Positions 1 to 64,000 of a stretch of 64,000 nt of DNA are shown here, piece after piece. Every line of letters starts with the position of its first letter. Position 1 is the first letter of the stretch. Made by a program: the position numbers and the translations under genes. Source of the stretch: a virus; IMG/VR virus record IMGVR_UViG_3300032307_000369, positions 30,875 through 94,874 of that record, one strand, 5' to 3'. The notes under the pieces are model-generated. The model did no database searches and had not been told where the DNA came from. It saw nothing but the letters and a program-made list of their open reading frames with translations.

Positions 1-1
1 T

Positions 2-142
2 TGGCTAATGCTACAACTGGCTGAACCAGTTCAAGAAACTAACAATCAACATAGTTGGTGTGCTGAATATAACATAGGTGGAAAGAAATATGATGTACAT
101 TTCTTTCCAAATGAAGATCCGTTTATAGAAGAGTATCTATAA
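2..142 (+). CDS. 3' end of an upstream gene (partial, function unknown)
   Basis: Frame 2 is open from the window edge to TAA at 140-142 (…FFPNEDPFIEEYL*). No start codon inside the window. Confidence 0.3.
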   Translation, partial: WLMLQLAEPVQETNNQHSWCAEYNIGGKKYDVHFFPNEDPFIEEYL

Positions 143-145
143 ATA
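138..145 (+). promoter_or_regulatory. TATAAATA, T4-like late promoter motif
   Basis: Exact TATAAATA about 75 nt upstream of the ATG at 221. The same ATAAATA motif recurs upstream of many + strand genes in this window. Confidence 0.35.
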
Positions 146-220
146 AAATTGTGGATGGTCCACAACTAACACTCTTTAAATGATAGGTACTTAGAGTGTG
201 TACCGTAAAAAGGAAGAAAA

Positions 221-1057
221 ATGATGTATAATCAAAAACTCGTTGCGAGTATAAAAGCTAACGGAAAAGTCCTACGTGAATTCAAGGACACGGTCTATAT
301 TCCATTTGGCAGCGAATATAGCTTCTTAATCAAAAATCTCAATACAACTCGTGCTGTGGTAAATGTGTTTATCGACGGAGAGAATGTCGTTCCTGGCGGA
401 TTGGTCATAGACCCGGGTCGGACTGTCGACTTAGAGCGTTGGATTAAAAACGGCAATCTCTCCGAAGGTAACAAGTTCAAGTTTATTGAACGCACCACTG
501 CCATTGAAGATGGTCCGCGTGGTATCAAACTAGAAGACGGTTTAGTGCGTATTGAATATCAGTTTGAAATTCCAAGACCTGTTATTAACACCAGCTGGCT
601 TAGTGCTAGCGGGTCATCAGGTTTTCCAAACTCAGCAACTTACAGTTCAACAAGTTACAATGTTAACGGTGTGATGCGTAGTGTGGACTTTAGCAAAGGT
701 GAAAATATGAAAGCCTCTGCTACCAGTGCTATGAACTCTACATTACAAAGTATGGGCATCAGTGCTAGTGCTAGTGAATTACATGACGGTATGGCCACTA
801 TGGATTGGAATGATGTAGGAATTACTGTCCCAGGTAGCAAGAGTGAACAAAAGTTTCAAACTACTACTGTTGGTGTACTAGATCCTACAATACACAACAT
901 TGTATTGAAATTGGTTGGCGACTTGGGCAACAATAAGCCGGTCACTAAACCAGTCACAGTTGCTCACAAACCAAAGTGTGTGACATGCGGAAAACAAAAT
1001 CGAGCTCATGCTAAATTTTGCGTAGAGTGTGGAACAGCATTGGAAATTTTCGCATAA
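221..1057 (+). CDS. hypothetical protein with C-terminal double zinc ribbon
   Basis: SD AGGAAG upstream. C-terminus CVTCGK…FCVECGTAL is a CxxC…CxxC zinc-ribbon signature. N-terminal 230 aa match nothing recognisable. Confidence 0.6.
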   Translation: MMYNQKLVASIKANGKVLREFKDTVYIPFGSEYSFLIKNLNTTRAVVNVFIDGENVVPGGLVIDPGRTVDLERWIKNGNLSEGNKFKFIERTTAIEDGPRGIKLEDGLVRIEYQFEIPRPVINTSWLSASGSSGFPNSATYSSTSYNVNGVMRSVDFSKGENMKASATSAMNSTLQSMGISASASELHDGMATMDWNDVGITVPGSKSEQKFQTTTVGVLDPTIHNIVLKLVGDLGNNKPVTKPVTVAHKPKCVTCGKQNRAHAKFCVECGTALEIFA

Positions 1058-1066
1058 GGTAGTAAC

Positions 1067-1306
1067 ATGGCAAGTCTAGCTGAATATTTTGCAAACAAAG
1101 ATCATTATAAGCCTAAGTGGGAATACGGTACCCGTGTGTTTGGTTATTGGAATAAAATTCCGTTTGTAGGCATGATCGTTGCTGACAGAGAAAAGGATCA
1201 CATCCTAGTTCATGCAGACTTGCCAATTAAATTTGATGACAAGTTACACAATGTCATAGTGGTTAAACATAGAGACATCAAATCTAAATTGCAGTCTCTT
1301 TTGTAA
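1067..1306 (+). CDS. hypothetical protein (79 aa)
   Basis: ORF immediately downstream of the previous gene, with ATG preceded by a purine-rich stretch. Confidence 0.45.
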   Translation: MASLAEYFANKDHYKPKWEYGTRVFGYWNKIPFVGMIVADREKDHILVHADLPIKFDDKLHNVIVVKHRDIKSKLQSLL

Positions 1307-1353
1307 CCATAAATAGATTGTTGGATTTCTTCCAACATTTTTAAGGAGAAGCA

Positions 1354-2391
1354 ATGGACTTTGTATTAAACGTTCTTTTAAAGAACATATCATACCTATG
1401 GATGATATTCTTCATTATGATCTCAGCTGGACTAGCAAAAGAGTATCAACTCTTCGCCCCGGCTTTTGCCTATGTAAGAAATGTATTCCGTAGCAACAGG
1501 TTCGTTCTAGTTATCCTTAGTGCGATTGGGGGTATTCTCCCCATAGAGGGCCGGGTCACAGTGTCAGCAGGCTTGCTTGACACTGTTGCTCCAAAAGATG
1601 GTCCAGGTCGTGAAAAGATGGGTATTATTGATTATATGGCAACGCACCACTATTATATGTGGTCGCCGTTGGAAAAATCAGTAGTCATTCCTATTGCGGC
1701 TTTTGGTCTGTCTTATGCGGCATGGATCGGCATGATAGCTCCAGTTTTAATTGCTAGTATTTTATTCATTGGTTGGTACATTTGGTACAAGACCAAAGAA
1801 GACGATCTAGTAATTGTTCCTGGAAATTTTAAACTAAGTCAAGTAATGCGCAGTAGCGTTCCTATGTTTGTGGCCATTGGCGCTTACATATGGAGTGACA
1901 ACTTCATTGCCTGTTTTGGTTTATTATCGCTCTACTATGTTATCATAACTCAACAATGGAATCTAAAGAAACTTTTAGGTTATGTTAATTGGGAAGTGAT
2001 TGCTACAGTAGCAGTGGTCATCGTACTAGGAAACTATTTTAAATCCGAAGAAGCATATTTTACTGAACTGATTAAGGGAACAGCTATTGATCCTGCAACA
2101 TTAATTGGTATGGTAATTATTAGTGCTCTAGGATTTTTTGGCAGTTTTGCTATGGGCAGTAGCAGTAAGTTTATAGCGTTGGCTGTATTGATGGCTCAAA
2201 TCTTTGGAGTTGAGTACTTCTTATGGTTCTTCGTGGTTGACTATGCTGGTTACTTGTTAAGCCCAACTCATAAATGTGTAATGATTGGTAACCGATATTT
2301 TGGTACACCGTTAAAAACATATTATGCCGCATTAGGGGCATGGGTTGGTATCATGGCCGTAACAGCTGGGACGATCGTGTTTATTATCTAA
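1354..2391 (+). CDS. polytopic integral membrane protein, unknown family
   Basis: Strong SD TAAGGAG 7 nt upstream. Translation shows about 10 hydrophobic helices. Followed by a rho-independent terminator. Confidence 0.6.
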   Translation: MDFVLNVLLKNISYLWMIFFIMISAGLAKEYQLFAPAFAYVRNVFRSNRFVLVILSAIGGILPIEGRVTVSAGLLDTVAPKDGPGREKMGIIDYMATHHYYMWSPLEKSVVIPIAAFGLSYAAWIGMIAPVLIASILFIGWYIWYKTKEDDLVIVPGNFKLSQVMRSSVPMFVAIGAYIWSDNFIACFGLLSLYYVIITQQWNLKKLLGYVNWEVIATVAVVIVLGNYFKSEEAYFTELIKGTAIDPATLIGMVIISALGFFGSFAMGSSSKFIALAVLMAQIFGVEYFLWFFVVDYAGYLLSPTHKCVMIGNRYFGTPLKTYYAALGAWVGIMAVTAGTIVFII

Positions 2392-2396
2392 ACACA

Positions 2397-2425
2397 AGAG
2401 GGGCAGTAAGCCCCTCTTCTTAATT
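2397..2425 (+). terminator. rho-independent terminator
   Basis: AGAGGGGC-agtaa-GCCCCTCT, a perfect 8-bp GC-rich stem followed by TCTTAATT, lying 6 nt after the stop codon. Confidence 0.6.
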
Positions 2426-2500
2426 AAAAATATCGACTAGTATAACTAGTCGCTTGAGAATCGGAAGACGGCTCTCAACTTAAATCCAAAAGGTGATTAT

Positions 2501-3394
2501 ATGAAACAAATAGCAATATTAGCTATACTATTGGCATCTACATCAATAGCTATGGCGCAGAGTAGAATTGGCACTATTGCCGATGAAGTAGTAAAAGAAA
2601 CATCAACAAAGCAAAATCTTCCAGATCTTTCTGGAGAGTCACAAACACTGCCACCAGTAGTAGTCACAGCAGAAAAAATAAATCAGTTTGATCGAGTTGG
2701 TCCATACAATCAGCCAGTATGGACTACTACTAGAATGTTCCCTAGTACTAGAACTTATGTTATGACTCCGCCAGGTACAGTTATGTACGAAAAATGGTTT
2801 GACTTTAGAAATAGACGTAATGGTCCAACTCAGATTCGTATGCGTGATGAATTGGCTTTTGGTCTAGGAAATAGATTAGAACTAGACCTATACGCACACA
2901 CAGTTTATGATGGACCGTCAGAACAGAAAGAATTCAACTGGCGTGGCTTTAGTTGGGAGATACGATATGCTCTAGCTGATTGGGGCAAAATACCTGGTAA
3001 CCCTACGCTGTACTTTGAACATAAGTTAATTAACGGTCGTCAAGGAATTGAACCTAAACTTTTACTAGGGGACAGAATTGGTGAAACGGATTATATTTGG
3101 AGTGCCAACTTTATATATGAAGCTAACCTTGCCAAAGCCAATGCTGACAAAGAACGAGAGTACGCCGCTACATTTAGTTTAGGCAAGATTATTGATAATG
3201 ATCTTATGCTTGGATTCTCGTCTATGTATCGCTATCATAACTATGATCAAAACATTGAAGAGCTTTATGCTGGTCCGGTAGTAAATTGGCGGATCAGTAA
3301 ACAGGCTAGACTTAGTTTTGAACACATGCCTAGAATTAGAAGTGATGGATACAACGACAGCAGAAGTTTGTTTATTTTTGGATGGACTCTTTAA
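2501..3394 (+). CDS. secreted / outer-membrane-like protein, possibly a beta-barrel
   Basis: SD AAAGGTGA. N-terminal signal peptide MKQIAILAILLASTSIAMAQ. Alternating amphipathic strands and a C-terminal FIFGWTL. The specific family is uncertain. Confidence 0.5.
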   Translation: MKQIAILAILLASTSIAMAQSRIGTIADEVVKETSTKQNLPDLSGESQTLPPVVVTAEKINQFDRVGPYNQPVWTTTRMFPSTRTYVMTPPGTVMYEKWFDFRNRRNGPTQIRMRDELAFGLGNRLELDLYAHTVYDGPSEQKEFNWRGFSWEIRYALADWGKIPGNPTLYFEHKLINGRQGIEPKLLLGDRIGETDYIWSANFIYEANLAKANADKEREYAATFSLGKIIDNDLMLGFSSMYRYHNYDQNIEELYAGPVVNWRISKQARLSFEHMPRIRSDGYNDSRSLFIFGWTL

Positions 3395-3416
3395 TATCAA
3401 AAAATCCTATTTGCTA

Positions 3417-3445
3417 TTGACTTAGGAAATAAATAGTATTATACT
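3417..3445 (+). promoter_or_regulatory. sigma70-like promoter, TTGACT-N17-TATACT
   Basis: Consensus-like -35 and -10 boxes with a 17-bp spacer, upstream of the dnaK leader. Confidence 0.45.
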
Positions 3446-3494
3446 ATACTATTATAACAGTATCAGAGCATAGCTCTTATTATATTATTAAAGC

Positions 3495-3520
3495 AGTGGG
3501 GGAGAAATCCCCCACTTTAC
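3495..3520 (+). terminator. stable hairpin, terminator or attenuator
   Basis: AGTGGGGGA-gaaa-TCCCCCACT, a 9-bp stem with a GAAA tetraloop, followed by TTTAC. It lies between the promoter at 3417 and dnaK. Confidence 0.4.
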
Positions 3521-3530
3521 AAATATAGAT

Positions 3531-3538
3531 TATAAATA
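3531..3538 (+). promoter_or_regulatory. TATAAATA late-promoter-like motif upstream of dnaK
   Basis: Exact TATAAATA about 78 nt upstream of the dnaK ATG. Confidence 0.3.
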
Positions 3539-3544
3539 ATTGCG

Positions 3545-3572
3545 TTACTGATGCACCTAATGGGCACAGTAA
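3545..3572 (+). promoter_or_regulatory. imperfect inverted repeat, candidate operator in the dnaK leader
   Basis: TTACTGaTGCaCC … GGGCAcAGTAA. The arms are reverse complements with two mismatches. A small GGGC-aaa-GCCC hairpin follows. Confidence 0.3.
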
Positions 3573-3615
3573 AAAGGGCAAAGCCCAAACAGATCTTACT
3601 TTAAAAGGAGATAAA

Positions 3616-5505
3616 ATGTCAAAGATCATCGGTATCGACCTCGGTACAACAAATTCATGCGTAGCCGTTATAGAGAACGGAATCCCCAAAGTTATTGAAA
3701 ACAGCGAAGGTGCTAGAACAACACCATCAATTGTTGCCTATGCCAATAACGAAATCTTAGTAGGTGCTAGCGCCAAACGTCAAGCAGTTACTAATCCTAA
3801 AAATACAATCTATGCTAGTAAGCGTCTAATTGGACGCAAGTTTGAAGAGCAGGCTGTACAAAAAGACATTGACCTAATGCCTTACAAAATTGTTCGTGCA
3901 GACAACGGTGATGCTTGGATTGAAGCTAACAACGACAAACTTGCACCCCCACAAATCTCCGCTGAAGTTCTTCGCAAAATGAAGAAAACTGCTGAAGATT
4001 ACTTGGGCGAAACAGTTACTCAAGCAGTTATCACAGTACCAGCATACTTCAACGATAGTCAACGTCAAGCTACTAAGGATGCAGGTAAGATTGCAGGTTT
4101 AGAAGTATCGCGTATTATTAACGAACCAACTGCGGCTGCTCTTAGCTACGGTGTTGATAAGACTGACAAAGCTGATAGAAAAATTGCTGTTTATGACCTT
4201 GGTGGTGGAACATTTGATGTCAGCATTATTGACATTGCTGATGTTGATGGTGACAAACAAATTGAAGTACTGAGCACTAACGGAGACACGTTCTTGGGTG
4301 GTGAAGACTTTGACCAACGCATCATGGACTACTTAGTTGATGAGTTTAAGAAAGAACAAGGTGTTGACCTTAAGAAAGACATGTTGGCACTACAACGCTT
4401 AAAAGAAGCCAGTGAAAAAGCCAAGATTGAACTATCAAGCAGTGCGCAAACAGATGTAAACTTGCCTTACATTACAGCAGATGCAAGCGGACCTAGACAC
4501 ATGGCAATTAAATTGACTCGTGCTAAATTTGAGTCAATGGTTGAAGATTTGATTCAGCGCAGTTTAGATCCATGCCGTCAAGCTATGAAAGATGCAGGCG
4601 TGACAGCTAGCGACATTGACGAAGTTATTTTGGTTGGTGGTCAAACCCGTATGCCTAAGGTGCAAGAAGAAGTTGAAAAACTTTTTGGTAAGGCTCCACG
4701 TCGTGATGTAAATCCTGACGAAGCTGTTGCAGTTGGTGCGGCAATTCAAGGCGCTGTTCTAGGTGGTGATCGTAAAGACGTATTGCTATTAGACGTAACT
4801 CCTTTGAGTCTTGGTATTGAGACACTGGGTGGTGTGATGACCAAGATCATTCAAAAGAACACAACTATCCCAACTAAAGGACAACAAACTTTCTCTACAG
4901 CAGAAGATAATCAACCAGCTGTGACAATCAAGGTGTTCCAAGGCGAACGTGAACTTTGTCAGCATAATAAAATGTTAGGTGAATTTAATCTTGAAGGTAT
5001 TGCTCCAGCACGTCGTGGTCAGCCACAGATTGAAGTTACTTTTGACATTGATGCTAACGGCATTATGAACATTAGTGCTAAAGACAAATCAACTGGCAAA
5101 GAAAACAAGATCACTATTAAATCTGATAGCGGCTTGAGCAAAGAAGAAATTGAAAAAATGATTCAAGATGCTGAAGCAAATGCTGAGGCTGATAAGAAAG
5201 CACGTGAACTAATTGATTCTCGCAACAATGCAGAATCGCAAGTACACTCTGTTAAGAAAGACTTAACAGAATATGGTAGTAAAATTACTGAAGCTGATAA
5301 GTCTAACATAGAAACTGCTATTACACATGTAGAAGATTCTATCAAAGGCAATGATGCTGAAGTGATTACTAAATCAGTAAGTGCATTGTTTGAAGCAATG
5401 ACACCACTGATTCAAGCAAAGACTAGTACTGCTTCAGAAAGCAACAACAATAATCAAGACGATGTTGTTGATGCTCAATACACTGAAACACCTAAGTCTG
5501 AATAA
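3616..5505 (+). CDS. dnaK: molecular chaperone DnaK (Hsp70)
   Basis: SD AAAGGAG. Full-length Hsp70 signatures [18 protein letters not shown] and [11 protein letters not shown], collinear with proteobacterial DnaK from the nucleotide-binding domain to the acidic C-terminus. Confidence 0.95.
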
Positions 5506-5553
5506 GGTACCTTTAAGGGCCTAATTTGATTCTTACTTTAAAAGGAGATTATC

Positions 5554-5988
5554 ATGAATCAACTAAGAACTATAGATGCAGATACATTAACAAAAGCTCT
5601 AATTGGATTTGACACAATGTTTGATCAATTCGAACGTAGATTTTCTAATTCAATTAGCAACACTTACCCTCCTCATAATGTTATCAAAATTGATGACAAC
5701 AATTATGAGATCCAAGTGGCTGTGACTGGTTTTGGAAAAGACGAAGTCACTGTTGAACTTGATCAAAATGTATTAATTGTGACTGCTGGTAGAGATGTTG
5801 CAGAAGATGAAAAGACATATCTACACCGAGGACTTGCACAACGCAATTTTGTTCGCAACTTCCCGCTTGCTGAACATATTGAGGTTAAAGGTGCAGAACA
5901 AAAGAATGGCATCTTGTCAATTAGACTAGAACGCCTTGTTCCAGAAGCACTCAAGCCACGTCGAATTAATATCACGTATTCAGAGTAA
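5554..5988 (+). CDS. small heat-shock protein, Hsp20/alpha-crystallin family (IbpA-like)
   Basis: SD AAAGGAG. Alpha-crystallin domain architecture (…YEIQVAVTGFGKDEVTVELDQNVLIVTAG…, GILSIRL). Followed by a terminator. Confidence 0.8.
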   Translation: MNQLRTIDADTLTKALIGFDTMFDQFERRFSNSISNTYPPHNVIKIDDNNYEIQVAVTGFGKDEVTVELDQNVLIVTAGRDVAEDEKTYLHRGLAQRNFVRNFPLAEHIEVKGAEQKNGILSIRLERLVPEALKPRRINITYSE

Positions 5989-5992
5989 TTGG

Positions 5993-6025
5993 CAAAGGGG
6001 CCACTTGTGCCCCTTTGTTATTTGT
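5993..6025 (+). terminator. rho-independent terminator
   Basis: CAAAGGGGC-cacttgt-GCCCCTTTG followed by TTATTTGT. Confidence 0.65.
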
Positions 6026-6060
6026 AGTATAATAAGTAAAAATAATATTTAGGAAATTAA

Positions 6061-6363
6061 ATGGGTGAAATTGCTACCAAACAAAAAAGTCTAGTAACTA
6101 CAGATCTAATTGAACCTAGAAAGTTCAAAGTGATCTTCTTCAATGATGACAAAACTCCAATGGACTTTGTTATAGATTTGCTAATCAACTTGTTTAACCA
6201 TGATCAAACTAGTAGCAGTAAATTAACAATGGAAATTCATCATGAAGGCTCAGCAGTGGTTGGTGTTTATCCTTATGAAATAGCCGAGCAAAAAGGAATT
6301 GAATCCACACACATTGCACGACAAGCAGGATACCCATTACTAATTAAAGTTGAATCGGAGTAA
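6061..6363 (+). CDS. clpS: ATP-dependent Clp protease adaptor ClpS
   Basis: ClpS core KVIFFNDDKTPMDFVIDLL…HHEGSAVVGVYPYEIAE, about 100 aa, with an SD upstream. Confidence 0.8.
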   Translation: MGEIATKQKSLVTTDLIEPRKFKVIFFNDDKTPMDFVIDLLINLFNHDQTSSSKLTMEIHHEGSAVVGVYPYEIAEQKGIESTHIARQAGYPLLIKVESE

Positions 6364-6365
6364 AG

Positions 6366-6911
6366 ATGAGTTTACGGGAAATTACTAAAGATCTACATCA
6401 CGAAGCAGAAACAACAAAGTTTGCTAAGATGCTACTAAGTGGTAAAATTGGCAAGGAAGATTACAGAAACTATCTGTATAACTTACTAGCAATTTACGAT
6501 CCAATTGAGTGGTACTGTAAACGTCAGGGCTTTCTTACTAACATGCCAGACCTGCCAAGACTCAAGTCTATCTATGCAGATTTTACAGAATTAGATGAGT
6601 GCGGATATTACTACCTAACTCCTGCTACATTAGAATATCAAACATACTTACATAAACTAGGCAATGATCCAGAACGTAAACATCTTGTTAAGGCGCATTT
6701 ATATTGCCGCCATATGGGCGACCTATTCGGTGGCCAAATCATTAAGAAGCAAGTAGCACATATTTCAAGTGGTAAGTTTTACGACTTTGAAAATGCTGAT
6801 GCTATGAAGATGGCTATTCGTGAAACACTTACAGATGACTTGGGTGACGAAGCTCGGGTGGCATTTGAATTTGCTATTAAAATGATGCGTGATCTCTATG
6901 CCGGAGAGTAA
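6366..6911 (+). CDS. heme oxygenase (short HO family)
   Basis: LREITKDLHHEAE…, LYCRHMGDLFGGQIIKK matches the HO proximal and distal helix motifs (RYLGDLSGGQ). The start is coupled to the clpS stop. Confidence 0.7.
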   Translation: MSLREITKDLHHEAETTKFAKMLLSGKIGKEDYRNYLYNLLAIYDPIEWYCKRQGFLTNMPDLPRLKSIYADFTELDECGYYYLTPATLEYQTYLHKLGNDPERKHLVKAHLYCRHMGDLFGGQIIKKQVAHISSGKFYDFENADAMKMAIRETLTDDLGDEARVAFEFAIKMMRDLYAGE

Positions 6912-7584
6912 AGTATGGGACACCCTAATTGAAATCCAAGCTCTACTTGAGACGTCCTTTGAAAAAACAGGAGTCGAAGTCTTCGAGCCTGGCATGGATC
7001 GTTTTAATCAACCTGGTTGGGTTAATCGTGTATGGACTAGCGATAAGTATCGTAGGGCCCACGTTGATGTCGTCGATGCTAGGCTAACCAAAGGTCTTTG
7101 GATGATGCACTGTTGCATCTTCCCGCATACACATAATCCAGCTCCAATTTACGGCTTTGATGTTATTGCTGGTAAGAATAAAATTACTGGCTGTTTCCAC
7201 GACTATTCAAAAGCAGGTGATCCTAATCATCCCATGATGCAGTGGTTTCATGATGAAGTCAGTAAGTTAGAATGGCGCAGAGAGCGAACTTTACCTGAAT
7301 GGGCCACTAACATTTTTAGTGGTAGCATGGTTGCCGCAGGCAATGTACAAGATGAACAAGAACTAGAGCAAATTACTAATCTTGCTAAAACCACTATAGA
7401 ACACTATCTAAGCACAGTTGCTGATACTAACAATACCGTTCCTGATACTACATGGGATCAAAACTACTACGCACAGAATCAAAAATGTAACCCGCATACA
7501 CCCAGAGTTATGGTTAGTTTAGGGCTTTCAGAAGATGATGTCAAGCATTTTATACAGGAATGTCTGTTTCCAGAGATTCGATAA
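6889..7584 (+). CDS. ferredoxin-dependent bilin reductase family (PebS/PcyA/PcyX-like)
   Basis: About 230 aa directly downstream of heme oxygenase and overlapping its end. The size, acidic/aromatic composition and synteny (HO then FDBR) match phage bilin reductases. The start is GTG at 6889 or ATG at 6898. Confidence 0.5.
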   Translation: MISMPESKVWDTLIEIQALLETSFEKTGVEVFEPGMDRFNQPGWVNRVWTSDKYRRAHVDVVDARLTKGLWMMHCCIFPHTHNPAPIYGFDVIAGKNKITGCFHDYSKAGDPNHPMMQWFHDEVSKLEWRRERTLPEWATNIFSGSMVAAGNVQDEQELEQITNLAKTTIEHYLSTVADTNNTVPDTTWDQNYYAQNQKCNPHTPRVMVSLGLSEDDVKHFIQECLFPEIR

Positions 7585-7594
7585 ATAATACATT

Positions 7595-9406
7595 ATGCGT
7601 TTAGATGAATTTCAATTAGCGGGACAAGTCCCTTCAACTGTACAAAGAGCTGTTCCAGCAACGGCTCAACCCACTGCACAACCAGCAATGTCCACAACGG
7701 GCACTGGAGCAACTGAACAAGATGCAAAAAATGCTCTTATATCTCTTGTAGATAATAGTAAAGATTTGCCACCAGATTCGCCAGTTCATGAATTTGTAAA
7801 CAAGTTCTTAAATACAATCTTAACTCACATACAAGATATACCAGTTCAAGAAGCATCAAAAATGCTTCAGAATATACAAGATGCTAACTCTGAACTTCTT
7901 CAAACAATACTGTTAAATCTACAACAACTGACCCCAGAAGAATTAGCTATCGTAACTTCAGAAACCTCAGACATTAATGCAAAAGTTGAAGCAGTTAAGA
8001 AAATTGCAGATAGACTGTTAAAAACAAAGCCAGTACAAAAGGCGTTCAATAAACAAGTGGCCACTATTGAATTAGACGTTAAAGGTAATATTGGTAAACT
8101 TGACAGCGCAATTGAAAAACGAGCACAAAAATTTGCTAGAGATTTTGGACTACCATTGAAGTGGGCTAGAAACTTGATTGGTATGTTTGATGTAAACATT
8201 ACTAGAGAACAACGTGATGAATTTTTAGCCGCATGTGAAGCAGGAACTGCTCTAGATGTTGGTCAAATGATACAAGATGGTGAAGGCAAAGTTGAAGATT
8301 ACGTACTACTAACACAGCCTAAAATTAAAGAAGTATTTGACAGTGTAAAAGATACTCTATTAGACATTTCATTAAGTACAGGTCAACGTGGTGCCACAGG
8401 ACCTTTTGAGGCCATGATGGCTATCATGGGAGGTTGTAAAAAGCCTGCACCAAATGAGGGCGGAGACCTTAAAACTAAAGATGGCTTAAAACTTGAAGTT
8501 AAAGCCACTTCTATTAGTCCAAGTACAGAATCTCCAACTTCTGGAGGTAATACTAATGCATGGTTAGATTCTACTGCTGGAAAAGAAATTTCTGGATCTG
8601 CATTGAGAAAAGTGGCCAACGAATGGCTAAGAGATGTTGCTCCTGAAGCGTTAACTGATAAAAAATTCCAAACTGTTTGGAAAAAGGCTGATTTTAGATC
8701 AGGTGGGTTATCAAGTCTAAAAGAAGCACTAATAATGTTGAGAGATTTAGCTTACAAACCAGCTCCTGGCAAAAAGCTAATAACTGCCATGATGGCTGAA
8801 ATGTATCCGAACATCACAAATCTTCAAAGTGAAGGTTACGATTTTGATGCCGCTTGTATGAGAATACTGAGTGCTATTGGAAAAAGCACAGGGGACATCA
8901 AAGCAGACAAACCATTTAAAGATGCAATTGCTAAAGAGCAAGGAGTCATGGGCTTGTTAGAGTATATTAAAGGAAAAGGTAATGACGGATTTGTTTTCTT
9001 TAATAGTTCAACACAAAAATTTAAAATTGTAATTGGTGTTAAAGGTGTAATTGCAGAGTTAGGTGCTAAAGATTCTAACTTGCACTTTGATGCTCCAATG
9101 ACCATGGGCGGTTCTGCTAAGGCTAGTGCAGGCGTATATTATGGTGCAAAACCAGGAAGTCCAGAAGGCCAAGAATACTTGCAAAAATTCAACTCAAGTC
9201 CAGAAAGAGTTGAACTATATAGACAAGTACAACTGGCAAAACAAGCGGCAGCTCAAAACAAATCATTAGCCATGATTGAAGCCGCAAAAGAAGGCTTAAC
9301 AGAATTTGAGTTTGAAGGTAAAAAATATTCTGTATCTAAAGCCGCTTTAAAGAAATATTTTGAGCCTGACATCCCAATGTCTAGAACCAAAAAGAAAACC
9401 CGTTAA
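7595..9406 (+). CDS. hypothetical protein (603 aa)
   Basis: Long uninterrupted ORF with a Pro/Thr/Ala-rich N-terminus and no recognisable motif. Confidence 0.55.
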   Translation: MRLDEFQLAGQVPSTVQRAVPATAQPTAQPAMSTTGTGATEQDAKNALISLVDNSKDLPPDSPVHEFVNKFLNTILTHIQDIPVQEASKMLQNIQDANSELLQTILLNLQQLTPEELAIVTSETSDINAKVEAVKKIADRLLKTKPVQKAFNKQVATIELDVKGNIGKLDSAIEKRAQKFARDFGLPLKWARNLIGMFDVNITREQRDEFLAACEAGTALDVGQMIQDGEGKVEDYVLLTQPKIKEVFDSVKDTLLDISLSTGQRGATGPFEAMMAIMGGCKKPAPNEGGDLKTKDGLKLEVKATSISPSTESPTSGGNTNAWLDSTAGKEISGSALRKVANEWLRDVAPEALTDKKFQTVWKKADFRSGGLSSLKEALIMLRDLAYKPAPGKKLITAMMAEMYPNITNLQSEGYDFDAACMRILSAIGKSTGDIKADKPFKDAIAKEQGVMGLLEYIKGKGNDGFVFFNSSTQKFKIVIGVKGVIAELGAKDSNLHFDAPMTMGGSAKASAGVYYGAKPGSPEGQEYLQKFNSSPERVELYRQVQLAKQAAAQNKSLAMIEAAKEGLTEFEFEGKKYSVSKAALKKYFEPDIPMSRTKKKTR

Positions 9407-9480
9407 ACACTAATTCACTAAGCATTTAATTTGTTGCCAGTTCTCCGTTAAATAATAATGACGGAATTCGGAGAGCGAGC

Positions 9481-19303: not shown

Positions 19304-19585
19304 TTAATCCCTTCTAGCATCATTCTTACCGTCTGCTCGACTAATACGCTCCACATCTGGTTTCAAACCCAATGCATTACTTACCACAGTGTCAATACGG
19401 ATAACGTCATGGTTCATGGTTTTAACACGATTGTCCAAAGCTACAATAATTCCAGCCATACCTTTGATACTGCCCAAAACACCCTGCAATAGTAGTTTGA
19501 TTGTCAAGTACACAAAGTATCCGCCTGCAAAAGCAACTGCAATTGGGAACCCTAGATCACCAATTATTTTAAAAATTTCGTTCAT
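19304..19585 (-). CDS. small membrane protein, paralog of 18541-18942
   Basis: GFPIAVAFAGGYFVYL TM helix, then ALDNRVKTMNHDVIRI matching the paralog. Confidence 0.5.
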   Translation of the reverse strand: MNEIFKIIGDLGFPIAVAFAGGYFVYLTIKLLLQGVLGSIKGMAGIIVALDNRVKTMNHDVIRIDTVVSNALGLKPDVERISRADGKNDARRD

Positions 19586-19622
19586 AAAAGCTCCATTTTT
19601 TACTATATCCGTATTTATGGTG

Positions 19623-19651
19623 TTGACAAATATATCATTAGAGCTTATAAT
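19623..19651 (+). promoter_or_regulatory. sigma70-like promoter, TTGACA-N17-TATAAT
   Basis: Perfect consensus hexamers with a 17-bp spacer, 7 nt upstream of the ATG at 19658. A CATAAATA motif on the opposite strand could serve the minus-strand cluster. Confidence 0.55.
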
Positions 19652-19657
19652 ACATAC

Positions 19658-19897
19658 ATGAACACTATTGATAAAGCACTAATTGAGCTGAAATGTCAAA
19701 TTTTGGACATTTTGTTTGTTAAACGACTCCAGGGTAAAACTGAGATTCCTGTACAAGAACTTCTTGAAGAATTAGGAATGGATGAAGATACCAATCTAAC
19801 CGGGCTTGATCCGCAAGATACTATCGAACTAAACAGTAAGACACTTGATGATGTGGAACAGGCAAAGCGTAAAATTCGCTCGTCTATGTTCCATTAA
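19658..19897 (+). CDS. hypothetical protein (79 aa)
   Basis: ORF directly downstream of the consensus promoter. Confidence 0.45.
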   Translation: MNTIDKALIELKCQILDILFVKRLQGKTEIPVQELLEELGMDEDTNLTGLDPQDTIELNSKTLDDVEQAKRKIRSSMFH

Positions 19898-19906
19898 ATA
19901 GTATAC

Positions 19907-19981
19907 CTGGCGATAGTTCAACGGATAGAACAGTAGCCTTCTAAGCTATTAATCCAGGTTCGATTCCTGGTCGCCGGACCA
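19907..19981 (+). tRNA. tRNA-Arg (anticodon UCU)
   Basis: Cloverleaf folded by hand. Acceptor CTGGCGA/TCGCCGG, D arm GTTC/GAAC, anticodon stem GTAGC/GCTAT with loop CTTCTAA, T arm CCAGG-TTCGATT-CCTGG, discriminator A and an encoded CCA. Confidence 0.8.
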
Positions 19982-19998
19982 CTTTTAGAAAGTTTGCT

Positions 19999-20832
19999 AT
20001 GAAAATTAACCTAGTCAGTGACATGCACATCAACTTTCAAGATATTAACTTGCCAGGTGGTGATGTGCTCATTATGGCTGGTGATATCATGGAAGCTGGG
20101 CATCTACGTCTTGCTGACAATGCTAAAAAGAATACTTTTATTGCAGACCGGTACCGTAGATTCATCAATGAAGAATTAATCAAATACCGTCATGTGATCT
20201 ACGTTGCGGGTAATCACGAACATTATAGTAACAGCTATGACGATACTCACGATAGACTAAAACGTGAATTGCCTGACAACGTGCATTTTTTAGAAGCAGA
20301 ATCAATCAAGATTGATGATGTATGGTTCTTTGGTGGCACGTTTTGGACTGACATGAACAAGGGTGATCCTATTACTGCCAGTGTGTTAAAACAAAACATG
20401 GCTGACTTCAGTGGGTCTATCAAATTTGGTAATAGTATTCGTGTTGATACCATGTACGGTGATAGTTTTTACACCAGTAAATTCACTCCAGCGTATGCCA
20501 AGGGCGTGTTTCACGAAACAATGGAAAAATTGAAAACTTTTTTAGAAGCTCACCCTGATGAAAAAGTTGTTGTAGTAAGTCATCATGCACCAACAGAGTT
20601 GAGTGTTAATGAATACTACAAAAATGAATTCCATATGAATGGTGGATACCATAGTCGATTGGGTGATTTTATTTTAGATCATCCTAATATCAAAGTATGG
20701 TGCCATGGTCACATGCACGATCCGGTTGATTACACTATAGGCACAACTCGTGTGCTGAGTAACCCACGTGGTTATAAAGGATATGAGCAACAAGCTGAAG
20801 TGTTTGATCCTAATTTTAGTTTTGACGTATAA
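19999..20832 (+). CDS. calcineurin-like metallophosphoesterase
   Basis: MPP motifs: DMH (block I), GDIME (block II), GNHE (block III), HHAP and GHMH. Confidence 0.7.
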   Translation: MKINLVSDMHINFQDINLPGGDVLIMAGDIMEAGHLRLADNAKKNTFIADRYRRFINEELIKYRHVIYVAGNHEHYSNSYDDTHDRLKRELPDNVHFLEAESIKIDDVWFFGGTFWTDMNKGDPITASVLKQNMADFSGSIKFGNSIRVDTMYGDSFYTSKFTPAYAKGVFHETMEKLKTFLEAHPDEKVVVVSHHAPTELSVNEYYKNEFHMNGGYHSRLGDFILDHPNIKVWCHGHMHDPVDYTIGTTRVLSNPRGYKGYEQQAEVFDPNFSFDV

Positions 20833-20843
20833 GGACAACAGAC

Positions 20844-21473
20844 ATGGGATTTGTTTGTGATGGAGATTTATCTAAGATATTTGGACGCATTGACAAAAAA
20901 CTGTCTGTTGTGCATGATAAAGACAAGTCGTTAGTTAAACTACTTGATCTTGACATTGAACAAGGACCGTGGCTTGCTGGCGGAGCCGTACTCACATGGC
21001 TCAGTGGACATCCTGTTGGAGACAGTGACTTTGATATCTTTTTCAAAGACTTGCGACAGTTTGATGAAATGTTTGGCAGGCTCATGCGCAATCATGCTAG
21101 TATTATCTATACCAGTGAAAACGCATTAACTCTACATCTTACCATTGATGATGAACTCAAACGCATACAATTAATTCGAAAGAGTTATTTTGATTCTGCA
21201 AAAGATGTAATTGATCATTTTGATTTTACAATTTGTCAATTGGTCACTGATGGATACCAAGTAATTGGTGCTGATCATACCTTTGAACATTTAAAAGAAA
21301 AAAGAATTGTCAGTGTAGGTCCAGCAAAGCGGTCTGTGGTAAAACGAATTGTCAAATACGTTAGTTATGGGTATACCGTTGATCAAAATTTGATGCAGTC
21401 TATTCTTGACAACCCAGATGATTATGACTGGTCGTTTAATAACATAGATGAAAATTATGAAAACGCATTCTAA
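20844..21473 (+). CDS. putative Pol-beta-superfamily nucleotidyltransferase
   Basis: LAGGAVLTWLSGHPVGDSDFDIFF fits the hG[GS]-x(9-13)-D-x-[DE] NTase signature. The rest is unknown. Confidence 0.4.
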   Translation: MGFVCDGDLSKIFGRIDKKLSVVHDKDKSLVKLLDLDIEQGPWLAGGAVLTWLSGHPVGDSDFDIFFKDLRQFDEMFGRLMRNHASIIYTSENALTLHLTIDDELKRIQLIRKSYFDSAKDVIDHFDFTICQLVTDGYQVIGADHTFEHLKEKRIVSVGPAKRSVVKRIVKYVSYGYTVDQNLMQSILDNPDDYDWSFNNIDENYENAF

Positions 21474-21840
21474 GTATCATGGTTGGAGTTTACTAGACCC
21501 ACGTCCAGTATTTTACCTAGACGAAACAACTCACACTGAATTGTGTGTATGGAACGGTATATACATGACCAAAAAACAAGCTATGTTGATTGCGTGTGAA
21601 AAATACTTGTCAATTTGGCCTACCCCAACTATGAAAAATCGTAGCTATCAAGAGTTCATTACTGCATATTTTAGTAATGCGTTTGGTCACAGAGAGTGGG
21701 ATGGCATTATTTCTAGATTGAACAACGGACAAGATCACTACAATTTGCTAGTTAAGATGCTAAAACCGCATACTCAAAAGATGCCGGCATATTCCGGACC
21801 AGAAGTTTTGTCTTGGTTTAACCTACACAAACAAAAATAG
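21448..21840 (+). CDS. hypothetical protein (130 aa)
   Basis: Overlaps the upstream NTase-like gene. Contains R-x6-H (RLNNGQDH), possibly HEPN-like. Weak call. Confidence 0.4.
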   Translation: MKIMKTHSKYHGWSLLDPRPVFYLDETTHTELCVWNGIYMTKKQAMLIACEKYLSIWPTPTMKNRSYQEFITAYFSNAFGHREWDGIISRLNNGQDHYNLLVKMLKPHTQKMPAYSGPEVLSWFNLHKQK

Positions 21841-21848
21841 GCTATATT

Positions 21849-22067
21849 ATGACTCGTTATACAGCAGAAGTTAAATACGACAAAGACACAGACGAACATT
21901 ATTTGCAGTTTGATCCAGAAGTTCTATCTCAAATGGGATGGGATTTTGGTGATACTATAATTTGGAAGGATAATAACGATGGGTCATTCACGCTTACGAA
22001 AAAAGTGGATAACCAACCCAGTGACCAGACTTCAAATGTTCCAGTTAATGGAGCCGCTGAAGAGTAA
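21849..22067 (+). CDS. hypothetical protein (72 aa)
   Basis: Short ORF with an ATG and a purine-rich upstream region. Confidence 0.4.
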   Translation: MTRYTAEVKYDKDTDEHYLQFDPEVLSQMGWDFGDTIIWKDNNDGSFTLTKKVDNQPSDQTSNVPVNGAAEE

Positions 22068-22662
22068 ACTACTAGGTTTCCCTTTATACAAAGAAGAAAT
22101 CAGTGCCGTAATTGGTGAATTACTTAGTACTAAATTTAGAGCTGATATCATACAAGCTGAAGCAAGCCAAGTAGATATAGGTGATGTAAACGTGAGTGCC
22201 TGTTATGATCCAGAATTGGACAGTATGGATCGACCTTGTATTGAAATAGTATTAGTTTATAATCCTTACGATACATTTTTAATTTTTGATCAAGAATTAT
22301 TTTCCACATTGACCAAAAGACTCTGTGATGCACTATCACATGAACAAATTCATCAACAACAGCACAGATCTAGATTTTGGGAAGATGTGGATTATGATGA
22401 CCCTGATGACGATGAAGCATATTTGGCTAACAAAGATGAAATTGATGCATACAGTCATAACATTGCCAATGAACTTTTGGACTTCGCAGACCTAAATCAG
22501 GTCTTGACATTAATACAATATCCAAGTAAAATAAAGATTGAACACAGCGTAAACCTTTGGGTTTACATGCAAACATTTAACAACGATACAAATCATCCAG
22601 TAATCAAAAGATTACTAAAAAAAGTTACTAAAATTCTACCTAAGGTAGTTTTACAAAGATAA
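22049..22662 (+). CDS. hypothetical acidic protein
   Basis: ATG at 22049 (MEPLKSKLL…) is preferred over the track start at 21979, which overlaps the previous gene by 89 nt. Carries a DYDDPDDDE acidic patch. Confidence 0.45.
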
Positions 22663-22779
22663 ATAAAATACTATGAAGACAACAGCATATCAATTTGCAT
22701 CCAATAAGAAGATTCCTTCTTCCGTTGTCTACTTGTCTTTAATCCCACGAATACGATTACAACACTCTTAAAAAGTTAA

Positions 22780-22880
22780 GGGAGTGTTGCTAATATTGGC
22801 CTAAGGGCAGAGCTTATACCTCTGTAAGCACCGTCTAGATAAGGCGGCGAATGTGGGTTCGATTCCCGCCACTCCTACCA
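22780..22880 (+). tRNA. atypical tRNA-like element (about 101 nt including CCA, anticodon unresolved)
   Basis: Canonical 3' half: T arm GTGGG-TTCGATT-CCCGC, acceptor 3' strand CACTCCT, discriminator A, CCA. The only complementary 5' strand is GGGAGTG, giving G1:U72 and about 25 extra nt in the 5' half. GGGAGTG also pairs with an upstream AACACTC as a hairpin. Confidence 0.35.
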
Positions 22881-22886
22881 AACATT

Positions 22887-22971
22887 GCCTGCATGGTGAA
22901 ATAGGTAAACACAGCAGACTTAAAATCTGCCGGAGAAATCCTTCCCAGTTCGATTCTGGGTGCAGGCACCA
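22887..22971 (+). tRNA. tRNA-Leu (anticodon UAA), class II
   Basis: Acceptor GCCTGCA/TGCAGGC, 3-bp D stem GTG/CAC with GG in the loop, anticodon stem GCAGA/TCTGC with loop CTTAAAA, 13-nt variable arm, T arm CCCAG-TTCGATT-CTGGG, A73 and CCA. Confidence 0.8.
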
Positions 22972-22978
22972 AATACAG

Positions 22979-23007
22979 TTGACAAAGATAACAAAAACAT
23001 ATATAAT
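22979..23007 (+). promoter_or_regulatory. sigma70-like promoter, TTGACA-N17-TATAAT, driving the second tRNA-Leu
   Basis: Perfect hexamers with a 17-bp spacer, ending 24 nt before the tRNA 5' end at 23031. Confidence 0.5.
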
Positions 23008-23030
23008 AAGGAACACTTTAAAAGGAAAAT

Positions 23031-23114
23031 GCGACTGTGGTGGAATGGTATACACAGCAGACTTAAAATCTGCCGCCGCAAGGATTGAGGGTTCGAGTCT
23101 CTCCAGTCGTACCA
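23031..23114 (+). tRNA. tRNA-Leu (anticodon UAA), second copy, class II
   Basis: Acceptor GCGACTG/CAGTCGT (G1:U72), D stem GTG/CAC, an anticodon arm identical to the first copy (GCAGA-CTTAAAA-TCTGC), long variable arm, T arm GAGGG-TTCGAGT-CTCTC, A73 and CCA. Confidence 0.75.
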
Positions 23115-23120
23115 AACATT

Positions 23121-23951
23121 ATGAGAAATCACTATTGGTCATGCAGTAAATTTGCCGACTGGCTTAGGGGCACTGCTAAACTAAAAATGGGCACTGCCGA
23201 GCAATGGGACGAGTGGACTACCACTGCCCAAATGAAACACAACTTCCGTTATTGGTTGGCAGAAGAAGGTTTGGATTATTTGCAAAAGATTGTTTATTGG
23301 CCTACAGATACTCTTTATGATTTTAAGTACTATATTAATAACCGTTGGGTTACTCGCACTCATAGTCTTACCGCTCACCCTCGTGACATCAAGCCCGGTA
23401 GCTGGTGCGACGTGGGCAACCGGTTCCTCCCTTGCTTATTCAACGAACTTGTTGACTATGTCGAAATTGAACTAGCTTGGTGGCATGTCGCTTGGGATGA
23501 AGAAGCACGTAAAAAATTTAAGAGCCCTTGGTATGCTACAGGTTGGTTCCGCTGGCGTACATGGCGTAATCCAGAATGCGGAATTGCCAATTTAGAGTGG
23601 CAACGTAAACTTATTCACGATGACGAATACTGTAAAGACGAAAAGTATTACATGAAGCCAACTCCCCAAGCTGTCAAAGCACAGGAGATTTTGGATCTTT
23701 ATATTTGGTGGACACAAATTTATCGCAATCGCCCAGACCCGTATGAAGCTAGTGGTTGGACAGCGGCTTGCGAAGCGCAACGTGAGGCTAACGGTGGTAA
23801 GTTAAGTTGGAATACTCCAAAAGATCCTGCACTTAAAAAGCAAAGCGACAAAGCACACAAGCTACTTCAAAAGATTGAAGCAGACTATGAGAAAGAAGAC
23901 GAACAAATGATGATTCGTTTAATCAAAGTTCGACATGGCTTGTGGACATAA
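23121..23951 (+). CDS. hypothetical Trp-rich protein
   Basis: The start is moved to the first ATG after the tRNA, because the track start at 23085 lies inside the tRNA. 276 aa with 20 or more Trp residues and no recognisable motif. Confidence 0.5.
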   Translation: MRNHYWSCSKFADWLRGTAKLKMGTAEQWDEWTTTAQMKHNFRYWLAEEGLDYLQKIVYWPTDTLYDFKYYINNRWVTRTHSLTAHPRDIKPGSWCDVGNRFLPCLFNELVDYVEIELAWWHVAWDEEARKKFKSPWYATGWFRWRTWRNPECGIANLEWQRKLIHDDEYCKDEKYYMKPTPQAVKAQEILDLYIWWTQIYRNRPDPYEASGWTAACEAQREANGGKLSWNTPKDPALKKQSDKAHKLLQKIEADYEKEDEQMMIRLIKVRHGLWT

Positions 23952-23985
23952 TTGTATAAACTTCATTTAAACTAGGAGAACTAAA

Positions 23986-24165
23986 ATGGCAGGTGTAGCG
24001 AAAAGTAATTATCTCACAGTAACCGAAGTGATAGACGGAAAACATGTTACAGTTTTTAACAAGATGTTTTTTAACGCTGGGGATATGAACAAGTACATTA
24101 AAGAAGAAAAGTTTTTAGAAAAATATCCAAAACCACAATACACCATTTATAAGGAATGCTATTAA
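23986..24165 (+). CDS. hypothetical protein (59 aa)
   Basis: Below the track cutoff. SD GGAG 8 nt upstream. The stop overlaps the next start (TAATG). Confidence 0.4.
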   Translation: MAGVAKSNYLTVTEVIDGKHVTVFNKMFFNAGDMNKYIKEEKFLEKYPKPQYTIYKECY

Positions 24166-24368
24166 TGAGTGATCCGTTAGACGAAGCAGAAAGATTTACC
24201 AATTTATTCCTCCAAGAAGGTCTTGCCCGTAGAGCGCCAGTTCCTGAAAAAACTGGAGTATGTCTAGTAGTAGATTGTGGCGAACCTACTGAAGGATCAT
24301 TTTGTTCAAAAGAATGTCGTGAAGATTACGAAAAGATTGAACGTCTCCGTAAGATTCGTGGTAATTGA
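24165..24368 (+). CDS. small Cys-containing protein (possible zinc binding)
   Basis: CLVVDCGEPTEGSFCSKEC is a four-cysteine cluster. Confidence 0.4.
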   Translation: MSDPLDEAERFTNLFLQEGLARRAPVPEKTGVCLVVDCGEPTEGSFCSKECREDYEKIERLRKIRGN

Positions 24369-24484
24369 ATATCAAGTTTGAACAAACTCCCCTAAATAAT
24401 TTGTAACAAAGCATAGACATTAGTGTTTGTCCTTGTTATAATTAAAGCTAACGCACTTAAACAAAGACACACTTAAGGATTTAC

Positions 24485-25573
24485 ATGTCTTATTTTCTCA
24501 AATCTGGTAATACATTCCGCGTCAGTTCTAAAGAAGCCATGGACTTGCATGACAAGTTGCCAGCAGGTAACTATGTGGTTAAAGAGATGCCCATGGATGG
24601 CCCACTTTACCTAGAGCATATTGACTCTTTTGAAGTCAAAGGCAAACGTTACGGTGACTTGGACAAGAATACTGATCGTATTCTTAATACCTTTATGAGC
24701 CGTACAGCATCTACAGGTGTTATGCTTGCAGGTGAAAAAGGTTCTGGCAAGTCATTGCTGGCTAAGAATTTGGCCATTGTTGCGGCTCGTGACATGAACA
24801 TTCCATGCATTGTTATCAATGCTCCTTGGGTTGGTGATAAGTTTAACAGTTTCATTCAAAGCATTGAACAACCATGCATGGTCTTGTTTGATGAGTTTGA
24901 AAAAGTTTACGATAGCGATGACCAAGAAAAGGCATTGACCTTGCTGGATGGTGTATTCCCTAGCAAGAAGCTGTTTGTCCTAACTTGTAACGACAAGTGG
25001 CGTATTGACCAGCACATGCGTAACCGTCCAGGTCGCCTGTACTACATGTTGGACTACAAAGGTCTTGATGCGGCATTTATTACTGAGTACTGCATGGATA
25101 ACTTGAAGCCAGCACTGCAAAAGCACACTGAAAAGTTGTGCCAAATTGCCAGCTTGTTTAGCCAGTTTAACTTTGACATGTTGAAAGCAACAGTTGAAGA
25201 AATGAACCGTTACGATGAAGAACCACAAGATGCTCTGCGTATGCTGAACGTCAAGCCAGAGTTTGATTCAGGCAACAAGTTCACAGTCAAGCTACAACTT
25301 AACGGTGATGAGCTGAAAGACACTGATTTGGAAAGCCAAGAGTGGAGTGGTAACCCATTGCAAAGCCAAGTTCGAATCCACTACAAGAATTTTGCTGAAC
25401 AGCAAGATGACGAAGGAGATTTGGACTGGGATTGGGAACGTTTGCATTTTGAAGCTATTGACTTGAAGAAGATTGATAGCCAAACTGGTAAGTTCGTATT
25501 TGTTAAGGATGGCGCTGTGCTTACCCTTAACAAGGTTAAAGAAAAATCTTATAACTACTACGATGCTTTTTGA
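24485..25573 (+). CDS. P-loop ATPase (AAA-like)
   Basis: Walker A GEKGSGKS and Walker B VLFDEFE. The acidic C-terminal half is unknown. Confidence 0.6.
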   Translation: MSYFLKSGNTFRVSSKEAMDLHDKLPAGNYVVKEMPMDGPLYLEHIDSFEVKGKRYGDLDKNTDRILNTFMSRTASTGVMLAGEKGSGKSLLAKNLAIVAARDMNIPCIVINAPWVGDKFNSFIQSIEQPCMVLFDEFEKVYDSDDQEKALTLLDGVFPSKKLFVLTCNDKWRIDQHMRNRPGRLYYMLDYKGLDAAFITEYCMDNLKPALQKHTEKLCQIASLFSQFNFDMLKATVEEMNRYDEEPQDALRMLNVKPEFDSGNKFTVKLQLNGDELKDTDLESQEWSGNPLQSQVRIHYKNFAEQQDDEGDLDWDWERLHFEAIDLKKIDSQTGKFVFVKDGAVLTLNKVKEKSYNYYDAF

Positions 25574-25603
25574 TAAACTGTTGTAAACATACAACATTTA
25601 AGG

Positions 25604-25643
25604 AACAGGACTAGTTGACAAAACCAGCTAGTCCTGTTATAAT
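25604..25643 (+). terminator. terminator-promoter composite hairpin
   Basis: AACAGGACTAG-ttgacaaaacca-CTAGTCCTGTT is a perfect 11-bp stem followed by ATAATTT. The loop contains TTGACA and the 3' arm runs into TATAAT with a 17-bp spacer. Confidence 0.55.
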
Positions 25644-25649
25644 TTACGC

Positions 25650-26198
25650 ATGACAAATACATATATTACATCAGATTTGCACTTTGGTCACAGAAACATT
25701 ATGAATTTCTGTCCAGTTAGTCGCGCACGATATAACGGTGACGTAGACTACATGAATGAACAAATGATAGTTGAATGGAACGCTATTGTTCAACCAGAAG
25801 ACACTGTTTACATTTTGGGTGACGTTGCGTTCTTGCCCACAGCCAAAGCTGTGAGTATCATGCGCCGTTTGAACGGTACAAAGATTTTGATTGAAGGTAA
25901 TCATGACCGTAAGGCATTGCATGATCCTGTATTCCGCAGTTGTTTTTCTGAAGTACACAAGTATCTTTGGATTGATTACAAGGGCACACAGGTAATCATG
26001 TTTCATTATCCTATTGCAGAATGGGATCAAATGCACAGGGGCAGTGTACACTTTCATGGACACTTGCATGGCAATGTCAGCGGAATGGAAAAATATCGCT
26101 GCCGTGACATGGGCATGGATGCAACTGGTAACATTGTGACCAAAATGGAAGATGCTATCAAGGACGCTCTTACGGGCGAAATCAAAAGTCATCATTAA
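25650..26198 (+). CDS. metallophosphoesterase, candidate RNA 3'-phosphatase
   Basis: DLHFGH, GDVAF, GNHD, FHYP and GHLHGN MPP motifs. The ATG lies 7 nt after TATAAT, so the transcript is near-leaderless. Confidence 0.7.
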   Translation: MTNTYITSDLHFGHRNIMNFCPVSRARYNGDVDYMNEQMIVEWNAIVQPEDTVYILGDVAFLPTAKAVSIMRRLNGTKILIEGNHDRKALHDPVFRSCFSEVHKYLWIDYKGTQVIMFHYPIAEWDQMHRGSVHFHGHLHGNVSGMEKYRCRDMGMDATGNIVTKMEDAIKDALTGEIKSHH

Positions 26199-26207
26199 GG
26201 AATCAGT

Positions 26208-26672
26208 ATGGCTAAGTGTTATCAACTTGTTGGAGTTCCAGGCAGTGGAAAAAGCACATGGATCAAAAATCAAGATTGGGCAGTGGACTGTGTGGTAGTT
26301 TCCACAGACGAATTTGTTGAAGATTATGCTCGCGAGTGTGGTTCAACTTATAATGAAGTGTTTGACGACTACATGCCCACTGCTGTTAATCTAATGGCTG
26401 ACCAAGTTGTTCGTGCTCGTGAAGCAGGCAAAGATATTATTTGGGATCAAACTAGTACTACTCAAAAAAGTCGTGCTCGTAAATTCCGTATGTTGCCTGA
26501 GTACGATCATATTGCTGTAGTTTTTACTACACCTGAACAAGACGAGTTGGCTAAAAGATTGGCTAGCCGTCCAGGAAAAAATATTCCTGCTCACGTTATG
26601 CGTAGTATGATTAACCATTTTGAAATGCCTGATGAAGAAGAAGGATTTAAAGAAATTTGGAGAGTATCATGA
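26208..26672 (+). CDS. pnk: polynucleotide 5'-kinase (T4 Pnk kinase-domain-like)
   Basis: VGVPGSGKSTW is identical to the T4 Pnk P-loop context (GCPGSGKSTW). HVMRSMINHFE matches T4 Pnk VLRSMYKSM. There is no HAD phosphatase domain. Confidence 0.7.
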   Translation: MAKCYQLVGVPGSGKSTWIKNQDWAVDCVVVSTDEFVEDYARECGSTYNEVFDDYMPTAVNLMADQVVRAREAGKDIIWDQTSTTQKSRARKFRMLPEYDHIAVVFTTPEQDELAKRLASRPGKNIPAHVMRSMINHFEMPDEEEGFKEIWRVS

Positions 26673-27115
26673 AACAAGAGTTGGACGAACAACTATGTAC
26701 CAAGTACCCTAAGATATTTGTAAACCGTCATGAAGACATGACTACTACTGCTATGTGTTGGGGCTTTGGTTGTGGCGATGGATGGTATCAAATACTTGAC
26801 AGTCTTTGCAGTCAAATTCAACACCACATTGATTGGAACAACAGTAACTTTGATAAAGGTTATACTCAATACAAACAAGTTCCGCAAGTGGTTGTTGATC
26901 AAGTCAAAGAAAAATTTGGTGGGTTACGTTTTTATTACCAAGGTGGTGATGACTACATTCACGGACTAGTTAGCATGGCAGAATCTTGGGCAGTTAACAC
27001 TTGTGAAGAGTGTGGATCGTCTGGAAAGATTCGACATGGCGGATGGATCAAAACTCTTTGTGATAAGCACGAAGAAGAGCGGCAACAACGATATAAAGAA
27101 CGATTCGATGTTTAA
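26669..27115 (+). CDS. Cys-rich hypothetical protein
   Basis: ATG with GGAGAG 8 nt upstream. Multiple Cys pairs (CWGFGCGDGW, CEECGSSGK, LCDKH). Lies between the kinase and the ligase. Confidence 0.45.
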   Translation: MKQELDEQLCTKYPKIFVNRHEDMTTTAMCWGFGCGDGWYQILDSLCSQIQHHIDWNNSNFDKGYTQYKQVPQVVVDQVKEKFGGLRFYYQGGDDYIHGLVSMAESWAVNTCEECGSSGKIRHGGWIKTLCDKHEEERQQRYKERFDV

Positions 27116-27989
27116 AGAAGACTTAAAGAAGTATGTAGAAACTTCTAACCTAGTTAACATGAAAGAGTGTGGTGACGGTATCTACGTGCTAAAGTACAAG
27201 AAGAAAGTGTTCTACGATAACTTGTGGAACGAATACATTGCTGAATGTCGTGGCTCTATTGTGGACAAGGATTTCAACTTGGTTGCTTATCCATTCACAA
27301 AGATCTACAACTATGGTATTGAAAAGGAAGCACCAGTGCTTGCTCCAGATACTAAGGTAACTGCTTTCCGCAAGGTTAACGGTTTTATGGTTGCTTGTAC
27401 ATTGCATAACGGCAAACTGTTAGTGAGTACTACTGGTAGCACAGACAGCGACTATGTAAACATGGCACGTGAACTGATTGACGAAGCAAAGTACTTAGAC
27501 TTGTGCTCACGTTGGGCAGGTTATACATTTATGTTTGAGTGCGTTCATCGTAACGACCCACACATTGTTCCTGAAAAGGAAGGTATGTATGTCCTAGGCT
27601 ATCGTGAAAATAAATGGCACACTCCTGTAGAACATGATCCGTTCATGTTAATGGAAATGAGTCGTGTGTTAGATTGTTTTGTGCCAGAAAGCATAATGAC
27701 CAATATGGCACGTTTACAACAGTTGGCTAAGGAATGTAAGCATGAAGGTTATGTATTCTATACTGACGATGGTGTAAGTGCCAAAATCAAGAGCCCTTAC
27801 TATTTGACTTCAAAGTGGGTTGCCCGAAATCCGCGCACAGACAAATTGGTGAACTTGCAAAATGACATCAAGCACAATCTTGACGAAGAATACTATCCAC
27901 TCGTGGATGCTATCCGTGCTAACATTGTTGAATACACTGCTATGGACGAGCAAGCTCGACTAGCCTGGGTAAGGGAACAATTGGCATGA
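27108..27989 (+). CDS. ATP-dependent RNA ligase (Rnl1-like nucleotidyltransferase)
   Basis: Motif I FRKVNGFMVA (KxNG), motif IV EGYVFYTDDG and motif V AKIKSPYY. The start is set at the ATG overlapping the upstream stop (ATGTTTAA). Confidence 0.65.
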   Translation: MFKEDLKKYVETSNLVNMKECGDGIYVLKYKKKVFYDNLWNEYIAECRGSIVDKDFNLVAYPFTKIYNYGIEKEAPVLAPDTKVTAFRKVNGFMVACTLHNGKLLVSTTGSTDSDYVNMARELIDEAKYLDLCSRWAGYTFMFECVHRNDPHIVPEKEGMYVLGYRENKWHTPVEHDPFMLMEMSRVLDCFVPESIMTNMARLQQLAKECKHEGYVFYTDDGVSAKIKSPYYLTSKWVARNPRTDKLVNLQNDIKHNLDEEYYPLVDAIRANIVEYTAMDEQARLAWVREQLA

Positions 27990-28140
27990 GTAACTTGTGG
28001 TTTAATATTAGATTTGGAACGAGGCATTTTCAATTTTCTAGAGATTGGGAAATAACATTTCGTGTTAATCCTTATTGGATTGAAAATCCTCCTTCCAAAT
28101 GGTTTGAAATTTATTGCTTATTTGGAATGGAGTTTGGACT

Positions 28141-28320
28141 ATGAAAGATGAAAGTAATTTGCCCGTTGCGGAACAGAGCCTGGTGTTCCGTTTACGCAAG
28201 CGAGCAGAAATACGTAGGCAAATCAAAGATCGCAAAAGTGTTCAAGAAGGCGCTCCAGATCGAATTGCAGATCTGTTAGAAGAAGCGGCCAACGAAATCG
28301 AACGTCTCCAAAACCAATAA
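28141..28320 (+). CDS. hypothetical small protein
   Basis: GGAG lies 9 nt upstream of ATG 28141. The longer ORF starting at 28114 lacks an SD. Confidence 0.4.
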   Translation: MKDESNLPVAEQSLVFRLRKRAEIRRQIKDRKSVQEGAPDRIADLLEEAANEIERLQNQ

Positions 28321-28347
28321 AATACTGCATTTTGGTAAAATCAGATA

Positions 28348-28376
28348 TTGACTTTATCTGGTTTTACCTGTATAAT
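28348..28376 (+). promoter_or_regulatory. sigma70-like promoter, TTGACT-N17-TATAAT, inside an inverted repeat
   Basis: Consensus boxes. GTAAAATCAGAT and ATCTGGTTTTAC flank the -35 as a near-perfect inverted repeat. Confidence 0.5.
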
Positions 28377-28406
28377 TTACACATACACTAACAGAAAGGG
28401 CTAGTC

Positions 28407-30575
28407 ATGTTACTTAATCTTGCGCCAAACAACGAAGCTATTTTGAGCAATGTTGGACAAATTGGTGAATTCCGTATTCGCAACAGTGCTAAGGCATTTA
28501 GTATTTTGAGCTCTGGCTTGTATGCTAATAAGATCCGTGCTATCGTTCGTGAACTTTCATGTAACGCAGTGGACAGCCATGTGGCGGCAGGACGTAGCGA
28601 TACTCCGTTTGATGTGCATCTTCCAAACGCTTTGGAACCTTGGTTTGCTATTCGCGACTACGGAACAGGACTGAGCCATGAACAAGTTACTAATATCTAT
28701 ACTACCTATTTTGAATCTACTAAGACCAATAGCAACGACTTTATTGGTGCGTTGGGTCTTGGTTCTAAGTCTCCTTTTTCTTACACTGATAACTTTACAG
28801 TAACCGCAATCAAAGACGGTCGTAAAGGTATCTACACTGCATTTATCAACGAAACTGGTGTGCCTAGTATTGCTAAGATGGGCGAAGAAGAAACTGACGA
28901 GCCAGCAGGTGTTGAGGTTAAGTTCTCAGTCAATGACCGTTGGGACTTTGACAAATTCCGTAGCGAAGCACGTACTGTATATCAGTATTTTAAATTGCAA
29001 CCTGTGATCAGTGGCAATGCTGATTTTACTATTCCAGTGATTGAATATGACCGTAAGGATATTATTCCTGGTGTACACAGCTATAAAGACACACGACAAA
29101 GTAAAGCAATCATGGGTAACATTGCTTACCCAATTGACATTCCACAAGCAGAACGCAATGATAAAGATATCTTTGCCATGCTTAACTGTGGTTTGGAATT
29201 GCATTTTACTATTGGCGAATTGGATTTCCAGGCGTCACGTGAAGGCTTGAGCTACATTCCACAAACTGTCAACGCTATCAAGGCCAAACTGGAAGCTGTT
29301 AATTTGGCATTGGCTGAAGTATTGTCTGGTGAAGCAAGTGCTATTACTAATGATTGGGAAAAGACTTTCTTCCTTTTGAAGAAGAAAGAAAACAATCTTT
29401 GGACTGAAGCTGTTAAAAAGTATGTTGCAGATACGAACTTTGATTTGATTGATGCAGGTACTAGCAGTTACTACATCCGTGCTAAAAATTGGACTATGCC
29501 AGTTAAAGAATTGGCGGAACTCTATAACATTGACATTATGGCATTTGACAAACAGTCTGGTAAAAAGGCTGTGAGCAACTTGAAAGCTGAAAATGTTCAT
29601 GTGGCTAATGCTCCAGTTTATCAAGCATGGACTATTATTTTGCGTGAAGGTGTTACCTTTATTAAAAATGATACCAAAGTTGGTGCAAGTGCTCGTGCTA
29701 AGTTTCATTGGAACAATGCTACATTTGATAAGACTACCCCGCATTATCAAACTGTGTATGTTTTGAACAAGGCAAACAAGGACAAGCCTGCTAAGTTTGA
29801 TGAGTTCCTTAAGGCAGTTCGCAATCCGCCTAGCGTGATGTTTGCCAGTGAATTGATGGAAAAGGAACGTGCTCAAAGTAGTGCAGGTGGCCGTAACGTC
29901 ACTATCATGCGTTTGGAAGAACGTGGTCGTGGTGGATACTATAGCCAGAAAGAAATGGTATGGCGTGACGCTGGCAAGGCTGATAGTTTTGATTCCACTA
30001 AAACTTACTACTACTTGCCACTTAGTGGATTCAATGTACAAAGTTCGTTTAGCACATATTCTTTTGACGTCAAAGAATTTCAAAAGGATCTTAGCCAATG
30101 TGGTATCAGTGGACTAACTGAAACTGATATTTACGGTGTTCGTAAAAGTGATATCGAATGGATTAAGACTCAAAAAAATTGGGTTAACATTGAACAACAT
30201 CTTAGCAATGTTTTGGCAAAAGTTGATAAAAAACTTTTGATGAGTTTGGTGTTAAATGCTATTGACAGTTTCCATCTTATCAGTTACAATGAAAGCATAG
30301 TGACCGATGTGGTAACTAAAAATAGTCCATACTTGAAATTGGTAACACAATTTAAAGATTATGAAAAGATCCGTTACAGTGAAGTCAGTTTGAAGCGTTT
30401 GTGTGATCGTTACGCCAAAGGTGTAGCTTTTAACCCAACTGCTTTTGTGCAGAAGTTTGTTGATGAATGCTCTGTTATCAGCAAACGTTACCCGTTGTTG
30501 CAATACCTACGTAGTGCTCCTAACAAAGAAATCGCAGAGTATGTTAATTTAATCGACGCACAGAAAGGTGTTTAA
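28407..30575 (+). CDS. rIIA: rIIA-like protein (GHKL/HATPase_c N-terminal domain)
   Basis: 722 aa. N-box ELSCNAVDSH, G1 box DYGTGLS and G2 box GALGLGSKS of GHKL ATPases. Size and architecture match T4 rIIA, and an rIIB-sized gene follows. Confidence 0.55.
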   Translation: MLLNLAPNNEAILSNVGQIGEFRIRNSAKAFSILSSGLYANKIRAIVRELSCNAVDSHVAAGRSDTPFDVHLPNALEPWFAIRDYGTGLSHEQVTNIYTTYFESTKTNSNDFIGALGLGSKSPFSYTDNFTVTAIKDGRKGIYTAFINETGVPSIAKMGEEETDEPAGVEVKFSVNDRWDFDKFRSEARTVYQYFKLQPVISGNADFTIPVIEYDRKDIIPGVHSYKDTRQSKAIMGNIAYPIDIPQAERNDKDIFAMLNCGLELHFTIGELDFQASREGLSYIPQTVNAIKAKLEAVNLALAEVLSGEASAITNDWEKTFFLLKKKENNLWTEAVKKYVADTNFDLIDAGTSSYYIRAKNWTMPVKELAELYNIDIMAFDKQSGKKAVSNLKAENVHVANAPVYQAWTIILREGVTFIKNDTKVGASARAKFHWNNATFDKTTPHYQTVYVLNKANKDKPAKFDEFLKAVRNPPSVMFASELMEKERAQSSAGGRNVTIMRLEERGRGGYYSQKEMVWRDAGKADSFDSTKTYYYLPLSGFNVQSSFSTYSFDVKEFQKDLSQCGISGLTETDIYGVRKSDIEWIKTQKNWVNIEQHLSNVLAKVDKKLLMSLVLNAIDSFHLISYNESIVTDVVTKNSPYLKLVTQFKDYEKIRYSEVSLKRLCDRYAKGVAFNPTAFVQKFVDECSVISKRYPLLQYLRSAPNKEIAEYVNLIDAQKGV

Positions 30576-30576
30576 A

Positions 30577-31377
30577 ATGAGCTATCCGTATTTGATTCAA
30601 GGCAATAATGTTGTTGTGGTAATTGACAACAAGCCGCACACTATCAGCAAGACACATATCACTTACCAAAAGGTAGTTGATGCAATTAAAGCTAATGACT
30701 GGGAAACAGTTAAAGACACAATTGAACCTAAAAAGGTTGTACTAGAGTACGGCAAAGGTAACGTTGAAGTCCAAGGAGAACAGTTGTTTTGGAAAGGCAA
30801 AGCGTTTCATAATGCTTTGGCAACTCGTATGATCCAAATGTTGCAAGATGGTTTCCCAGTGGAACCTCTAGTCAACTTTATGGAAAATTTGATGAAGAAC
30901 CCTAGTTACCGTTCAGTAAATGAACTGTATGGTTTCTTGGAAAAGAACAACTTGCCAATTACCAGCGATGGTCACTTCCTTGCTTATAAGAAAGTTCGTA
31001 AGGATTATAAAGACTGTCATACTGGTACAATGGATAACAGTATTGGTCAAGTGGTTGAAATGGAACGTCATAGTGTTGACGACAATGCCAACAATACTTG
31101 CAGTTCTGGTTTGCACTTCTGTTCCAAAGAGTACTTGAATAGTTTTGGTGGCGACCGCACTGTGATTGTTAAAATCAATCCTGCAGATGTTGTTAGTATT
31201 CCCACTGACTATGACTTTAGCAAGGGTCGTGCTTGCCGATACGAAGTTATTGGTGAGTTGGGTGTACATCCAGACGATGCTTTCAAAGCACCTGTTCAAG
31301 ATGAAGCCTACACACAAGAGCAACTGGATGCCGCAGTTAAGGCCGCAGTTGAAGCCGCTCTTAAGGTAACACAATGA
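30577..31377 (+). CDS. rIIB: rIIB-like protein
   Basis: About 267 aa, coupled to the upstream gene (TAAAATG). Assigned by synteny and size only. Confidence 0.35.
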   Translation: MSYPYLIQGNNVVVVIDNKPHTISKTHITYQKVVDAIKANDWETVKDTIEPKKVVLEYGKGNVEVQGEQLFWKGKAFHNALATRMIQMLQDGFPVEPLVNFMENLMKNPSYRSVNELYGFLEKNNLPITSDGHFLAYKKVRKDYKDCHTGTMDNSIGQVVEMERHSVDDNANNTCSSGLHFCSKEYLNSFGGDRTVIVKINPADVVSIPTDYDFSKGRACRYEVIGELGVHPDDAFKAPVQDEAYTQEQLDAAVKAAVEAALKVTQ

Positions 31378-31646
31378 TTAGACTTTGGTTAGCCTTTGCT
31401 ATCCTTGCCGTCCTGATCCATTTGGGTATCACTACCTGGAGGAATTTGGAAGGCAAGGAACGTTGGACCTTGACAAAGTCTGTATCGTATAGTATAATTG
31501 TCGCATTGCTAGCCGTGCTAGCAATGACTGTAATCGTAATTCTTTTTTAAGGATTTATATGATTGATGATCGTTGGTTGCGCCCACTGTATTTTGCTTTG
31601 GGGTTTGCTGTTTGCTTCTTTCTTTTTTCACAAGGTATTATTTAAA

Positions 31647-32441
31647 ATGAAACGTATTTTTACTCTCTCTATTCTTGCCGCCGCAGTTTTGGCAACGGGT
31701 TGTACTCGTATTGAAACTGGTGAGGTTGGTGTTCGTGTTGGCTTTGACAAACAAGTCCAAAGTGGCGAACTATTGCCAGGTTCTTTCAATCAGGTCTTGA
31801 TTGGTGACGTGCTCACATTCCCAATCAAAGATGTTAATGTCAAATTGGAAGACATGACTCCTGTGGCTAAAGATAACAGCACAATGAAAGACTTTGATGC
31901 TGTGGTTATCTATAACATTAACCAGGCGCAGGTTGCTGAACTTTACAGCACAAAGAGTCAGGCATTCCATGCCCGCCACAATGGCGACATCTACTTGATG
32001 TATAACTACATTGTTCAAACTACTCGCAATGCTATCTACAAAGAAGCACGTAAGTACGAAGCATTGGACATGGCAGACAATCGTCAACAAATGGAACAGG
32101 CTATTAAAGAGCAGATCCAAAAGTCACTCGCTGATGAAAAGCTAGATGGCAGTTTGGTCGTTGGTCAAGTCTTGATCCGTAACATTGTGCCAGCTGACTC
32201 AGTTGTTGAAAGTGCTAACGCATTGGTTCGTGCTAAAAACGAATTGAAACAGAAAGAAGTTGAAGTTCGTACTGCCAAGATGGAAGCAGAACGTATGCAG
32301 GCATTGAGCAATCAAGGTGCTCAGAGTATTGCCTACATGCAAGCACAGGCTATGATGAACATCTCTGAAGGTATTAAGAACGGTAAAGTTCAGACTATTG
32401 TTGTGCCAAGCAACATGACTGGCTTGATGATTAACAAGTAA
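31647..32441 (+). CDS. SPFH/band-7 (prohibitin/HflK-like) lipoprotein
   Basis: Lipobox LATGC. GEVGVRVGF…FDAVVIYNI is an SPFH core, followed by a coiled-coil C-terminus. The ATG at 31647 is preferred over 31563. Confidence 0.6.
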   Translation: MKRIFTLSILAAAVLATGCTRIETGEVGVRVGFDKQVQSGELLPGSFNQVLIGDVLTFPIKDVNVKLEDMTPVAKDNSTMKDFDAVVIYNINQAQVAELYSTKSQAFHARHNGDIYLMYNYIVQTTRNAIYKEARKYEALDMADNRQQMEQAIKEQIQKSLADEKLDGSLVVGQVLIRNIVPADSVVESANALVRAKNELKQKEVEVRTAKMEAERMQALSNQGAQSIAYMQAQAMMNISEGIKNGKVQTIVVPSNMTGLMINK

Positions 32442-32442
32442 T

Positions 32443-32889
32443 ATGAAACTGTTCGGACGTAGTAGCGGATACTATCTATTCTGGACAGGCTTTGTATATT
32501 TCTGGATTGGCATGTATCTTGCTTTTACGCAAGTTGCCCGTCCAGAAATTGCCACACTAGGATTTGTACTAGCTCTTAGTGTACCACTTTGGTGCCCGCC
32601 AGTTGCTCGTTATTTTAACATGGAGCCTTTAATGTTTGATTGGTTTAAAAAGAAAGAGTATTCTAACGTGGTTAAGTTTCCAGAACCTAAGGCAGTGCCT
32701 GATATCCCTTATGTTGCGCCTCCTGAGCCAGAAAAGCCTGCTAAAATTTTCTATCGTATTGGTGTGACAGACAATAACCGAGTTGCGTTTAGTATGGGCA
32801 TGTCTGAAATTATCATGACCAAAGTAGGTTGTCAACAAATGATTGATCAACTTGAAGTATTCATGAATCAACTGCCTGACGAAGAATGA
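32443..32889 (+). CDS. membrane protein (2 TM), hypothetical
   Basis: Starts 1 nt after the previous stop, with an N-terminal hydrophobic hairpin. Confidence 0.45.
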   Translation: MKLFGRSSGYYLFWTGFVYFWIGMYLAFTQVARPEIATLGFVLALSVPLWCPPVARYFNMEPLMFDWFKKKEYSNVVKFPEPKAVPDIPYVAPPEPEKPAKIFYRIGVTDNNRVAFSMGMSEIIMTKVGCQQMIDQLEVFMNQLPDEE

Positions 32890-33158
32890 TTAATTTTAAT
32901 TTTTCTATTTCAAATCCTTGGAGTCATCGTTGGAAAACTCTTTGGTGTAAGCACAGTCTGTTGTCAATCTACAAGGCAGTAGAATTTAATGGATATAAGA
33001 CAAATACTATAATTACTGTTGACTTTAATTTAACTTCCCAAACTGACCATGCTGGACTACGATTGATGTTAGGGTTGTTTGGTTACGAAATAGAAGTTCA
33101 TTTTTACGACACACGACACTGGGATAATGAAAAGGATTCTTGGACCGTGTACAATTGA
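32886..33158 (+). CDS. hypothetical protein
   Basis: ATGA-coupled to the upstream gene. Confidence 0.35.
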   Translation: MINFNFSISNPWSHRWKTLWCKHSLLSIYKAVEFNGYKTNTIITVDFNLTSQTDHAGLRLMLGLFGYEIEVHFYDTRHWDNEKDSWTVYN

Positions 33159-33339
33159 TGAGGCAATGATGGATAAAATTACACCATTTCGAAACTGGGT
33201 ACGTGAAACATGGTTAGAAAACTGTGAAGAACACTTGACATATTCCGAAGATCCTTATACAATAAAACAGTATTGGGACAAGTACAAATGGTGGCTCAAA
33301 AGAGAATTTAAATATCAAAAGGCAAAAAATGACAAATAA
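33127..33339 (+). CDS. hypothetical protein
   Basis: Overlapping ORF in an operon-like array. Contains WLENCEEHL. Confidence 0.35.
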   Translation: MKRILGPCTIDEAMMDKITPFRNWVRETWLENCEEHLTYSEDPYTIKQYWDKYKWWLKREFKYQKAKNDK

Positions 33340-33595
33340 GAAATTTGAAGAGCTTAGTGAAGACGAATTTAAAAATTTGAAAATTGAGTTCGCTCCTGGA
33401 TGCTTTGACAATTTTGAAGGCACACAGGAAGAATTGGATGAATTGGTCAATTCAATTAAAGATATGTTTGCATCAGGTGAAGCACAGAAAAAAGCTCGCC
33501 CAATTGATTTTGATGATATAAATGATGAAGATTTAGAGTTGTTAGAAAAGTTCATTCAGATGGAAGACAATTCAGATAAGAGAAATTTACAATAA
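33329..33595 (+). CDS. hypothetical acidic protein
   Basis: Overlapping start, strongly acidic. Confidence 0.4.
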   Translation: MTNKKFEELSEDEFKNLKIEFAPGCFDNFEGTQEELDELVNSIKDMFASGEAQKKARPIDFDDINDEDLELLEKFIQMEDNSDKRNLQ

Positions 33596-34032
33596 TGAAA
33601 GCACAGACACCAGCAGAAGGAATTCTAAAAACTAATGACTATGGTGATTCAAAATGGTATCAAGTAGTATGCGGTTGCGGCCAACCAGATCATTCATTAA
33701 CTGTTGAAGTAGAAGCAGACGACTCGGGTGTTAGTGTTAATACCTATGCTACAGTTAAAACAGACTATTGGACTGACAGCGTTAAAAAACGATATGATAT
33801 TGACAATCCTTGGCTACAAGAGTTTGATTGGTTTTGGAAAGATCTAGTAAACGGATTAGTTACTAGACTAAAACTTACATGGGAAGTTTGGTTCAAAGGA
33901 TATGTTCAAGCAGAAACTACCACACTCATGAGCAAACAACAAGCTCTTAATTTTTCTGAAACATTGAAGTCTGCTGTTAAAGATGTTGAAGATTTTGAGT
34001 TAGGGAAAAGAAAAATTTCAAAAGAAAGTTAA
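33595..34032 (+). CDS. hypothetical protein
   Basis: TAATG coupling. Confidence 0.45.
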   Translation: MKAQTPAEGILKTNDYGDSKWYQVVCGCGQPDHSLTVEVEADDSGVSVNTYATVKTDYWTDSVKKRYDIDNPWLQEFDWFWKDLVNGLVTRLKLTWEVWFKGYVQAETTTLMSKQQALNFSETLKSAVKDVEDFELGKRKISKES

Positions 34033-34040
34033 ATGATTTA

Positions 34041-34235
34041 ATGAATTCTTTAGAACGGTCAATAACAGCCACTATACTAATTGGTTTTATATATGTGGTT
34101 CTTTTCTACGATTTTATTGACCACTCAAATATAGTTGTTTATGATTGTGAACTAATAGAATATTATCACAATGTTCCCAAAGAAGTTAAAAAAGAATGTG
34201 ATTCTCTAAAAAAAGTTCCACCCTTAATAATATGA
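34041..34235 (+). CDS. small membrane protein
   Basis: Has one TM helix (ITATILIGFIYVVLFY). Confidence 0.35.
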   Translation: MNSLERSITATILIGFIYVVLFYDFIDHSNIVVYDCELIEYYHNVPKEVKKECDSLKKVPPLII

Positions 34236-34759
34236 TTAGCAAAAGTCCAGAGCGGCACACCTTTCAGAAAAACGCATACATTAAAAGATGTCAGGAAGAA
34301 GGCAAAGTACCAAGCCCTGAAATTATTCAAATGTATGAAACTTGGGCCAATGAGCCCGAGTACGAAAATCGTCCAGTAAACGATTTAGAGTACGACCTGC
34401 GTACCACTGAATGGATTTTGGCTAAGGCACGAGCTAGCGATTCGTATGCCCAAAATATCTATGCCGCATTGTGTAATATGCGTTGGCAAAAATTAGATGT
34501 GTTGCCAATTTTGAAAGATGAATTTTGGTCGTGTTCATGGCGTAGTGCAGGTGGCATTGTTGCAAATATGCTACAAAAAGGTGACTACATGGATTGGTAT
34601 TGTAGTGGTATGGGTGGGGTTGCTACATACGATTTGCAAGAAGGTGAAGCGTACATGGCACGAATGAAGTATGTTCCAGAAGCTACTGTGACTGAAGAGA
34701 TTCGAGAAGACTTCCAAAAATTAGGTTGGGTCCCAAATGAGTGGCCCGAAGACGAATAA
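34232..34759 (+). CDS. hypothetical protein
   Basis: ATGA coupling, Trp-rich. Confidence 0.45.
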   Translation: MISKSPERHTFQKNAYIKRCQEEGKVPSPEIIQMYETWANEPEYENRPVNDLEYDLRTTEWILAKARASDSYAQNIYAALCNMRWQKLDVLPILKDEFWSCSWRSAGGIVANMLQKGDYMDWYCSGMGGVATYDLQEGEAYMARMKYVPEATVTEEIREDFQKLGWVPNEWPEDE

Positions 34760-34775
34760 TCGGTAAAATCAGTTG

Positions 34776-34804
34776 TTGACAACCAACAACTCTGACTGTA
34801 TAAT
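34776..34804 (+). promoter_or_regulatory. sigma70-like promoter, TTGACA-N17-TATAAT, inside an inverted repeat
   Basis: TCAGTTGTTG-acaac-CAACAACTcTGA is an inverted repeat containing the -35 box. TATAAT lies 17 bp downstream. Confidence 0.5.
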
Positions 34805-34834
34805 ATATACATATTGTTAATTAAGGAGCTCTAA

Positions 34835-36046
34835 ATGGCGACAAAAGCACCCGTTAAAAAATCTCGTGTGACCAAAAAGCAAGTTATTGCACATCGTGTG
34901 AATGCTAAGAAAGACCACAGCCCTGTTTGGGAAGGTGTGGAAACTATGACTGCTGAGGAATTTGGTCGCCACTGGCGCAATGCTATGTCATACTATCGTT
35001 TAGAGTTTAGTGGTAAAGATCTCAAGCCCAAAGTCATTGACTGGATGGGCAAAGTAGGCTACGACAAAGATACAATCAAAGCCTTTAAAGACACAAAGGA
35101 CCACCGTTGCAATAGCACAATGGGTGGACTAGCCGCTTGTTTGCTTCGTGGCATGCCAGAAGTTCGTGCTGATTGGAACGAAGGACGTAATAGTGCTGAT
35201 TGGTTGAAAGCTTCTATTAAGAAAGCAATTGAAGAAGGAACGTCAGACGAAACTGAAGAAGAACTTGCTGAAGCAAAATCAAAGAAAGTTGAAGTGTATG
35301 TGCCAAGTATTCAAGAACGCTTGCGTGAATCCGCTGGAAACATGACTGAAGAATTGGATGTTGCTATTGACGATTGGATCAGTAATCCAGAGCAATTTGA
35401 TCCAAAAGCATTTAAGGTGACCAATCTGTTGCGTGGCAAAGGTGCTAAGGCAGCTCATGCTCGAATCATTAAAGGCTTTTATACTAATAGCCAAGCAGAG
35501 TTGTTAGAGCTTGCTAGTGGCAATGCTGATGAACAATTGAAAGAAGCTTATAGTCATGTGGCACGTAAGAATGTGCGCAAACTGCTTGAGTTCTATCAAG
35601 CAATTATGGATGCTTGTGAACAAATTGGTGCGGAAGCTAAACTTAACAAGAAGCCACGTGCTAAGAAGATCGTGCCTGCAGAAAAGTTGATTGCTAAACT
35701 TAAATTTTGCAAAACTGATGACAGCCTTGGAATTGTGTCAGTGCCGCCGGCACAAATTATTGGCGCACAATCTATGTTTGTGTACAACATTAAGACTCGT
35801 AAATTTGGACAGTACATTGCTTTGAACAGTTCAGGTTTTGCTGTTAAGGGCACAACTGTTACTAACTTTACTGATAAGAGTACACAGAAAACTTTGCGTA
35901 AGCCTGCAGAACAACTCAAAGCGTTTAAAGATATGAACACGCAAAAACGTTGCCAAACTTGGTTTGAAAAAGAAGTTAAGACTACAGAAGTTAAACTTAA
36001 TGGTCGATTCAATGAAGATGTTGTAATTTTGAAAGTGTACAAATGA
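34835..36046 (+). CDS. hypothetical protein (403 aa)
   Basis: SD AAGGAG. The basic N-terminus (KKSRVTKKQ) may bind nucleic acid. Confidence 0.5.
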   Translation: MATKAPVKKSRVTKKQVIAHRVNAKKDHSPVWEGVETMTAEEFGRHWRNAMSYYRLEFSGKDLKPKVIDWMGKVGYDKDTIKAFKDTKDHRCNSTMGGLAACLLRGMPEVRADWNEGRNSADWLKASIKKAIEEGTSDETEEELAEAKSKKVEVYVPSIQERLRESAGNMTEELDVAIDDWISNPEQFDPKAFKVTNLLRGKGAKAAHARIIKGFYTNSQAELLELASGNADEQLKEAYSHVARKNVRKLLEFYQAIMDACEQIGAEAKLNKKPRAKKIVPAEKLIAKLKFCKTDDSLGIVSVPPAQIIGAQSMFVYNIKTRKFGQYIALNSSGFAVKGTTVTNFTDKSTQKTLRKPAEQLKAFKDMNTQKRCQTWFEKEVKTTEVKLNGRFNEDVVILKVYK

Positions 36047-36297
36047 GTAAGGCAAAACATAAACCTTATCAGTGGATTGATGGGGAAACTGCGGATCGTA
36101 TTACTAGCCTCAATCTAAAAGACTACCGTGCTTATTTGAAAAAAGAATTAGCACAGTGGAAAAAGAATCCTAAGACAGAAGATAACCCAGACGGCTACTG
36201 GTTACATCCAGAAGATGTTACGGGTAATATGCGAAGGATTGAAGCACTGAATTTGATTATTAAAGACTTTATTGAAACATCGGATGAAATAAAATGA
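36043..36297 (+). CDS. hypothetical protein
   Basis: ATGA coupling. Confidence 0.4.
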   Translation: MSKAKHKPYQWIDGETADRITSLNLKDYRAYLKKELAQWKKNPKTEDNPDGYWLHPEDVTGNMRRIEALNLIIKDFIETSDEIK

Positions 36298-36911
36298 CAC
36301 TGCCAGATGAAAGATATCGGGCTGTAGTACAGACTCAAAGATTTCTATTGCAAATATTGACTACCCCTCGGGTTCCAAAGGCAGTCAAGGATCAAGCTAG
36401 GTATTGTTTACGCCACTATCCTAATGAATGGGATATGCAACGTGCGGCTGAAGGCAGTCCAGATGTTTTTCAAAAAAACATGGATGACCTGCATAAATTT
36501 TTGTTAAAAGGTAAAGTAATGAAAGCAAACGAATTGTTTGAAAATATTGAACAACTGGCAACAGTTAGTGATGAGGCATTGGATAATGCATACCATTATG
36601 GACGTAGTACTCCTGGTGCAAACTTTGGCTGGCTTGCTAATATTGAAAGTGCCAAGGCTGCTTCTAAATTGATTAATGCTGGGGAGACAGACATTGAAGT
36701 AATTGCAGATGCAATTCATGATGGTTGGAATATCACTGCAATAGCAGACTATAAGGGTATGCTAAAATTAGACACACCAACCCCAGACGAAAAGAAAGCA
36801 AAACGTTTTGCATTGGCAAGTAAGAGCTATGCACAACTCCCAGAAGACGAAAAAGAAAAGGATAGAGTAGTAGCAAGGGCACTGCTTAATTTTATTAAAG
36901 GTGTAAAATGA
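36294..36911 (+). CDS. hypothetical protein
   Basis: ATGA coupling. Confidence 0.45.
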   Translation: MTLPDERYRAVVQTQRFLLQILTTPRVPKAVKDQARYCLRHYPNEWDMQRAAEGSPDVFQKNMDDLHKFLLKGKVMKANELFENIEQLATVSDEALDNAYHYGRSTPGANFGWLANIESAKAASKLINAGETDIEVIADAIHDGWNITAIADYKGMLKLDTPTPDEKKAKRFALASKSYAQLPEDEKEKDRVVARALLNFIKGVK

Positions 36912-37348
36912 AAATTGGTCTGAGTTATAGTCGTTGCGTTCGAGATATCGTTGACGGCAAAGTTGACCTTGACGATGTTCTAGTTATTATTGCTCGCACA
37001 GATTTTGATCCACATGACGATGATCAGTGGAAGAGCATTTGGGTTGGCTATGGTGGAGGCACAGAAAACGCTTACACACGTGGCTTTTTCAGTCATAGTA
37101 ATCCAGAGTGGGCTGGATATGATAATGAAGAAATGTTTCGGTTGATTAGTACTGAACTTTGGGATCAAGGTAAATTACATCAACCTAGAAAATTTGGAGC
37201 ACATGCAAGTCGCCGACCAGAAATTTGGCTAGAAGCAGTTCTGCCTAGTAGTGAGTTAGAAACTAATCCTGCGGCTAAAATGGCATGGGACAAGTTTCAA
37301 ACTATTGCTGGGTTGACAAACGTTGAACTGGACGACAAGTATAAATGA
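36908..37348 (+). CDS. hypothetical protein
   Basis: ATGA coupling. Confidence 0.45.
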   Translation: MKIGLSYSRCVRDIVDGKVDLDDVLVIIARTDFDPHDDDQWKSIWVGYGGGTENAYTRGFFSHSNPEWAGYDNEEMFRLISTELWDQGKLHQPRKFGAHASRRPEIWLEAVLPSSELETNPAAKMAWDKFQTIAGLTNVELDDKYK

Positions 37349-37764
37349 AAATTGGATTTACATGTAGCACGTTTGATTTGTTTCATGCAGGGCATGTAAT
37401 TATGCTTGAAGAAGCAAAGAAGCAATGTGACTTTTTAATAGTAGGTTTACAAACTGACCCAACCATTGATAGACCCAATACTAAAAACAAACCGGTACAA
37501 GGTGTGTTTGAACGTTGGACCCAATTAAAGGCTTGCAAGTTTGTAGATCAAATTGTTCCATACAGTAGTGAAAAGGAATTGCTAGACCTATTGCAATCTT
37601 TTCCTATTGATGTTAGAATAATAGGTGAGGAATACAAAGACAAATCTTTTACTGGTGATCATTTAGATATGGATTACCATTTTAATGAAAGACGACATAG
37701 TTTTAGTACAACAGAATTGCGCCAACGTGTGGTTGATGCAGAAAATAAAAAGGAAATAAAATGA
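37345..37764 (+). CDS. cytidylyltransferase (TagD / RfaE-domain-II-like nucleotidyltransferase)
   Basis: [15 protein letters not shown] is the HxGH motif of the CTP:glycerol-3-phosphate cytidylyltransferase family. Confidence 0.65.
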
Positions 37765-38381
37765 GTTTAGTCCCAATGGTAGTTGAAAAAAGTAATCAAG
37801 GTGAACGAGCCTATGACATTTATAGTCGATTACTCAAAGACCGTGTTATATTTTTGAACGGCGAAGTAGAAGATTACATGGCAAATGTAATTATTGCACA
37901 ACTACTATTCTTAGAAAGTGAGAATAGTGATTTGGATATTCACTTGTACATCAATAGTCCAGGCGGTAGCGTGAGTGCCGGTCTTGCAATTTATGACACT
38001 ATGCAGTTCATCAAACCAGATGTATGTACGTATGTCATGGGTCAAGCCTGTAGTATGGGCAGTTTCCTAGCACAAGCGGGTGCTCCTGGCAAACGAGTAG
38101 TACTTCCAGAATCACGCACAATGATTCACCGTGTGAGCTCAGGTACACGCGGTACAAGTGGTAGTATTCACGTACAAGACTTGCAATTTGAAGATGCTAA
38201 ACGTAGTTTTGAAGAAGCACAACGTATCAACAAACGTCTAACAGAATTGTATGTACGTCATAATACAGTGGGCAAAACATACGAAGAGCTATTTGAAACT
38301 ATGAAGTTTGATACTTTCTTGAGTGCCGCTGAAGCTGTTGCCAATGGTCTTGCTGATCAAGTGATTGCAAAACGTCCTTGA
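37761..38381 (+). CDS. clpP: ATP-dependent Clp protease proteolytic subunit ClpP
   Basis: Collinear with bacterial ClpP. Ser ([10 protein letters not shown]), His (MIHRVSSG) and Asp triad present, plus INSPGGSV. Confidence 0.9.
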
Positions 38382-38422
38382 CCTATCTGGTACGCAAATA
38401 AATATGCGTACTAGAGGAAAAT

Positions 38423-39502
38423 ATGGCAGGTCCAGCGTTTAACAGCAATCAGCTAATCAAAAACATACGTCCAGACCAACTGGACATACGTAAAGGGGAA
38501 CTATCCGGAGATTTAATTTCGGGTGGTTCCATTTCTACGTTTGCTTCTACTGGTATTAAAGATGAAGCAACAAAAATTTCTCTTGTTGTCAAAGACAATG
38601 AAATAATTGTTGACAACATCACTACCAAACAATTATCAGGAAATATCTTAGTTGAAGGTAACTTACAAGTATCTGGTCAAATAACTGCTGACCGTTTACA
38701 CGTTTTGGAATTGACATCTGAAAGAACCTATGATAAGATGTATTTGGAATTTCAACCAGTAGACACTGCGAGAAACCCAAATGGTAGTGGTCTTATTTGG
38801 AAGGGCACAGACTACACCAAACTGTTTGTATTAAAGACTGATAAATTTTTTAGTAGCGAACACATTGATCTACACGCTGATAAAAGTTTTAAAATTGACA
38901 ATGTTGACGTACTAACAAAAAATACTTTAGGATCAACTATACGAAAAAGTAGTCTTAGAGAGATTGGAACATTGCACCATTTAACAGTGAGCGGTGACGT
39001 AAGTTTGGCTGACTTTGTAACTTTTAGCAGTGATCAACAAAGAATATCAATTAACGTTGAACAACCTGTAGGTACCATTACTATAGGTGATATTATGCAA
39101 GACGTTATTATGAACATAGATGTTGATAATGGTCGTGCTAAGATTGGTACTTATAATAATAGACCATTTGATTTAACTGCTGGTGATCAAACATTAGTAA
39201 CGTTAGATCCAAAAGGTATAGTCAGTGTTGGACATGAGTATAAAACAGATACTGAAATTCGTCTTTATGGCAAAGTAGGCATCAATGTAAAACATCCTGA
39301 AGCAGATTTAGATGTTAAGGGTAGTATAAGATTTGGTAATAAACTTTTCATGGTATATAATTCTCCTCCAGAAAAAGGTAACTACAAAAGAGGGGACATC
39401 GTTTGGAACGAATCTCCTTCAGTTAATTCACCTTTAGGCTGGGTATGTATAGTGTCAGGTTCGCCTGGCAAATGGGCATCATTTGGGGACATTCATGAAT
39501 AG
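38423..39502 (+). CDS. hypothetical protein, possibly a fibre-like structural protein
   Basis: Beta-rich repetitive sequence (NILVEGNLQVSGQITAD). Preceded by the hairpin GTACGCA-aataaatat-TGCGTAC carrying AATAAATA. Confidence 0.45.
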   Translation: MAGPAFNSNQLIKNIRPDQLDIRKGELSGDLISGGSISTFASTGIKDEATKISLVVKDNEIIVDNITTKQLSGNILVEGNLQVSGQITADRLHVLELTSERTYDKMYLEFQPVDTARNPNGSGLIWKGTDYTKLFVLKTDKFFSSEHIDLHADKSFKIDNVDVLTKNTLGSTIRKSSLREIGTLHHLTVSGDVSLADFVTFSSDQQRISINVEQPVGTITIGDIMQDVIMNIDVDNGRAKIGTYNNRPFDLTAGDQTLVTLDPKGIVSVGHEYKTDTEIRLYGKVGINVKHPEADLDVKGSIRFGNKLFMVYNSPPEKGNYKRGDIVWNESPSVNSPLGWVCIVSGSPGKWASFGDIHE

Positions 39503-39842
39503 GCATATTAAAACAGACAAAATTAAAAAACAAACTACTTATTGGCTTTGGTTTGGACGAGTAAGTCCAATACTATTTCTTATTGGATCTTTTTCATTAT
39601 TTGAAATTTTCAACACCGAAGTACCATTCATTTTCTATTCCAGTTGGATAGTTTTCGTTACAGTATCATTAATTTGGTGGGCATGGGTACTTAGGACCAT
39701 TTTAGAGTTTATTAAATTTTTTCAAGAAGTCAGTCTCTCTGTTGAAGATATAAAAGACAATATAAAAGAAGTTCAACAGAGCGTAACAACTTTGAGAGAT
39801 TTTGAGATAGAAATAAACAAAAAGATTGACAATCCTAAATAA
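39483..39842 (+). CDS. membrane protein (2-3 TM) with charged C-terminus
   Basis: Hydrophobic helices (ILFLIGSFSLF, IVFVTVSLIWWAW). Confidence 0.4.
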   Translation: MGTFMNRHIKTDKIKKQTTYWLWFGRVSPILFLIGSFSLFEIFNTEVPFIFYSSWIVFVTVSLIWWAWVLRTILEFIKFFQEVSLSVEDIKDNIKEVQQSVTTLRDFEIEINKKIDNPK

Positions 39843-39926
39843 TAATGTATAATTAATACATGCGGCCTTAGGCATTCATCCCGCAATATAAATTCTGCAT
39901 GTCATTGTTCATAAAGGAAAACAACA

Positions 39927-40466
39927 ATGGCAAAATATCTTTCAACAAAAACATACGGCAATGATCGTGGACTTTCATGCTGTTTCAGACAGTGGCGTAG
40001 CACACATAGTCACTGCTCATTACTACACGGATATTCAATTGGTATTAAATTAATTTTTGAATCCGAGACACTAGATGATCGTAACTGGGTTATGGATTTT
40101 GGTGGACTAAAAGCATTCAAAGAGTGGAGCGAATACATGTTTGATCATACTTTGGTGCTTGGTGTTGATGATCCACATTTAGAAAAATTTAAAACACTTG
40201 CGGCACTTGGTCTTAATGATGTGGGCGGAGTTTGCGACATTCGTATCGTAGAAGCTGTAGGCTGTGAAAAATTTGCTGAATTGGCTTACAAAACTATGCA
40301 AGACATTTTGGAAACTTTCCAAAAGGGCGAAGGTTGGGAACTAAAAGACCAGTCTGGCAAAACATTAAAGTTGTTCGGTGCTCGTTATCCAGTTGGCGCA
40401 GGTGTTAAATTGCGTTCAGTAGAAGTTTTTGAACACGCCGGTAACAGTGCTGTTTATGAAGGATAA
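39927..40466 (+). CDS. 6-pyruvoyl-tetrahydropterin synthase / QueD family protein
   Basis: HSHCSLLHGYS resembles the QueD C-x3-HGH zinc motif with Tyr in place of the last His. WVMDFGGLK resembles QueD WIIDFAELK. Confidence 0.55.
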   Translation: MAKYLSTKTYGNDRGLSCCFRQWRSTHSHCSLLHGYSIGIKLIFESETLDDRNWVMDFGGLKAFKEWSEYMFDHTLVLGVDDPHLEKFKTLAALGLNDVGGVCDIRIVEAVGCEKFAELAYKTMQDILETFQKGEGWELKDQSGKTLKLFGARYPVGAGVKLRSVEVFEHAGNSAVYEG

Positions 40467-40472
40467 ACTTTC

Positions 40473-40802
40473 ATGAAACATAGTATCTGCGACATTGGCG
40501 GTGTCGTAGTTAAGGATAACGAAACTTATGTCCTTAAAGACAACACCTTTCTTAAAAACTTAATTTTAAGTTCAACAGACTTAAAACCTAAACAAAGCAC
40601 TCGCGGTCACAAACATCCTGGACAAGAAGAAGTTTATTATTTTGTCAACGGGAGCGGTATAATGGAATTAGACAACGAAAAGATACCAGTTTGTCCAGGG
40701 GACGTTATACTAATCAAAGATGGAGTATTCCATAGAGTACATAACACAGAAGAAGAAAATCTTTATTTCGTTTGTGTATTTGACGGGAAGAGAAATCATT
40801 AA
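40473..40802 (+). CDS. cupin-domain protein
   Basis: Cupin motif 1 GHKHPGQEEVYYFVNG and motif 2 PGDVILIKDGVFHRVHN. Confidence 0.55.
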   Translation: MKHSICDIGGVVVKDNETYVLKDNTFLKNLILSSTDLKPKQSTRGHKHPGQEEVYYFVNGSGIMELDNEKIPVCPGDVILIKDGVFHRVHNTEEENLYFVCVFDGKRNH

Positions 40803-40993
40803 TGAATTCTTTTGAAAAAATATGGGCCCGGGCAACTGGGCACTTAATGGGACAGACCGACGAAGATCGTCCAGATGTTCCTATACTCACACTACGAGAA
40901 GCAAGAACAGCGTTGTTTCTCAAAACATTTTGGGTAATCATTCATGTTGTAACCTGTTGCTTCATTATTGCTAATACTATCAGGCATTGGTGA
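40802..40993 (+). CDS. small membrane protein
   Basis: TAATG coupling. C-terminal TM helix (FWVIIHVVTCCFIIANTI). Confidence 0.35.
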   Translation: MNSFEKIWARATGHLMGQTDEDRPDVPILTLREARTALFLKTFWVIIHVVTCCFIIANTIRHW

Positions 40994-41002
40994 TTAATCC
41001 AG

Positions 41003-41031
41003 TTGACATTCAAGGGCATAGATGTTATTAT
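41003..41031 (+). promoter_or_regulatory. sigma70-like promoter, TTGACA-N17-TATTAT
   Basis: Consensus -35, 17-bp spacer and a near-consensus -10. The track's TTG start coincides with the -35 box, so that start is rejected. Confidence 0.45.
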
Positions 41032-41059
41032 AACACTATGTCCTTTTTTATTGGTTATT

Positions 41060-42076
41060 ATGATTAAACGTATAGGTTTCGCATGTAAGTGGATTGATCG
41101 CCCTGATCAAGTAGATGGTATCAAGCCAACCGACGATTGTAAGCAATATAACACTGGCGCTACCACCATTACTTGGTTAAATAAACAAACAAAAGAAGTT
41201 GCTGAACAAAAACTATGGGACCTAATGGTCCAAAACTTAGAAGCAACACGATTACTTGTTGAAAGGGTAGGCAAACAACATGAAAGACTCCGCATGGTTC
41301 GCCTTAGTAGCGACATTCTTCCTGCTTATACCCAATCTGATTGGAGTTATTTTTGGAGTAAACCTGACGTTGTTGAGTATCTTGAACGCAATTTCATCCT
41401 TATTGGTGATAGTGCTCGTGCAAGCAATACCCGTGTTTCTATGCATCCTGGTCAGTTTACTGTTCTTGCTAGTGATAATCCGGACATTGTTCGGAGAAGT
41501 ATAGAGGAGTTTGAATATCATGCAGATATGGTCAGGTACATGGGCTACGGTAAACAATTTCAAGACTTTAAAATTAATGTCCACATCTCGGGTAGAGCCG
41601 GTCCCGAAGGTATTCGAGCTGCCTACAAAAAACTTTCCCCTGAAGCAAGAAATTGCATCACAATTGAAAACGAGGAAATGAGCCATGGGTTATCTACTTG
41701 CTTGTCTCTTGGTGATCTTCTTCCTATCGTACTTGATATACATCATCACTGGATTAAAGAAGGTGAATACATCATGCCAAATGACCCAAAAGTACAGCAA
41801 GTACTTGACAGTTGGCGTGGTCTTCGCCCTACTATGCACTATAGTATTAGCAGGGAAGATGTGCTTGTTGATCACTGCACTCTAACTAAACCCAATCACG
41901 AAGCTCTTTTAGAGTCCGGATACAAAAAACAAAAACTTAGGGCACACAGTAACTTCTATTGGAATAAGGAAGTTAATGATTGGGCATTGAGTTTTAATGA
42001 TCAATTTGATATCATGTGCGAGAGCAAGGCTAAAAATTTAGCCAGCAAAGCTCTTTTTGATTATTCCAATACATGA
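41060..42076 (+). CDS. uvdE: UV damage endonuclease UvdE (UvsE family)
   Basis: N-terminus MIKRIGFACKW matches the conserved UVDE start (R-L/I-G-F/Y-A-C). About 340 aa with a TIM-barrel-like pattern and His/Glu metal ligands (HISG, ENEEMSHG). Confidence 0.55.
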   Translation: MIKRIGFACKWIDRPDQVDGIKPTDDCKQYNTGATTITWLNKQTKEVAEQKLWDLMVQNLEATRLLVERVGKQHERLRMVRLSSDILPAYTQSDWSYFWSKPDVVEYLERNFILIGDSARASNTRVSMHPGQFTVLASDNPDIVRRSIEEFEYHADMVRYMGYGKQFQDFKINVHISGRAGPEGIRAAYKKLSPEARNCITIENEEMSHGLSTCLSLGDLLPIVLDIHHHWIKEGEYIMPNDPKVQQVLDSWRGLRPTMHYSISREDVLVDHCTLTKPNHEALLESGYKKQKLRAHSNFYWNKEVNDWALSFNDQFDIMCESKAKNLASKALFDYSNT

Positions 42077-42096
42077 TCACGTGATTAAGCAATCAC

Positions 42097-42127
42097 ACAA
42101 AAACCCGCACTAGGCGGGTTTTTTGTT
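42097..42127. terminator. bidirectional rho-independent terminator
   Basis: AAACCCGC-actag-GCGGGTTT flanked by A5 on one side and T6 on the other. It serves the convergent genes 41060-42076 (+) and 42151-42429 (-). Confidence 0.75.
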
Positions 42128-42150
42128 GCCAAGAAGATTATAACTGATAG

Positions 42151-42429
42151 TTACGAAGTCTTCTTAGGCGCCCTAGGTTTAGTACCAACTTTCTTTACAG
42201 CTGGTGCTTTTGCTGGGGCTTTTGGTTTTGGAGCTGCCTTAGGTTTTGCAGGTGCCTTAGCTTTAGCGGGAGCCTTTTTAGTTGCTGGCGCTTTTTTAGC
42301 TGGGACAATTGATTCAACCACAGCCTGAGTTGCTTGTTCTGCAACAGGTGCGGGTGTTTCAACTTTATAAGGAACTTCTGCTGTTACTGGCTTCTCTGAA
42401 CCAAATAATGATTTTAGAAATTTAATCAT
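42151..42429 (-). CDS. histone-H1-like Ala/Lys/Pro-rich DNA-binding protein
   Basis: C-terminal tail KKAPATKKAPAKAKAPAKPKAAPKPKAPAKAPAVKK (AKP repeats). SD present. Followed by the bidirectional terminator. Confidence 0.6.
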   Translation of the reverse strand: MIKFLKSLFGSEKPVTAEVPYKVETPAPVAEQATQAVVESIVPAKKAPATKKAPAKAKAPAKPKAAPKPKAPAKAPAVKKVGTKPRAPKKTS

Positions 42430-42522
42430 AATTTAATCTCCTTGTATTTTAATTATGCCTACAGATTGTTCGATAAATAAAATTGTGAAAGCATTGAAAC
42501 AAAATATGCAGTTATAATACAG

Positions 42523-42551
42523 TTGACTTAATGAGATATTGGTGCTACAAT
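42523..42551 (+). promoter_or_regulatory. sigma70-like promoter, TTGACT-N17-TACAAT, for the suf operon
   Basis: Consensus-like boxes about 48 nt upstream of the sufC ATG. GATAAATA at 42468 is also present. Confidence 0.45.
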
Positions 42552-42598
42552 AATGAATGTGGGCCACGAACTACAATAACAATAAGGTTCAATTAGTT

Positions 42599-43324
42599 AT
42601 GTTAAAAATTACAAATCTCTCCGTCAATTACGACGTTATTCCAATTTTGGAAGATATCAATTTAGAAATCAACGAAGGCGAAATTCACGCTATTCTAGGA
42701 CCAACAGGATCTGGAAAAAGTTCCTTGGCAAGTACAATAGCTGGTAAAACAGACCTCAGTGTTGTTAAAGGAAAAATAAACTTTAAAAGAAAATCTTTGA
42801 ACAGTTTAAATCCAAATGAAAGAAGTAAGTTAGGAATTTTTACAACCTTTCAAGAACCTCCTGAAATTAATGGGATCACAAATTTAAATTTAACCAGACA
42901 AATTTTAAATGCTCGTAATGACAAAAGATCATCAACTGACATTATTAATGATTACAAAAGTTTAATAAAACAATTTGATCTAGGAAGCGAATGGTCCAAT
43001 CGAGATTATAACGTAGGAGCAAGTGCAGGCGAAAAAAAGAAAAATGAAATTGTACAGTTACACATGCTCAATCCATCTCTTACAATTTTAGACGATATTG
43101 ACAGTGGTTTAGACTTAGACACACTAACCGAAGTATTTAAAAGTTTAAAAACTTTCCTATCACAAAAAGGAAAGGCAGCTATCATTATCACACATCAACC
43201 AACGATCCTTGAAGCAATCGAGCCCACCCATGTGCATGTTATCATAGATGGAAGAATCGTAGAGTCAGGTGATAAGAAACTAATTAAAAGGATCATTTCA
43301 AATGGCTATCGAGAGTTTTCTTAA
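42599..43324 (+). CDS. sufC: Fe-S cluster assembly ATPase SufC
   Basis: ATG 42599 with AAGG upstream. Walker A GPTGSGKSS, ABC signature and Walker B (LNPSLTILDDIDSGLD). About 240 aa, typical SufC size. Confidence 0.8.
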   Translation: MLKITNLSVNYDVIPILEDINLEINEGEIHAILGPTGSGKSSLASTIAGKTDLSVVKGKINFKRKSLNSLNPNERSKLGIFTTFQEPPEINGITNLNLTRQILNARNDKRSSTDIINDYKSLIKQFDLGSEWSNRDYNVGASAGEKKKNEIVQLHMLNPSLTILDDIDSGLDLDTLTEVFKSLKTFLSQKGKAAIIITHQPTILEAIEPTHVHVIIDGRIVESGDKKLIKRIISNGYREFS

Positions 43325-44126
43325 AGTTGATTCACAAGACCCAGATTGGTCAAACAGTCCCACTCAGTACTTTGGTAAAAAATTTAAGGTCATTGATGCA
43401 AATTGCTTAATGATAAAAGAAAATACTGATGACTTAATGGTTCTACGTATGAACCCAACTGAGTCAGATTTGCTGTGTAAAAATTTGCAAGTTCTTGGAA
43501 AAGATAGTAGTAGATTAGATTTGTTTATTTTATGTGACGGATCTAAAAATACTCAACAGGTTTTTATTTACAATGTAACTGCTGAGCCAGATTCAATTAT
43601 TAATATTGGAATTTTTGTTAAGGACGGAAAACTTAATAAGCATATTTTTGAATGTGAACTTTATGAGAATTCTGTTATTAACATTTTTGGTCTTGCAGAA
43701 AACGAAGTTGGTGGCAGTAGTGAAATCATAAGCAAAGTTTACCATGCAGGTCCTTGTGCAGAGAGCAACACATTTGTAAACAGTATTGCTGGAAAAAATA
43801 GTCGAACTGTTTTTCAAGGCATTGTCAAAATTGAAGAAGACATGATAGACAGTGTTGCCAGTGTAACTAACACTAGTATTACATGTGATGAAACTGCCCA
43901 AGCATTTAGTACTCCGCAAATGATAATTGATTGTGGACAAGTGAGAGCATATCATAACTGTGAAGTCAACACTGTTGACGAAAATAACATATGGTATTTA
44001 GAAAGCAGGGGAATTGATAGAAGTAGTGCTGAAACTCTATTAAAAACGTTGCATCAAGATAGTGTGTTGGACCTTGTTGAATATCAAGACATTAGAGATG
44101 AACTCAAAGATTTTTTCCAAAGTTAA
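43302..44126 (+). CDS. sufD: SufD/SufB-family Fe-S assembly protein
   Basis: C-terminal beta-helix region …CGQVRAYHNCEVNTVDENNIWYLESRGIDRSSAETLL resembles the SufBD core (Y..SRGI). Shorter than typical SufB. Confidence 0.55.
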   Translation: MAIESFLKVDSQDPDWSNSPTQYFGKKFKVIDANCLMIKENTDDLMVLRMNPTESDLLCKNLQVLGKDSSRLDLFILCDGSKNTQQVFIYNVTAEPDSIINIGIFVKDGKLNKHIFECELYENSVINIFGLAENEVGGSSEIISKVYHAGPCAESNTFVNSIAGKNSRTVFQGIVKIEEDMIDSVASVTNTSITCDETAQAFSTPQMIIDCGQVRAYHNCEVNTVDENNIWYLESRGIDRSSAETLLKTLHQDSVLDLVEYQDIRDELKDFFQS

Positions 44127-45246
44127 AAGCGATTTTACTTTACCAGACAAAACATACTTAAACAGTGCATCACAAACTTTAATTCCTAATCAAGTAAAAA
44201 ATTCCTACCTTGATATTTGTAATAAAATTGATGCAAGGAAAGAGTATGAAAATGTTAGACAAAAAGTAAAACTACTAATTAATTCTAAAAAAGATAATGA
44301 AGTAGTTTTTACTCAAGGCAACAATCATAGCATTAATATGATTGCCAAAAGTATTTGTCATAAATGGCATTCAAATGATTGTGTAATTGTTCCTGAAAGT
44401 GAGCATCATGCCAATTTACTCATTTGGCAATACATGTCAATTGAATACGGTTTTAGATTTGAAACTGTAAATGTTATCAAAGACGGCAGCATGGATCTTG
44501 GTCATCTTGAAGACTTGCTAGACAGTTGTGATGGTAAAATATTGTTCAGCATGAGTCACATATCCAACAGCATTGGATATGTACAGCCTGTTAAGAGTAT
44601 TTTTGACAAGGTTAAAGAGTATGACGGAATAACTCTACTAGATGCAAGTTTGAGCATTGGTAGAGAATTGATAGATGTGCAAGAGTTTAATATTGATTTT
44701 CTAACATTTACTGGTCATAAATTTTATGGTCCAACTGGTGTTGGTATATTATATGGCAAGCAAAAATATTTAGACAAGTTAGAGCCTACTATATTAGGCG
44801 ACAGTAATAGCACATTATTACCATGGAAATTAGAAATTGGTAAACCTAATATTGCAAGTGTAGTTATGTTAGGTTCAGCAATTGATTGGTTTACATCATA
44901 TGATTTAGAAAGTTTTCATACCTACGATAAACTTATGAATGCAAATTTTCAAATGATGTTAAATGAATTAGACTTTGTAGAAATATTTCATCCTGGTTAT
45001 TATAAGGGAGGATTAATTGGATTTAATCTACATGGACACCATCCTGCGTATGTGGGTGAATTTTTGTCTAATGAAGGTATTGTATTAAAATATGGACATT
45101 TGAATGCAAGACCTATTGTAGAAGAAAAGTTCCCAAATGGTATACTTAGATTAAGTTGGGCCTGCTATAATACTAAAGAAGACGTTGAACAATTAAGGCA
45201 AGGACTTATAAAATTCTACGATAAATATAGTTCTAAAAGGACATAA
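44098..45246 (+). CDS. sufS: cysteine desulfurase SufS (class V aminotransferase)
   Basis: FTGHKFYGPTGVGILYG carries the PLP-lysine motif. The N-terminus DFTLPDKTYLNSASQ resembles SufS DFP…YLDSAATS. The ATG at 44098 overlaps the sufD end. Confidence 0.7.
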   Translation: MNSKIFSKVKSDFTLPDKTYLNSASQTLIPNQVKNSYLDICNKIDARKEYENVRQKVKLLINSKKDNEVVFTQGNNHSINMIAKSICHKWHSNDCVIVPESEHHANLLIWQYMSIEYGFRFETVNVIKDGSMDLGHLEDLLDSCDGKILFSMSHISNSIGYVQPVKSIFDKVKEYDGITLLDASLSIGRELIDVQEFNIDFLTFTGHKFYGPTGVGILYGKQKYLDKLEPTILGDSNSTLLPWKLEIGKPNIASVVMLGSAIDWFTSYDLESFHTYDKLMNANFQMMLNELDFVEIFHPGYYKGGLIGFNLHGHHPAYVGEFLSNEGIVLKYGHLNARPIVEEKFPNGILRLSWACYNTKEDVEQLRQGLIKFYDKYSSKRT

Positions 45247-45249
45247 AAT

Positions 45250-45639
45250 ATGGCTTATTCTTCACAAGTAATTGATCATTATGAAAACCCTAGAAACGTA
45301 GGTTCATTTGATAAAAATGATAATGATGTTGGAACTGGTATGGTTGGAGCTCCTGCTTGTGGTGACGTTATGAAATTGCAAATTAAAGTTAATGAACAAG
45401 GTATTATTGAAGATGCAAAGTTTAAAACTTATGGGTGTGGTAGTGCTATTGCTAGTTCTAGTCTTGTCACCGAGTGGCTCAAGGGCAAGAACTTGGATGA
45501 GGCACAAGCCATTAAGAACTCAGATATCGCTACTGAACTTGCGTTACCGCCCGTTAAGATTCACTGTTCAATATTAGCAGAAGATGCTATCAAAGCCGCA
45601 GTAGCAGATTATAAAGCTAAACATGATAACACTATCTGA
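45250..45639 (+). CDS. iscU: Fe-S cluster scaffold IscU/SufU-like
   Basis: Three conserved Cys in the contexts [17 protein letters not shown] and HCS. Begins [17 protein letters not shown]. Confidence 0.8.
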
Positions 45640-45943
45640 ACAAGCTGCCAATAGGGTAAAAGCAACTCTAGAAAAGCGTGGTAAAGGACTAGGGATTAGA
45701 TTAGGGGTCAAAACTACAGGTTGTAGTGGCATGGCCTATATGATAGAATTTGTAGATACTCCTACCACTGATGATATGAGCTTTGTTAGTTACGGAGTTC
45801 ATGTGTTTGTAGATCCAAAAAGTTTAGCATACCTTGATGGTGTACAAGTGGAATGGGTTAAGAAAGGTCTTAATGAAGGCTTTGATTTTACCAATCCTAA
45901 CGAACGTGATCGTTGTGGTTGCGGGGAAAGTTTTAGAGTTTAA
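45623..45943 (+). CDS. A-type Fe-S carrier (IscA/SufA/ErpA)
   Basis: [16 protein letters not shown] and the C-terminal CGCGESF form the three-Cys A-type carrier signature. Confidence 0.8.
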
Positions 45944-46227
45944 ATCTTTCCAATTGGCAAAGTACTGCTAACTGGCATATCCCATATTTTTCTTTTAGTA
46001 ATGCCCATTCGTTGGGCAAATTTTTTGACGTCACAATCACCACATACGTGGAAATATTTGTTGCTGAGTCTTTTGGGATCTATTTTAGCATGATCTCTTG
46101 TAAAATCCTTGTCGCAATTGTCACAGCGAAACACATTGATTGTTTTTGTTCTAGTATACTGGTGTTCTTTTCCCAGTTTACTGCTTCGAACATACTTGGA
46201 AATTTCTTTAAAAGATCTTATGAACAT
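45940..46227 (-). CDS. small zinc-finger protein
   Basis: CDNCDK…HVCGDCD (a CxxC pair). Minus strand, its stop overlapping the iscA-like stop. Confidence 0.45.
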
Positions 46228-46308
46228 GCCATTATTTACATTAAGTTTATAAAACTATAAGGTAAATAAAGTGGACAGTTGGTATATCACCCAAATTTGG
46301 AGTTAATA

Positions 46309-49300
46309 ATGGCAAGAAAAGACGTTAATATTGGTTTAACAGGTAACGATGGAACAGGTGACAGCATACGTGATGCGTTTTCCAAAGTTAATGCAAATTT
46401 CCAAGAACTTTACGCTAGTCAAGGTCTAGAGGCCGGACTAACATTTGATAACTTAGTTGACGTTATCAAACCACTTAGACCTAACACAGTTTTAGGCTTA
46501 GACAGCTTAGGAAAAACTATTGTTAGTAGAGATTTAGAAGCGGCTGTTGGTATTAGTATTGACACCGTCAGTGATCCGTCTAAGATAATCTTTAGTATTG
46601 CCAACGTTCAAATTAGACAAGACCCAACACCAACACTGTCAAACGTACTAGATGGAAGTGGGTTCAAACTAAGTTTCATTGGTGATCCAGAAAATGACCA
46701 AGATGCTGTTACTAGAAAATGGGTATACCAAAATTTCTTAAACAGAGATAACATTGACAAGTTAGGTACATTTGACCTAGCCGCTGGCAGTGTCATGCGT
46801 CAAAATTTCAAGATCAGTCCAACTCCAGATAACGGCAATATTAATGCTGGTACAAAAATTATTAATGTTTTTGGTTCAGATGGCGTTACACCAAAAACTG
46901 ATGTTCAGTTAAAGTTTCAAGCAACACACCCTGCTCATGCAACTCGAAAAGATTATGTAGATACCAAGCTGTCATTACAAGGTACTGAGACATTAGATCC
47001 AGCAACTGGCTTTGTAAACAAAGGCATGGGTGTGATGACAGGTCCATTGATTTTAAATGATCACCCTGGACAGTATGTTGAAATTGATAGGAAGCCAGAT
47101 GGCACACTGTTCGTACAAGAAGATTATAGAGCAGCCACAAGAGGGTATGTTGATTCCAAAACGTATTCTGCCGCAGGTAACATATTTGTCAGTACAAAAG
47201 GTAATGACGACATGTGGGATTTTGACAACAATCGTCCAAATCCCATTTATGGATATCCTGAGGAAGAAATTGGACGTAGTTGGAGTAAAGCATTTAAATC
47301 AGTAAATGCCGCGTGTCGTTATGCAACACGAATTATAGATGCTGTTGAATTACAAAATATTCCATATCAAGTTACTCCACAACAAATTTCACGTTGGGCT
47401 CCTCCATTTACAACGCCAATTACAAGTCCAAGAACTCGTGTGCGTGTTAGCTTACAAAATCACGGATTCAAAGATGGAGACTACGTTTTAGTTAGCGGAG
47501 CTATCTTAGGATCTTTAGACACAAGAAATTTAAACGGTATTCACAGAGTTAATGCGTTAGATGTTAACAATTTTGAATTAAATTTAAAATCACTGGTAAC
47601 ATGGCCAAATCCAGAAGTTGCACCTGGCGGCACTATTAGTATTTCGTTGGCTAATAAAAAGGACGGTCCTTACAGTGAAATTTCTAAGGTTGACTTTGGC
47701 TTTAGAGGATTCTTTGTACCAAAACCTGAAATTACTATTATGGTTGAATCAGGAGTTTACTTTGAAGAAGCTCCTATGTTTGTTCCACCAAACTGTGCTA
47801 TTAAGGGCGATGAATTTAGACGTACTTTAATTAAACCAAAGCCAGGACCAGTTAATCCTGATAATCAGCTTACTAAATTTGTTCGTGGTGATAGAAGTCA
47901 AAGTGCTACCTTTTGGTATAACTCACACTACTACAATCAATTGTCAAGATCAGTTGGAACCACTAACGTGGTTGGTAGTACAAAATTAGAAATTAAAAAT
48001 AGTCCTTATAGACCAAAGAGTGGTATGCGATTTATTGTGGGTACTCTTGGTGGTATACCAAACGTATATCGAGTTGGACGTGAAGTTAACATTGTTTACA
48101 AAGAACCAAATCCAGATTTAAATATTGCTCCTGGAACATATATCATGGACATCGTTGATGACAACGGTGATCCAAAACCATTGGCAACTGGTATTCCAGA
48201 TTCAACAACTATAGAATTCTTGTTAGACCACGAACACTGTGATGCCATGCTTGTTGCTGATGCATTCCAGTTGCGTAATATAACAGTTATAGGATTTAAG
48301 GGCTTTGCTATGGCCTTTGATCCTAAGAGACAAATTAAAACACGTTCTCCTTATGCTCAAGTTGGCGCTGTATTTGCTGGAGAAGGTGGTGGTGGTCAGT
48401 TGGTTGACGGTATGTCTGGTAACCAAGTATGTTATGTATTAGACACTAGTTATACTGATCCGTTTACTGGAACACAAGGTTCTAGTGGACTTAAAATGAC
48501 TGTTACTGGATTAGTACGTACTCCTGAAACTCCAAATACATTTTTCTTGGCTAAGAAAAAATATGTCATTATCGATTCCACAACTCCAGATTCCAACGGT
48601 ACTGCTACATTAACTTTAAGTACTACAACTCCAATTGAAGTTGATGATACTTATTTGCCTGCAGGTTTTATTCCAAACGGTTCTCAAATTTTAATTGAAA
48701 CTGCTGGTAACCGATCAATGTTGTCTAACGACTTTACCATGATTAACGATTTAGGTTATGGTCTTGTGTGTGAAAATAACGGTGTTGCAGAAGCAGTTAG
48801 TCAATTTACATACTATTGCCGTGCCAGCTATTTGTCTAGATCAGGTGGACAAATTCGTTCGGTAACAGGATCAAGTTGCTATGGTATTATTGGTTTACAA
48901 TCTGAAGGTAGCGATCCTAACGAAGCTATTCAGATTGGTAGAATTAAAACTGACATTGGTAACATCATGCAGGTTTACATTGATGATCCTAGTGCAGATG
49001 GCAACCAAGGTGCCGTAAGTTTGGTAATGGGAGGTTTGGCAAGTAAGCCTATAAGAAACTCTACATTCAAATTAACCAAACACGAAATCATTATTAAAAA
49101 TATTGCTCGAGCAAGATTGAGTGGTGGTACACTAACAACTGGGCCGCTAGTTGTAACAACATATTATCCTCATCCTTTCTCAACTGGAGAGAGTGTACAA
49201 ATGACCAGTGTGAGAGGATTGCAATTGCCTGCAATTCCTCCAAGTACTACCCCAAGAGCAACTGATGTTGATGGAAGAGTTTATACTATTACTTCTGTTA

Positions 49301-52300
49301 ACAGTCACACGTTTACATTAGATGGAAGTGAAAGCACTAATTATATAAATGATTTAGGAACTTATAATTTTGCTGACTTACCAGCTCGTGCTATATCTAA
49401 TCTAGTAATTGGAGCACAAGATGTTGTGTTTTCAATTAAGGGAGATCCTAGTCCATCTAATATTACAGGTAGAGCTAGATTTGATGGCATTCCAGGCGAA
49501 AACCAAGCTGGACAAAATGTATTAAAACTTCAACGACTACAGCGTCCAGCTGTTGTTGGAATGAAAACAACTATTCCTGGCGGAGTGTTGACCTACACTG
49601 TAACTGATGTTACTGAAAAAGTAGTTACATTTAAACCATCTCCAAGACCAGCACCTACTGGTGACAATGATAATAAAATTGGTGCACAAACCATTTATAT
49701 CTACACCACTACAGATATAACTACAGGTGCTATTAATGGCACAACACTTACTGCTACTAATTTAGATCAAAATAATGTTGGACAATTAGTCACAGGAGCC
49801 ACTGTAGCTGACAACACATACATTATAGCAGTGACCAGTCCTACAACAGCGACTGTGTCAATAAGTCAAACTGTTACTAACAGAACTTTAGAATTAAGTT
49901 GGGTTCCTAAAATAGGCTGGAGTTTCCAGCATTTAGACACCAACATGGGTCTACAGTTAAATTATACTAGATATACAATTACTGATACTCCAGTATATGA
50001 TGCTGTATCAAATAGATGGGCTGTTACCTTAGATGTTCCGCTAACAGTCAATATGCAAAATCAAGAAGCAACTGGTCAAACGACTATTGTTGACGGAATT
50101 TGGGACGTTACTTTAAACTATGATTTAGAAACAAGCATCGCTAACAGTGTAAACCCAGTATCATTTACGTTTGTTGATTCGTATTGGGTTACAAGCATTG
50201 ATCCGTCATTGACCAACCCAATACCTACTGTTACTGATGAATACAATAGAGTACGTGCTCGTAAGATTAATTTATATCAGCAAAAGACAATTAGTGTAAG
50301 TCAAATTTTAAACAGACCTGCTATTATTAACAGCTCTGCTTTAAGATTCTCATCTTCAAACTATGATCCAAGTATATATCGTATTTTAGGTAAAACTTCT
50401 GATGGCGGTATTACACAAGATAGATATGCTGTTACTACTACTATAAATCCACTTAGTGGTCTTAATACGAATGCTGTAGAGAAAGTATTAGCAAACAAAA
50501 CTTGGATACAGTCTGAAGTTATTAATTACTTGGCTACAATTTATCCTAATTTCCAATACAATGTTAACACTTGTTATCGTGACGTTGGATATATTATCGA
50601 TGCAGTACTTTATGACTTAACTTACGGCGGTAACGTAAGAAGCCGTGCCGCTGGTATTAGTTATTACCAACAAGGTAATCCAAGTGCGGCTCTTGTATTA
50701 AGTCAGCAAAAAGTAGAAACAATTGATGCAATTAATTTTGCGACCACTGCGGCAATAACTGCCTTAAATCAATATAGTGGCGCAACAGTACCTCAATTAC
50801 AACTACCATATCGTGGAAGTAATTTAAACGGTGTTGCACAATTACAGGCAAATAAACTGTTTATACAAGATGAAGTTATTGCATTCTTAGCACAAACATA
50901 TCCTACTTTACAGTTCAATCAAACTACTTGTCGTAGAGACGTTGGATTGATTATTGATGCTGTTGCATACGATTTAGAGTATGGTGGTAACGTGGCAACT
51001 AGAACGGCTGCTCTAGCATACTATGATGGATCAACAAGCTCACAGTATGTGTTGTCTAATCAAAAAACCCAAACCATTGCTGCCATTAACAGAGCATCTA
51101 CAGTTGCTCAACAAATTGTTTTAGAAACTGCTGTAACTGCGACTGCTGGCAACACTGCAACACAAAATACTGCTGGTACTCCTGGAGTTGCTGGTGTTGA
51201 TGACGTAAGAGTTCAAACATTAATGAACATTATTACTAATGTTCTACAAAATGGTACTTCTGTTGCTCCAACTAGAAATTTAGGAATTAGAAGAAGTTAT
51301 CAAGATCCTCTAGGTGTAGAGTATGCCCCACAAAGTATTGACAGTGGCATTGTAGCAGAAGCCGGTGCTGCCACAGCATTGCAAGCTCTAATGGACCAAA
51401 TTGTAGCCATAATTGAATTTGGCACTACAGGCCCGCATGTTGTTGTACAGCCACAAGTGTTAGATACTTTACAGGCAATTGATTTCCCACCAACTGCAAC
51501 ATCATTACAATATGGCGCAGTATTAACTGGTCCTGGAATTCCTAAAGCAGGAGTTAACGGCGTTACCGAAGATACATTTATTAGAACAGTGACTCAATTG
51601 TTTGATGAAAATCAAAATACAATTGGCTACAGAGCTAGAATTAGTGCGCCAGTAACACAAGCAATTCCTGCTGGTACAGAAATTGTTATTACTGGTCCTG
51701 GTAGTGACTTCTTATTTGATCTAAACACTCCACTAGACCTTAGACACTTAGCAGGCGATGTAATTGGTATCACTACCACATTCTCAACTGTACGTGCAAC
51801 TGGTCATGATTTCTTAAACGTTGGGGCAGGTGGATATGATGACTCTAACTATCCTAATAACGTTTATGGTCAACCAGTTAATACGCCATCTGACAGTGCA
51901 ATTGCTAAAGAGGTTGGGACTGGTCGTGTGTTCCACGTGTCAACTGATCAAAATGGTAATTTTAGAGTAGGTAGCTTCTTTAACGTTAACCAAGGTGACG
52001 GATCTGTTAGTATTAGTGCTAAAATTGGTTTAAGTGCTGTTACAAGTTTAAGTTTCTTAACTGGTGCAACCGTTAACCAATTCTCAACTGATTCTAAGTT
52101 AGACGACAATAGTGACAACATTGTTTCTACACAAAAGGCAATGAAGACCTACATCAATAACTTGATTGACGGTCGTTTTACAATTGACAATACTGATACT
52201 CCACAACGTGGTCTATTAAGACTTGACGGCGAAAGTATCATGGTTGGTGATTTAGATGTTGGTTTGAACAGTGTTGAACGTATAGTAAACAGTCCAAACA

Positions 52301-54843
52301 ATGACGGCAGTGTTAATAGAAAGTATGTTGACAATGTGTTTGCTGGTGGATCTATTGATTACGATGGTTCTTATGCAATTGAAACAACTGGTCGTAGAAC
52401 AGATGTATTAGCGTTCACTATGATAACTGACAACACATCAGTTGGTGGTGTTCCAAATAATAGGGGTGGAATTGATCTTAATGACAATAAGATACAACGC
52501 CTAAAATCTCCAACTGAATTGACCGATGCAGCCAACAGAGCGTATGTTGATCAAACAATTGCTACAGGCGGTGTAAGATTAGGTTGGACTGGATTCACTC
52601 TTTCTAATACTAATATAAGAAATACAGTATCTAGCATAAGCATGGTAAACAACGGTGGAGGATATCTTGTTCCACCAGCAGTTGTACTTTATTCTACTAG
52701 TGGTACTGGTGCTGCCGCAAGAGCAGTATTAACTGCTGGTACTGGTGCTAGAAGCGTTAATAATATTATTGTTGATATTGGTGGCTATGGATACACAGAA
52801 GCTCCAATTGTTATTATTGGCGGTAGTGTCTCTAACGTCAACGTAAACAACTCTGGAACTGGATATAGCAGTGCTCCAACACTAACATTTAGTGCTCCTC
52901 CAGTTGGCGGCATTAGAGCTACTGGTTATGCAGTCATGCAGGGAAGTGGCTCAAATCAAATTATTAGTAGCATTGTAATTACAAATGCTGGTGTAGGATA
53001 TACTCTTGCACCAACTATTGCATTGAGCGGTGGAGGTTCACCTACTGTAAATGCAATTATTACTGCTGTCCTACAAGCAGGATCAGGCGCAACTGCTACA
53101 GCAAGTATCACTGCTACTCAAAGAAATATTGATTTAAATGGCAACAAGGTCACTGGTTCAGCAGACCCAACACAAAATACAGATTTAGTAACATTAAATT
53201 ATTTTAATACTAAAAACTTTATTGGTGAGATTGCCGATGTAACCATAACCAATGTTCCTGGAAGCGGAGATTTATTGGTCTTTACAGGTACTGTACCAGC
53301 TGGAAGTAAAGGGGCTATGGTCAACGTAGCTGTTGATTCTTCTAGCGATATTTCTTTTGTAAGAAGTGCCAATACAATCACTGTTAATATTAAAGATAAT
53401 GCTATTATTGATAGTAACATTGCTCCAAATGCCGCAATACAACAGACTAAGCTATTGTTAAATCGAGCAAATGCTGTAGTTGAAGGTGCTGGCGCAGGTG
53501 TTGGTGACTTTGGTATAGTAGCTGTTAACTCTGCTGAATTTATTAGTGACAGTGGATTAATTAAACTTCGTCAGTCAGAAAATAAAAACACTGGTGTTCG
53601 TTTAGATAGAATGCAACAGATTACAAACTATCGAATACTAGGAAGATATAATTCTACTGAAAGTGAAACTTCTGTTGGACCAGTAACTGAAGTTCCAGTT
53701 GGGGACTTAAAACAATTACTAGGACTAAGTGCTGCCACAGTTCAAGTGCTTATTAGTGATGATATTTTGGGTGGTAGACAAGTTGACAGCGGCAATCCGT
53801 TAAGTCCATTACTTGCTACTAACTGGAATGGTAGTGCATCTTTTGGTGCTCTACTAAGACGTGGTGGCACAATGATTGGTAAGATTGTTATGACTGATGC
53901 TGGCGGATTGCCAGCAGGTGATCCAAACATTACTCCAATTATTGGTGTAGGTGCAGGTCTCACAGACAAGTTAGACATTGGTACTAGCGCATTACGTTTC
54001 CAAAGTGTGTATGCTAAAAACCATTTTGGTGATGTTTTCCGAGGAACAACATTTGGAAGCGCAACTGCTCCAACAAGTCAAGGTGGTGGTGCAATATTTA
54101 ATGGTACTGCTACATTTGCTGGAAGTTCTGGTGCCTTACAATACGCACTAGTAACTCCTGTAGGTGGTGATCTTGCTCTTAGAGTAGGAGCAAACAATGT
54201 AACCTTTAATGGAAGTCAAGAAGTTACAATTAGCGTTTTAGCAGAAACTGGCACTGTAAACAATAGTCTTGTAAGAAGAACTAGTGATGGTCAAATTAAT
54301 GCAAGTCAGTTTAATGGTCCGCTAACTGGGTTAGCCACAAGTGCTACTAATTTAAGATTAGGAACAACTGACTATCCTGCAAGTGATAGTGCAAGCAGTA
54401 CTTCAGTTCCATTACGTATTAATGGAGTGATAAAGGCTACAACATTTGAAGGTAAGGCAACTAGTGCTAACTATGCTGACTTGGCTGAGAATTATCAAGC
54501 AGACTTTGCATATGAGCCAGGAACAGTACTTGAGTTTGGTGGTGCATACGAAGTAACTATTGCGCAAGACGAAACTAGAAAAGTGGCTGGCGTTGTTTCA
54601 ACAAACCCAGCGCATTTAATGAATACTGAATTACAAGGAGAAAATGTCGTAGCACTTGCACTGCAAGGTCGTGTTCCATGTAAAGTACGTGGTAAAATTA
54701 GTAAAGGCGACTTGATGACTAGTGCTGGCGGCGGGTATGCTCGTCCAACACACGATCCAAAAATTGGAACAATAATTGGAAAAGCGTTAGAGGACTTTGA
54801 TGGTGTTGAAGGTGTCATTGAAGTAGTTGTTGGAAGATTGTAA
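46309..54843 (+). CDS. giant virion structural / tail-fibre-like protein (about 2844 aa)
   Basis: ATG 46309 with GGAG 8 nt upstream. The N-terminal motif IGLTGNDGTGDSIRDAFSKVNANF is shared with the next gene. Contains an internal tandem domain duplication, Ig-like GYTxAPxV repeats and a C-terminal conserved module (YADLAENY…). Confidence 0.7.
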   Translation: MARKDVNIGLTGNDGTGDSIRDAFSKVNANFQELYASQGLEAGLTFDNLVDVIKPLRPNTVLGLDSLGKTIVSRDLEAAVGISIDTVSDPSKIIFSIANVQIRQDPTPTLSNVLDGSGFKLSFIGDPENDQDAVTRKWVYQNFLNRDNIDKLGTFDLAAGSVMRQNFKISPTPDNGNINAGTKIINVFGSDGVTPKTDVQLKFQATHPAHATRKDYVDTKLSLQGTETLDPATGFVNKGMGVMTGPLILNDHPGQYVEIDRKPDGTLFVQEDYRAATRGYVDSKTYSAAGNIFVSTKGNDDMWDFDNNRPNPIYGYPEEEIGRSWSKAFKSVNAACRYATRIIDAVELQNIPYQVTPQQISRWAPPFTTPITSPRTRVRVSLQNHGFKDGDYVLVSGAILGSLDTRNLNGIHRVNALDVNNFELNLKSLVTWPNPEVAPGGTISISLANKKDGPYSEISKVDFGFRGFFVPKPEITIMVESGVYFEEAPMFVPPNCAIKGDEFRRTLIKPKPGPVNPDNQLTKFVRGDRSQSATFWYNSHYYNQLSRSVGTTNVVGSTKLEIKNSPYRPKSGMRFIVGTLGGIPNVYRVGREVNIVYKEPNPDLNIAPGTYIMDIVDDNGDPKPLATGIPDSTTIEFLLDHEHCDAMLVADAFQLRNITVIGFKGFAMAFDPKRQIKTRSPYAQVGAVFAGEGGGGQLVDGMSGNQVCYVLDTSYTDPFTGTQGSSGLKMTVTGLVRTPETPNTFFLAKKKYVIIDSTTPDSNGTATLTLSTTTPIEVDDTYLPAGFIPNGSQILIETAGNRSMLSNDFTMINDLGYGLVCENNGVAEAVSQFTYYCRASYLSRSGGQIRSVTGSSCYGIIGLQSEGSDPNEAIQIGRIKTDIGNIMQVYIDDPSADGNQGAVSLVMGGLASKPIRNSTFKLTKHEIIIKNIARARLSGGTLTTGPLVVTTYYPHPFSTGESVQMTSVRGLQLPAIPPSTTPRATDVDGRVYTITSVNSHTFTLDGSESTNYINDLGTYNFADLPARAISNLVIGAQDVVFSIKGDPSPSNITGRARFDGIPGENQAGQNVLKLQRLQRPAVVGMKTTIPGGVLTYTVTDVTEKVVTFKPSPRPAPTGDNDNKIGAQTIYIYTTTDITTGAINGTTLTATNLDQNNVGQLVTGATVADNTYIIAVTSPTTATVSISQTVTNRTLELSWVPKIGWSFQHLDTNMGLQLNYTRYTITDTPVYDAVSNRWAVTLDVPLTVNMQNQEATGQTTIVDGIWDVTLNYDLETSIANSVNPVSFTFVDSYWVTSIDPSLTNPIPTVTDEYNRVRARKINLYQQKTISVSQILNRPAIINSSALRFSSSNYDPSIYRILGKTSDGGITQDRYAVTTTINPLSGLNTNAVEKVLANKTWIQSEVINYLATIYPNFQYNVNTCYRDVGYIIDAVLYDLTYGGNVRSRAAGISYYQQGNPSAALVLSQQKVETIDAINFATTAAITALNQYSGATVPQLQLPYRGSNLNGVAQLQANKLFIQDEVIAFLAQTYPTLQFNQTTCRRDVGLIIDAVAYDLEYGGNVATRTAALAYYDGSTSSQYVLSNQKTQTIAAINRASTVAQQIVLETAVTATAGNTATQNTAGTPGVAGVDDVRVQTLMNIITNVLQNGTSVAPTRNLGIRRSYQDPLGVEYAPQSIDSGIVAEAGAATALQALMDQIVAIIEFGTTGPHVVVQPQVLDTLQAIDFPPTATSLQYGAVLTGPGIPKAGVNGVTEDTFIRTVTQLFDENQNTIGYRARISAPVTQAIPAGTEIVITGPGSDFLFDLNTPLDLRHLAGDVIGITTTFSTVRATGHDFLNVGAGGYDDSNYPNNVYGQPVNTPSDSAIAKEVGTGRVFHVSTDQNGNFRVGSFFNVNQGDGSVSISAKIGLSAVTSLSFLTGATVNQFSTDSKLDDNSDNIVSTQKAMKTYINNLIDGRFTIDNTDTPQRGLLRLDGESIMVGDLDVGLNSVERIVNSPNNDGSVNRKYVDNVFAGGSIDYDGSYAIETTGRRTDVLAFTMITDNTSVGGVPNNRGGIDLNDNKIQRLKSPTELTDAANRAYVDQTIATGGVRLGWTGFTLSNTNIRNTVSSISMVNNGGGYLVPPAVVLYSTSGTGAAARAVLTAGTGARSVNNIIVDIGGYGYTEAPIVIIGGSVSNVNVNNSGTGYSSAPTLTFSAPPVGGIRATGYAVMQGSGSNQIISSIVITNAGVGYTLAPTIALSGGGSPTVNAIITAVLQAGSGATATASITATQRNIDLNGNKVTGSADPTQNTDLVTLNYFNTKNFIGEIADVTITNVPGSGDLLVFTGTVPAGSKGAMVNVAVDSSSDISFVRSANTITVNIKDNAIIDSNIAPNAAIQQTKLLLNRANAVVEGAGAGVGDFGIVAVNSAEFISDSGLIKLRQSENKNTGVRLDRMQQITNYRILGRYNSTESETSVGPVTEVPVGDLKQLLGLSAATVQVLISDDILGGRQVDSGNPLSPLLATNWNGSASFGALLRRGGTMIGKIVMTDAGGLPAGDPNITPIIGVGAGLTDKLDIGTSALRFQSVYAKNHFGDVFRGTTFGSATAPTSQGGGAIFNGTATFAGSSGALQYALVTPVGGDLALRVGANNVTFNGSQEVTISVLAETGTVNNSLVRRTSDGQINASQFNGPLTGLATSATNLRLGTTDYPASDSASSTSVPLRINGVIKATTFEGKATSANYADLAENYQADFAYEPGTVLEFGGAYEVTIAQDETRKVAGVVSTNPAHLMNTELQGENVVALALQGRVPCKVRGKISKGDLMTSAGGGYARPTHDPKIGTIIGKALEDFDGVEGVIEVVVGRL
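50471..51125 (+). repeat. internal tandem duplication (two domain copies of about 110 aa each) within the giant gene
   Basis: Two copies of …F(I/Q)SEVI.YLA..YP.FQYN..TC.RDVG.IIDAV.YDL.YGGNV..R.A…Q.I.AIN.A…. Confidence 0.5.
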
Positions 54844-54880
54844 GATATCCTAAAATAAATAAGATGAACAGGAACGAAAA

Positions 54881-57800
54881 ATGAGCATTCAATACATAAA
54901 CATTGGTTCTAACGCAAATGACGGCACTGGCGATGATTTGCGAACTGCATTTTTAAAAGTAAATGATAATTTTCAATTACTTGCAACCATAGGTGGAGAG
55001 ACCAATATTGGTGCAAACCTTGGTGGTGGCGGGGGACAAGTTTACGCAGGTAAAACTAATGAAACACTTAATTTTAGAACAATTGCTGGTGATGTTAATT
55101 CAGGCATAACCGTAAATCAGTCTGGCAATGTTATTACGATTGCTAGTAATTTTAGTGTTCCTGCATCTATTACTACACTAATATCTGAAGATAACAGTGG
55201 TCAATTTACTACTACAAGCCCAGGAGCTACTTTTAGATTCAATGGCACTGGTGGCGTTACTACTAGTTTAAATGCTAATATATTGACCATTGACGGTCAA
55301 TTTGCACTAGTGCAAGATACGTTGCCTTTACTAGGCGGTAATTTAGATTTAAATGGAAGTAATATTACTGGTTTAGGTAATATTAGTATTGTTGGCAATA
55401 TCACTTCTGATAATTTAACTGTAGGAAGAATTGTAACTCCTGGAGTGTTTCCTGCAACTGCTACAATTAACGGTTCATTAACTGTTCGAGGATCAACAAG
55501 TTTACAAGCTGTTACTGCAACTTCTATCGTTACTAACAATATTATAACTGCACCAGGATTTACAGCAACAAGTGGTGCATTTACTGGCAACCTTACTGGT
55601 AACAGCACTGGAACACACTATGGCAACGTTGCCTTAAAAGTAGTTGATCCATTAGATCCTAACTATCCTGAAATAGTTATAGTTGATTCTGATACACAAA
55701 CAATAACTGGTTCACATTTTGGTACATTTAGTGGCGGTTTGACTGGTTCACTAATTACTGGCGGTCTAGCATTAGATGGTAATAGTATTACTGGTGAAGG
55801 TAGAATTGAAGTTACTGGTTCAGAAGTGCAAACTGGCACAATGGCATTTACTGTAAATGGAAGATTCCACGGTGGTGATTCACCTGCTGGCGTTGCTCCA
55901 GAAGCTGATCAAGGACCAGAGTCTGCCATGTTCACCATGACTCAACAGGTATATGGTTTTTCAGAGCCAATTCGATTAAGAACTGTAAGTAAGAACGGAA
56001 GCAATTCAATTCCACTTGGTCCTGGTATACGATTTGAATCTGTTAATGAAATTGATCCTAGTGATCCAACAACTTATGACCCATTAAATCCGCCAACACA
56101 ACCAGAATATGTTTTACATGGTTATTTGGGAGTGTTAAACTATGATAACGGTGCTGACACAAATCCCGATATAAGTGCATTTGTAGCTAGAGTTAGATCT
56201 GACGACGGTGACTTTGTACGTGATATTATTATTGCTAGAGGTGACAATCGTGTTAGTATTTCTGGGCTTGATATAGAAGATAGTAAAATTAGTCCAAAAT
56301 ATGATGAAATAGCTTCTGGAGTTTTTGGAATAACTCCATCTGATTTGATTATTACAAACGGAGCAAGTAATCATTATATTAACTTCTATGGAGAATATGA
56401 TCCAAATTTCCAAGATGAAGGTTTTGCAACTGGACCTGGCTACACTGGATATAGTTTTCCAAAAGTAATTGGTGCTCCTGGAGAAGTATTAACTGTACAA
56501 TTAGGAACCAACTTACTAACTTGGGCCACACCAGGTGGTGGTGGCGGTGGTGGTGGAACAACTTTACTAAACTTGACTGATGTTCCAGACAGTTACGCTA
56601 CTCATGCTGGCAAACTTTTAAGAGTTAAGTCGACCAGTGACGGAATAGAATTTACAAATAGTTTTAATGCCACAGTTACTGGTAGTTTAATTGGAAATGC
56701 TAGTACAGCGACTGCCTTACAAACTGCTAGAACAATCAATGGGTTTACCTTTGATGGTACACAAGATGTAACTATTGACACTCGTCAGATTGAAGAACTA
56801 AGACAAGTAGCCTCAAATGCCAATATAGTTGGAAGTGGTGGCAGCATTGTATCAACTATAAATATTACCACCTTAGAATCTAACCTAGACGTTAATTTTG
56901 GAGAACCTTCAACTAATCAAGGTGCTAGAAAATTTAGAGTAGGCATGGACATTAAGGGAACACAGATCAGTAATCCAGTTATTACGAATATTTCATTAAC
57001 TGGTGGAACATTCCCAACTCCAAATAATGATAGAACTGTCGTTATAACAGTCACATTTGATGCACAAGTGGTCAATGCTGAGAGTAATATTACTATCACT
57101 GGTGAAGTGCAAAATCAGTGGTTTAATGATGAAAAAGTTAGATCTGTATTCAGTGTGAGCCCTGGCAGTGCATTATCGTATACAAGTTCATTGGGGCTGT
57201 TTGCACTTAATGATTCAGTATCAAATGTCAATAACACACTGGTAAGAAGAAATGGTAGTGGGCAAGTTTTCCTTGGCACTGCTTATGTTAGCACACTAAC
57301 AAAAAATAGTGCTGATACTGAAATAACTGTAACAAGTCCAATTTCTACTAATTCTAGTATAACATCATCTGCAAATATTACCACAACAGGCAGTGTTATT
57401 GCTGGGTTTATAACACTGACTGGAACAGGTAATCAAACTATTTCATCTAGTGCTGGCACTAATATTATTTTGCAACCTGGAACAAGTGTTGATTTAAGCG
57501 GTAAGAAAATAACAAATCTTTCAATTGCGGCTCCAACAGCAGACAGTGATGCGGCAAGTAAAAAATATGTTGACGATGAAATCCAAGGTTTATTTGAAGA
57601 AACTTTTCAAGAATTACCTGTATCTGGAGATACTGGTGGCACGTTAAATGTACAGCGAAGTGCAATTTTTACAGTTGCAGGTAGTTCAAATATTTCTACA
57701 TCGACCACCGGTACTGGTGTTCAAATAAATTTAAAAAATACAATTTCTGGAGTCAGTGTTAGTGGAAACTTACCAGTTACTGGAAACGTAACAAGCTCAG

Positions 57801-58297
57801 GCGGGTTTATAAAAGGTGGTAATGTTAAAATAGATGGCAATGCTGTTACACAAACTGTTAATGGTAGTGATTTAAATCTAGTCCCTGGAGATTTAGGTGG
57901 TTCTGTTGTAGTAAGTGGTAGTGATTTAAAACTAGTAAACAGTAGACTATTCCTTAATGGTTCTGACACAATGGAGTTTCCACCTAATACATTAGAACAA
58001 AGTGTTACATTAGTTACTGCTACTACGTTTATTAGAACTGCCAACTGGGTTGATGATTCAGCAGGACTAGCCTATGCTTCCATAGCTAACGGTACACCTG
58101 GACAAATTAAGACAATTATTATGGCTAGTCGTGGCACGTACGGTAATGCGCTAGACACAAGACCTAGATATTTGATATTAAGTGGTAACATTAATGGAGC
58201 CACTAGAACTGTAAACATTGCCGCTTCTGATCCTAACGGTTCAACAACGTTCTTGTTTTTGAACAACAGTTGGTGGCGAATTGCTCATGTGGCGTAA
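54881..58297 (+). CDS. large fibre-like structural protein (1138 aa)
   Basis: N-terminus IGSNANDGTGDDLRTAFLKVNDNF is homologous to the start of the 2844-aa protein. Gly/Thr/Asn-rich beta-repeat composition. Contains a poly-Gly tract (GGGGGGGG) at 56534-56557. Confidence 0.7.
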   Translation: MSIQYINIGSNANDGTGDDLRTAFLKVNDNFQLLATIGGETNIGANLGGGGGQVYAGKTNETLNFRTIAGDVNSGITVNQSGNVITIASNFSVPASITTLISEDNSGQFTTTSPGATFRFNGTGGVTTSLNANILTIDGQFALVQDTLPLLGGNLDLNGSNITGLGNISIVGNITSDNLTVGRIVTPGVFPATATINGSLTVRGSTSLQAVTATSIVTNNIITAPGFTATSGAFTGNLTGNSTGTHYGNVALKVVDPLDPNYPEIVIVDSDTQTITGSHFGTFSGGLTGSLITGGLALDGNSITGEGRIEVTGSEVQTGTMAFTVNGRFHGGDSPAGVAPEADQGPESAMFTMTQQVYGFSEPIRLRTVSKNGSNSIPLGPGIRFESVNEIDPSDPTTYDPLNPPTQPEYVLHGYLGVLNYDNGADTNPDISAFVARVRSDDGDFVRDIIIARGDNRVSISGLDIEDSKISPKYDEIASGVFGITPSDLIITNGASNHYINFYGEYDPNFQDEGFATGPGYTGYSFPKVIGAPGEVLTVQLGTNLLTWATPGGGGGGGGTTLLNLTDVPDSYATHAGKLLRVKSTSDGIEFTNSFNATVTGSLIGNASTATALQTARTINGFTFDGTQDVTIDTRQIEELRQVASNANIVGSGGSIVSTINITTLESNLDVNFGEPSTNQGARKFRVGMDIKGTQISNPVITNISLTGGTFPTPNNDRTVVITVTFDAQVVNAESNITITGEVQNQWFNDEKVRSVFSVSPGSALSYTSSLGLFALNDSVSNVNNTLVRRNGSGQVFLGTAYVSTLTKNSADTEITVTSPISTNSSITSSANITTTGSVIAGFITLTGTGNQTISSSAGTNIILQPGTSVDLSGKKITNLSIAAPTADSDAASKKYVDDEIQGLFEETFQELPVSGDTGGTLNVQRSAIFTVAGSSNISTSTTGTGVQINLKNTISGVSVSGNLPVTGNVTSSGGFIKGGNVKIDGNAVTQTVNGSDLNLVPGDLGGSVVVSGSDLKLVNSRLFLNGSDTMEFPPNTLEQSVTLVTATTFIRTANWVDDSAGLAYASIANGTPGQIKTIIMASRGTYGNALDTRPRYLILSGNINGATRTVNIAASDPNGSTTFLFLNNSWWRIAHVA

Positions 58298-58300
58298 AAT

Positions 58301-61300
58301 ATGACCGTAAAACCTATTTGGATTACATCTTCAGGAAGTTTAGGAAGTTTTGAACAAAGCCAACCTATCACTCCAATTGTGTTGGAAGTGGCCAATGCCA
58401 ACGAAGTAAAAATTATTTCCAAAACATTGCCTAATGGCTTAAAACTTGATTCAGTAACCAAAACAATTACTGGGGTTCCACTTGATAGTGGGATTACAAA
58501 AACCTACGACTTTGTTGTTAGAGCAAGTATTGTAGATGTTGATGGTAAGACTTATATACAGGATAGAACTTTCAACATTACAATTATTAGTAATGCTCAG
58601 CCAATACTACTAACTCCTCCTGGTGCAATATCTATTGGGTTGAATAAAGAAAACTTTGTTTTAAACAAATCAATAGTTAATTTTCAATTTGATGCTGTAG
58701 CTAATAGTGTTCCACCTGGACAAAAATTAAAATTTTATTTAGAAGAAAATAAAGGAGAATTACCTCCTGGACTCAAATTATCAGAAGAAGGTCTTCTATA
58801 CGGGACAATTGATGATGATTTGGAATTAGATTTCAAAGTTGTTCAAGGAACATATGATAGAGATTTTTATGACATTAATCCCTATGACTATGGAACTCCA
58901 ATTGAGCCAGCTAGAGGTATAACAACTGTTGCTAATGGGAAAATACAATCTGCATCAGTTACCTATGGCGGCAATGGATATTTGCTAGATCCAAAAATTA
59001 TTGTAGGTGGTAGTGTAGATTTTAGCTCTATTGTTATCACTGATGGTGGAAATGGTTATACCGTTGCACCAACAGTTGTTTTTAGTAATAGTTTAACCAT
59101 TGGCGGAATTACTGCAACAGGATATGCTGAAATATCAAACGGATCTGTTACTAACATCGTTATAACAAATCCTGGAACAGGATATGAAGTTGCCCCAACA
59201 ATTATATTCAAAGATCAAAATACAGGTAGTGGAGCAAGTGCTACATGTGAGTTACAATTAGGATTAGACGGTGCTCTTATTGCAAGAGTCACTAACGGAA
59301 CTGTTGTTGATATTGATATTGCAAATCCTGGTAGTGGATACCAAACAGCTCCTGCAATAAGTTTTGGTGCTCCAACAGCAGGATCTAGAATTATATCTAA
59401 AACTTATAAGTTTTCTTTGACAGTTGCTAATGGTGAATTAACTGACACTAAAATTTATACCATTTTTGTAAAGAGTGAAAATTCTTTACGTGTCGATACT
59501 ACATTTATCTTTTCAGATACTGTTGACTTTGATACTAGTAGAACATATATTCAACCACCAATTTGGATTACCCCAAACACACTTCCAATTGTAAAAGGCA
59601 ACAACAACTACATATATGATTTAGAAGTATTTGATCCAACACCTACTGTAGGAAAATTATATTTTGGTCTATTAGATTTTAATTTTGACGGTACTCCTAG
59701 TGAGTTTGGTCCAAGAAATAATGAGAGAAATCAAATCACGCATAATATAGTACATGTTGATTTAGAATCTCCAGTGCTATTAACACTATCACAACGACAT
59801 ACTTTTAAAGATAGCGATCGAGTTAGAATTTCAAATGTTGGCGGTACTACTGAGCTTAACGATGATGTGTATTATATCAAAGTAATTAGTGAAATTCAAA
59901 TTGCTTTATATTCTGACGTGGTGTTAGTAAACCCAATTGTGGGCACATTCTTTAATGCCTACACAAGTGGTGGTAAAGTAAATCCTGAAGAAAACTATTT
60001 AAAATTGGACCCTGTTGGTGGGGAAATCAATGGATTCATTCCATACCAACCAAGTGTGACAAAAACTTATACCTTCACTGTTCAAATACAAAGAATTTTA
60101 GATGATGTTGAAGTAGCAAATTCTTTTAAACAATTTCAGTTAACAGTAGAAGGAAATATACAAGGGGACATTAATTTCGTTACTCCAACACTTGTTGGAA
60201 CATTAAAACCAAACGAACAAAGTTTGTTAAAAATTGAAGCTGAATCTACGTTACCTTCAGCATCTGTAATATATGACCTTATACCTGGATATGGTAAAAC
60301 TTCAGGAGTAAACTATATTGAGTTGAATCTAACAGAATATCGCGGAAATATTCTAATTGAAAATTATGGTATAAATCCAGTAGTAATTTTAGAAAAAGGA
60401 CAAAGCTACAAAATTAATGTAGACTTAGATAACTTTACGGTAGGATTTAAAAATATTGATGGATCATACTACAATAGTGGACTTAGACACAGCACAGGAG
60501 TTGTTGGGCAGGCTGCACAAGAAAAGTCTAATGGCTATTATATTTTTATTCCTCCATTTAATGAAACTGATAAAATTGAATTAGTATATACTAATATCAA
60601 AAAAGACGGACTATTCCTAGCATTAAAAAAATATAACATTGATACAAAAGAATGGGATCGTCAAATTATCAACTCATATTTTACAGAATATGATGCTTAT
60701 ACTAATTTAACAAAACAAATCAACTCTAATCAAGATGCTCATGCTGTAATTTTAGATTATACAAAAATTCAATTTGGTATTAAGAAATATAATACTGGAA
60801 CACTTACATGGGATCTTGTAAATATTCCCGTTACAAAGCCAACAAATCCTACGTCAAATTCATACTGGTTAGATCTTGCTGAAAGTAGCTTTGGAGTTTT
60901 AGAATTTAGATATTTTGGATTGCAAGGTCGTTGGGTATCAGTTAGTATGTCTGTTGTTACAACTATGCCAAATAACAGCGAAGGGGTCAATGGGAACTAT
61001 AAAATATTTAACGATGCTGGCACCTATAAAGTACTTAGAAAAATTAATGGTGTTTGGAAAATTATAGAAAGATTGCCTATCGAAACAAAGACTGCATTTG
61101 ATCCAAACGTGTTCTTTAAACCAGCAATTGCTACTGCACCTGTTACAAATTTACAATACGATGTTTGGTTCAAATACAATGCGTTGTATGACGGGCTAGA
61201 CAAAAAAATTACAGTCAATTTAAAGAGTTTAGATAATCTTCCTACAGATATTTCAATTGGTCTTGGTGGAGATATCATTGGTAAAATTACTCCAACTACT

Positions 61301-62542
61301 GGCAACACCTTTAAAGGCTACTACAGTAGCAACGTTTTGTACGTGGCTAACGATGTTGTCACATTTAATAATTCTTTATATATTTGTGTAAACCAATATA
61401 GATCTACTGGTAATTGGTATCAAGAATTGTCTAATTGGAATAGTTTTGCGTATACTAAACGTGTTGCTACCACAATTGACGTTAACAGCTATGGTGTTGC
61501 AAAGTTCAGTATCCACGGTATAAATGACGACGGCACTTCGATAGATCAACTTTTAAGATTTAGAATTAGAGCTAGAGACACGCAAAATGTTAGCTCTTTA
61601 GAAAAAGATTTTACTATTGCTTATGAAAGCAGTACTGTAACATCATTAACTAACATATATCTACAACCGTTTTTAGGAAAAGAAAGTAGAGATAGATATT
61701 TTAATTTTATTACAGATACTAATATTTTCTTATCTGATAGTTTGTATAGATCAGAAGATCCAAATTTTGGTATTCAACGTGTTCCTAAGATGTTACTTCT
61801 TGGAGGTATTGAAAATACAAAGTCTGACAATTATGTCAGTGCTGTTCAAAGAAATTATTATGACAGACCTTTGTATTTTGGTGATATAAAAGTTGCTATT
61901 GCTAAAAACGAAGACAAGTTAGAATACGAAGTTATATATGTAGAAATTAACGATCCGTATGAGATTAATAATGTAAGTGTTTCTGATAAAATTAAATTAG
62001 CATTTGATTATGATCCTCTTACCGTTGATTATAGTAAAATTAGAGTTGATGATTCTAGTGTAGTTGCTACTGATACAGGCTTAGACACAATATATCCAAG
62101 TAGTATTACACTCATGCAAGACGCATTAAAAAAGGTCATGCTTGAAACATCTGACAGTGTATTAGTAACTCCAAACTATGAAGATTGGGGAGGAATTATA
62201 GGAGCAAGTTCTGAACTTGATGATTGGGGTCTGGTTGCAGAACGAGTTTCACTAGTTGACGATTTCTTACTTGCAAGAAATAGTATAGGATTTGACGTTA
62301 AATACCGTCCGCTATGGATGAATACTAGCCAAGATGGCACAGGAAACCCAGTGGGTTATGTTAAAGCCATACCAATTTGCTATGTCAAACCTGGTGAAAG
62401 TGCAAAAATATTGCGATTAATTGAAAGAAGCAAGTTTGATTTTAAACTGCTAAATTTCAAAATTGATAGAATAGTAATTCAAAATCCTCTAGGTGAAACC
62501 GGGGATAAATATATAAAGTTTATTAACAGGGAAATTATATGA
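58301..62542 (+). CDS. large fibre-like structural protein (1413 aa)
   Basis: Starts 4 nt after the previous stop. Carries ITNPGTGYEVAPTIIF / IANPGSGYQTAPAISF repeats like those in the 2844-aa protein. Confidence 0.7.
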   Translation: MTVKPIWITSSGSLGSFEQSQPITPIVLEVANANEVKIISKTLPNGLKLDSVTKTITGVPLDSGITKTYDFVVRASIVDVDGKTYIQDRTFNITIISNAQPILLTPPGAISIGLNKENFVLNKSIVNFQFDAVANSVPPGQKLKFYLEENKGELPPGLKLSEEGLLYGTIDDDLELDFKVVQGTYDRDFYDINPYDYGTPIEPARGITTVANGKIQSASVTYGGNGYLLDPKIIVGGSVDFSSIVITDGGNGYTVAPTVVFSNSLTIGGITATGYAEISNGSVTNIVITNPGTGYEVAPTIIFKDQNTGSGASATCELQLGLDGALIARVTNGTVVDIDIANPGSGYQTAPAISFGAPTAGSRIISKTYKFSLTVANGELTDTKIYTIFVKSENSLRVDTTFIFSDTVDFDTSRTYIQPPIWITPNTLPIVKGNNNYIYDLEVFDPTPTVGKLYFGLLDFNFDGTPSEFGPRNNERNQITHNIVHVDLESPVLLTLSQRHTFKDSDRVRISNVGGTTELNDDVYYIKVISEIQIALYSDVVLVNPIVGTFFNAYTSGGKVNPEENYLKLDPVGGEINGFIPYQPSVTKTYTFTVQIQRILDDVEVANSFKQFQLTVEGNIQGDINFVTPTLVGTLKPNEQSLLKIEAESTLPSASVIYDLIPGYGKTSGVNYIELNLTEYRGNILIENYGINPVVILEKGQSYKINVDLDNFTVGFKNIDGSYYNSGLRHSTGVVGQAAQEKSNGYYIFIPPFNETDKIELVYTNIKKDGLFLALKKYNIDTKEWDRQIINSYFTEYDAYTNLTKQINSNQDAHAVILDYTKIQFGIKKYNTGTLTWDLVNIPVTKPTNPTSNSYWLDLAESSFGVLEFRYFGLQGRWVSVSMSVVTTMPNNSEGVNGNYKIFNDAGTYKVLRKINGVWKIIERLPIETKTAFDPNVFFKPAIATAPVTNLQYDVWFKYNALYDGLDKKITVNLKSLDNLPTDISIGLGGDIIGKITPTTGNTFKGYYSSNVLYVANDVVTFNNSLYICVNQYRSTGNWYQELSNWNSFAYTKRVATTIDVNSYGVAKFSIHGINDDGTSIDQLLRFRIRARDTQNVSSLEKDFTIAYESSTVTSLTNIYLQPFLGKESRDRYFNFITDTNIFLSDSLYRSEDPNFGIQRVPKMLLLGGIENTKSDNYVSAVQRNYYDRPLYFGDIKVAIAKNEDKLEYEVIYVEINDPYEINNVSVSDKIKLAFDYDPLTVDYSKIRVDDSSVVATDTGLDTIYPSSITLMQDALKKVMLETSDSVLVTPNYEDWGGIIGASSELDDWGLVAERVSLVDDFLLARNSIGFDVKYRPLWMNTSQDGTGNPVGYVKAIPICYVKPGESAKILRLIERSKFDFKLLNFKIDRIVIQNPLGETGDKYIKFINREII

Positions 62543-63156
62543 GCTCAAGCGCCATTGTTTACACAACAATTAACGAAAACTTTCCAGCCGCAGGGCAGGA
62601 TAATGATTCACAAGGTTTTAGAGATAACTTTGCTAGAGTCAAAACTGCATTAGGTACAGCACAAAGTGAAATCACTTATCTAAATAATAATGCTGTTGAT
62701 AAAACACAGAATAACGATATGGGTAACAATACCCTAAGTAATGTGATTTTAAAAAATTATGGAATCGTAAGTAACACAGCATTAACATCTGCTGCCGCAA
62801 CCAGTGTTATTACCTTCAGTGAATCTCAATATAGAAGATACAGCTTAGGTAACAATACAAACATTTTTCAAATTGATAACTGGCCCGTTGGTTGTTATTC
62901 TGAAATGTTTCTTGAGGTAGTTTCTGCAAGTGGAACCAAACAAATTAGATTCCAAACAGGTGTTATTAATAATAGCTTAGGGACTCCAGTTAAAAATATG
63001 CATTTAGGCGAAGGCTTTGGAAATAATGCGTATGTGGACTGCACTAGATTAGATAACTCAAATAGATTACAAACTTATCTATTTAAAGTTGCTACACCTG
63101 ATGGTGGAGTAAACACTTATGTATCACTTGTTGATATGTTTAAACAGCAGGCTTAA
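62539..63156 (+). CDS. hypothetical protein, possibly structural or assembly
   Basis: ATGA-coupled to the giant gene. Asn/Thr-rich. Confidence 0.5.
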   Translation: MSSSAIVYTTINENFPAAGQDNDSQGFRDNFARVKTALGTAQSEITYLNNNAVDKTQNNDMGNNTLSNVILKNYGIVSNTALTSAAATSVITFSESQYRRYSLGNNTNIFQIDNWPVGCYSEMFLEVVSASGTKQIRFQTGVINNSLGTPVKNMHLGEGFGNNAYVDCTRLDNSNRLQTYLFKVATPDGGVNTYVSLVDMFKQQA

Positions 63157-63389
63157 TGCATCCATTACAAGTAAATCTTGAAAATCTAACTGACAGTGAG
63201 TTAGAAGATAAAATAAAAGAGCTAACCAAAAAGTACTTTGTAGTACTACAGGTTAGCCCTTCAGCATCAACGCAAGTATTGATGTTATTAGAAGATTACA
63301 AAAGCGAACAATCAGCAAGAGAACACAAACGACAAAACCACAAATCAGATCTAGGCGATGAATTTGATGGTTTGATTAATATTGGTTGA
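63156..63389 (+). CDS. hypothetical protein (77 aa)
   Basis: TAATG coupling. Confidence 0.4.
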   Translation: MHPLQVNLENLTDSELEDKIKELTKKYFVVLQVSPSASTQVLMLLEDYKSEQSAREHKRQNHKSDLGDEFDGLINIG

Positions 63390-63413
63390 CATTTTTGTAA
63401 ATTCATATATAAT
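63386..63413 (+). promoter_or_regulatory. sigma70-like promoter, TTGACA-N16-TATAAT
   Basis: Consensus hexamers directly upstream of the ATG at 63420. Confidence 0.45.
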
Positions 63414-63419
63414 ACTGTA

Positions 63420-63935
63420 ATGCACAGTAATCAATATGGACAAGTTTTTAGGAATGAGCAAGAAGTTTTAGACTTGATGCTCCAAGATCCTAATTTAGAT
63501 ATTTCCAAAATAAATTTTGAAAGTCTCGATCTTGTTAATCTTTTTAACGAGTCAGCAAGTCGTTGTGGCATAAATGTAAGCATACAGACTGCAAATGAAA
63601 TCACTCTTGATGTAATTGAATTCGATAAACAAAATCAAGCTGATTGGTTTATGCCTAAAGATCATTGCCCAAATTTGATAGAAACATTAATTAATCAATG
63701 TAACACTGAAGAACAAAGACAGCGGGTTGAGTTAGAACTAGAGCTATATATTAAGCATGGAATGATTGACTTACTGCATTTCATGAAGTATTTGGTTGAC
63801 ACCCTTAGAAAAAATAATGTCGTTTGGGGTGTTGGCAGGGGTTCTAGTGTAGCAAGTTACATATTATATTTGATAGGAGTTCATAAGGTTGACAGCATTA
63901 AATATAATTTAGACATTAATGAATTTCTAAAATAA
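63420..63935 (+). CDS. protein with DnaE-like (Pol III alpha palm) GRGS motif, standalone 171 aa
   Basis: VVWGVGRGSSVASYILYLIGVHKVDSIKYNLDINEFL parallels DnaE [26 protein letters not shown]…ERFL. There is no PHP domain upstream and the ORF ends at TAA 63933-63935. Confidence 0.4.
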   Translation: MHSNQYGQVFRNEQEVLDLMLQDPNLDISKINFESLDLVNLFNESASRCGINVSIQTANEITLDVIEFDKQNQADWFMPKDHCPNLIETLINQCNTEEQRQRVELELELYIKHGMIDLLHFMKYLVDTLRKNNVVWGVGRGSSVASYILYLIGVHKVDSIKYNLDINEFLK

Positions 63936-63959
63936 ACTTAAAATAAGGAGACACTATTA

Positions 63960-64000
63960 TGAGTGAACGCAAAATTTATAAAACTATGCAGGGAAAAACA
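63960..64000 (+). CDS. 5' end of a gene (partial). Possible GIY-YIG-like start
   Basis: SD TAAGGAG 7 nt upstream. MSERKIYKTMQGKT…; the KIYKT-GK pattern is reminiscent of a GIY-YIG N-terminus, but the window ends here. Confidence 0.3.

Follow-up and report, generated by a model that had tools for sequence, protein, structure and literature searches.

We examined a 64-kb stretch of viral DNA (hereafter, the window) from a roughly 245-kb genome. Profile searches identified a block of five plus-strand ORFs encoding homologues of the Fe-S cluster assembly proteins SufC, SufD, SufS, IscU and IscA. The features at this locus are as follows:

42099..42124, strand unassigned: terminator-like hairpin AAAAACCCGC-ACTAG-GCGGGTTTTTT, bidirectional, intrinsic type (direct reading of the sequence)
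42151..42429, minus: 92-aa ORF, Lys/Ala/Pro-rich, divergent (ORF call; homologous ORFs in relatives)
42523..42551, plus: sigma-70-type promoter TTGACT-N17-TACAAT with a TG-extended -10 (sequence scan and conservation)
42599..43324, plus: sufC homologue, 241 aa (profile match, homologue alignment)
43302..44126, plus: short sufD, 274 aa (profile match, AF2 model, PDB matches)
44098..45246, plus: sufS-derived gene, 382 aa (profile match, homologue alignment)
45250..45639, plus: iscU, 129 aa (profile match, ligands checked)
45623..45943, plus: iscA, A-type carrier, 106 aa (profile match, three Cys)
45940..46227, minus: 95-aa zinc-ribbon-like ORF, CxxC...CxxC, convergent (ORF call, kept in relatives)

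The five genes are tightly packed in an operon arrangement: sufC/sufD, sufD/sufS and iscU/iscA overlap by 23, 29 and 17 nt, respectively, and a 3-nt gap separates the sufS-like gene from iscU. Homologue alignment places the most likely start of sufC at 42599 (MLKITNL...) rather than 42557, and that of the sufS-like gene at 44098 rather than 44062. The promoter proposed by the first-pass annotation is found at 42523-42551, and TTGAC(T/A)-N17-TA(C/T)AAT recurs at the equivalent position, with diverged flanks, in relatives L004, L115, L117, L006 and L007. Its position 5' of the first suf gene is kept in six diverged phage loci, and the reading as a single operon under one promoter is borne out. 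Promoter-like matches in the region show no overall excess (21, against 18.9 in shuffles). Upstream, the hairpin lies between the stop of uvdE (42076) and that of the minus-strand 92-aa ORF; it was spotted by direct reading, is missing from the output of a simple scan, and bounds the suf unit against upstream transcription. The 92-aa ORF matched nothing in family searches and adjoins the suf promoter in all relatives (homologues are called in L115, L117, L121, L122 and L007). At the 3' end, the convergent zinc-finger gene noted earlier is present here and in all relatives; the stop of this 95-aa ORF overlaps that of iscA, and a giant tail-fibre gene comes directly next.

The window carries rIIA and rIIB, a T4-type RNA ligase, a DNA polymerase fragment, tRNAs and a 2854-aa tail-fibre protein, has relatives in IMG/VR, and comes from a jumbo phage-like genome. 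Host-like genes (DnaK, curli genes, TerC) are also present. Que-pathway enzymes, suggested as possible Fe-S clients, did not supply one: only QueD/PTPS, which is not an Fe-S enzyme, occurs in the window, and the radical-SAM enzyme QueE was not found there.

The SufC homologue scores 255 bits against TIGR01978 (cut-off 212.8), is 65% identical to sister-phage SufC, and matches E. coli SufC with 177 bits. It retains Walker A, the Q-loop and the H-loop. In place of the Walker-B catalytic Glu, equivalent to E. coli SufC E171, it has Asp (ILDDID); its ABC signature reads SAGE instead of SGGE. Degenerate ABC sites, such as those of TAP1, MRP1 NBD1 and CFTR NBD1, have Walker-B Glu changed to Asp or Ser and an altered signature or H-loop; they bind ATP and hydrolyse it poorly. 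Those sites lie within asymmetric transporters, whereas the soluble SufC of the window is itself degenerate, which would affect each of the two sites in a SufC dimer. An Asp at this position can still support slow ATP hydrolysis. An in vivo requirement has been documented for three SufC residues, E171, H203 and the Walker A Lys (bioRxiv 10.1101/2024.03.20.586028).

The ORF at 43302 matches Pfam SUFBD_core (99.5 bits, E=2.5e-28) and scores 102.8 bits as SufD versus 57.1 bits as SufB. The N-terminal domain present in E. coli SufD (423 aa) is absent from its product, which consists of the beta-helix core and C-terminal helices. The AF2 model (pLDDT 92), with E. coli SufD/SufB (1VH4, 5AWF) as best PDB matches, supports the predicted SufBD fold. 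The protein is 64% identical to its sister-phage counterparts (274-276 aa) and belongs to a short SufD family whose 46 clusters are exactly 274 aa, except a few with longer called starts; the N-terminal region is extremely conserved in all lineages. It keeps the His matching E. coli SufD H360, which forms the cluster site with SufB C405 and E434, while SufB C254 takes sulfur from SufE (PMC5571166).

The SufS-like protein scores 265 bits against Aminotran_5 and 273 bits against TIGR01979, under the cut-off of 475. It is 53-56% identical to sister-phage SufS and matches E. coli SufS with about 182 bits. The fold (AF2 model, pLDDT 92), EHHAN, the PLP Lys (GHK) and the PLP-binding Asp are retained, as is an Arg aligned with a residue that we take to be the carboxylate-binding R379. 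At the persulfide Cys (E. coli C364), the sequence GHHCAQP of SufS is replaced by GHLNARP. Two stretches have been deleted, the HRGIH segment of 13 aa and the type-II beta-hairpin of about 10 aa. Three PLP ligand motifs are also altered: GTT to GNN, AQ to SL and GTP to GKP; in SufS structures GTT is presumably phosphate-binding, the Gln the PLP O3' ligand and the Thr a cross-subunit contact. Both the type-II Cys, within RxGHHCA, and the hairpin, which binds the partner protein, have been described (PMC8300815). For neither the short SufD nor the SufS clade of the window were close bacterial members found.

IscU and IscA, collinear with their E. coli counterparts, are intact. IscU scores 228 bits against TIGR01999 (cut-off 192.4) and 66 bits against the SufU model TIGR01994, under its cut-off of 92.5; it retains C37, D39, C63, H105, C106 and LPPVK, and is 83-90% identical to beta/gamma-proteobacterial IscU. 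IscA scores 161 bits against TIGR02011 (cut-off 150.6), keeps all three Cys, and is 57-67% identical to bacterial IscA. The GC3 of both genes (0.23-0.25) is like that of the phage's own genes, which argues that they are long-resident, and the phage copies form a clade of their own. The five family assignments of the first-pass annotation thus stand with strong profile statistics, as does its mixture of SUF and ISC parts; of the TIGRFAM matches, SufC, IscU and IscA exceed their cut-offs and SufS falls below.

A canonical full-length SufB is missing, as first noted: tblastn of the 64-kb window found no sufB, sufE, sufT or grx, and iscS, iscR, hscB, hscA and fdx are likewise absent from the window. 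Two IMG/VR scans, pattern-based and limited to 80 loci, likewise turned up no SufB on the 214-kb contig of a 93%-identical relative. The window covers 64 kb of the roughly 245-kb genome, and a sufB, an iscS or another desulfurase could sit elsewhere in it. Complete operons occur on sister-phage contigs 3300017917_002056 (L007/L008), 3300008113_006810 (L006/L009) and 3300037189_012866 (L010), where the order is uvdE, a small minus-strand ORF, sufB(-grx4)-sufC-sufD-sufS-sufE-sufT-sufA, the 95-aa ORF and the giant fibre gene, with grx4 present in L006. The window is collinear with these loci except at 42459-42660, where sufB is gone, and 45225-45914, where iscU-iscA replaces sufE-sufT-sufA. Sisters and window share phage group, locus, promoter and short SufD. 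Of the two, the sisters alone have a full set of catalytic motifs and genes for SufB, SufE, SufT and SufA, with Grx4 added in L006; the window instead has iscU-iscA, and its SufC and SufS active sites are mutated. Neighbours of the sister loci have an Fe-S/oxidative-stress theme (Grx4, Fe/Mn SOD).

We compared twelve loci, three with sufB (L006 and L007 from one lineage, the diverged L010 from another) and nine without. All three sufB-bearing loci have intact SufC motifs (GPNGAGKS, SGGE, ILDE, TH), the SufD His, and the GTT, AQ, HK, GTP and Cys of SufS. Among the sufB-less loci, the SufC signature is altered in 9/9, the SufS Cys is gone from all eight that still have SufS, and the SufD His is gone from seven of nine; sufB absence matches the SufC and SufS residue losses perfectly across the 12 loci. 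By these residues the window lineage is the least degenerate sufB-less form, other lineages having lost the PLP Lys, the SufC H-loop or the SufD His. L117, L118 and L121 have the window architecture and IscU-IscA without the PLP Lys, L123 has dropped sufS and retained SufC-SufD, and L005 and L115 lack iscU-iscA. Despite these losses, dN/dS is 0.01-0.09 in every comparison, the most degenerate lineages included (window versus L004: 0.058 for sufC, 0.048 for sufD, 0.049 for sufS-like), showing that every gene evolves under strong purifying selection, and frameshifts and stops are absent from the sufC, sufD and sufS homologues, which argues for conserved pseudoenzymes rather than pseudogenes.

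Known systems resemble the window in part. E. coli sufABCDSE (SufBC2D scaffold, SufS-SufE relay) has homologous SufC, SufD and SufS in the same C-D-S order; the window differs in lacking SufB, SufE and SufA, in its 274-aa rather than 423-aa SufD, in Asp at SufC E171, and in Asn at SufS C364 with two deletions. The adjacent iscU and iscA follow the order of the proteobacterial ISC operon (iscR-iscS-iscU-iscA-hscB-hscA-fdx) and are 86-88% (IscU) and 57-63% (IscA) identical to Polynucleobacter, Alishewanella, Methylophilus and Vitreoscilla genes, with all ligands and LPPVK kept, yet have phage-like GC3 and form a separate clade. In the Gram-positive sufCDSUB layout, SufS has the U-type partner SufU. 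Superficially the window shows the same arrangement, with a U-type protein after sufC-sufD-sufS, but that protein is IscU-type rather than SufU, and SufB and the SufS Cys are missing; synteny with the sister phages shows that this resemblance arose by cassette replacement, not descent.

We consider it reasonably probable (about 60%) that the block is a reduced, remodelled descendant of a SUF operon in which IscU and IscA feed host ISC and the SufC, SufD and SufS-like proteins form a non-catalytic module. The block would be transcribed from a host-type promoter, and the complete operon from which it descends, sufB(-grx4)-sufC-sufD-sufS-sufE-sufT-sufA, is the one that the sisters retain at this locus. 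On the way to the window lineage sufB has been deleted, sufE-sufT-sufA swapped for a beta/gamma-proteobacterial-type iscU-iscA cassette, and residues for ATP hydrolysis and persulfide formation lost from the SufC and SufS homologues. Judged by these residues, the phage would be unable to mobilise sulfur by itself, and the scaffold IscU and carrier IscA would be its only catalytically competent parts. They may plug into host ISC (IscS, ferredoxin, and HscBA or an Hsp70), providing more Fe-S during infection; assuming a host IscS, they probably depend on it. The identity of IscU points broadly, and only broadly, to a beta/gamma-proteobacterial host. The other three proteins would form a probably complex-forming module that still binds Fe-S assembly partners but does not make clusters canonically; it could be an adaptor, a regulator or a decoy aimed at host SUF/ISC factors. 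We infer catalytic loss in SufC and the SufS-like protein from their sequences; residual or altered chemistry in the window lineage is possible, since the SufS-like PLP Lys, His, Asp and Arg, the SufC Walker A, Q-loop and H-loop, and the SufD His are kept.

The decoy role, a specific sub-case of this non-catalytic reading, is rather unlikely. The trio would act as a dominant negative, binding host SufB, SufE or IscU and shutting down or redirecting its Fe-S biogenesis, so that, for instance, Fe-S-dependent defences would be starved, or iron and sulfur channelled to phage needs. Stepwise loss of catalytic residues from full-length, confidently folding proteins under strong purifying selection fits such a role, as do the extreme conservation of the SufD N-terminal region and the retention of SufC-SufD in L123 where SufS is gone. 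Deletion of the partner-binding SufS beta-hairpin, however, argues against SufE/SufU capture, and the presence of IscU, IscA, SOD and Grx4 in these loci speaks for a role in sustaining Fe-S homeostasis, not in sabotaging it. Many beta-proteobacteria also lack SUF. We regard it as unlikely that the SufS-like protein is instead a Cys-independent PLP enzyme supplying sulfur to IscU, whether a C-DES-like C-S lyase (cleaving cyst(e)ine to sulfide or cysteine persulfide), a selenocysteine lyase or a cysteine sulfinate desulfinase. GHK, EHHAN, the PLP-binding Asp and the presumed carboxylate-binding Arg are kept in the window lineage, and E. coli SufS C364A reportedly retains selenocysteine lyase activity. 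Against this stand GTT to GNN, the deleted HRGIH, and changes at what we take to be the O3' ligand (Gln to Leu) and the cross-subunit Thr (to Lys). In related lineages the PLP Lys is gone although purifying selection is equally strong, which means that the family is not selected for PLP chemistry. Synechocystis C-DES, a NifS-like protein of class-V aminotransferase fold that lacks a conserved catalytic Cys, does aid ferredoxin Fe-S assembly (PMC8300815), but it is an active PLP enzyme of another subfamily, whereas the phage protein is an unrelated SufS derivative (53% identity to L007 SufS) with altered PLP ligands.

The first-pass description of a complete, self-contained Fe-S line would have SufS passing sulfur from cysteine to IscU, SufCD providing energy or iron, and IscA delivering clusters. 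Five families in operon order, intact IscU and IscA, and the sufCDSUB-like gene order speak for it. We judge it very unlikely: the persulfide Cys is Asn, HRGIH and the partner-binding hairpin are lost and PLP ligands changed; the SufC catalytic Glu is Asp and the ABC signature altered; the SufB scaffold and a sulfur acceptor (SufE or SufU) are absent; and L117, L118 and L121 keep IscU-IscA in the same architecture without the PLP Lys. Synteny, moreover, shows a reduced, remodelled derivative of the full sufBCDSE-sufT-sufA operon rather than a complete one. That sufC, sufD and sufS are functionless remnants decaying after sufB loss would account for residue loss tracking sufB loss, for the dropped sufS in L123 and for the missing iscU-iscA in L005 and L115. 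It is strongly disfavoured by the low dN/dS and absence of frameshifts and stops, by the near-uniform 274-aa length of the short SufD clusters, and by the preserved overlapping, translationally coupled gene arrangement. A bacterial block on a mis-binned or chimeric contig is scarcely credible. Bacterial-like IscU (83-90% identity) and the many host-like genes would fit it, but the block lies between uvdE and the giant tail-fibre gene on >10 independent contigs from different samples. GC3 is like that of phage genes, rIIA/rIIB, tail-fibre and DNA polymerase genes share the window, and the short SufD and SufS clade is without close bacterial members, all of which uphold a phage origin.

Fe-S assembly genes that occur singly in viromes as auxiliary metabolic genes (sufE, nifU/iscU, sufA/iscA) have been read as boosting host Fe-S under stress (PMC8940887). 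Those reports concern isolated genes, whereas the reduced, remodelled operon described here is a multi-gene locus, and it makes a phage suf locus traceable through full, reduced and, as their residues suggest, catalytically dead states.

ORF calling places five ORFs, all on the plus strand, at 42557-45943 of the window. Alignment to relatives corrected two of the starts: sufC most likely runs from 42599 and encodes 241 aa; the start of the sufS-like gene, which encodes a SufS-derived product of 382 aa, is most likely 44098. The gene junctions are, in order, a 23-nt overlap, a 29-nt overlap, a 3-nt gap, and a 17-nt overlap, and such overlapping or abutting genes fit a single translationally coupled operon. 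The following features flank it:

42099-42124: bidirectional terminator-like hairpin, read from the sequence, which parts the suf unit from uvdE
42151-42429, minus strand: 92-aa Lys/Ala/Pro-rich ORF, no family match
42523-42551: promoter-like site upstream of sufC, TTGACT-N17-TACAAT with an extended -10 TG
45940-46227, minus strand: 95-aa CxxC...CxxC zinc-ribbon ORF, convergent with iscA, the stop codons overlapping

The first-pass annotation had placed these genes under a phage promoter and ahead of a convergent zinc-finger gene, and both features are there. The count of promoter-like sites in the region is not above that in shuffled sequences. The site at 42523-42551 is kept in position and sequence 5' of the first suf gene at six diverged loci, and this conservation despite diverging flanks supports a real promoter. 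The 95-aa ORF is conserved as well. It always lies directly before the giant tail-fibre gene, also where sufS or iscU-iscA has been lost, and the sole terminator-like hairpin 3' of iscA (46002-46018) sits within it. The 92-aa ORF, which has KAPAK repeats and a histone-H1-like composition and is divergent from the suf promoter, is retained at the same place in every related locus.

The block is phage-borne and recurrent, and is not a bacterial contaminant, because it is accompanied by hallmark genes, recurs on syntenic contigs, and matches the phage in GC3. The window carries rIIA, rIIB, a T4-type RNA ligase, a DNA polymerase fragment, and three tRNAs, as well as a 2854-aa protein that matches tail-fibre PHROGs and two more giant fibre-like ORFs. 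GC3 of the operon is 0.22-0.25, like that of other genes of the phage. Syntenic relatives are present in IMG/VR, JGI, ENA, Logan, and one NCBI metagenome assembly, and this recurrence in independent viral contigs, with the hallmark genes around the block, confirms the phage origin that the first-pass annotation had assumed. A 245,550-bp JGI contig encodes a SufS product 100% identical to that of the window, and three other samples yielded this phage when the IscU product was looked up. Among 50,697 GenBank phage records, megablast with the block as query gave no matches and hence no near relative, and tblastn against GenBank phage records gave only distant matches (≤33% identity), mostly in records that look like bacterial contigs. 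Microcystis phage MaAM05 (sufB-sufC-sufD-sufS-iscU) was considered as a cultured precedent and set aside, as identity is only ~26-32% and its flanking panC and full-length bacterial-type genes suggest bacterial-like DNA. At the end of that record (MW495066.1 266015-273876; locus L120), panC is joined by a complete cluster of bacterial type, sufB-sufC-sufD-sufS-iscU, and this stretch seems to be bacterial DNA and not a phage-adapted operon.

What the window carries is the remodelled remainder of a once complete SUF operon. In sister phages that are more distant members of the same group (contigs L006/L009, L007/L008, and L010), a canonical operon occupies precisely the window's locus, bounded by uvdE and the small minus-strand ORF on one side and by the 95-aa ORF and the giant fibre gene on the other. 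It encodes SufB (474 aa; NF008773, 846 bits, cut-off 717), Grx4 (L006 alone), SufC, the same short SufD, SufS, SufE, SufT, and SufA. By DNA alignment, the window is collinear with these loci save at 42459-42660, where sufB is missing, and at 45225-45914, where iscU-iscA occupies the place of sufE-sufT-sufA. A tblastn search of the whole 64-kb window found no sufB, sufE, sufT, or grx; our statements of gene absence cover these 64 kb of a genome of roughly 245 kb. The 214-kb IMG/VR contig L004, from the window's 93%-identical relative, was not among the matches listed in two IMG/VR scans for SufB (80 of 150 in the second), which is only suggestive of SufB absence from that contig.

We made further observations on the sufB position. 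The locus acts as an island of interchangeable Fe-S and oxidative-stress genes: an Fe/Mn SOD occupies the sufB position in L121 (4639-5229) and L123 (965-1516), and Grx4 lies at or near it in L006 (3430-3741). The sufB+ phages have a conserved TATAAT box that ends ~7 nt 5' of the sufB ATG (L007 ~3850-3876; L006 ~1985-2011), and this spacing suggests that their sufB mRNA is leaderless or near-leaderless. The sufB-less window has a 47-nt leader and an AAGG ribosome-binding site ahead of sufC. SufB itself occurs on at least 150 IMG/VR contigs. Many IMG/VR contigs encode a SufB that is strongly conserved (61-73% identity) and lack sufC, sufD, and sufS in the flanks fetched (L011, L012, L014, L017, L018, L021, L023, L026, and L027; also L013, L015, and L016), and some have sufB...queD...uvdE...sufE instead. 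Lone viral SufB seems common.

The first-pass annotation had assigned all five products to SUF or ISC families, and profile searches support these assignments. SufC (TIGR01978, 255 bits, cut-off 212.8), IscU (TIGR01999, 228 bits, cut-off 192.4), and IscA (TIGR02011, 161 bits, cut-off 150.6) score over the cut-off; SufD (TIGR01981, 102.8 bits, equivalog cut-off 222) and the SufS-like product (TIGR01979, 273 bits, cut-off 475) score under it. Statements on the activity of any of these proteins are drawn from their residues and from published mutagenesis. SufC can be aligned to E. coli SufC (PDB 2D3W, 177 bits) over its length and retains the Walker A Lys (GPTGSGKS), the Q-loop Gln (FQE), and the H-loop His (ITHQ). 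In the window and L004, the Walker-B catalytic Glu is replaced by Asp (ILDDID vs ILDESD/ILDEID) and the ABC signature SGGE by SAGE, whereas E. coli SufC and the sufB+ relatives keep both SGGE and the Walker-B Glu (ILDEID in the sufB+ relatives). A SufC homologue requires the equivalents of the Walker A Lys, E171, and H203 in vivo, and E171Q abolishes its function (bioRxiv 10.1101/2024.03.20.586028).

SufD matches the SUFBD_core family (PF01458, 99.5 bits, cut-off 27) and prefers the SufD profile to that of SufB (TIGR01980, 57.1 bits). It is 274 aa long, versus 423 aa in E. coli, and its N-terminal domain is missing. The first-pass annotation had staked its reading on a SufBD fold in this ORF (43302), and the fold is present, since the AF2 model (pLDDT 92) matches E. 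coli SufD/SufB, the top Foldseek matches being E. coli SufD 1VH4 and 5AWF_B at TM up to 0.78. The cluster site is made up of SufD H360 together with SufB C405 and E434 (PMC5571166); the His equivalent to E. coli H360 is kept in the window (VRAYHNC aligned to VKCSHGA). Members of the short SufD family form 46 clusters, nearly all of exactly 274 aa, with no close bacterial member, and 21 of 45 clusters have lost the His.

The SufS-like product is a class-V aminotransferase closest to SufS (PF00266, 265 bits), with a confident AF2 model (pLDDT 92). The motifs GTT, AQ, and EAGTP, which we take to be PLP ligands in SufS, are changed to GNN, SL, and EIGKP. Retained are EHHAN, the PLP Lys (GHK, aligned to the SufS Lys), and the Arg that aligns with SufS R379. 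Alignment to solved SufS structures revealed that the persulfide Cys (E. coli C364) is replaced by Asn (KYGHLNARP vs RAGHHCAQP), whereas SufS of L006 and L007 retains this catalytic Cys. Compared with SufS of the sufB+ phages, the window lineage is also without a 13-residue HRGIH segment and ~10 residues of the type-II beta-hairpin near the PLP Lys. RxGHHCA is the type-II SufS signature, and the hairpin matters for partner binding (PMC8300815).

IscU is fully collinear with E. coli IscU (2L4X), and Cys37, Asp39, Cys63, His105, Cys106, and LPPVK are all there; by sequence, the scaffold is intact and may support cluster assembly. IscA, aligned to E. coli IscA (1R94), has C35, C99, and C101 (GCSG and CGCGESF). 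Phage IscU is 83-90% identical to IscU of many beta- and gamma-proteobacteria (e.g. Polynucleobacter, Massilia, Rheinheimera, Vibrio), and phage IscA is 57-67% identical to bacterial IscA. The order iscU-iscA is that of the bacterial isc operon; in contrast to that operon, iscS, hscB, hscA, and fdx are absent from the 64-kb window, where tblastn for them returned known genes only plus DnaK (40% match to HscA). The electron donor and chaperones that a self-contained Fe-S line would need (Fdx, HscB, and HscA) are lacking from the window, which has only a DnaK-type Hsp70. Phage iscU-iscA copies form one group in a quick neighbour-joining tree and have phage-like GC3, so the acquisition is old. 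The same grounds led us to reject the ideas that the cassette was captured very recently or is an artefact of chimeric assembly. Between the window and L004, SufC, SufD, and SufS are 92-96% identical (dS 0.3-0.8), whereas IscU is only 87-88% and IscA 64-65% identical (window 45250-45943, L004 7949-8633), with synonymous sites saturated. This far greater divergence than in the adjacent sufCDS implies recombinational exchange of the iscU-iscA cassette between phage lineages.

Related loci form a graded series. The presence of sufB and the motif state are perfectly associated in a 12-locus table: every SufC, SufD, and SufS motif is retained in the sufB+ loci (3/3), the SufC signature is altered in all nine sufB-less loci, and the Cys is gone from each of the eight sufB-less loci having SufS. 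Some lineages have further lost the Q-loop, the H-loop, the Walker-A glycines, or the SufD His. Identity between the SufS clade of these phages and bacterial SufS is about 30-34%, which leaves a large gap. The clade includes a long canonical form of 401-414 aa with Cys and HK; a short form like the window's, with Cys replaced by Asn and HK kept; a form that has lost the PLP Lys too, with Cys replaced by Asp; and a single form with Ser for Cys. Gene content varies around a constant core of SufC and short SufD: L005 and L115 have sufC-sufD-sufS-like alone, L117, L118, L121, and L122 carry iscU-iscA, and L123 has lost sufS altogether.

Pairwise dN/dS between related loci (Nei-Gojobori, simple pairwise estimates)
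Window vs L004: sufC 0.058, sufD 0.048, sufS-like 0.049
L117 vs L118: sufC, sufD, sufS-like, iscU, iscA 0.012-0.090
L005 vs L115: sufD, sufS-like 0.022-0.049
L006 vs L007 (sufB+): sufB, sufC, sufD, sufS 0.010-0.040

The most degenerate lineages (L117/L118 and L005/L115) have dN/dS values similar to those of intact operons, and on these values we rejected a reading of the degenerate suf genes as pseudogenes. Because the proteins are conserved despite degenerate catalytic residues, their retained function is unlikely to be canonical catalysis.

We also surveyed other window genes. The first-pass annotation had looked to Que-pathway enzymes as Fe-S clients, a suggestion that found no support: the window has only a QueD/PTPS-family protein (39927-40802), which scores under the QueD equivalog cut-off and adjoins a small cupin, no radical-SAM enzyme was found, and QueC, QueE, and other 7-deazaguanine pathway genes were not seen among the window ORFs of at least 100 aa scanned. 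Overlapping ORFs at 6366-7584 encode a heme oxygenase and a ferredoxin-dependent bilin reductase. Heme oxygenase frees iron from heme, and both enzymes need reduced [2Fe-2S] ferredoxin; as a connection to Fe-S supply, we find them more plausible than the Que pathway. A proteostasis set (3616-6363 and 37761-38381) comprises DnaK with Hsp20 and ClpS side by side, and ClpP further on. The DnaK shares 65-68% identity with its proteobacterial counterparts and could in principle replace HscA for IscU, since IscU has the Hsp70-binding LPPVK motif; no J-protein or HscB was seen in the window. Unusual phage cargo includes a curli-type secretion set of CsgF (9458-9991), CsgG (9995-11233), whose C-terminus matches SH3 weakly and below threshold, and a curlin-repeat protein (11331-12305); proteins with an FecR domain and an F5/8-type-C domain come next. 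Genes of a host-signalling type, unexpected in a phage, lie at 15146-18540: a TerC-family membrane protein on the minus strand and a 681-aa fusion of a CHASE2 sensor to an adenylate/guanylate cyclase domain. The three tRNA genes (19907-23114), one Arg(tct) and two Leu(taa), decode A/T-ending codons and so fit the phage's low GC3.

Our preferred reading, to which we assign a probability of roughly 60%, is that the operon is a remodelled SUF remnant whose IscU and IscA work via host IscS, with SufC, SufD, and the SufS-like protein as a non-catalytic module. The self-contained line proposed in the first-pass annotation is not supported: it would need an active sulfur donor, but the Cys is absent, and a sulfur acceptor, but the window has no SufE, SufU, or IscS. 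Judging from these residues, sulfur mobilisation by the phage through the canonical route would be impossible. IscU and IscA would be the working contribution, probably loaded by host IscS with the help of a host electron donor and chaperones, and SufC, SufD, and the SufS-like protein would persist as a non-catalytic module still in contact with Fe-S assembly factors. As such they could serve as an adaptor or regulator, or as a decoy for host factors. The Grx4, SOD, IscU, and IscA cassettes around them give the locus an Fe-S and oxidative-stress theme, which favours the supportive role; a decoy that captures SufE or SufU is argued against by deletion of the partner-binding hairpin. In the window lineage specifically, the retained Lys, His, Asp, and Arg make a residual Cys-independent, C-DES-like PLP activity of the SufS-like protein conceivable.

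We regard it as possible, if on balance doubtful, that a large freshwater phage lineage has turned captured SUF proteins into conserved pseudoenzymes with a new non-catalytic role. The set would comprise a SufC without a working ATPase site, a SufD without its cluster ligand, and a SufS that lacks Cys and, in the end, the PLP Lys as well. Its most plausible role would be to bind host Fe-S assembly factors and to re-route or block them, with iscU-iscA, SOD, or Grx4 exchanged in as accessory cassettes. If true, it would be the first case of Fe-S biogenesis proteins forming a viral pseudoenzyme module, and the loci would make up a natural series in which catalysis is lost step by step.

Virus-encoded Fe-S assembly genes are known, and single ones (sufE, nifU, A-type carriers) are established auxiliary genes of viromes (PMC8940887); what is unusual is a conserved degenerate SufC-SufD-SufS-like module together with an ISC scaffold and carrier cassette. 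In the literature searched, we came across no description of phage suf operons, of a SufS lineage lacking Cys, or of degenerate SufC; on phage suf operons, jumbo-phage desulfurases, Cys-less desulfurase pseudoenzymes, and SufC E171Q it yielded only single-gene virome reports and bacterial mechanistic papers. Viral Fe-S genes usually receive a family name in annotation and are classed as host-boosting auxiliary metabolic genes. Such names can mislead, as the "cysteine desulfurase" and "SufC ATPase" here are without essential catalytic residues. The sister phages provide a series from a full sufBCDSE-T-A operon, through sufB-less and partly degenerate forms, to fully dead SufC, SufD, and SufS, with strong purifying selection throughout. 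This series offers natural mutants for dissecting SufC-SufD-SufS interactions and raises the question of what job non-catalytic SUF proteins do in infection, and it suggests that phage IscU and IscA are the functional input to host ISC-dependent Fe-S supply.

What the first reader, a model, noticed from the sequence alone, without database searches (positions are those of the whole stretch)
46309..62542. Three consecutive giant proteins (2844, 1138, 1413 aa) sharing an N-terminal NDGTGD…KVNxNF module and GYxxAPxIxF Ig-like repeats
The first two proteins begin with the same roughly 40-aa module: IG…NDGTGD(S/D)(I/L)R.AF.KVN.NF(Q)(E/L)L. The first and third share repeated (I/V)TN.G.GY..AP.(I/V).F units: 52640-53070 in the first and 58950-59400 in the third. 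The first also ends in a conserved-looking C-terminal module (…YADLAENYQADFAYEPGTVLEF…CKVRGKISKGDL…) that resembles the intramolecular-chaperone or assembly domains of phage fibres. Together they occupy 16 kb, a quarter of the window, and probably form a very large fibre, whisker or decoration system. The shared N-terminal module might be a common baseplate or capsid attachment adaptor.
Basis: seen in the sequence. Interest (0 to 1): 0.6.

Follow-up and report, generated by a model that had tools for sequence, protein, structure and literature searches.

The report
Giant tail-fibre gene cluster of phage
Three huge neighbouring genes in an uncultured marine phage most likely encode its host-grabbing tail fibres: two carry the anchor that phage T4 uses on its baseplate proteins, and the largest ends in a folding-helper domain that is probably cut off after assembly. 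This is a known design at unusual size.

Summary
There are three co-oriented ORFs of 2844, 1138 and 1413 aa, here P1, P2 and P3. They are under strong purifying selection and conserved as a trio in related metagenomic phage contigs.

- **N-terminal module (P1, P2).** It is the N-terminal segment of the T4 gp9/gp10 family. P1 passes Pfam PF07880; P2 matches T4 gp10 at E=4e-4. In T4 this segment is the trimeric hub of baseplate-peripheral proteins.
- **"GYxxAP" repeats.** They are real, four units each in P1 and P3 (E=1e-15). They model confidently as an all-β module with no significant PDB match, so "Ig-like" is not supported.
- **P3.** It lacks the anchor and is an adhesin-like He_PIG protein.

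Cleavage and baseplate attachment are inferred, not shown. Interest is moderate.

The parts
46002..46028 (+). Terminator-like hairpin plus T-run between the upstream NifU-like/106-aa genes and P1. Likely upstream boundary of the fibre transcription unit.
   Evidence: Consensus scan only. Hairpins are not enriched over shuffles, so this is weak evidence.
46309..54843 (+). P1, a 2844-aa giant modular fibre protein.
   Evidence: ORF. PHROG tail-fibre families phrog_9851, 5342, 4527 and 19602. 93% identical orthologue in L002, dN/dS 0.06. A 2855-aa counterpart in L051 has the same two ends and shuffled internal modules.
46309..46443 (+). P1 aa 1-45: T4 gp9/gp10-type N-terminal module (INIG..NDGTGD..R.AF.KVN.NF), the presumed trimeric anchor.
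   Evidence: Pfam PF07880, 28.8 bits against GA 25, profile positions 1-41 of 175. 3483 cluster representatives, nearly all at residue 1 of the protein. It heads cyanophage gp9 connectors.
46444..47355 (+). P1 aa 46-349: proximal region, conserved together with the anchor in the distant L051 giant.
   Evidence: BLASTP P1 1-349 against L051 1-364, 38% identity, E=4e-55.
47431..47613 (+). P1 aa about 375-435: FCCH-like small beta-barrel motif (H.F..GD.V.V...LNG..).
   Evidence: Motif scan. Assigned only by analogy with the P3 unit that hits Pfam E1_FCCH.
49141..49338 (+). P1 aa about 945-1010: second FCCH-like motif.
   Evidence: Motif scan.
50470..51120 (+). P1 aa 1388-1604: tandem duplicated module (NK..IQ.EV...L...YP...FN...C.RDVG.IIDA..YDL.YGGN), shared with cyanophage tail or 'short tail fibre' proteins.
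   Evidence: Read from the translation. tblastn to S-RIM32, S-PM2 and S-H9-1. phrog_5342 and phrog_4527.
51763..52161 (+). P1 aa 1819-1951: tail-fibre module shared with P-SSM2, S-CAM1 and pelagiphage Mosig fibres. It is the most conserved stretch of P1.
   Evidence: phrog_9851, E=3.9e-49. tblastn. 99% identity to L002 and dN/dS 0.01.
52591..53118 (+). P1 aa 2095-2270: four GY units ((I/V)..(I/V).(I/V).N.G.GY..(A/P)P.(I/V).(F/L)).
53509..54474 (+). P1 aa about 2401-2722: distal shaft, the most variable part of P1. It would be the fibre tip after removal of the C-terminal domain and is the candidate receptor-binding region.
   Evidence: 86-88% identity to L002 against 93% overall; dN/dS 0.08-0.10. 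The functional assignment is inference.
54475..54480 (+). Codons for A2723|D2724, the predicted autocleavage site.
   Evidence: The invariant ADLAE aligns with phi29 gp12 S691|D692-F-A-E695. Cleavage itself is not shown.
54478..54840 (+). P1 aa 2724-2844: phi29-gp12-type beta-stranded C-terminal auto-chaperone-like domain.
54881..58297 (+). P2, a 1138-aa second fibre protein.
   Evidence: ORF. phrog_1833 tail fibre and phrog_677 gp9-type connector, the latter weak. Orthologues of 46-92% identity. dN/dS 0.14.
54881..55012 (+). P2 aa 1-44: second copy of the gp9/gp10-type N-terminal module.
   Evidence: phmmer against PDB: T4 gp10 residues 3-60, E=3.9e-4; gp9-type connector 9f4a_LN, E=0.15. Pfam PF07880 at 18.7 bits, below GA.
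55778..57430 (+). P2 aa about 300-850: fast-evolving centre and a candidate host-range determinant.
   Evidence: 59-76% identity to L002 against 91-97% at both ends; dN/dS 0.13-0.24.
58301..62542 (+). P3, a 1413-aa multidomain protein without the anchor module.
   Evidence: ORF. Full-length orthologues of 51-95% identity. dN/dS 0.06.
58301..58900 (+). P3 aa 1-200: He_PIG (cadherin-like Ig) domains, part of the family core.
   Evidence: Pfam PF05345, 42.5 bits against GA 24. The family profile hits the He_PIG-like SRR adhesin 4m03. Aligns to an 858-aa homologue.
58910..59386 (+). P3 aa 204-362: four GY units. This is an insertion relative to the 850-1000-aa homologues.
   Evidence: AF2 pLDDT 89 and pTM 0.77, all-beta. 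No significant PDB fold match. tblastn hits 349 cultured phage records, mostly cyanomyovirus virion structural proteins.
59780..59980 (+). P3 aa 494-560: FCCH-like beta-barrel.
   Evidence: Pfam PF16190, E=1.1e-6, 29.0 bits against GA 29.5.
60290..61534 (+). P3 aa 664-1078: lineage-specific insertion containing a weak CBM_5_12-like motif (aa 1008-1041, nt 61322-61423).
   Evidence: Absent from the 858-aa homologue. Pfam PF02839, E=0.007, below GA.
61535..62539 (+). P3 aa 1079-1413: conserved C-terminal core of the P3 family, fold unknown.
   Evidence: 31% identity to P0161 569-854, E=5e-43. No PDB sequence match.
62539..63156 (+). P4, a 205-aa fourth gene of the unit. Its start overlaps the P3 stop (ATGA). 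It carries a different conserved N-terminal motif (NFP..GQDN.SQGFRDNF..K.AL).
   Evidence: The same motif heads the 504-aa fibre-like protein after the P3 homologue in L051. dN/dS 0.05. No Pfam, PHROG or PDB hit.
63386..63413 (+). Perfect sigma-70-type promoter match (TTGACA-16-TATAAT) after P4. Likely start of the next unit.
   Evidence: Consensus scan, 12/12.

Best explanation
The region is the tail-fibre (host-adsorption) gene cluster of a large (about 215-245 kb), uncultured marine myovirus related to T4-like phages.

P1 and P2 are homotrimeric fibres. Their first 40-60 residues form the N-terminal hub that T4 uses in gp9 and gp10. By analogy with gp9, whose trimer docks on a loop of wedge protein gp7, this hub plugs each fibre directly into the periphery of the baseplate. 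The connector and the fibre are therefore one polypeptide.

P1 is a mosaic of swappable modules between two conserved ends. Its last 121 residues are a phi29-gp12-type auto-chaperone. This domain would nucleate trimerisation from the C-terminus and then be removed by autocleavage at A2723|D2724. That would expose the variable distal shaft (aa about 2400-2722) as the receptor-binding tip.

P2 is a shorter fibre whose fast-evolving centre probably sets a second specificity.

P3 (He_PIG Ig domains, GY module, FCCH barrel, CBM-like insertion) and the small P4 are accessory virion proteins of the same unit. They are probably adhesin-like or fibre-associated.

Shown: the homologies, the fold match, the motif conservation, the synteny and the purifying selection. 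Inferred: trimer state, baseplate docking, cleavage, receptor binding and the virion location of P3 and P4.
For: Phage context. rIIA, rIIB and an RnlA-like gene lie in the window. IMG/VR viral contigs carry the same trio.

Fibre nature. PHROG tail-fibre families hit P1 and P2. tblastn finds tail-fibre proteins of P-SSM2, S-CAM1, pelagiphage Mosig and Campylobacter phages.

Anchor.
- PF07880 above the gathering score for P1.
- T4 gp10 and a gp9-type connector as the PDB hits for P2.
- The module sits at residue 1 in almost all of 3483 cluster representatives, many of them 2000-3400 aa.
- It heads cyanophage gp9 connectors.
- T4 gp9 docks on gp7 domain III.

Chaperone.
- Model pLDDT about 90.
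- A|DLAE is invariant and aligns with gp12 S691|DFAE695.
- The domain is always the last 120-134 aa.
- It occurs inside fibre gene clusters and at the C-terminus of PA5oct gp359, a virion protein by MS, and of the CP21 tail fibre.
- It is 97-98% conserved while the adjoining shaft is the most variable part of P1.
- phi29-type and marine Dpo31 D4 domains are released after folding (PMC4690869, PMC13317679).

Unit.
- Gaps between the genes are 37 nt, 3 nt and an overlap.
- A terminator-like site lies before P1 and a promoter after P4.
- P2 and P3 orthologues come from contigs of the same lengths.
- dN/dS is 0.05-0.14.
Against: - No virion or expression data exist. All database copies are 'hypothetical protein' from metagenomes.
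- The similarity to gp9/gp10 covers only the first 40-60 residues (profile positions 1-41 or 2-59 of 175). P2 is below Pfam's threshold.
- In T4 the gp10 copy of this module seats gp12 rather than binding gp7, so the docking partner here is uncertain.
- No gp7-like gene, or any other baseplate gene, is in the 64-kb window.
- The C-terminal domain does not match Pfam Peptidase_G2 or gp12 by HMM or hhalign.
- The residue before the predicted scissile bond is Ala, not Ser.
- P3 has no fibre hallmark.
Confidence: 0.7

Rival explanations
1. The C-terminal domain of P1 is not a cleaved chaperone. It is a retained capsid-binding (decoration or 'cement'-type) domain. P1 would then be a head fibre, or a fibre tethered to the capsid, like phi29 gp8.5 whose base has the same fold.
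Confidence: 0.1
2. The C-terminal domain is the retained receptor-binding tip of P1.
For: Distal C-terminal domains of many fibres bind receptors. PA5oct gp359, which carries the domain, was detected in virions by MS, although the record does not say which peptides.
Against: The domain is 70-78% identical among otherwise unrelated fibre proteins of many phages. It is 97-98% conserved where the adjoining shaft varies. This is the opposite of what is expected for a host-range determinant.
Confidence: 0.08
3. The proteins are not tail fibres. They would be baseplate wedge components (giant gp7-like 'wedge initiators'), or neck or whisker fibres.
For: P1 1320-1604 matches a DSL-LC03 protein annotated 'baseplate wedge initiator'. 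The GY region of P3 hits proteins annotated 'neck protein' or 'head closure'.
Against: These annotations refer to shared promiscuous modules, not to full-length homology. No PDB or PHROG match to T4 gp7 or fibritin was found. The gp9/gp10 module is peripheral to the wedge in T4.
Confidence: 0.08
4. The shared motifs are a compositional coincidence of G/S/T/N-rich proteins.
For: All three proteins are rich in G, T, S and N.
Against: Composition-adjusted BLASTP gives E=6e-7 and 1e-15. Independent Pfam and PDB hits support the N-terminal module. The motifs are conserved in orthologues.
Confidence: 0.01

Closest known systems
T4 gp9 (baseplate-fibre connector) and gp10 (wedge protein), Pfam PF07880 T4_gp9_10_N
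   Same: The sequence motif is the same at the extreme N-terminus (IG...(D/N)(G/A)(T/S)GD..(R/F)..(G/F).K(I/V)N.(N/D)F). T4 has two paralogous carriers, and two carriers lie in this window. Both are peripheral, trimeric baseplate proteins that hold fibres.
   Different: Only the first 40-60 residues match. The gp9 middle and C-terminal domains and gp10 domains II-IV are not detected. Here the module is fused directly to fibres of 1138 and 2844 aa instead of to a 288-aa connector or a 602-aa wedge protein. The genes lie away from any baseplate genes, between Fe-S assembly genes and a DNA pol III alpha fragment.
phi29 gp12 pre-neck appendage C-terminal auto-chaperone (D4; MEROPS/Pfam Peptidase_G2; PDB 3GQH, 3SUC), and D4 of marine podovirus Carin-1 Dpo31
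   Different: There is no HMM-level sequence similarity to Peptidase_G2. The domain is shorter (121 aa against about 163). Ala rather than Ser precedes the Asp. It is attached to a fibre rather than to a beta-helical tailspike. Cleavage and ATP dependence are untested.
Peptidase_S74 intramolecular chaperone (K1F endosialidase, T5 pb1, GA-1 appendage)
   Same: Same proposed role: a C-terminal, self-removing trimerisation chaperone of fibres and spikes.
   Different: The fold differs (an elongated helical body with tentacles) and so does the catalytic dyad (Ser-Lys). There is no Pfam match here. PMC4690869 itself contrasts the phi29 type with the S74 type.
Capsid decoration or cement proteins with the same fold (HFTV1 capsid stabilisation protein, phi29 gp8.5 head-fibre base, TW1 gp56, Pam3 cement)
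   Different: These are whole proteins or N-terminal bases that sit on capsid three-fold sites. They have no DxAE boundary motif and a different genomic context.
Giant tail-fibre-like proteins of T4-like cyanophages and pelagiphages (P-SSM2 'tail fiber-like protein', S-CAM1 and S-CAM3 tail fibre, Mosig EXVC030M), and the PA5oct gp355-gp359 cluster
   Same: They share internal modules (P1 aa 798-1950 in pieces). The GY module is common in cyanomyovirus virion structural proteins. PA5oct also has a giant virion protein next to a gp10-like fibre protein and a protein ending in the same C-terminal domain.
   Different: No cultured phage covers more than 9% of P1 or 18% of P3. The P3 core and P2 are absent from cultured phages. 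The combination of gp9/10 anchor, giant mosaic shaft and G2-like domain in one polypeptide was not seen in the cultured set.

Membership tests
T4_gp9_10_N (Pfam PF07880) | Sequence match to the family HMM above the gathering score | tested here: met
   P1 aa 1-100 scores 28.8 bits (GA 25), E=1.6e-6, and 25.4 bits for aa 1-400. P2 scores only 18.7 bits, E=0.0019. P2 also matches T4 gp10 residues 3-60 by phmmer at E=3.9e-4 and is 59% identical to P1 over 34 aa.
T4_gp9_10_N (Pfam PF07880) | Match over the whole N-terminal plus middle domain (about 175 positions), as in gp9 and gp10 | tested here: not met
   Only profile positions 1-41 (P1) or 2-59 (P2) align. The whole proteins find no gp9 or gp10 chain in the PDB.
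T4_gp9_10_N (Pfam PF07880) | Trimer that docks on baseplate wedge protein gp7 (gp9) or seats a fibre (gp10) | not testable with these tools
   No gp7-like gene lies in the window, and no multimer prediction tool is available. The T4 facts come from PMC3004832 and bioRxiv 10.64898/2026.03.06.709160.
Peptidase_G2 / phi29 gp12 auto-chaperone | Match to Pfam PF11962 | tested here: not met
   PF11962 covers gp12 643-854 (E=2.6e-97) but gives no hit for the P1 C-terminus at E<=10. hmmsearch and hhalign of the family alignment against gp12 find nothing.
Peptidase_G2 / phi29 gp12 auto-chaperone | Beta-stranded D4 fold | tested here: met
Peptidase_G2 / phi29 gp12 auto-chaperone | Acidic motif at the scissile bond (gp12 S691|D692-F-A-E695) at the domain boundary | tested here: met
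   P1 has A2723|D2724-L-A-E2727, invariant in 51 homologues. It aligns with the gp12 motif in Smith-Waterman (gp12 sequence). That D692 and E695 are catalytic is my recollection of Xiang et al. 2009. The paper was not held.
Peptidase_G2 / phi29 gp12 auto-chaperone | Extreme C-terminal position on a trimeric adhesin | tested here: met
   The motif lies 120-134 aa before the stop codon in P1, the L051 giant, four short fibre-cluster proteins, CP21_009 and PA5oct gp359.
Peptidase_G2 / phi29 gp12 auto-chaperone | Autocleavage after trimerisation and (ATP-dependent) release | not testable with these tools
   This needs protein expression or virion mass spectrometry.
Peptidase_S74 intramolecular chaperone | Pfam match, helical fold and Ser-Lys dyad | tested here: not met
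   No Pfam hit. The model is all-beta. No S74 structure appears among the fold hits.
Capsid decoration / cement proteins (beta-tulip type) | Fold | tested here: met
Capsid decoration / cement proteins (beta-tulip type) | Stand-alone or N-terminal domain encoded with the capsid genes | tested here: not met
   The domain is always C-terminal. Its neighbours are fibre, collar and gp10-like genes.
Ig-like domain (claimed for the GY units) | Pfam Ig-type match or an Ig-like fold | tested here: not met
   No Pfam hit at E<=10. The confident model (pLDDT 89) has no PDB match at E<=1e-3. The best weak hits are the outer domains of the T4 sheath protein gp18 (E=0.24, TMq 0.32).
He_PIG (Pfam PF05345) for P3 | HMM match above the gathering score | tested here: met
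   P3 aa 38-76 scores 42.5 bits (GA 24). Most family members are annotated PF05345.

The most novel reading that the evidence does not exclude
The C-terminal domain of P1 is not discarded. It has the fold of capsid decoration proteins and of the phi29 head-fibre base, so it could dock reversibly on the phage's own capsid. The 2844-aa fibre, anchored to the baseplate through its gp9-type N-terminus, would then be stowed along the tail until triggered. This would be a built-in equivalent of the whisker-assisted retraction of T4 long tail fibres. It would also explain why the domain is so conserved across phages. A milder version: this domain family (>2600 members, no Pfam model) is a new, very abundant branch of self-cleaving fibre chaperones, with a cleavage site (A|DLAE) predictable from sequence.
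Probability: 0.06. Interest if true: 0.75.

Novelty: new variant of a known kind. Interest (0 to 1): 0.4.

Why it matters
Adsorption proteins decide which hosts a phage can infect. For the abundant uncultured marine myoviruses they are mostly unannotated 'hypothetical' giants. This analysis gives three practical handles.

1. A gp9/gp10-type N-terminal hub marks baseplate-attached fibres, including thousands of proteins of 2000-3400 aa.
2. A compact C-terminal domain has a sequence-predictable cleavage motif. It marks the true end of the mature fibre, and therefore where the receptor-binding tip should be sought.
3. A recurrent 'GY' beta module has no solved structural relative.

Neither the C-terminal domain nor the GY module has a Pfam model, so both could be added to annotation resources. 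The biology itself (modular fibres, anchors, auto-chaperones) follows known principles.

Tried and rejected
- Megablast of 12 kb against cultured phages found no match.
- Whole-protein phmmer of P1, P2 and P3 against PDB sequences found nothing useful. Only a short N-terminal query found gp10.
- A profile of the C-terminal family against PDB sequences found nothing. hmmsearch and hhalign against phi29 gp12 also found nothing. The link to gp12 therefore rests on fold plus motif, with pairwise z=4.0 only.
- Xiang et al. 2009 (PMC2692858) is not held. Two literature searches for the catalytic residues were fruitless.
- A P3 family profile against the PDB found only He_PIG-like Ig domains, so a gp7 identity for P3 is not supported.
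- I suspected that the P2 C-terminus resembles the gp9 middle domain or the gp34 N-terminal sandwich. A PDB search gave nothing, and I dropped the idea.
- The T4 late-promoter motif TATAAATA is not enriched (3 found, 6.3 expected) and is absent upstream of P1.
- I could not reach the rest of the 245-kb genome to look for baseplate genes or further PF07880 copies. The tools return only ±10 kb around a query protein.

Full report
**What is there.** Three long ORFs lie head to tail on the + strand. P1 is 46309..54843 (2844 aa from the first ATG; the ORF opens at TTG 46279). P2 is 54881..58297 (1138 aa). P3 is 58301..62542 (1413 aa). The gaps between them are 37 nt and 3 nt. A fourth ORF, P4 (62539..63156, 205 aa), overlaps the P3 stop codon. 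A terminator-like hairpin lies at 46002-46018 before P1. A perfect TTGACA-16-TATAAT match lies at 63386-63413 after P4. These are consensus matches only, but they fit a single P1-P4 unit.

The window is phage-like. It carries rIIA, rIIB and an RnlA-like ligase, and it also holds many cellular-type genes (see 'noticed in passing'). The exact proteins occur on a 245,550-bp metagenomic contig and are all labelled 'hypothetical'.

**Reality of the genes.** IMG/VR contigs L001-L003 (one of them 214,617 bp) carry the same trio with near-identical lengths. Amino-acid identity to the window is 93% for P1, 84% for P2 and 93% for P3. dN/dS is 0.06, 0.14 and 0.06, and 0.05 for P4. All four are therefore functional coding genes.

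P2 diverges mainly in its centre (aa about 300-850). P1 diverges most at aa about 2400-2700. Full-length orthologues of P3 (51-95% identity) and of P2 (46-92%) come from contigs of matching lengths. I take these to be the same contigs, so the pair is conserved across a broad clade.

A more distant 228,945-bp contig (L051) keeps the synteny SufC, SufBD, a 2855-aa giant, a 986-aa P3-like protein, a 504-aa fibre-like protein and then a DNA pol III alpha fragment. It has no P2 at that place. Its giant shares P1's first 349 aa (38% identity), its last 138 aa (64%) and several internal modules in a different order. P1-type proteins are thus mosaics between two conserved ends.

**The shared N-terminal module.**
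- P1 1-34 and P2 1-34 share 20 of 34 residues (E=6e-7). These are the only two copies in the window.
- A 70-aa query from P2 finds T4 gp10 residues 3-60 in the PDB (E=3.9e-4). It also finds a second T4-like gp10 and, weakly, a gp9-type 'baseplate wedge tail fiber connector'.
- Pfam PF07880 (T4 gp9/10-like, N-terminal) is passed by P1 (28.8 bits, GA 25). P2 falls below it (18.7 bits). Only profile positions 1-41 or 2-59 of 175 align.
- A full HMMER scan of 1.84 billion cluster representatives with P1 1-45 finds 3483 at E<=1e-3. Almost all have the match at residue 1, and many are 2000-3400 aa long.
- In cultured phages the module heads the cyanomyovirus 'gp9 baseplate wedge tail fiber connector'.

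In T4 the gp9 trimer docks through its N-terminal domain on a loop of gp7 domain III. The first 200 residues of gp10 are a paralogue of the gp9 N-terminal and middle domains, and they seat gp12 coaxially. gp10 itself holds gp7 through its C-terminal domain IV (PMC3004832 and bioRxiv 10.64898/2026.03.06.709160).

P1 and P2 show no gp10 domain IV. The gp9-like mode, with the N-terminal hub plugged into the wedge, is therefore the more economical inference. The partner is unknown, because no baseplate gene lies in the window.

**The C-terminal module of P1.** The last 125 or so residues have 2665 database relatives at E<=1e-3. Many are proteins of 200-420 aa that are 70-78% identical over this stretch only. 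A 51-sequence alignment has 37 invariant columns, including A-D-L-A-E. There is no Pfam model and no PDB sequence match.

In phi29 gp12 (sequence) the mature protein ends at Ser691 (PMC4690869), so the released domain starts '...NTWS|DFAEYFES'. P1 reads '...SANYA|DLAENYQAD'. Smith-Waterman aligns the two motifs (z=4.0 against shuffles, so the sequence signal alone is marginal).

The motif lies 120-134 aa before the stop codon in every carrier I examined. These are P1, the L051 giant, four short proteins inside fibre gene clusters, Campylobacter phage CP21 tail fibre CP21_009, and Pseudomonas phage PA5oct gp359. The last is a virion protein by MS and sits next to a gp10-like fibre gene and a 3857-aa virion protein.

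The phi29-type domain is a beta-stranded auto-chaperone, distinct from the S74 type (PMC4690869). A marine podovirus tailspike has the same D4 domain, starting at an Asp, and loses it on expression (PMC13317679).

These facts together favour a self-removing trimerisation chaperone with a predicted cut at A2723|D2724:
- the terminal position of the domain;
- the boundary motif;
- the fibre-cluster context;
- very high conservation (97-98% to L002) next to the most variable stretch of P1 (86-88%).

Membership of Peptidase_G2 fails at the HMM level. That D692 and E695 are the catalytic residues of gp12 is my recollection only. Cleavage is not shown.

**The GY units.** There are four units in P1 (aa 2116-2240) and four in P3 (aa 224-352). 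The two regions are 39% identical (E=1e-15). In P3 they form an insertion relative to the 850-1000-aa family members. They are conserved in all full-length orthologues.

The region hits 349 cultured phage records, mostly cyanomyovirus 'virion structural proteins'. It has no Pfam match. The AlphaFold2 model of P3 196-379 is confident (pLDDT 89, pTM 0.77) and all-beta. Foldseek finds nothing at E<=1e-3. The best weak hits are the outer domains of the T4 sheath protein gp18 (E=0.24, TMq 0.32). 'Ig-like' is therefore not supported. This is a recurrent phage surface module with no solved relative.

**P3 and P4.** P3 has true Ig-type He_PIG domains at its N-terminus (PF05345). It also has an FCCH-like barrel just under threshold, a weak CBM_5_12-like motif inside a lineage-specific insertion (aa 664-1078), and a conserved C-terminal core of unknown fold. 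It has no anchor module, and its core is absent from cultured phages. Its make-up suggests an adhesin-like accessory virion protein, but its location is unknown.

P4 starts with a different conserved N-terminal motif (..GQDN.SQGFRDNF..K.AL). The same motif heads the 504-aa fibre-like protein in L051.

**Verdict.** This is a tail-fibre cluster in which two fibres carry a T4 gp9/gp10-type N-terminal hub. The giant one ends in a phi29-gp12-type, probably self-cleaving, chaperone.

The components are known kinds. What is unusual is their combination and scale:
- a connector hub fused to a 2844-aa mosaic fibre;
- the abundance of a C-terminal domain family without a Pfam model;
- a GY module with no structural relative.

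I rate it a new variant of a known kind, of moderate interest.

Noticed in passing
window 3616-5505: A full-length DnaK (Hsp70), 66-68% identical to bacterial DnaK, is encoded on a phage-like contig (phrog_22485).
   Followed up: partly
window 16495-18540: A 681-aa protein has a CHASE2 sensor domain followed by an adenylate/guanylate cyclase catalytic domain. This is an unusual signalling gene for a phage.
   Followed up: no
window 9995-15145: A run of envelope or secretion-type genes: CsgG-like curli-transport domain plus SH3 (9995-11233), a FecR-domain protein (12315-13421) and an F5/8 type C (discoidin) domain protein (13418-15145).
   Followed up: no
window 42557-45639: A complete-looking Fe-S cluster assembly block lies immediately upstream of the fibre genes: SufC, SufBD, a SufS-like class-V aminotransferase and a NifU-like scaffold. 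The same Suf genes precede the giant fibre gene in the distant relative L051.
   Followed up: partly
window 37761-38381 and 39927-40466: ClpP protease (PF00574, E=8e-65), which PHROGs calls 'head maturation protease', and a QueD-like 6-pyruvoyl-tetrahydropterin synthase.
   Followed up: no
window 63420-63935; L051 15138-15659: A 171-aa ORF matches only a fragment of DNA polymerase III alpha (phrog_11127; Pfam DNA_pol3_alpha in L051). It is conserved in position after the fibre cluster. It may be a split or remnant polymerase gene.
   Followed up: no
proteins P0241-P0245, P0244, P0338: A few database proteins carry the gp9/gp10-type N-terminal motif as 3 to 31 internal tandem copies rather than once at the N-terminus. 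One example is a 3315-aa protein with 31 matched stretches. This is unexplained.
   Followed up: no
window 62539-63156; L051 12988-14502: A second conserved N-terminal motif (NFP..GQDN.SQGFRDNF..(V/I)K.AL) heads the small P4 protein and a 504-aa repeat-rich fibre-like protein in L051. It may be another attachment adaptor.
   Followed up: partly
L055 8001-8912 and about 16214: Two different proteins in one fibre gene cluster each end in the ADLAE domain. One phage can therefore use the module on several fibres.
   Followed up: partly
L059 (Pseudomonas phage PA5oct 45600-66000): A cultured jumbo phage has an analogous layout: baseplate wedge subunits, a 3857-aa virion protein, a gp10-like 'long tail fiber distal subunit', and a 478-aa virion protein ending in the same C-terminal domain. 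All were detected by MS according to the record.
   Followed up: partly
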